A model generated the notes under the pieces. That model saw only the letters and a program-made list of their open reading frames with translations, was not told the origin of the DNA and did no database searches. Made by a program: the position numbers and the translations under genes. From Trichoplax adhaerens (taxonomy: Eukaryota > Animalia > Placozoa): a DNA stretch of 32,215 bases. The stretch lies in contig NW_002060955.1 in assembly GCF_000150275.1 (NCBI RefSeq), positions 1,885,503-1,917,717 of the forward strand, in the 5' to 3' direction. Below are positions 1 to 32,215 of the stretch, piece after piece (within the stretch, counting starts at the first letter, position 1; each line of letters begins with the position of its first letter).

Positions 1-170
1 CATTTAAAGGAGGTTAAAAGATCAATATGGAATAAACAAAGTCAAGAAAGGAAAGATAAACTGGCTTTACGTAGTTAATGCTAATTGTTCTGTAATTCTT
101 CTTGAAGTAAACATTAATAAAATTCAATTTACATCATAGACCGAACTTATTTATGCACCAAAGTATAGAT

Positions 171-620
171 GTGTTACAGTGTTAAATACTGTTTTACAGT
201 AGAAATATCAATGTTAGGATAATTCTGTTAGACTATCCTTATTTAGTTAACTTCTAATTTGGATATACTGTGTTTTAATATGGCACTGAATTTTTATGAC
301 AGTGACACTTATACACATACTGAAATTAATAGTTATAATAGGGAATGCAAATCATCTACTTACAATTCGAATCATTGTGATTGTTATTTACTTATGGACT
401 ATTGAGGAGTAGTATATAAATGCAGTATATCGTGAAATAAAGAGAATTTCTCCAACTTAGTGTTTAACGTAAAATACGAGGCGTTTAAGTCTTTGTGCAG
501 TTTGATAGTAGAGCAAAAGTGTTCGTGATAGTGCAGATATCTTTCCTTGATACTTGGTTCAAGGAATTGACTTATTGATCGTATATTGCGTTATCTTGTT
601 GCAAAGCTGTTTTGTGACAA
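171..620 (+). repeat. Dispersed repeat copy A (inverted relative to 23380-23863)
   Basis: Blocks such as gttaggataattctgttag, taatagttataatagggaatg(c/t)aaatcatctacttac and caaagctgttttgtgaca recur as reverse complements at 23380-23863. Confidence 0.88.
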
Positions 621-710
621 GATGTAAATTTAATCACTTTTTCGTATAGGTAATGGAGATAATACGTATTTTACGGCTACAGTAAATTATATTAATCTAC
701 CCTTACATAT

Positions 711-3492
711 AAATTTTGCAAATTTGATAATCCTTTAAAATATCTTTCCTTGAGTTTTTCGATATTATTTCCACTTGTATCACTTTATAGATCAGTGTAT
801 GATTGTATAACATGTTCTTAGTGACATATACTACACATCTAAACTTATGAAATAGCGAGACCGATAATATTGACTCACATTTCTCTTATATTGGGAAATA
901 GTTCAACAATGTCTAGATTTGCACCACATATTTCCACGATTTGATTACCGGAAATATTTCTGATTCATAAAAGTACGCGAATATACAATGATAGATCCAT
1001 TATTGTTAATAATTCAATAGGTTTAACTTTAATTTTATAATCTTGCTATGGCAAAGAAACAGACTTAGTATGTTATTTAATATCTGCAGTAAAATCAATT
1101 TTAAATTACCCTACTAATGCACTTACAGCTTCTTCAGGTATACATATCGAATTAAAAGCATAGTATCCGAAAAACTTACAACATTTGTAGCTGTTTGAGG
1201 CTGCAAAATGTATTATTTTCTATCGCAACTAGTTTATTAGCAGAGGTGCGGCTATATTGTAGCAGATAAGATACGTCAAATTAAATCCGATATTAAAGAC
1301 CTAATGAACTATGATATTATTTATTTACATTAACCATATGATCATAAAAGGATATCACATCTTACAAATTTGTAATAAAAAATATTGCAGAGCCTTTAAA
1401 AAATGACTAAAATAAAAGTAAACTCATTATTAATCTTGCTATGCTATGTAACGGATTCATTGTAATAACTGTCACATACTCAATTGTTACCACACATTAC
1501 TAGCAGAGCAATACAACCTTTTTATTGAAATTTTTAAAGAAATTCTTATAGCTTACTTACAATTCCATCAGATTTATTAAGTTGCTAATATGGTGGCATT
1601 TTAACTGGTACACTTGGTTACCTACAAGAGAACTATAGTGCTCATAGTTAATATTCAGATTAATTTTTCAAGTTACGTTCATGATCTGATGGCAAATATC
1701 GGAAATAAAGCTGGTAAATTAGCTAACTATTAATATATGAAGAAAAGCTAAGCTGATCAAAATTTAGAAGCTTAAATACAGGTGATAATCATCATCTCGA
1801 AAGCCCCTATTAGAAGTTCGCAGCTTACACTAGGCCTAAGAATGACGATATTTCTAATATCGTCTTCTTAGCTCTTTGAAATGAAAGCTAACTGATTGAT
1901 ACAGCCATGAAAATAACTGAGATATAGATTGATAGTTTATGGTAACATTTCGCTATGAACTTCTCAAAAATAAAATGCACAACTTTAGGAATTATTGTAG
2001 TTGGTGATAAAGTAAATCCTTACGATATCATGACGAAATAGTGAATGTTTCAAGTAGGTATTAGAAATATAGAATTTGATATAGCTCATAATCGAAACAA
2101 ACTTATGCATAAAATATCTTATTACTTCAAATGTTCGTATATGATAATTAGTCATAATAACAATATTTTTATTAAAAATATGCTGATAGTGTAATAAATA
2201 TGTTTACTACGACTGATAGTATATATAAATGGGATAGTAATCAATAAAAAGTGAAAAGAATTTCGTAATATTGTGTTATGCGATAGTGTGTGTACTTCCC
2301 AAAGATTTAAGTTACTGTACCGTATGCTGGGAAAATAGTATTACAGATTAAAGGAAAATTTACTAGAAGTACCAGTATTATTTCTTGTGTCGCAAGAGTA
2401 GTTGTGGCACTGATATAATTAGGCAATACATTCGAAATTTTAGTATACTAAGTTATAAACTGATTATTTGTACAAAAGGTAAACATGCTGAAAATAATAT
2501 ATCATAGCGAAAAAAAGCGTGTTGCACATTAATAAATAGTAAAATTAGTTTCAGATACTGTAAAGCAGAGTAGGTGAGAAATTTGGATAGCCATAAAAAT
2601 ATGGATTCTGTATAATGCAAGTCTCTCTTGAATTTGATCTGGCGCTTTATGTTTAAGTTTTATTATGATTTTACCTCTACGATTGCAATAAGCAAAAAAA
2701 TATGAAAGTATCTCGGATGGGACTTAATTTTATTTTATCTTGATTTACTAAGTACGTTGTTGTATAGTGATTAAAAATTAATTTCTAATATTACTTATGC
2801 CAAGCTGCGGATGAGGATTACATTACGTCATTCACGTACATGTACCGGTATGAAATTGGCTTCAATCTATTTAATATGGTTTTACTTACTCGTTAGGTAA
2901 CTTACGAAACCCATAGCAATATTATAGTGTTTTACTAGTACTATCTAGATTTGGTAGAGCGAAACTAAGATTAGTTCTCATGACTGTATGATAAGAAATT
3001 ATTAATACTCAGCAGCTTTTTTATTAGTATAGGTTGTATTGAAATTCTAATGGAACATCAATCAGCTCTATAGATATTCTCCAAAAAAAGGAATTTACTT
3101 ACAGGCTGATACGACTGCTCAATGTGGCAAATGAACCATTTTTAATAGTATGAATTCTATTACCAGCCAGGTCTCTAATTAATGAAATTAGGTCTCTGAG
3201 ATAAATATTAAGACTATTTACGTTTACTTCTGTAAATATTATTAAATATTGTTAGCTGACAGGCTATATAATTATAGACAGACATAGCAATGAACACATT
3301 CCAACTTACATTCCTATTTGATAATTTCAATTTATGAAATGAGTTTAATAGACGTAGTAACGATCAATGATCATTAACTACTCCTTCAATTAAAGTATAA
3401 GTATTCATCTTAAGACTTACAATGCTTGCAGGTTGTTAAGGTTGTTGAAGAAGCTAGGCTGTATGGTTGAAATATTATTGTCCGAAAGAAGT
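711..3492 (-). pseudogene. Tandem paralogous LGR remnant (5'-truncated, internally deleted LRR exon series; may continue beyond the window start)
   Basis: Exons: 3421-3492 LLSDNNISTIQPSFFNNLNNLQAL; 3103-3174 DLAGNRIHTIKNGSFATLSSRISL (~LRR14); 1561-1632 SLVGNQVYQLKCHHISNLINLMEL (~LRR15); 1180-1251 RTSANKLVAIENNTFCSLKQLQML (~LRR16); ~1127-1152 IRYVYLKKL (3' part of LRR45); 879-959 NISGNQIVEICGANLDIVELFPNIREI (~LRR46); 711-782 DTSGNNIEKLKERYFKGLSNLQNL (~LRR47; donor reads ATATGT). No signal or LRRNT exon was found between 3492 and 4607. Confidence 0.8.
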
Positions 3493-4606
3493 CTATGGAA
3501 AAATAAACGAGTATAATGATAACGTTATTGTTATAGATTGTGACGGAGTACAGACTTCGTAAATTAATTGTAACGTTAGTTTTAGTAATTAGTAATTAAG
3601 ATTTTATTAATTGTTAAGAACCTTTATTTAGTCCTATTAAATTTACTGTAGCAGTATCAAGATAATCCTTGCTTATTAATAGCTTAAAAAATACAAATAA
3701 AGCTATCTCACTAAGACATTTCCTCTAAATTTAGGAATTGTACTTTGGAGCTTAACAACTTTGGAGGTAATAGATGCAATCTAGTTAAGCTGGTTGGCAA
3801 TTACTATTTTAGTCTATCTAATCCTAAATTAAGGATTTCAACTGTTAATTACTAAAATTACAATTAAGGAGAGCGAAACTTATTTCTGAGATATAAACAT
3901 GTATAGAACGTAAGATAGAAAATAAAATATACGATACGAAGATTACTTTTGTGGCACCCTTACGTAATTGAATCTGAAGACTAACTCGAAATATCGCATA
4001 TACTAAAATCTTAGTCATGTTATACTATCGTATCCATTAAAACAAGCCATAATCAAATGCAAAGATCCAATAATTATTGGATACAAAAAGCCATTTTTGT
4101 TTTATCCTGCATGAGTTTTGTGATGGAAGGTTCGAAGAGTCTGCAGACGTGGACTCCTTACGCATTTCACAATAATGATACTAAGGGTTATTCGAAAATG
4201 AGATATTTATTGTAGATAACAACTACGTACAGTGTGGTAGTTACTAGTAGATCAGCGTGTAAGCTGTTGTGAAGTAACGTGTATAGATAATAACACTAAC
4301 AAGTGCAACTGAACAAATCTGAGGCAGAAATCATCAGTATTAATAGTTTTACAGGGAGAACATATGCAGAGAATAGGATTGTAGAATTAGATACATCATA
4401 TACCATAAACAGGCTATATAATAGTAAATTATTGCAGGAAATAGCGAAGGCTGTAGATACTATAAATAACTAAACATGACCAGCCATATTTGAGCATAGT
4501 TGAAATAGACTGTAAAGGTATCTATATTCGGAACATAACAAAATGTCTATATTTAAGAACATGTCTAAAGACTACTGTGAAAAATAAATATACTACAAAT
4601 ATGATA

Positions 4607-5777
4607 TTAAAATGTAAATGTACGCTGAGTATTAGAGCATTCTTTATCGGCGTTAGATTTTTCGTGATGATGATCCAGATCGTCCATATTTTTCTCCAGC
4701 TTTATTTGCTTACGTCTTTTTGTTGTCCTCTTTTTCCTAATTGTGTAGGTTGCACCAGTCGCTGGACGAATAAATAATCCTTTGATTACGGCCGCACTTG
4801 TTAAGGTATACAAGTATGGATTAAGAGCAGAATTTATAGGTAATGCAAATATACCAATAAATTGTAGTGTGATAACGTCAACACCATCACTAGATGCGAA
4901 ACCAGCAAAATTCACGATATAATAAGGTACCCAACTAATTAAATCAGTTATTAATATGATAAATAGACGCAATGCAATCATTTTATCTTTTCTAGCTTTT
5001 GCTTTTCGATTAGTTGCTTGTGTAACAGCTTTACCAGTATCGCGAATGTAGATAAACAATCTAATATAAAGTGAGCATGTAATAATCCAAGCAATAATTG
5101 TAGAAACGATATAGGCTATCATCCAGACTCTGTAGTCAGGGTTCTCATAATTGCTTGGCATACACATACTGTTAAAGGTGTATAATCGTTTGTTACCAGG
5201 CTGATTGATACTAAATAATGACGGTATGAGTGCAAATGTAAATCCTCCTAGCCATATTATACCAATAATCAGCCGAGAATAGAAACGGCTTAACTTTTTT
5301 CCTTCGAGCCCATAAACGATTGTGATGAACCGATCGATGCTGATTACTACCATTAAAAATACAGACACTATGCTAGATGTAGTCATAAGAGTACAAGATA
5401 CTGCACAGAGGGGATGTCGTAGCCACTTCTCAGATCGTATGCCATAAAGGCCTTGATTGCTATAAACCAAATTAGCAAATCCTATGATAAATAAATAGAT
5501 TGACATGATAAAATCTGATATGGCTAAATTATTGATTAAGAATAGGTTGACTTTGTCGGCTTTATTTTTTTTTTTAGCCCGAATAATGCGGAGGTTGCGT
5601 ACAATAACGAAAATGTTACCCAAAAAAGCCAGAATGCCAACAAGCCAGATGAAGAATTGTAATGAAATATGAGCAAGAAGATGCTGACAAGATGATAAAG
5701 TATCAGATATCATCGATGGTTTACAGGATAGTATTTTAGCAGGTATGATGCAACAAAAGTAAGGACGATTGGTTAAT
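4607..5777 (-). CDS. Terminal exon: LGR hinge (LTNRPYFCCIIPAKILSCKPSMISDTLSSCQHLL) + 7TM + basic C-tail
   Basis: The ORF 4607..5713 extends upstream in frame to an AG acceptor at 5778-5779. It has seven hydrophobic helices, DRF at the DRY position, NPYLY (NPxxY) and TM3/ECL2 cysteines. Confidence 0.96.
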
Positions 5778-8700
5778 CTGTTAAGATATTGAAAAGTAAA
5801 ACAAACAGCTTGCTTAACCTCTGAAGTTTAAGCAAATACACCAATTGAAAGTAAGATAGTTGGTTGAATATTGTTACTTTTACTTACATTTCCACTAACT
5901 TAGATGGACCATAAAATGACTCCCGAGATACTTCGCCTAACCAATTCTTTCGTAAATCTCTAATTTTTATAGATTTTAAACATAAATTAAAATTAAAATA
6001 AATGGAAAATATCATAAAAAAAATGTAGAAATATTTTCACAATATGTATACCAACTGCTTTCTAACTCATGTCAATAAAACCTTATATTAAAATCAAATG
6101 AGTATTTATGTTTATTACAAAATACTGTGCGCTATGGTAATCATTCAACTATATCTACGCTGAATCGTTATAAATATTATTTTAACATAGAATGCAAGTA
6201 GCTTAAGATAAAATGGCCTGGCTAATCTTCGCTAGCATGTATAATGAATTCCTATCATAATTTAGAATTTAGTTTTCTCTTTGTGTAAATGTTTTTATCG
6301 AAACGTAATAACGTAATCAATTTGGAATAAAAGCTTTGGCGATGGTAGGATAAGCTCCAAGCTTAACCTTTCTGTTTTTGAGACTCATTTTGTGACGGTA
6401 TCGCTATCTATCTAATACCAATAACTGTATAGAAGGTTCACACTACTCCCATTTGGTATAAGATATAGCGAATTGTACACACATTCATTTAATGTTTGAG
6501 TAAAACCAACTGCTCTTACTCTCCGTATTATTTGAATAATGATCGTGTAAGTGCCTGTACTATTCATAATTGCGGCGTATAATAGTTGTAAGATTGTAGA
6601 ATAGCGAAAAAATCAGTGAACGTAGTACTTTTCATAATTTTCACTCATAATTTAAGAAGTATGATTGAACTTGTATGAAATTTTGTGTATACTTACGTGA
6701 TATAATTTTATTACCAGCATAAATTGTTTGCTACATGATTGTGTAAGTAGTAATTTCTAGTACTTGAGCGTTTGTAGAGTACTAAATTCAGTGCATATCG
6801 AAGTAAAGGAAAATCACACGACGGTATTAAATGTACAGTAGATGCGCGCTAAAACTGACGAATATATGAATATACATTCAAGAATCATGTGCTGTTGAGT
6901 CTAGTTACTACAGTATGTTATACGATAATTAACTAATCAAAATATCTGAATTTATTTGCGTCTTAATATTATAACGTAAATTCGACAGTCCATTCACAAA
7001 TGCAATAAATGTTAAAGCTTCTTTTCGTAATCATAATAATTATTTTATGGTATCATTTGAGCAGCGTCAGTAGCAAAATTAGATTTTAAATTTTCTTTTC
7101 CCGTACTTACAATTTTTGCAAGCTTGATAACCCTCTAAAGCATCTTTCTTGGAGCGTGCTGATCTTATTTCTACTTGCATCGCTTTGTTGTTGATACATG
7201 ATTGCATAAGTTAGTATTGGCAATATTCATTTAAAAAACAAATTGTAAACCAGTAATATTAAGTTCGTTACAAAAAGACTCACATTTCCCTTACATTCGG
7301 AAATAGTTTCGCAATGGCTTGATAGCATAATTCTTCAATTATATTACCGGAGATGTTACTAACGCATGCAAGTATAAATAATGATGGATTTATCGTCGTT
7401 AGTAAACCCTTACCAACATATTACAGTTATATTTTTTCAAAGAAATGAGTCTATTGCAGTGTTCCAGATTTTAAGAATTAAAATCATATCCTAAGTATCC
7501 TACATTTTCATACGATTTTACTGCACGTGTACTTACAGCTTCTTCAAATTTCCATATCGAATGGATAATGAAGAATAGATCTTCTCTAATTTATTATTTG
7601 AGAGACTTCTATAATAAATATCACAATATTGAAAATGGATAAGAAACTATAGGTATATTAGCGTTACAATCAGAATTTTAATCTGTAATTTGCATGCTTC
7701 GCGACACAGAAATTATATACGGTAAAGAGTAAGGCGGATATCTTCCTTCCTTGGTGAATGTTGTATTTATTCTATGATGCGTTATATCTTTGGTATTAAA
7801 CCAATATTATTGGATTTGAGCTAATATCTCGTTTGCATCTTTTCACAATTATGGTATCGTATTGCAGCCATATATAGATGATTTAACATAAAACCGTAAC
7901 ATCAGTGATTATTATAACCCCATAAAGTTGCTATAAAATATTAAACCTAAACATTTCCGTCATGGCAAGGATCCTCTATATGTATTAAAATACTTGAAAT
8001 ATTTTGCATTAATTAATAAAGACTTTAAATTTAATGATCTTACAAATCCGTTAATATGTTTTCATCCTTGTTAGAGATGTCGACCATATCAAATTCACAT
8101 ATGCTGTTGCCGTCCAATGATCTGTCATTAATTAAAGGCTTAAATTAAATGAATATAAAAGTTCGTAATGTATTTTAGGTTTACAGTCACAATTCTAACT
8201 TGAAAGCTGCAGTATTAAAATAATAAACTTACAAAATTCTAAGGGAGTCAAATGCAAACGCTTTTTGGGGAATGGATGAAATATTGCAATTATTTAAATG
8301 GCTATAAAGGACGATAAAATAAGAATAAAAGGTGATCAGTAATTTTCGATGAGAATTCTGTGATTATTAGTCGCAACTGTAATCCTACTGTAATATTCAG
8401 ACAGCTTAATATCTATTTTAAGGCACATCTAGCAGAATTCTATTACTGTAGGTGCTTAACAAAAATCTTTATAAATCTTGTTGAATACAAATTTATTTTC
8501 ATTTTAAAATTATGCTAGAATAAAATAGGTAACTGTTACGGAGCTTGATGCCCCTTGCGTATAACTAGTAGTCAATTTACGATAGTAGAATAACTGTATT
8601 GATATACTGTCGTGTGATTAATAATATTATTAGAGATTGTCGTGTTGTAGACAACAGTCCTTAACTGTTGATTATTATTATTGTTATTTAATTAATCATT

Positions 8701-11700
8701 AATTAATTATGCCGAAGTAGGCAATAGAACTAATGGTGCGATTGCACCATAAATGTGTGATAAATAATTGAACTTGCTAATTAATATTAATTAGTGACAA
8801 GTATTAATTAAAACTCGGTCTAGTCTATAGTAAGCCTGTATCACACATTATATAATTTAACGTGAAAGATTAGCACTGGGGTTATTTGTGTGACGTATGA
8901 AATTGTATATAAGCTTGATTCTTAATTTTGAATCTCAATTCCACTAAGGCTAACATAGAGTACACTGATACTAACGTAAAAGGGCTAGTAATAAATATAT
9001 TTATTAACCTAAACCTATCGTTTGACTCGATTAGTATAGTATAGGAATGAGATAGTTTTCCCTTACTGAGGATCTCGGGAGTTGGTCGGAGAATCATAAG
9101 AGTAGATAGACTAGTTTAGGTACGATCACGAAAGTTGTCTTGTGACAGTAAGAAACAGTCTTCTAATCAAAGGGTAAAAGCTCAAGCATAATTTTGCAAA
9201 CAGAGCTTCCGGTGACTTCAATCTAGTTAAGAGAATTATCATTTAACGTACATTAAAATCTCTTAGTAGTATTACGTTACTGTCAATATTGTAAAGCATA
9301 AATCGTACGATCTTATCAACAAATGTGTACTTTTGAGTGGCGATACATGTTAATATAAGGCACTAATGTACTTAGAAAGTCTCTACATATAAGTTTTTAT
9401 TTAGCCTATTATTAGAAAATTTAGTAGAATTAATGATATTTATGAAATCTAAATTAGGAATAGTAATAACAAAAATAAGATGTTCTTGTAAAAAATTTTT
9501 TTTAATGCCCTGCAGTTTATAGCCTTTAGCGTAACAATGAATAGTTTAAGAAAAGTAATTTTTATTTCTGACTTATACTTACTCTTAGTTCAACTACTTA
9601 CATCCCTACTAGGAATGGTCCAACAAGGTCAGATAAATCTTTCATGAGGGTGTCTAATGTTATTGGATTTTCACTAACATCTCTATACATTCAAGAAAGT
9701 ATGGAAAAATCAAGAGCGCTTTTCAAAGACAGTACATCTTTGTAGATAAATATAGATGATAGAGAATTTATAAGTGAAACTGACCAAATCTTCTATTTTA
9801 AATAAATAATATTATAACGCCTATATTACATGTTTTAAACTATTACAAATATTAGTGTTCGTAGGTTCAAAAGCATATTGACGTACAATTTCAGGTTAGT
9901 TATAGCTGCCATTTCTTTAATATCTGCATTCCATTCATTTCCTGCTAATTTCCTATTAAATAATCATTCAGGCAATTGTAAATTAATTTTCTGTGAATGC
10001 TCTTACTCCAGCCGCGATTATAATATTTGCAAAGGGTTTACTGTTTAATAATAGAATAGACAAGTTTAAAATCTAATTATTATCGTGATATTGTGTTATA
10101 GCTTACAAGTCATTTATTAAGTTCAATTTGTCTAGAAAATCTTTCTTCATATCTATTCCGTTCGCTATCAGTCTCGTGTAGCTCATGTCACTAGTCAGCA
10201 AATGCAAAATAGCTAATTAGTTCCGAAGGTATATTAAATAAAGATTTAAGTGACTTGAATCACAAATTTCAATCAGCAACTTACATTTTTTTAATTTGGA
10301 AGAATAAGCCATCACAGTCAGGATCAAACCTCTTGATATTATTATGCGCTAGTATTCTAAAAGATATGAACAGATATACTGATTAATCTATTTTATACCT
10401 ATTGATTCTAAATTCTTAAAAGTAAATATTTTTAAATAGTTACTAGATGTGGTATTATGCCAAGGAAATATTCGAATGAATGTGCTACTTACAAAGATCT
10501 AAGTACTGGAGGTAATCCTGAGCAAGTTAGATTTGAAATTTTATTTTTTGCCAAATCTCTATCATTAAAATAGACATAAAGAATTAAGAAGAAATTTCTT
10601 ATGAATGGAACGGTGATGTTATGGCATTAAACAGTATATCATGCTATATTTCAAGATTTTTATTGAAAGTATCAACAATTTATAATAAATATTTATAGTT
10701 GGTTTATTGTTATATTAAAATCACGAGTATAAATAGTTAGATAAATATATCAATTATTAACGATAAGATAAAGCTCTAATTATCGACTCTTTCAAGACTA
10801 TTCTTTCTTAGAATGCTAAATTCATCGCTTTCAGCCATAATGTTACCGTTACCGCTAGTATTTGATACAGTGCAACAAGCCATATTTCATAAATCATTTT
10901 TGCAGATGTTTAAATTTATTGAGTTAATTACATTTGAGAATATTTTTGCAAGAATTGCAGTCTGCTAATTAGGTTATTAAAGATTCTATGGATACATATC
11001 TTATACTTACAGTTTTTCAAGAAACGTCAATCCCAAATCATCTTGGACAGACAGTTTTATTTCATTATCGCTTAGATCACTATAGAAGGAAATGCAATCT
11101 AGCTAAGTATCTAAGTGATAAATTATACTATCGATGTACGAAACAATCGCTGTACTGCTTACAGAATTCTTAAATTTCGGTATCTTGAAAACGGTTTATT
11201 TTGCAATGATTCGATTCCATTATTACTCAAATACCTGAAGTTAAATTATTTAAGTTAATATAATAAGATTTTATCACCAAAATTTTCATAAGGTTTCTTA
11301 CAATTGGCTGAGGTAGGGCAATGTGATGTTAAAAATTTCTGTAATTTTTTCAATACGATTGGCATTTAAGTTTCTTGGGTGATAAAAATACCAAGAATCA
11401 GGAATAATTTACGTTAGAATAAGCCTTCCAAGAAGTAAAATCGAAAATTTTTAATTTAGCGAAAAAGATAAAATTGAGTGTAGAGAGCTATGAATTGGGT
11501 AATAAGCTCATCTTACAATATTCGTAGATTTTGTAATCCTTTTAAAATAGGGTTAACGTTCGATATTTGATTATTTTGTAGATATCTATTTTGTATATTC
11601 AACATAAGCGTATTATGAATACTTATATTAAGCAATGAAGAACATTTCGCTGTTAATAATACGTGTATGTCTTACAAGAAAGTTAATTTCGTATTCATAA

Positions 11701-14700
11701 AATAATTTTCACTAAGAGTGCTTATCAAGTTATCATCTAGGTATCTTTAGTAAAGAATTAATAATAATTGTTAGAAGCATGAAATCCATGTAAAAATCTT
11801 TATTATAAACCTGAAACTAGGCTAGCAAGTGAGATAGTTGCGTGTTTGCATAGCGTATTTTACTAATTATTGGTTGAAATCGAACTCAATTCATGACACT
11901 AATATTTAACTGCAATCATCTAAAATCTTGTTCTGCCAATCATTTACTTACAATTCTTCGAGACTTCTTAAGTTCTTAAAGTCGTTAGAATTTACTCTGT
12001 GAATGCGATTAGATGCTAAAGATCTAGATATTAGAAGAAACAATCGTGCATACTCTTATGGAGCAGTAAAATCATTGGTACATTATTTTATGACCTTTAT
12101 CGACGCTAAAATCAAGTTGCAGACAGCCTGATTTCAATATTACTCTTTAAATCTGTTCTGTATGAATTATAGTTAAGAATAGATAATACTCTAGGTAATA
12201 GAAAATTGTTTATCTACTTTGCTATGTGCTTTATAATACTAGCTTGTAGCAATGTTCTAATTCAAATCTTAAAGAATGTATGCTGCTATAGAGACAGGTA
12301 AAGTGCAAGTGAGTCTTATTAATAATAATTACAATTCACGAAAGTAATAAGCATATTGCACTCTCATTTTTAGCTTCGCTTGTACTCATGTGCAAATAAA
12401 GATCTGAAGCTATTTTTGAATTAATTATCTTCAGGTAAATCTTAGCAAAGCTACAACTCCACATATACGCTTGCTAATACGTACGAGATATTTAATAAAA
12501 AGATCTCTGTTTAATCTTGCCATACTTACAGTATAACAAGTTGGGATAGCTTTCCTATAAAATCTAGCTTCTGTAATTTGTTATTTTGCAGAATTCTACA
12601 CAATAAAAATATAACAAGTTATTTGGGACTTTCGAAGCGCAGCCCAGTTGCTATATCAATATTTCGTTGTCAAATCTATAATCAATTAAATAGTTACTCC
12701 GACTCAAGTATTTCTATCGCAAGCACTTTATTAATTCATATTTGCGAGATAAAATAAAGGACGTACTGTATATTAAACTTACAACGACTGTAACTCTGAG
12801 AGCGGTTCTAGTGCCTTCGTATCAATATTAGACAGCATATTGGAAGAGATGTTTCTATGGAATATAAATAGCGATTAGTAAGTATGAAAATTAATAAAGA
12901 CATTTTTGAAATTTCTTATTAAAATAGAGTTTAAATTAGATCACATTCAAGCATTAGGTAAGTTTTTTTTAGCGAACTCATCAGATGGAAATACTTACAA
13001 TGATTGCAGATTACTGTAGTTAGACATAATAAAAGAATCTTTAACACTTTTGATGTTACTATAACGATTGCTTGTTAGATCACTGGTAGGAAATAAAGCA
13101 TCGAAATTGTTTAGAAAAATAAAGAGAGATGATAAGGTTAAAGTTGAATTGAACTAATTATATTTGTACGAGTTAAATATATTAATTTCAGGAGAATTCA
13201 TAAATTTACACTTACAGGTGGGCTAAATTCAAAAGTGTAGAAAAATTGAGCGGTTTTGATTCATGGAATTTATTGTAAGATAGATTACTATTTCATACCA
13301 AGTTTACAGAAGATTATATGATATTGATATTTGATATTCATATTGATATGATGTTGATATAGTTGGCACATAAATGATAAAAAATTGATCAGACTTACGA
13401 TATTGACTATAAACTTGATAATTCACAATCACTTGAATAGCAATTGAAATCTAGAGCACATGGACTTACAGGGTTCTGCAATCTGCAAAGTCTAAATATC
13501 GTATTTCTGATATGTAGTTATTCGTCAAATCTCTGTTAGAAAAAACAGTAACTTAAAACTTCGAAATCAGCAGATAGCAGATTATTCAGAAATATTGGAG
13601 TATTATAGAATTTTATATAGCCCTAAAAATTTAAGTTTTAATTATAGTAGGTACTTATTGTCTTATCCTTGCCACAGGTATTACGTATAAATTGAGATGT
13701 GATATAGATGAACTGACTATTATACTACTGATATTTATTTGCTGATTTAATTGATATTTGATATTGGAGCTTTGACTGCCTCCATATTATACTCAGAATA
13801 TATTTAAGACTTACAAAGTCTTTATGACCGGAGAATTTCTACTTCTTTCTACTGATCCATTGTGTACGTTCAGTCTTAGCGGATATGATCTTGATAGTCC
13901 CCTTAGTAGATAAAAACAATCTTAATAATAGCCATAGGACTTAAGATTGAAATCTATAGAGCATTACTATATTACTTAGCGTAAGAAAATTATGCAATAT
14001 ACAAGTTTGATAAGATTTAATTATAGAAAACAATTGCAGCATACAAAAATTCCATTGATGCAACATTAGGTAATTGAAATTCTGGAAAATTTCTGATGGG
14101 ATTGCCACTAAGTTGCCTAATAAGTTTACATTATTAATAAATTACATTGCTTGATAGTTATACGTTTATCCATAGCTCGAGCCCTTATCCAAAATAATAC
14201 TGCATGTAAAAATATCAATAGATTTCATTTGAACAGTTCTTAAATGGAATCTAGCTCGGGCACTTATTTTAAAAAGGTATAAAAGGCTATTGCACTCACA
14301 GTAATTGTAGTTTATTTAGGCCTGTAAATGTATTTTCGTCAATATGCGATATTGCATTTGTTTGCAAACGTCTAAAGGTGTAAATGTATGAAAAATTAGC
14401 ATATACCAATAGCATTAATACTATTTGGAACATCTTGTAGTTAGTTATAGAATGTTGGCAGTATGCAAGGAGTATAAAAAATTAAAAATTTAAACTATAA
14501 AATTTAGATTATTGCTGTTCTTTGATCTAGAGTTAAAGTAGTTGCAAGAATTTATGTAAGATTTTATCCCTTTCGATCTGTAAGCGGTATAGTGTTATAT
14601 ATACATATGTCAAAAATTTTAATTCTGCACAGCTTGCAATTAAATTGCGAGTTATTATACGAATGATCACTAAATAATAGCACTAGCTTGAAAGTTTAAG

Positions 14701-17700
14701 CTTAGTATTGATTAAATTGCTGTGGGATTACTTAAATTTGTAGAGTAACGACCAAACATTGATAAATTCTAGATTCTGCCGACCGCAACAGCTCTCATAG
14801 AGTTTAATTTAGTCTCTAAGTAAATTTAGCTAATAATTATGCATTGCAGCAAATAAAAATTTTGTTTAAAAACGTTAATACGCTGTTATATCGGTATTGC
14901 TGATGTCAAATTAAGATAGAACTGGCGTGAACACTTTGTCGTATTTAACGTTACAACGTATATTAGAATGTAGAATGTATTATAATCTTTTGATAAAGTT
15001 ATGACTCATGCTTACAAAGCTTTTAGATTTATTAAATGCTTAAATTGACCGGCATTTAACCGCGGAATTTCGTTTTCGTTTAAATTTCTAGATAGTTGTG
15101 AGCCAATTGAAACAATTTTTTTAGAATCTAAGAAAGATTTATCCGTAAATCACTACTAATTTATACTTACAAGTCTTGAAGATTGACTAACGGCGAAAAA
15201 ATTGTAGAGCTGAACCTTTTCAATTTATTGTCTGTTAAATCTCTAATTATGACAGTATAAGAAATAATTCAGTCAGTAGATCAACACTTACAGGCTATTT
15301 AGCTATTCTTAATTATAGTTGTTGAAATGAATCCAGGAAAAATATATCATTCCGTTTATTGGATGTGCTAAATGATATAGCTATGAAATCGATATTTACT
15401 GTATTATTGTATTATTTATCACGTTGGTGAAGCATTTATCACTGTCTACTCAATTATAATGATTAAAGAAATTCCTGCATATGATACGAACTAAAAATTT
15501 TCAATTATAAGTAAACTAGTTTAGACAGTTTTAAACTGCAGTAAGTGTAAGGAGTACTTACAAAGTAGTTAGATTGTAGAGATCTTCGAATGCAGTATCA
15601 TTGATGGAAGAGATGCTATTGAAAGCTAGTCGTCTAAGGATGAAGAATTCGATTTACACGTCTTAACATATTAATTATACGCTAGCTTTACTATACGCTA
15701 GAAGATTTTAGGTATAGTAAATTCTATTTGCTGATTTACTACCGTAAAATAAATGAATCAGTATTGTTAGCATTTACTTTAAACGCCCTAATTAATATAT
15801 AATTAGCATGATTACAGGTGTCTAAGGCTTATAAGTCCTGAAAACTGATAGGCATCCAATGAATTCAATCGAACATTGATAATGGTCCTATTTAATATTA
15901 AAGAAAGGGATAAATTCTTATTTTCTATGAAGTAATTTTAATATATTTATTAATACTTATTACTAGGTTAGAGCATCGAAAGATGATAGATATATGATTA
16001 AGCTATCTTTTACTATCGACGAACATATTTTATGAGCAGATTTCTTATCAGGCATTAAATTTTTTAGTTAACTATTTTAACATGACATTAAAGCATCCTG
16101 CTGCTAGCTGAGAATACAGTTAGTATGTGATTTTAGTAATATGAAACTTACAGCGTCAAAGTCACTTTCATTGATTTAAATAATTTAGTAGGAAGATTGG
16201 ATATGTTGTTGTTATTCATAACTCTTGTTAAAAAATTTTTGGTATAAAATTTAAATGAATAGATAAATAAGCTAACAAGATCGCTTGCCAAGTTTTATCT
16301 TTGAGTTAGCAATATTATATTGCCTAAAGTACCTCAGGTAATTAATGAACGCACTAATTCACATTGAAAAATCTTGCACAATTAATTGTTAAATATTAAC
16401 TTAAGTCTACAGCAACAATTATTTTGAATGTTGTCACCATACGTACAATATTTCAATGGATGTCAAATTCTGGAAAGTTGTTGGCGCAACGGAATCGATA
16501 TTGTTGCTATTTAAGTACCTATGTAGTTCCGGTAAGAAATTGTGAAATGCTATTTATTACATTTAAGGTATTATTTAATGCTTAATTATAACTTATGATC
16601 ATTCGATTTTCTTACACTCTCAATAAACTTGGAGCACACAGGGTTTGAGGGTGAACATGTGATAAGTTGTTGCGATCTAATCTCCTAGTTGTTAAAATTA
16701 TTACGATATTATAACCACTTTTCAACTTATTTAGGATTGCTAAAGTCGGCTAATTATAAAAAGATAAGTAAATTTCATGCCATTATATCTTGATCATGTT
16801 GTAATTAATGGCCTTACTATAGCTAGAAAGATTTTAATAAGTAATCATTTATGATTACTGTCAGAGCTGTAACTGGCATTTAGTGTTACTAGGCGGTAAT
16901 TATTAATTAGATTGGCAAATAACTACTATAAGGTTTAGCATTGTGGCTACAGCTATGTTTGTTGCGCTAATTACAAAGAAAAATAAACTAAAACTTTCTA
17001 CGGAGGTTCCAAATGTATGTAACATATATGGCCTTAGATTAATATTTCTTGATATTAAAGCTATATAAGTATAGCGGTTTTTATATTATAACGAATTGTC
17101 GAAAATTAGTATTATTCTTCGATAAATAAACTTAGAGGAACATCGACAGAAATGTTTCTCTTTACTTCGTTACTATTTAAATTATTAATTTGACCCTATT
17201 GTTCGATGCGATATCTGTAGGACTTACAAAGTTTCCAAGTGTCTAAAATCACAAAATGTACCATCTTCAATTGAAACCAGTTTATTTAGAGAAGCCCGAC
17301 TACAAGAATTGAGAGAAGATGACTTAAATTGAATTTAGTAATTACATACAATGAAGCTACAGAAAGACTTTTCATTAACTAGCAGAGGATATTACGAATA
17401 TGCTAATGCTAAATTTTACATATTACGGAAGACGAAACTATTTAAAATGACTGCTATGACGCAATTTATTTCATGTTACGCGATTATTTCAATTTTTTAT
17501 ATATTTAAAGTGGTAGAAAATTTGCTACTGCGATACATAGCAAAGTTTTTGATCTACTTACAACTCTTGAAGGTTAGTTAAGCCGTTAACATGATCACGT
17601 TGTATGTGCGTCAGATCATTACCTGAGAGGGAGCTAATAAAAACAAGAGAAATAATAATAATTATGTGTTTGGCGATACTCAAGTTTAGCATAACTATAA

Positions 17701-20700
17701 TAAGTACTTCAGAATATAGTATTTTAATAAATAAATGCTTTAGCAAACAATGAAAAGAAAAATTACCGTACATTAATACTATATTTAAAATTCTAAAAGA
17801 CCTCCCCAAATTTTCATACATCATTTTTAAATCATTTACTCACAGAAACACGAGATTCTTTAATTTAGTAAAGGAACCATTTTCAATTATTCTAATTTTG
17901 TTATCTGCTAGTTCTCTAATTTAGAAATTTTATTATTACGATAAAAAGCTATATAATATTAAATATTGTAGAACAATATCAATTAATTATTATTGAAATG
18001 CTTATACATAGCCAAGGCAAACCAAAAAACTAGTACCGTAATTTATAATTAATATGATAAAATTATGAGCTAAAGTCAATGCAGAAATTAAGGTAGAGAA
18101 CTAATTATTTCCAGTTTATGGATTTAAATATTTTAATTCACCACATACAGCAGATAGAGGTTATCAAGATTGACAAAATAGCTTGGTTTTATGATCGAAA
18201 GACTATTATCGGTAAGGAATCTATTAGAAAATAACAATTTTTTGTCATTTACATTAAAGCAGATATTGCACATTCGTTACTGTTCACCAGGGTGAATGCC
18301 TTGGTAATTTGTAACGTTGTAGGATATATAATATCTAACATTTTTATTATCTTCGCAATAGTTATCAGTCTTATCTACTGTAAATGATCGTTATCTTGCA
18401 AGAATTGTAGCAGATAGCTAAGAATTTATTTAACTAATAAAACGTCTAGCATTAATCTCCATGACTGCTAGTATTTGAATTTATAGAAGCTAACATTGTT
18501 AGAGACAAATTTAAGTTATGAAACCATCATAAAGTGTTATATCGTATTTTACACTTAATAGGCATACAATTTGGCCAATTTATTGGTGGGCTTGAAAGTG
18601 TCCTCATCGATGTTAGTAATTTGATTTGATATAACGGATCTGACAATAAATATAATTGAAATATAGAATAATGTCTAATTATAATGTAATTTTTTAATAA
18701 TCAACGGTTAAAGTGCTGTTACATAGCTAGCGATGGTAATAACTACAAGACTAGCAACGAATTGGAGTTACATCTGAATGAATTAGATATCGTATCGTAA
18801 AAAGATTTGATTACCAACACGTAAAGATTCAGTAATATATCTAAGAAAGCATTTAATTTGGTACATACAATAATGTTCTTTGCACAACTGATTAGTGCAG
18901 TCATAAGAAAATAATGTTGTTAAATACATTGCAATACATTACTTTAACGTTGAAAAATCTTATCGTCTCGATATTGTGAATTGGTATTGATAAGACAGAA
19001 ATATACAAAAATTGAACATACTGTAACGTTCATCGCTAAATCACGTTCTTACAATTCTGTCAATCGAGAAAGGCATGCAAGGCTGCCATTGGACAATTTC
19101 GGTAATTTATTGTCATTCAAATCTCTAGAGAAAAATAATTCGGAGTTATAATTTTATAAATGAAAATGATTAGCTATATGGTAAATTTTGAATAAAAATT
19201 TTAAGCCTGAATTTATGTGGTATTGTAAAAAGTTGACTAGCGACGAATTTATAGTAGCTTTTTTGTTGGATGTGGTCTCTAAAAATAAGCTCATTTTGCA
19301 CGTAAATGTTACTCTGTATTTGTTACTATGTACTCGTGCTATATACGTGCCACAATTTCACTTCTGCAACAAGGTAACGTACAGTAAAAGTCTAAAAGTA
19401 GCTACTGACTTAAACGCCCGTTTACTTAATTTAACATACACAGAAGAAGACTCTAAAAATGAAACTTTCATTAGCAAAGATACATCTACAACTTGTTACC
19501 ACACTACTCAACTCAAATGTTCCCATTTATGTAGGAACAGTCTAATTTGTAAACAACAACAGTATTATTATTATACCTTACCAGGAGAAACATCTCGAAC
19601 TGAGATGTTCCTTACATAGCTTTTTTATAACAATCAATATCAAATATGTAATGAACTATTACAAACAACATCCACGTTAAGGCATTACTTGTCTTACCTA
19701 GCGCTACAAAAATGGATATTCTCCGTACTAGCTACTACTGTACTTATTAAACTATCCTAATGACAAGGCAACACGGTAACAATACGGTGAAAAAGATTCT
19801 AAGGAAGTATCGAAAGTAATCGAAAGTTTAAAACGTTGCGTATAAAGAAATTAATATTGTTTGTATAGAACGCGATTTCGACAGTATTTTAAATCCAACC
19901 GAAGGTGTTCTGGAAGTAATCTATCAGAATTCACTAGAATTTCTTACTAATTTATTTTGGATTTCAAATGGAATGTCGCATTCTAAATTAATTATTCATA
20001 GCTATCATCGATAGCATGAAATCTAAGAAATTCTTTAAGCAATTCTCTCATAAGTTCTTGAATCTAATTTAACTTACAATTTTTCCAAATAAGGCATTGA
20101 GCAGAATGTTTCAATTTCGATAAATTCAATGTCGTTATTGTGTATACTTCTAATGAAATAGAATAGATGTATCAAGTTTATTTTGCCTAAAAACAGGGAC
20201 TAAAGTTGAATTATACTAATTTTACGGGAAGGCTAATTAAATATTTAAATGATATAGAATTCGCTATTAATAAATTTTGAACCAAACTTGAGCTGAATTA
20301 TGGTAGTCAATAATGATATCATTCATAAATTAGATTTAGATGTAAAGGAGGTAATAATTATTTAGAAAACTACAAATAGCCGAAATATGGGGTTTTAATA
20401 CAGCAGTCTTTTTCAGTAATAATCACTTGATATCAAAGATACAGCTCTAAGAATGCACTACCAATGAAATATGAATAAGAAAATATTCTTAAACTAATTC
20501 TATCAAGTAAATATTGTGCAAAGAAATCAGTTTCATCATGTATTAAATATATTGATAATTATCGAACTAACTATTATAGAATGCAATATCTTACATATTT
20601 CTCAAATTGGAAGTACAGGCAAAGGTATACCGTTCAAGTTTTTTAATTTTGTTTTGGAAAAGCTGACTAAAATTATATAAAAGTAACAAATAAGTAAGCA

Positions 20701-23700
20701 GCCATATTATCAGTATTCTATAAGTATATACCAAGTTAAGTAAAAATAAAGTAGCTTTAATGAAGAATAATACTTACAGCTCCCATACTTTAGGCATTCC
20801 ACAAAATGAATACGGTTCTACATAGGTGATTGAATTCTGTTCTAATTTTCTAAAGCATCAAAAAAAATTCAGTTTGCTAAAAATGGCGTATATGCTGTTA
20901 CATTGTTTAAAGTAATTCGCCGAATCATTAAAGGATTACAAAGCAAACAAATAAATGTAAATATGTGCTATGTAACTATTTTTTTTTCGTTTTAGAAGTG
21001 AGTAAATTATGATCGAAGAGATAACATGTTTAACAGTTTCAATGAATAGTTGTAAACATCGTAGAGCAGCAATATCAATGGCAAACTTTTAAAGCTCAAA
21101 AAAATGTGCTAACAATGGATTTGTTAAATGAATATAGGCTATAATTAATTAGAGCACTTTTATTGGCCTACTATAGTGGATAAATATAGATTATTTCTTG
21201 TCTTAGCTTGATATCTAATTTTGATTTCTTACGTTGAATGAGCGCTTATGTAATACACTAAGTATTCTTACTGATTTTTTGCGAATATAGTCACAATATT
21301 CTAAAATTGCGTCTGATAAATAGCTACTATTGCAATTGATTTTATTTAAAAATTCATATGCTTACAAATGTTCTACTGATGGTAAGCCAACGAATGCAGA
21401 ACGGCGTACGATTTTCAGATGATTTCCTGCGATATCACTAATTAGAAATGAAGGTTTAAAAATAGCTTATATACAATAATTTATCGAGAACTCGTTATGA
21501 TTTACGTCAGAATTAAATAAAGTTTTTGACTTTTAAATGGTAGTTGCAATTTTAAGTTATCTGAGTATAAATTAATGAATCATACAATCTATAGTATGAA
21601 CTTTAGGCGATGTAAGATGCATAACGCCTACTGTCAACGATGCAATAAAACAAGGGTAAAATTGAGGCATTTTAAACTTACAGCATGCGAAGTTTAGTCA
21701 GATTTCGGAAAGAATTAGGCTCAATGTCTTCGATTACATTATATTCAAGGTATCTAAAAATTTAGAAAAGTATCTCGTTTACTATACATGAGCTCATTTA
21801 AAAAAATGGAGTCTGACAATTACTAGTCATAACAAAATCTTTAGTCTGCAAATTATCCAATTAATATAAAATTATCATTTCTTTACAATGTCTGTAATAT
21901 CTTATTTTATACAAACATGTCTTCCAATGATGACAGACAAGCCAAACTTTCGTTTTTAACAACTTTTAGGCGATTGCCCTTCAAATTTCTGTATAATATA
22001 TTTATAGATAGGGAAAAGAATTCCGTTATGCGTTAATCAAGTTTTGCTTGTATGCGTCTAGTATAGTACAAGTCTCTAGATAGCATCATAAATAGTTATT
22101 GATATTGATGACTAAACAAATATTACAACTAAATTTATTGATTATAATTAAAGTTATTATTTGTTCATGTGGCAATAATTAATACTTTAATTTCATATAT
22201 CGATACTTACAGACGAACAAGTGATTCTAAACCGCACAAGGAGTTAGTTTCAATTGTAGATATTGCATTATGTTTCAGTCGTCTGAAAAGTTAATAAAAG
22301 AAGGATAACAGATCAGCTTTAGAGCATAATACAACCTAATTTGTTGATAGGTTAACGGAGACTTAAGTGTACTAGCGTAATTACTGATTTATTCTATCGG
22401 ATATATAGTTTTATTTTGAGTCAAATGGATTTAAAATCATTTAATATCTACTTTAACAATGATACGCAATCCAGGTACAGCTTTATAACATATGTAACTA
22501 AAACACCACAAATTGATTGCAGTGATTGTTAGTAAAATAGTAATTAACTGTAACATCATTTACAAACTTACAAACTTTCCAGATTTAATAGACAACCAAA
22601 ATCGCCCTCAGACATGGTTTTAAGGCGATTATTGTCCAGAATTCTAATCAATCGTTATTTTATTAAAACCAGAGTGTAAACAGTAATAAAAGTGATTGTT
22701 ATAATATAGTTTCTTATTAGCGAATGATAGTGTAAAATAGTATGTTACACTTACAAATGTTGTAAATTTTGCAGCATACAAAAAGCTTTGGGTTGAATGT
22801 GTGTCAATGCATTTGATCGAAGTGTCCTACGAGAATGGAACATACTGATATTTACTGGCGGTTAGCATATTAAATTTGATATTCGAGCTTAGGTCAAGAT
22901 AGTGGCTACAAGATTTTTCCTATTTTTTAAGTATATTTTGGTTATGAGATTAGTATACTTTATTTATTGTGCATTTAAGAGTTTTATAGCAAATTGTGCA
23001 ATTATGAAGACCATATTAACCGATTAGAAGCAAATCAATCCGATTGGGATTTTGCTGTAATAATCGGCGATAGACGACATATTGTTATCAAATTTTTTAT
23101 AGAATACGAAAAGATTGAATTTATTTTAAGGCACTGATAAATAATGTTAGAAAAATATTCCCTAACTAGGTTTCAATGAAATCATTAAAGTTGTTTCATT
23201 TTTAAATAAAATTTTTTTTATTGTATTTATTATGCAAATTTAAATTATAGCAATAAATTGTTTAATAACTCGTACATCTTCGTCGAATATAATTTTTGAG
23301 ATTCTGCTATTCTGACATTACAATCATTTATAATCCCGTAGATATAGGAATAGAACGAGCTTTGTAAAATTAACGTAGTGTGTCACAAAACAGCTTTGTA
23401 ACAAGATAACGTAATGTACGATCAATAAGCATTTATATGCTCTTCCTCAATAGTTCATGAATCATAGTTAGTACGATTAACTTATAAAATCATTTACTGA
23501 ATTAGAAATTAATTTTAGCTACTACTCCCTTAATGCAGACAACAGTATTTACCTACATAGACATCTGATGACTAATACAGAATAGTCAGATTACCATATG
23601 TTCTATCACGGAACATTTTCACGATAATTTACAATCTACCATAAGTAAGTTACAATCACAATAATTCGAACCGTAAGTAGATGATTTACATTCCCTATTA

Positions 23701-26700
23701 TAACTATTAATTCAGTATGTATATATGTGTCTCTGTCATAAAAAGTCAGAGCTATATTAAAATACAGTATATCTAAATTAGAATTTAAGTAAATAAGGAT
23801 AGGCTAACAGAATTATCCTAACCTAGATGTTTCTACTCTAATAAAGTATATAACACTGTCACAGAGTGACTTACAGTTGCTTTAGACTTTTTAGGCAATT
23901 AAAAGATCCACTTTCAATAACTTGCAATCGGTTAGCTTCTAAAGACCTTTTGACAGAGAACATGATGGTATAATAGAAGTTATTGTTACCGTTTTTCATT
24001 AGTAACCTCCAAAAATCGAAAACCTTACAAATTGGTTAGATGTGATAATCCACAGAATGCATCAGTTTCAATGACTTCAATGAGGCTGCTAGTAATGTTC
24101 CTGAGACGCAATTAAAGTTAAGGGTGGCATTGTAAGACTTTCTTTGCTTAATATCTGTTATGTAAGTAGCAGAAATAAACTATAATTCTTGAATTGTAAT
24201 CTATCATTTTATAATTTGATAATGAAAGTAATCAATTCATTACATCTATGCCTTTCTGCTTCTATGATTCAAGATTTGCATTCACCTGTTATTTATTGTC
24301 AGTACAATATATATTTACTGTAGATGTTGCGACTCGAGTTTTGATTATTTGAAACGGTGATAAAATCTTTACTCCGATATACGTTGCCGTACTGTTATAA
24401 AGGCGAGTTACTGGTATTTGCTATTATTTGCACTAAAGTAATATCCTACGACCAATCAATAAATTCAATCCCGCAAACTGGATCAGAGAAAGGTTCTATT
24501 AAAATAGATTTACCTTGCAGTTAAAATACCATTACTACTCTATTTGTGAGATAAGTCATTTTACACGTATTGGCTAGCGCTGAAATTGGTGGTAATAATA
24601 TGTTTCTCATGCTGTAGTACACTTAGTAATATTTGCTATTGTTATGAGCTAGATACTGCTTAGAATGTCGTAAATTTCTTCATATTTCGGCATTTTGCAA
24701 ATTGACTAGGCATTTCGCGAATTGACTAGGCATTTCGTGAATTGACTAGGCATTTCGCGAATTGACTGGATTTCGTACTTGGACGGTAACAATATTGTAG
24801 AGATCATTCATGTTATTTAAGATCCAATACGTCACGGAGCAGTAAGACTTATGATAGTGTTTGTAAATAAGATAGGATTATATTTTCGAAATAAATAACA
24901 TCGATAGATCTAATATGCTACTAAGTATACTAGATGTTGATTGTGTGAGTCATCTAGCCAAATTAGTATTGATTAATTTGATATTTTTTCTGAAACGTAC
25001 TCTTTTTGAACCTGCATTCATCAATTTAAATGAGTAAACTTGAAAATAGAAATTTTTGGTGAGGACGTAACTTCATGTAATTACTGCCTTGTGTTTGTTA
25101 AGTTAAAAAATAAATACACTGCCATATTTAACGTTAGGTTTCGATTGTGAGTAATGAGCACAAACTTCTAAATAATTTTGGCATAAACTACCATGAAATG
25201 CTCATTTAACGTTTTGACTGAAAGCATATTGGCGTAAATAAACGATTCAAGAAATTCCATTCAAAAAACATTTCCGTATCTTATATCAAAGTTTGATGAA
25301 TAGAATTCTGCCCTTTCAAAAAGAAGAATATGTTCTTACAGTTTAACATTGTTGATTAATTTAAAAAATAATCATTTATGACAGCATCTTAGGCAGATCC
25401 TATTACTGCAGCCTAGCTGATTCTTTAGGAACTAATCAGCGACGCAAACTACTCTGTGTGCTTCTAATAAAGTTACAAGATACTAATGAATTCTCTTGGC
25501 CTCTTTACGATGCAACGGTATGGGTAAAGAAGGCCATAGTGGTCTAAAACCTCCTTCTATCTTAAAACTTGGCGATAAGGTGTCACGGTACCTTTTTGCC
25601 GTGATGAGTTAGAAGTGTTATGGTGTTTGTTATAGATAGAAATTGAAGTATTATGGTGTTTGTTATTGATGGAAATTGATGTTTTATGATGTTTGTTAGT
25701 AAGGTGTTTTGATGATCAACTCTCCTTAGTTATTTTGTATGTATTCGAATAGGAGGATAGACTAGATAAATATAAATCTTGATGATGTGCAACCTTTGTG
25801 TTAGAGAGTTGTTTATGCTGACACGATTTGTAGTCGTGTTGTAAGATTATTACTGGATAGGAGGTTATGGTTGTGAGATCTCCTACGTGAGATTAATGTA
25901 AATAGTAAATATCTTAGAAATTATATAAAGGCTAACTATGATGCCATGTGGACGAGGAGAAAGGCATAGAAAAGAATAAACTGTAGTGATAGTTATCTGT
26001 TCAAAAGCCTACGCTCAACNNNNNNNNNNNNNNNNNNNNNNNNNNNNNNNNNNNNNNNNNNNNNNNNNNTTGTGTTGTTGATTATCCTATGTGAAGAAAG
26101 CTAAGCTATTAGGGTTAATAGGATGATCGATGGCACAAACTTCATTTAATGCTATATTTGAAGAACATGCGAATTGTAACAATGACGAGAAATATCGGAT
26201 GTATGGTTGAAATAAGTATTTAACAGTAGGTCTAGTGATGAAAATTTTACATCATTTCTCTTACGAATCTTAAAGATTTTCTAATATTCTTGAAAAAAAC
26301 TAGCGACTTTAATTATCACTTCATATAATGTAAAGTAGGTAAGCATTTTGGTGCTAGTTGATAACATTCTGGTAGATCGCATACTACTGGCTAACGTGAC
26401 TACTACTGCAGACTTCTGCACCAGCTACAGTAATATTGAACTTTCTTCTTTACAAACGAGTAGCATGGCAATAAACATATGCATCGATCGATGAACTAGT
26501 AGACAATTTTTGATTGCATATAATTATTAGAATTCTATTTTCTAGAGTATGTTTTGATCGTGCTAAAATACTGTCATCAGTAAATTGACGTTAGACATTG
26601 AGCAATCAAAAAACGGAAATTATTTGTTGGTGTAATACTAACAGTGAAGTCACATATCTAACGTCCGTGTAATTAATGTTGGGCAATTCAATTAAGTCAC

Positions 26701-26943
26701 TACTGGAGCAATTGATAGACAAAGTGCTGCAGTTACAAAAGCTTGGACAGCCGCTGCTTGTTTCTGTAGAGAAGGTAACAAATTTCTTAGGTTATTTAGC
26801 AAGTAAAATAAATAAATAGAATTGTAGCACTTGCTATCGATTACTATACCAGTAATTTCACAGCGACAAGTTACTAAAAGCCAAATAAAGGCTATAAAGT
26901 GGATACAAAGGATCCAATGTTTTAGATTGCTGTTGCTTTTCAT
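4607..26943 (-). CDS. Giant leucine-rich-repeat G protein-coupled receptor (LGR; RXFP/GRL101-like hinge and 7TM), 51 coding exons, ~1618 aa: signal peptide + LRRNT + 48 LRRs + hinge + rhodopsin-class 7TM
   Basis: Manual splicing with GT..AG boundaries. Exon lengths sum to 94+121+3471+1171=4857 nt with no in-frame stop. Nearly every internal exon encodes xLxxNxIxxLxxxxFxxLxxLxxL. The terminal exon has YFCC..C.P...DTLSSCQHLL, NLAISD, SIDRF, WVPYY and PINSALNPYLY. Confidence 0.92.
5888..5959 (-). CDS. LRR exon 48 DLRKNWLGEVSRESFYGPSKLVEI
   Basis: 72 bp, AG/GTAAGT. Confidence 0.9.
7111..7182 (-). CDS. LRR exon 47 DASRNKISTLQERCFRGLSSLQKL
   Basis: 72 bp, AG/GTAAGT. Confidence 0.9.
7284..7358 (-). 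CDS. LRR exon 46 NISGNIIEELCYQAIAKLFPNVREI
   Basis: 75 bp, AG/GTGAGT. Confidence 0.9.
7537..7608 (-). CDS. LRR exon 45 SLSNNKLEKIYSSLSIRYGNLKKL
   Basis: 72 bp, AG/GTAAGT. Confidence 0.9.
8044..8121 (-). CDS. LRR exon 44 SLDGNSICEFDMVDISNKDENILTDL
   Basis: 78 bp, AG/GTAAG. Confidence 0.88.
8233..8301 (-). CDS. LRR exon 43 HLNNCNISSIPQKAFAFDSLRIL
   Basis: 69 bp, AG/GTAAGT. Confidence 0.9.
9602..9682 (-). CDS. LRR exon 42 DVSENPITLDTLMKDLSDLVGPFLVGI
   Basis: 81 bp, AG/GTAAGT. Confidence 0.82.
9887..9952 (-). CDS. LRR exon 41 KLAGNEWNADIKEMAAITNLKL
   Basis: 66 bp, AG/GTACGT. Confidence 0.82.
10107..10190 (-). CDS. LRR exon 40 DMSYTRLIANGIDMKKDFLDKLNLINDL
   Basis: 84 bp, AG/GTAAG. Confidence 0.82.
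10285..10356 (-). CDS. LRR exon 39 ILAHNNIKRFDPDCDGLFFQIKKI
   Basis: 72 bp, AG/GTAAGT. Confidence 0.9.
10493..10558 (-). CDS. LRR exon 38 DLAKNKISNLTCSGLPPVLRSL
   Basis: 66 bp, AG/GTAAGT. Confidence 0.9.
11011..11079 (-). CDS. LRR exon 37 DLSDNEIKLSVQDDLGLTFLEKL
   Basis: 69 bp, AG/GTAAGT. Confidence 0.9.
11163..11234 (-). CDS. LRR exon 36 YLSNNGIESLQNKPFSRYRNLRIL
   Basis: 72 bp, AG/GTAAG. Confidence 0.9.
11302..11373 (-). CDS. LRR exon 35 NLNANRIEKITEIFNITLPYLSQL
   Basis: 72 bp, AG/GTAAG. Confidence 0.88.
11517..11585 (-). CDS. LRR exon 34 YLQNNQISNVNPILKGLQNLRIL
   Basis: 69 bp, AG/GTAAG. Confidence 0.9.
11676..11744 (-). CDS. LRR exon 33 YLDDNLISTLSENYFMNTKLTFL
   Basis: 69 bp, AG/GTAAG. 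Confidence 0.9.
11952..12023 (-). CDS. LRR exon 32 SLASNRIHRVNSNDFKNLRSLEEL
   Basis: 72 bp, AG/GTAAGT. Confidence 0.9.
12530..12595 (-). CDS. LRR exon 31 ILQNNKLQKLDFIGKLSQLVIL
   Basis: 66 bp, AG/GTAAGT. Confidence 0.9.
12783..12854 (-). CDS. LRR exon 30 NISSNMLSNIDTKALEPLSELQSL
   Basis: 72 bp, AG/GTAAGT. Confidence 0.9.
12999..13082 (-). CDS. LRR exon 29 DLTSNRYSNIKSVKDSFIMSNYSNLQSL
   Basis: 84 bp, AG/GTAAGT. Confidence 0.88.
13216..13287 (-). CDS. LRR exon 28 NLSYNKFHESKPLNFSTLLNLAHL
   Basis: 72 bp, AG/GTAAGT. Confidence 0.9.
13470..13532 (-). CDS. LRR exon 27 DLTNNYISEIRYLDFADCRTL
   Basis: 63 bp, AG/GTAAGT. Confidence 0.85.
13815..13901 (-). CDS. Atypical LRR exon 26 GLSRSYPLRLNVHNGSVERSRNSPVIKTL
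   Basis: 87 bp, AG/GTAAGT, open in phase 2-2 but degenerate LRR consensus. Confidence 0.7.
14045..14116 (-). CDS. LRR exon 25 QLSGNPIRNFPEFQLPNVASMEFL
   Basis: 72 bp, AG/GTATG. Confidence 0.88.
14300..14371 (-). CDS. LRR exon 24 RLQTNAISHIDENTFTGLNKLQLL
   Basis: 72 bp, AG/GTGAGT. Confidence 0.9.
15016..15087 (-). CDS. LRR exon 23 NLNENEIPRLNAGQFKHLINLKAL
   Basis: 72 bp, AG/GTAAG. Confidence 0.9.
15171..15242 (-). CDS. LRR exon 22 DLTDNKLKRFSSTIFSPLVNLQDL
   Basis: 72 bp, AG/GTAAGT. Confidence 0.9.
15562..15633 (-). CDS. LRR exon 21 RLAFNSISSINDTAFEDLYNLTTL
   Basis: 72 bp, AG/GTAAGT. Confidence 0.9.
15816..15887 (-). CDS. LRR exon 20 TIINVRLNSLDAYQFSGLISLRHL
   Basis: 72 bp, AG/GTAAT. Confidence 0.85.
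16152..16223 (-). CDS. LRR exon 19 VMNNNNISNLPTKLFKSMKVTLTL
   Basis: 72 bp, AG/GTAAGT. Confidence 0.88.
16447..16518 (-). CDS. LRR exon 18 YLNSNNIDSVAPTTFQNLTSIEIL
   Basis: 72 bp, AG/GTACGT. Confidence 0.9.
16616..16684 (-). CDS. LRR exon 17 RLDRNNLSHVHPQTLCAPSLLRV
   Basis: 69 bp, AG/GTAAG. Confidence 0.88.
17228..17299 (-). CDS. LRR exon 16 RASLNKLVSIEDGTFCDFRHLETL
   Basis: 72 bp, AG/GTAAGT. Confidence 0.9.
17562..17633 (-). CDS. LRR exon 15 SLSGNDLTHIQRDHVNGLTNLQEL
   Basis: 72 bp, AG/GTAAGT; equals the C-terminal end of ORF 17558..17824. Confidence 0.9.
17844..17915 (-). CDS. LRR exon 14 ELADNKIRIIENGSFTKLKNLVFL
   Basis: 72 bp, AG/GTGAGT. Confidence 0.9.
18568..18639 (-). CDS. LRR exon 13 SVISNQITNIDEDTFKPTNKLAKL
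   Basis: 72 bp, AG/GTATG. Confidence 0.88.
19053..19124 (-). CDS. LRR exon 12 DLNDNKLPKLSNGSLACLSRLTEL
   Basis: 72 bp, AG/GTAAG. Confidence 0.9.
20078..20149 (-). CDS. LRR exon 11 SIHNNDIEFIEIETFCSMPYLEKL
   Basis: 72 bp, AG/GTAAGT. Confidence 0.9.
20595..20666 (-). CDS. LRR exon 10 QLFQNKIKKLERYTFACTSNLRNI
   Basis: 72 bp, AG/GTAAG. Confidence 0.9.
20778..20849 (-). CDS. LRR exon 9 KLEQNSITYVEPYSFCGMPKVWEL
   Basis: 72 bp, AG/GTAAGT. Confidence 0.9.
21366..21437 (-). CDS. LRR exon 8 DIAGNHLKIVRRSAFVGLPSVEHL
   Basis: 72 bp, AG/GTAAG. Confidence 0.9.
21682..21753 (-). CDS. LRR exon 7 YLEYNVIEDIEPNSFRNLTKLRML
   Basis: 72 bp, AG/GTAAGT. Confidence 0.9.
21917..21988 (-). CDS. LRR exon 6 NLKGNRLKVVKNESLACLSSLEDI
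   Basis: 72 bp, AG acceptor, weak GTTTGT donor. Confidence 0.85.
22211..22282 (-). CDS. LRR exon 5 RLKHNAISTIETNSLCGLESLVRL
   Basis: 72 bp, AG/GTAAGT. Confidence 0.9.
22572..22643 (-). CDS. LRR exon 4 ILDNNRLKTMSEGDFGCLLNLESL
   Basis: 72 bp, AG/GTAAGT. Confidence 0.9.
22755..22826 (-). CDS. LRR exon 3 TLRSNALTHIQPKAFCMLQNLQHL
   Basis: 72 bp, AG/GTAAGT. Confidence 0.9.
23380..23863 (-). repeat. Dispersed repeat copy B, in the intron after LRR exon 2
   Basis: Reverse-complement homology to 171-620 with a different internal insertion. Confidence 0.88.
23875..23946 (-). CDS. LRR exon 2 SLEANRLQVIESGSFNCLKSLKQL
   Basis: 72 bp, AG/GTAAGT. Confidence 0.9.
24029..24100 (-). CDS. LRR exon 1 NITSSLIEVIETDAFCGLSHLTNL
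   Basis: 72 bp, AG/GTAAG, phase 2-2. Confidence 0.9.
24689..24768 (+). repeat. 20-bp tandem repeat (GGCATTTCGCGAATTGACTA) x4
   Basis: Directly visible near-identical units without spacers. Confidence 0.92.
25612..25697 (+). repeat. 33-bp minisatellite (gaagtgttatggtgtttgttatagatagaaatt) x~2.6
   Basis: Directly visible diverged tandem units. Confidence 0.8.
26020..26069. other. Assembly gap (50 N) in the intron between the LRRNT exon and LRR exon 1
   Basis: Run of n characters. Confidence 0.99.
26643..26763 (-). CDS. Coding exon 2: LRR N-terminal cap ETSSGCPSFCNCSTLSINCSSSDLIELPNINYTDVRYVTSL
   Basis: CPxxCxC...C....L..LP LRRNT motif; ctctacAG acceptor; phase 1 in, phase 2 out (GTTAGT), matching both neighbours. 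Confidence 0.9.
26850..26943 (-). CDS. Coding exon 1: signal peptide MKSNSNLKHWILCIHFIAFIWLLVTCRCEIT
   Basis: ATG at 26943, basic n-region, hydrophobic h-region, phase-1 GTATAG donor. A polypyrimidine tract and AG acceptor at 27002-27003 imply the exon starts at 27001. Confidence 0.85.
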
Positions 26944-27059
26944 GTCCGATATTAATGATGCCAATGATTAATTTTTATAATGTAATTAAAAGAATGTCAA
27001 CCTAATCAAAAAGATTAAGAAGAAGAAGGTTTACAAATTTAAGAAAGCATCTTTGAAAG

Positions 27060-27320
27060 TATTTTAACAAGAAAGAGAAAGCAACCTCATCGCTATAGTG
27101 TTAAAGTTGATTACTTAAAATTTGTGGGTGTTCTTTTGAGCTGTCATTTAGCTACCGCATATTAATTAATTTACCTCACCGTAGTCAAAAGGATTAAGTT
27201 GAAGCTTCATGAATTAAAATTAAACATTTAGTAATATTTTTACAAGAAAGGCTAAGCAATCTCATGGCTATAGTGTTTAAGTTGAATGCTAAAACTTATA
27301 GTTATTCTTGTAAGTTGTCA
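27060..27320 (+). repeat. Diverged ~87-bp direct duplication (27060-27146 and 27235-27320)
   Basis: tatttt.acaagaaag...aagcaa.ctcat.gctatagtgtt.aagttga...ttctt...ag.tgtca occurs twice. Confidence 0.8.
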
Positions 27321-27649
27321 CCGCGGATATGGAGCCCATGATTTGGTAATGTTTTCGGATTAGTTAATCGCAAATAATTTGATTATCACTTTTCTCAGTT
27401 GATTTTAGTAGATATTCCTTACGTCTGCTAATTATGTCATCTTCCCACGACAAGCTTAATTTTGCGTTACATTCAGAGTAGGACTATTGTCATTCCTTGT
27501 GGATATGAAATGATCAAGGAGCTTTTTTGTCACGGTATGAACCACCGTGAAGAGTAAATGACTAAATTTAGTGTTTAACATTTATACATGGAAATAAATA
27601 GAAATGACTTACAGTAAGAACTACAGTAGTTATTATTTAGTTACAGTAA

Positions 27650-28450
27650 ATTATATTGTATTGTAGTAAGAGTTCTCAGAAGGTAATTAACATTAATTGA
27701 TGATAGTGTTATGTCTTGTAACGCTTGTGATGAAGATCCTGAAGATATTCAGTTATAGATGATACTATAAATAATTCTGTGTGTGGGCATACTGTAGTCT
27801 AATTATCTAGAATCGTTCAGTAAAAGTCCAAAATTATGAATAATGTCTGTATTAATTTAGCTATCCAATATGAGCTAAAAATCGTGAACTGTTATGACTC
27901 ATACATGATGGCGCTGTCGAAAGGTATTTAAGCTCGGCAAATAGTTGAATAAAAGAAGAGTTTTATAGATGATTGTAATGTAACTTAGTATTGTGATTGT
28001 AGACTGTTAGCCATGTTTAGTATAATGTACGGCAGATATTTATCCTAAGAGATATTTGGTAGCTATAACTATAGACTGTAGTGGTAGAGACTCTATGCTA
28101 GAGTACAGACGGCTATATACAGTAAGCTGTTGAGTTACTAATAAGGCTATAGGTAAAAATAGAACTGTAAATCATATATTAGGATATGGTTAATTGATTG
28201 TACTTTGGCTAGTGTGAATGATGTCTACGTAAGTACTGTAGTCGTATCCATATTGGATTAATGATGGTCCGCAGTAGAATAGTCTTACTAGGAATAATTT
28301 AACTATGTGTAAAATAAGGTAAAAGGTTGCTATGCGGATTGTGGCTGCGAATGCTACGGAAAGTATAAAAGCATACAACTTTAGATTATTCTGTTAGTTC
28401 GTAGTAGAAGTCTTTAGTAGTAGTATTCGGCTAGAGTAGAGCTGTGTGTA
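27650..28450 (-). mobile_element. Possible highly decayed Penelope-like retroelement RT fragment
   Basis: ORF 28190..28378 has RIATFYLILHIVKLFLVRLFYCG..STYVD, resembling the recalled PLE motif RIPxFYLLPKIHKxxxPGRPIVSxCG..SxYVD. Judged by eye only. Confidence 0.35.
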
Positions 28451-28602
28451 GTTAATCTTTGTATAAGATTCAATAAAGCCCTTAATTTTCTGAAATTTGG
28501 AATCTCGTGATTGGTATATATCATAATGATGTAACGTAGAAGCAAAGGTGTCTAAATTCTTTTGAGGTAGTTAAGGGATACTGAATCTCAGAGACTATAG
28601 TA

Positions 28603-28630
28603 ATTTAGAGATTTAGAGATTTAGAGATTT
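28603..28630 (+). repeat. (ATTTAGAG)x3.5 microsatellite
   Basis: Directly visible. Confidence 0.85.
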
Positions 28631-29242
28631 GTTTTACGTATATATCGAAGAAAATACAATTCGAAATTAGGTAATAATCAAGTGTGAATACACTACTGTA
28701 AATAAATGGATAAAAGCTCCTATAGTAACTGTATTTATACAGGTGGTCTTAAGCCAATTAAATTTTTTGTTGTATCTTCTAGACATGCAGGCAGCTTATT
28801 CTGGTGTAGTAATGTTAATATCTGCGGTAATATCAAATATAGTCAAGTCCGAAATGAAATGATTGATAAGTAATAAAATTCGCAGCTAAAAAACGCTTAT
28901 AACTTCTAGTCTTCAAAAGGCTTATTACATCGAATAAAATGGGCAGTGAAATCAGAAGACTTCCAAAGAGATCTGTCTCGCGAGTTAAACTTCAATTTGT
29001 ATTGCTTAGATTAATCTATGAACACGTTCAAGCTTAGAATATGCAGTTAATATTGCATTTTACTATTGGTTAACCATGCCTATAGTAAGAACTACACGTT
29101 TAAGTTTCGGATATACTTGAACAAAACGCTATTTCGAACCAGTTTGATTCGAGGAAGAAAACGTTCTTCTTTGCGTCACTTAAAGTATTCTAACTTTATG
29201 AACTTATATTGAGAAATATAAAAAATTATAAGCTAGACTTAC

Positions 29243-29375
29243 AATAACACTGACAGCATAGAGAAATTGCAGGAGCAGAAGTTCCAACGGTGACCAATCT
29301 AACTGCAGAGGAACAATTTGACTAGCTAGCTGTTAGTTTCGGAATGATGATCTTGTATTCTCTTGCAATCTTGTA
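29243..29375 (-). other. Probable non-coding first exon (5' UTR) of the LGR gene
   Basis: Relatively GC-rich segment downstream of the TATA box ending in a GTAAGT donor; the start position is approximate. Confidence 0.45.
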
Positions 29376-29388
29376 CTTCCTGTTCAAG

Positions 29389-29410
29389 CGACGTCAGCAT
29401 CTTTTATAGG
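29389..29410 (-). promoter_or_regulatory. Candidate core promoter of the LGR gene: TATA box CCTATAAAAG followed by CRE-like TGACGTCG
   Basis: Canonical TATAAAAG on the minus strand, about 160 bp upstream of a GTAAGT donor at 29242. A strong acceptor at 27002 upstream of the ATG needs such a partner. Confidence 0.5.
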
Positions 29411-30989
29411 CTTTACATCTTTCACGGCGGAATCATAGTACTACTATTTATTATTGCTAATATTGAACAATCGAACTATAAATATGGCTCGAAACGATCA
29501 GCAAATAGCGTGTACAAACAATGGAAAGGTAAAAGGAACTTATACATACTTTAGTAAATCATGCTGTCGATTCATTTATTTTTGTAACATATTTTTATTG
29601 TTAACGATGTCATGTCATTATCATGATAATTTGCTAGTCAGTTTGTAATTATTTCTGACAATTGTATTAAATTCTAACTCTTATGTATTCTATCAAAAAC
29701 TTGTTTACTTCGTCTAGATAATTAGCGTTACAATAATAAATTAATGATGAAGGATATATTTTAAAAGTACGTTCTACTGTTGAGAGTGAGATATTTGTCA
29801 CCCATTTTATAGATCGAAAGAATAAAACCATATTATGCCTAATGGATTGATTAGCTGTCTTCACTTTGAAAGTACGGTAAATTATCATGAAATCATATTG
29901 TTTGAAAGGAAATTTTATCGAGGAAACGGCTCACCGTTAATTCGATATCTAGTAGTATTTAAAGGGTCTCTATCGAGTTATTTTCAATTTTTTCAATTTT
30001 ATTTTCTATTTAGATTACAACAATAACCTATCGTTGTAACGCTACCCGGAAATAGAAGCGTCGTTACTTGTTCAGATTACTTAATAAGTAAATACAACGA
30101 GTTAAGCTCGCTGCTTAGCGGATACAATACAAGTACTAATTTTGGCTTAAAAGCTATAATTATTGAGATGTAGATATAGATCAAATTTCGAATGCATTAC
30201 GGTTTTTCTTATATGGTGCTCGACAAACGAGTTATCTTTGTGATTGGGGTGACAAGCAACCGACAGTATAGCATTTACAATTTTCTATTCTTAAATTTTG
30301 CTAGTTTAATTCAACCTTTTCATTATTCAAGCACCCGCAAATACATTACATTTGTGTTTTTAAAACATCATATAAAAACTAGTAAATTAAACAATACTCA
30401 TAGCACACTAATTGGAATTACTGGAATAATCAATCAAGATTGATTTGTCTCTGTCATGCTAATTGACCGAAAGTAAGCTTTATCGTTCTACTTTATTCCC
30501 AGAACTTTGACTTTTTTCAAAACGAATAGCAACGCCTTATTAGCGGCACTAAGAGAACATAATGAATTAAGAATTCAATTGTTATCGTAGGGAGAGTAGA
30601 ATTCAATTTTATAAAAACGAAATCAATTAGGAATGATGAGCTAACCAGCTTTTAGCTTTAACTATATGATAGCTATCTATTGGTTTGATTTGCTGAGCGA
30701 AAATCTAAAGATTAAGGGATCTATCGAGAAAAGGATGGAATAAATTGTAAGAGATATCCATAAAGTGTTTTCAACAGTAAAGATGGCAGCATGAACCGCA
30801 ATAGGTCAGACACTGAAGGGTAATACAAAATTACGTAATAGTTGCATAATTAATATTTAGAAAAAAATTAGACAAGATTATCAGCCGATGGTGAATGTTA
30901 TAAGCATATTGTAATAAGACCTGTTGCCTGCATGAATAAAGGTCAAAAAGTTGCCATTGAAATGTAATGAAATGAAAAGTGTAGAGATC

Positions 30990-31700
30990 AAGCTACAAAA
31001 GTTTAACAAACTTTCATTCTACTTTCGTTGCACTCCGGTCGACTTAACGCTAATACTTTGGCACCAAATAAAAATTTGGGGAAATAATCGAACAACAACT
31101 TATTACAAAACAAAATGGAGAGAAGTACAAACCGAACAACCTTACAAGTACTTAGCTTTAAGTATTAATAAAATAAGTGACAGACTTAAAAACTGTCAAC
31201 GACCAAACAACCTTTCAAAAAGAAGAACGTTTTAACTTACGACAATTTGACCCCGAAGGCCTTTTAAATTCTACAAGTTCTTCAAATAAAATCTTCTTCT
31301 ACTCTCTCTCTAAATTTTCTAATTGCACTATCATTTACAGGCTTCGTAGAGCCGTCAGAGGTATTTAAAACTAAACAATTGCTAACCAATCGCTCTTAAG
31401 ATCCGTTTTAGAAAACTACTTTGCACCATTTATCGCCATTTAAGAAAACAAAAATCATTCAAAGTTCAGACACAATTTACCCTACGATTCCCCTACAAAA
31501 CACTATAAAACTAACAAGCTAACTATAAAAATATATGAAACTTCACTTCTAACATAATTTCTATCTTTAACACACTATGAAAGTCTAAAAATCAACCTTT
31601 AAACATCAAGATTTAGTCATAAAAATAACATTCTAACTACTTAACAATCAACACAACCTCTGCCAATTTCCATCTTATTTTCTATTTTCCTCACTAAATT
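30990..31700 (+). mobile_element. Possible decayed non-LTR (LINE-like) retrotransposon 3' fragment
   Basis: A/C-rich strand skew. Overlapping short ORFs carry YKYLALSIN (cf. RT YKYLG.xI) and RRAVRGI (cf. QRRAxRxI). Confidence 0.28.
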
Positions 31701-32215
31701 CTCCTAATGTGACTTCAAGTCACGTCATAAAATTCCAAAGTTTCAAATTCATAACAAAAGGTTCAAATTTCAAAAATCAACTCTTAGATATTTTTCATAA
31801 ACTAAAATCCAAAAATTAAAACAAGAAAATTATATCGGACATAAATGCGACCGGTTCCGGAATCCGAATCCGAAAAATTCGGTTTTTATAAAGATCACAG
31901 TAATCGCTTATCAAAAAAATTTATACGACTATTACGACTACTTTTCTGATATTAGTATCGCTGAGTATTCGCGAGTATTGATAGTTGATGTTTTAGCGTC
32001 AGATCGGTAACTGTACGATTATAGACTGCATTACAGTACTTTACCGTCTTGTTATACATCCCCTTTGTCTAAGGATAGGGTTTTGCTACTAAGTCAAATT
32101 CTTTTATAATTTGAATAGACGATCAAACGCCCTTTCTTTAGATTAGACAATTGCTCTCGGGCGACTTCTATAGTAATCTCTATATAATACCTGTAAAATA
32201 ATGAAAAGAAATGAT

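Follow-up and report, generated by a model that had tools for sequence, protein, structure and literature searches.

The window analysed here, a stretch of 32,215 nt that forms the terminal part of a 1,917,717-nt scaffold of Trichoplax adhaerens, harbours a large receptor-like gene, referred to as gene A, and part of a downstream tandem paralogue. The window is AT-rich (~30% GC) and contains a single run of N's (26020-26069), and all gene signal was found on the minus strand. The coding sequence of gene A runs on this strand from an ATG at 26943 to a stop codon at 4607-4609. Its visible model comprises 52 exons, encoding a predicted signal peptide, an LRRNT cap, an array of 49 LRR exons, and a hinge together with a 7TM domain. 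Upstream of the ATG, in window positions 27000-32215, no convincing gene was detected, with three ORFs of 73-94 aa only and no LRR signal. Over its final 1.2 kb, the scaffold shows a sharp turn of the GC skew to negative values.

Exon chain and assembly gap

The exons of gene A were searched by scanning for open segments bounded by AG...GT and chaining these in frame. An independent rebuild gave a visible coding sequence of 4929 nt, corresponding to 1642 aa, with no internal stops. All 51 introns possess GT-AG ends; intron 1 is in phase 1 and introns 2-51 are in phase 2. The median intron length is 204 nt, and the longer introns include those of 2542, 1300, 1151, 1048, and 953 nt, while those at the irregular exons 28-30 measure only 143-282 nt. 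The introns were searched for additional signal-peptide or LRRNT exons and for exons in another phase, and none turned up. Most LRR exons are 72 nt long (34 of the 49), followed by lengths of 69 nt (five exons), 66 nt (three), and 84 nt (two), and by single exons of 63, 75, 78, 81, and 87 nt. The 72-nt exons read xLxxNxIxxIxxxxFxxLxxLxx, all in the same phase, and end in TT or CT, so that the junction codon encodes Leu. On the minus strand, a half-anchored PSSM detector recovered 42 of the 49 LRR exons; on the plus strand it recovered nothing, which excludes chance.

Exon 1 (26850-26943) carries the ATG and the predicted signal peptide MKSNSNLKHWILCIHFIAFIWLLVTCRC..., and ends at the donor GTATAG in phase 1. 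It has a 58% identical counterpart in paralogue C, which like paralogue B is located in the 70 kb left of the window, and a 90% identical copy on contig NOWV01000377.1 of Trichoplax sp. H2. Intron 1, of 86 nt, separates the signal-peptide exon from exon 2 (26643-26763), which encodes the LRRNT cysteine cap CPSFCNCSTLSINC and the start of the first LRR. The cap motif CPxxCxCx6C follows a hydrophobic, signal-like N-terminus and is 67% identical in paralogue C; its Pfam LRRNT match (E 2.4e-5, 24.3 bits) falls slightly below the cut-off of 25.8 bits.

Exons 3-28 (14045-24100) form a phase-2 chain of 26 exons, twenty-five of 72 nt and one of 69 nt, with intact one-to-one counterparts in paralogues B and C. 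Exons 3-8 are located at 24100-24029, 23946-23875, 22826-22755, 22643-22572, 22282-22211, and 21988-21917, and exons 9-14 at 21753-21682, 21437-21366, 20849-20778, 20666-20595, 20149-20078, and 19124-19053. They are followed by exons 15-20 (18639-18568, 18220-18149, 17915-17844, 17633-17562, 17299-17228, 16684-16616) and exons 21-28 (16518-16447, 16223-16152, 15887-15816, 15633-15562, 15242-15171, 15087-15016, 14371-14300, 14116-14045). Exon 29 (13815-13901) encodes the irregular repeat GLSRSYPLRLNVHNGSVERSRNSPVIKT. The residues GLSR are common to gene A and paralogues B and C, with synonymous changes, and to the H2 protein RDD37223.1, which reads ...FLGLSRSYPL... across exons 28/29. This coding conservation fixes the acceptor at 13901 and the exon length at 87 nt, and replaces the boundary given earlier in the reading made from the sequence alone (the sequence-only reading).

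The chain continues with exons 30-36 (11676-13532), located at 13532-13470, 13287-13216, 13082-12999, 12854-12783, 12595-12530, 12023-11952, and 11744-11676. These exons have counterparts in paralogue B, and in paralogue C with the exception of exon 32. Exons 37-51 span 5888-11585 and are based on RNA contigs, with 2-4 runs per junction. Exons 37-44 lie at 11585-11517, 11373-11302, 11234-11163, 11079-11011, 10558-10493, 10356-10285, 10190-10107, and 9952-9887, and exons 45-51 at 9682-9602, 8301-8233, 8121-8044, 7608-7537, 7358-7284, 7182-7111, and 5959-5888. Exon 52 (4607-5777), joined to exon 51 by the RNA junction 5888/5777, encodes the four-cysteine hinge NRPYFCCIIPAKILSCKPSMISDTLSSC, the 7TM domain (Pfam 7tm_1), the C-terminal tail, and the stop. 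The rhodopsin-family 7TM domain corresponds to a 406-codon open frame at 4610-5827.

A further LRR exon is cut by the assembly gap. Its first 17 nt (26070-26086), a G followed by the codons for IINNT, are preceded by the acceptor cacatAG, with the AG dinucleotide at 26087-26088, and read GATAATCAACAACACAA before running into the N's. The residues IINNT are in the phase of all other repeats. The gap consists of fifty N's (26020-26069), covering the remaining ~55 nt and the donor of this exon. At the same place, paralogue B possesses a complete 72-nt LRR exon IINNTSIRRIRARSFIYYPELVV followed by GTAAGT, its flanking intron being 95% identical, and paralogue C likewise possesses a complete 72-nt LRR exon IINNTSIRKIKARSFINYPELVI (IINNTSIR...). 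The intron between the LRRNT and IINNT exons measures 556 nt here and 554 nt in the H2 contig copy. These counterparts indicate that the array most likely has 50 LRR exons, the 50th being partly hidden by the gap, and that the protein has ~1666 aa. The gap-cut exon is a phase-2 cassette of 72 nt, so that its absence leaves the reading frame intact, and the visible model therefore reads through the gap. The long intron that separates exon 3 from the gap-cut exon carries two short tandem arrays (24689-24775 and 25612-25698; a 20-mer repeated 4.4 times and a 33-mer repeated 2.6 times).

The rebuilt chain agrees with the sequence-only reading in that separate LRR exons are joined in frame between a signal-peptide/LRRNT pair and a hinge+7TM exon, and the ends given in that reading, 4607 and 26943, match the stop and the ATG exactly. 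The one-LRR-per-exon array thus stands, with 49 visible and most likely 50 exons in place of the 48 counted then. Likewise, the length of ~1618 aa proposed at that time is superseded by 1642 aa for the visible model and ~1666 aa including the gap-cut exon, and the gap is not merely intronic, as it takes in the part of an LRR exon described above.

Paralogue cluster and selection

Gene A lies in a cluster with at least three paralogues. Paralogue B is inverted (plus strand of the scaffold, locus 1840274-1863531); its LRR exons occupy 1840724-1862250, and its 7TM follows at 1862361. At 95% nucleotide identity, it possesses counterparts of exons 3-44 and 46-52, that is, 48 of the 49 LRR exons and the 7TM; the position of exon 45 falls in assembly gaps. 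Every readable splice site in paralogue B is AG/GT and no stops were found. Paralogue B lacks the signal-peptide and LRRNT exons through a deletion of ~2.5 kb, at whose joint the homologue of window 28700-28986 abuts the homologue of window 26219. Its public model XP_002116061.1 (336 aa) corresponds to the 7TM alone. TRIADDRAFT_30238 (336 aa), considered as the public model of gene A, was rejected as it corresponds to the 7TM of paralogue B, and a search for contigs encoding TRIADDRAFT_30238 found none.

Between genes A and B, the LRR exons are 94.7% and the introns 92.7% identical, with dN 0.044, dS 0.088, and dN/dS 0.50. When the 173 A/B differences were placed at random, a mean of 8.6 stops arose, and none of 5000 trials was free of stops. 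In addition, all 188 splice-site bases are kept between A and B (P ~6e-7 at intron-level divergence). The dN/dS of 0.5 against this young copy corresponds to only weak constraint. No hypervariability of the concave face was seen between A and B, the differences being spread over the repeat without enrichment at the beta-strand x positions, and there is thus no sign of diversifying selection on the binding face.

Paralogue C is encoded on the minus strand of the scaffold, with its signal-peptide exon at 1837014 and its LRRNT exon at 1836827. It shares 61% amino acid identity with gene A (66% in the 7TM). Its array matches that of gene A in exon order, with all irregular exons included: 48 of the 49 LRR exons have a counterpart there, and so has the gap-cut exon. 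Over 3093 aligned nt, A and C differ with dN 0.277, dS 1.18, and dN/dS 0.235, and the least variable repeat positions are the structural N5, I7, F15, L18, and L21. Since paralogue C keeps everything from signal peptide to 7TM at this dN/dS, the array has been kept as a unit under purifying selection. The A/C duplication is old enough for silent-site saturation. Protein P0153 was considered as an orthologue of paralogue C and rejected.

Paralogue D is a downstream tandem copy on the minus strand of the window (711-3492), with seven visible LRR exons, such as those at 3492-3421, 3174-3103, 1632-1561, 1251-1180, 959-879, and 782-711. No signal-peptide or LRRNT exon was found between paralogue D and the stop of gene A, and paralogue D looks headless. 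A run of 17,377 N's (scaffold 1868126-1885502), which represents a huge gap or else sequence that is withheld, adjoins the left edge of the window and covers the 3' part of paralogue D, including its 7TM, which is present on the H2 contig NOWV01000377.1 at ~14.6-16.4 kb.

Transcripts, public models and alternative readings

RNA contigs of four runs from two studies (X11-X14) were compared with window 5650-11649 (6 kb). All 15 predicted junctions from exon 37 to the 7TM exon were seen in these contigs, all with CT..AC ends, and coincide exactly with the model: 5777/5888, 5959/7111, 7182/7284, 7358/7537, and 7608/8044; 8121/8233, 8301/9602, 9682/9887, 9952/10107, and 10190/10285; and 10356/10493, 10558/11011, 11079/11163, 11234/11302, and 11373/11517. 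The transcripts therefore join the 16 exons nearest to and including the 7TM as predicted. Neither of the observations that would have counted against the sequence-only reading, transcripts from separate genes or exons never spliced in, was made among exons 37-52, where 15 of 15 joints are consecutive. The RNA joints also settle the ambiguous acceptors of exons 43 and 45, and show splicing across two long introns (1151 and 1300 nt) that were possible sites of a second promoter.

Beyond exon 37, the loose ends of contigs in runs X13 and X14 agree with the beginning of exon 36. Of the 1434 nt of one X13 contig, 1048 nt lie upstream of exon 37; thirty of these match exon 36, and the contig, if collinear, would reach about exon 22. 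When words sampled from 4607-14600 were sought in 21 runs, three true RNA-seq runs contained a share of 0.15-0.28 of them; the exonic share of this stretch is ~0.29 by our own count. From the frame, the splice sites, and the conservation, we infer that exons 1-35 would be part of the mRNA.

RNA contigs also fall in introns 45 and 50, where they were considered as hidden exons and rejected. Intron 45 (1300 nt) contains a dispersed, non-coding repeat of ~550 bp (8600-9150) with at least 40 copies in the genome at 75-94% identity, which is present in RNA contigs with loose ends and is probably a small non-autonomous mobile element. This repeat explains both the length of intron 45 and the RNA contigs there. 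For the contigs in intron 50, matches were confined to paralogous introns, and these contigs resemble unspliced RNA.

The public model of gene A is XP_002116142.1/EDV21542.1, an 'expressed hypothetical protein' of 599 aa, which corresponds to residues 1044-1642 of the final model with 100% identity. It starts at an internal Met in exon 43, has no signal peptide, and holds LRR exons 43-51 and the 7TM. No public protein of 561-1785 aa covers the array, and the gene was aptly described as hidden, its public model being only a fragment. The nearest proteins are all of Trichoplax origin (T. adhaerens or Trichoplax sp. H2). The matches of the array that rank behind the Trichoplax fragments are insect artichoke/Chaoptin, at 26%. 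The H2 orthologue RDD36462.1 (842 aa) is a chimera of the 7TM of gene A and paralogue D, with two 7tm_1 domains; this fusion model lies on NOWV01000377.1 at 8313-16414, and the H2 contig ends inside the array. A further H2 paralogue, RDD37223.1 (1020 aa; 60% identity), is collinear with exons 24-52, and this collinearity extends through the irregular exons 28-30. At 22769-25150, NOWV01000377.1 also carries a 157-aa model with 90-93% identical signal-peptide, LRRNT, and IINNT exons, which by this content is the head of another cluster member.

Each LRR exon is a multiple of 3 nt with flanking introns in phase 2, so that skips keep the frame, and a single gene could in principle use its LRR cassettes combinatorially, the common proteins having far fewer than 50 repeats. 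We regard this as very unlikely. Only joints of consecutive exons, and no exon-skipping joints, were found among the contig joints of the four runs over 6 kb (window 5650-11649); as such contigs drop rare variants and give no isoform proportions, this is compatible with minor skipping. Furthermore, the exons are individually conserved in paralogue C (dN/dS 0.24), and one repeat per phase-2 exon is the ordinary structure of LGR genes, being found in those of types A and B.

It is highly improbable that the locus holds two transcription units, one for a secreted LRR-only protein and one for a shorter LGR starting inside the array. The public models do start internally, XP_002116142.1 in exon 43 and RDD37223.1 at the equivalent of exon 24; however, these N-termini are internal Met or artificial starts without signal peptide. 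Exons 1-35 lie beyond the stretch covered by RNA contigs and include introns of 2542, 1048, and 953 nt. Nevertheless, no intron harbours a second signal-peptide/LRRNT exon or an exon out of phase, and the introns at the irregular exons 28-30 are among the short ones (143-282 nt). Both long introns within the RNA stretch are spliced through, one of them being lengthened by the dispersed repeat, and the 1434-nt RNA contig extends 1048 nt upstream of exon 37. Moreover, signal peptide, LRRNT, the entire array, and the 7TM are all retained in paralogue C, in unchanged order.

It is hardly credible that gene A, as a member of a cluster with fast turnover, is decaying or has lost its function and yields no working receptor: the cluster is dynamic (paralogue B with its signal-peptide and LRRNT exons deleted, paralogue D apparently headless), the A/B dN/dS is 0.5, and one exon of gene A is unreadable through the gap, but the 4929-nt frame is open with 51 intact introns, the gene is transcribed and correctly spliced in four runs of two studies (window 5650-11649), the motifs DRF, WVP, and NPYLY are intact, and a predicted signal peptide and LRRNT are present.

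The best explanation is thus one transcribed gene for a signal peptide, LRRNT, ~50 one-per-exon LRRs, a hinge, and an LGR-clade 7TM GPCR, to which we assign a probability of roughly 0.85. The proposal of a single LGR-type gene with an LRR ectodomain of record size is supported by the RNA joints and by paralogues B and C.

Receptor class, ectodomain and biological meaning

Exon 52 matches Pfam 7tm_1 with E 6.9e-29 and encodes seven hydrophobic segments with the motifs DRF, WVP, and NPYLY. The best PDB sequence match of the 7TM is RXFP1 (6e-38), followed by TSHR, LHCGR, and FSHR, and all ten PDB sequence matches at E<1e-10 are LGRs (RXFP1, TSHR, LHCGR, FSHR, and the C. elegans LGR 8w1z). A comparison of 12 family members showed all four Cys of the hinge, and two Pro, to be invariant. 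As in LGRs, the LRR array and the 7TM are located on one polypeptide, RNA joining exons 37-51 to the 7TM; the 7TM is of the rhodopsin type and groups with LGRs, and the hinge contains cysteines. The product is predicted to be an orphan GPCR of the hormone-receptor type. An LDLa module, as in type C and GRL101, was not detected, since the signal-peptide exon directly precedes the LRRNT exon with no Cys-rich LDLa-like exon, and Pfam found no LDLa in three family members.

In the genome assembly (105.6 Mb, 1414 contigs), the 7TM has 75 matches at E<=1e-20, and it is 42-66% identical to other Trichoplax members. A re-annotation of T. adhaerens (PMC9545775, 2022) described 46 LGRs, of which 41 are placozoan-specific (Tadh-LGR6 to -46). 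These 41 have a hinge type of their own and LRRs in 'unusually high number', with 34 in Tadh-LGR15, and were placed as a group outside types A, B, and C. Gene A resembles these receptors in species, many LRRs, short Cys hinge, LGR-clade 7TM, and tandem clusters. It is a Trichoplax gene with its own hinge, a high LRR number, and closest 7TMs from Trichoplax, and by these features belongs to the placozoan-specific LGR expansion. It differs in its ~50 repeats, compared with 'as much as 34' in PMC9545775, where the genes carry TriadITZ identifiers. The suggestion of an unusual LGR subfamily therefore holds in that the group is placozoan-specific and rich in LRRs, but the group is not new, having been described in 2022 (PMC9545775). 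Gene A is an under-annotated member of a class already known from the literature, and what it adds concerns size, completeness, and gene structure rather than a new kind of receptor.

Among other known systems, RXFP1/2 (type C) and GRL101 are similar in the 7TM, whose best structure match is RXFP1, the hinge of gene A being short, and the H2 orthologues were automatically named 'GRL101-like'. However, gene A lacks LDLa, has ~50 LRRs where these receptors have ~10, and shares ~30% identity with them. LGR4-6 (type B) and the glycoprotein-hormone receptors (type A) share the predicted arrangement of LRRNT, LRR solenoid, hinge, and 7TM, and full-length LGR4 is the best fold match of the model of RDD37223.1 (3e-26). 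In contrast to the ~50 repeats of gene A, LGR4-6 have 17 LRRs and the glycoprotein-hormone receptors 9-11, and their hinges are different and longer. Insect Chaoptin/artichoke (~40 LRRs) and TLR7-9 (26 LRRs), the next-best matches, are similar in their long arrays of 24-residue LRRs, but are GPI-anchored or single-pass TIR proteins, not 7TM proteins, and apart from the repeat itself show no specific homology.

The shape of the ectodomain was approached through the AlphaFold model of RDD37223.1, the 60% identical paralogue, which has a mean pLDDT of 72.6. In this model, beta-strands recur regularly, once per ~24 residues and at pLDDT 80-95. Over residues 95-191, which are equivalent to exons 28-31, the confidence breaks down, and in the part equivalent to exon 45 the repeat pattern gives way to a helix. 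After LGR4, the fold matches of the model in the PDB are TSHR, FSHR, and LHCGR, and then TLR7-9. Irregular repeats (exons 28-30 and 43-47) interrupt the array, which probably is not one uniform arc. The model hints weakly at an ectodomain made up of two or three pieces of solenoid instead of an uninterrupted coil, and two arcs, one of the shapes offered by the sequence-only reading, would be weakly favoured. From the general geometry of LRRs, a solenoid of 50 repeats would be too long for a single flat horseshoe.

Cysteine pairs in neighbouring exons alternate between repeat positions 16 and 17 in exons 3/4, 5/6, 7/8, 11/12, and 13/14, and further pairs were found in exons 19/20, 41/42, 46/47, and 49/50. 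The pairs in exons 3-14 are kept in paralogue C, and in paralogue B with the exception of exon 4. Such pairs are compatible with putative inter-repeat disulfides on the convex side.

Gene A would encode a type-I-oriented GPCR with ~50 typical 24-residue LRRs, each in its own phase-2 exon. By analogy with other LGRs, the concave face of the solenoid may bind an extracellular protein or other macromolecular ligand, and the hinge/7TM may relay this binding to G proteins. Placozoans lack true TLRs and possess C-type-lectin scavenger domains fused to GPCRs (PMC6321704), which makes a recognition role for LRR-GPCRs conceivable, although speculative. The suggestion of the sequence-only reading that the receptor may sense large or polymeric ligands is speculative as well. 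The giant placozoan LGRs might then be pattern- or surface-recognition receptors rather than hormone receptors and fill the role of the absent TLRs; their TLR-like solenoids, which would make more than one turn or form two arcs, would act through G-protein or arrestin signalling. We consider this reading, drawn by analogy, as unlikely.

For the annotation of T. adhaerens, the finding means that the 599-aa public model represents about a third of a receptor of ~1666 aa. With ~49-50 LRRs in at least three clustered paralogues, placozoan LGRs go beyond the 34 LRRs that had been reported as their maximum. An array of ~50 LRRs is about three times that of LGR4-6 and nearly twice that of TLR7-9, and as an ectodomain of this length would exceed a single flat horseshoe, the receptors are good subjects for structural work on long LRR solenoids. 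The finding also bears on the use of dozens of oversized orphan LGRs in an animal without neurons or TLRs.
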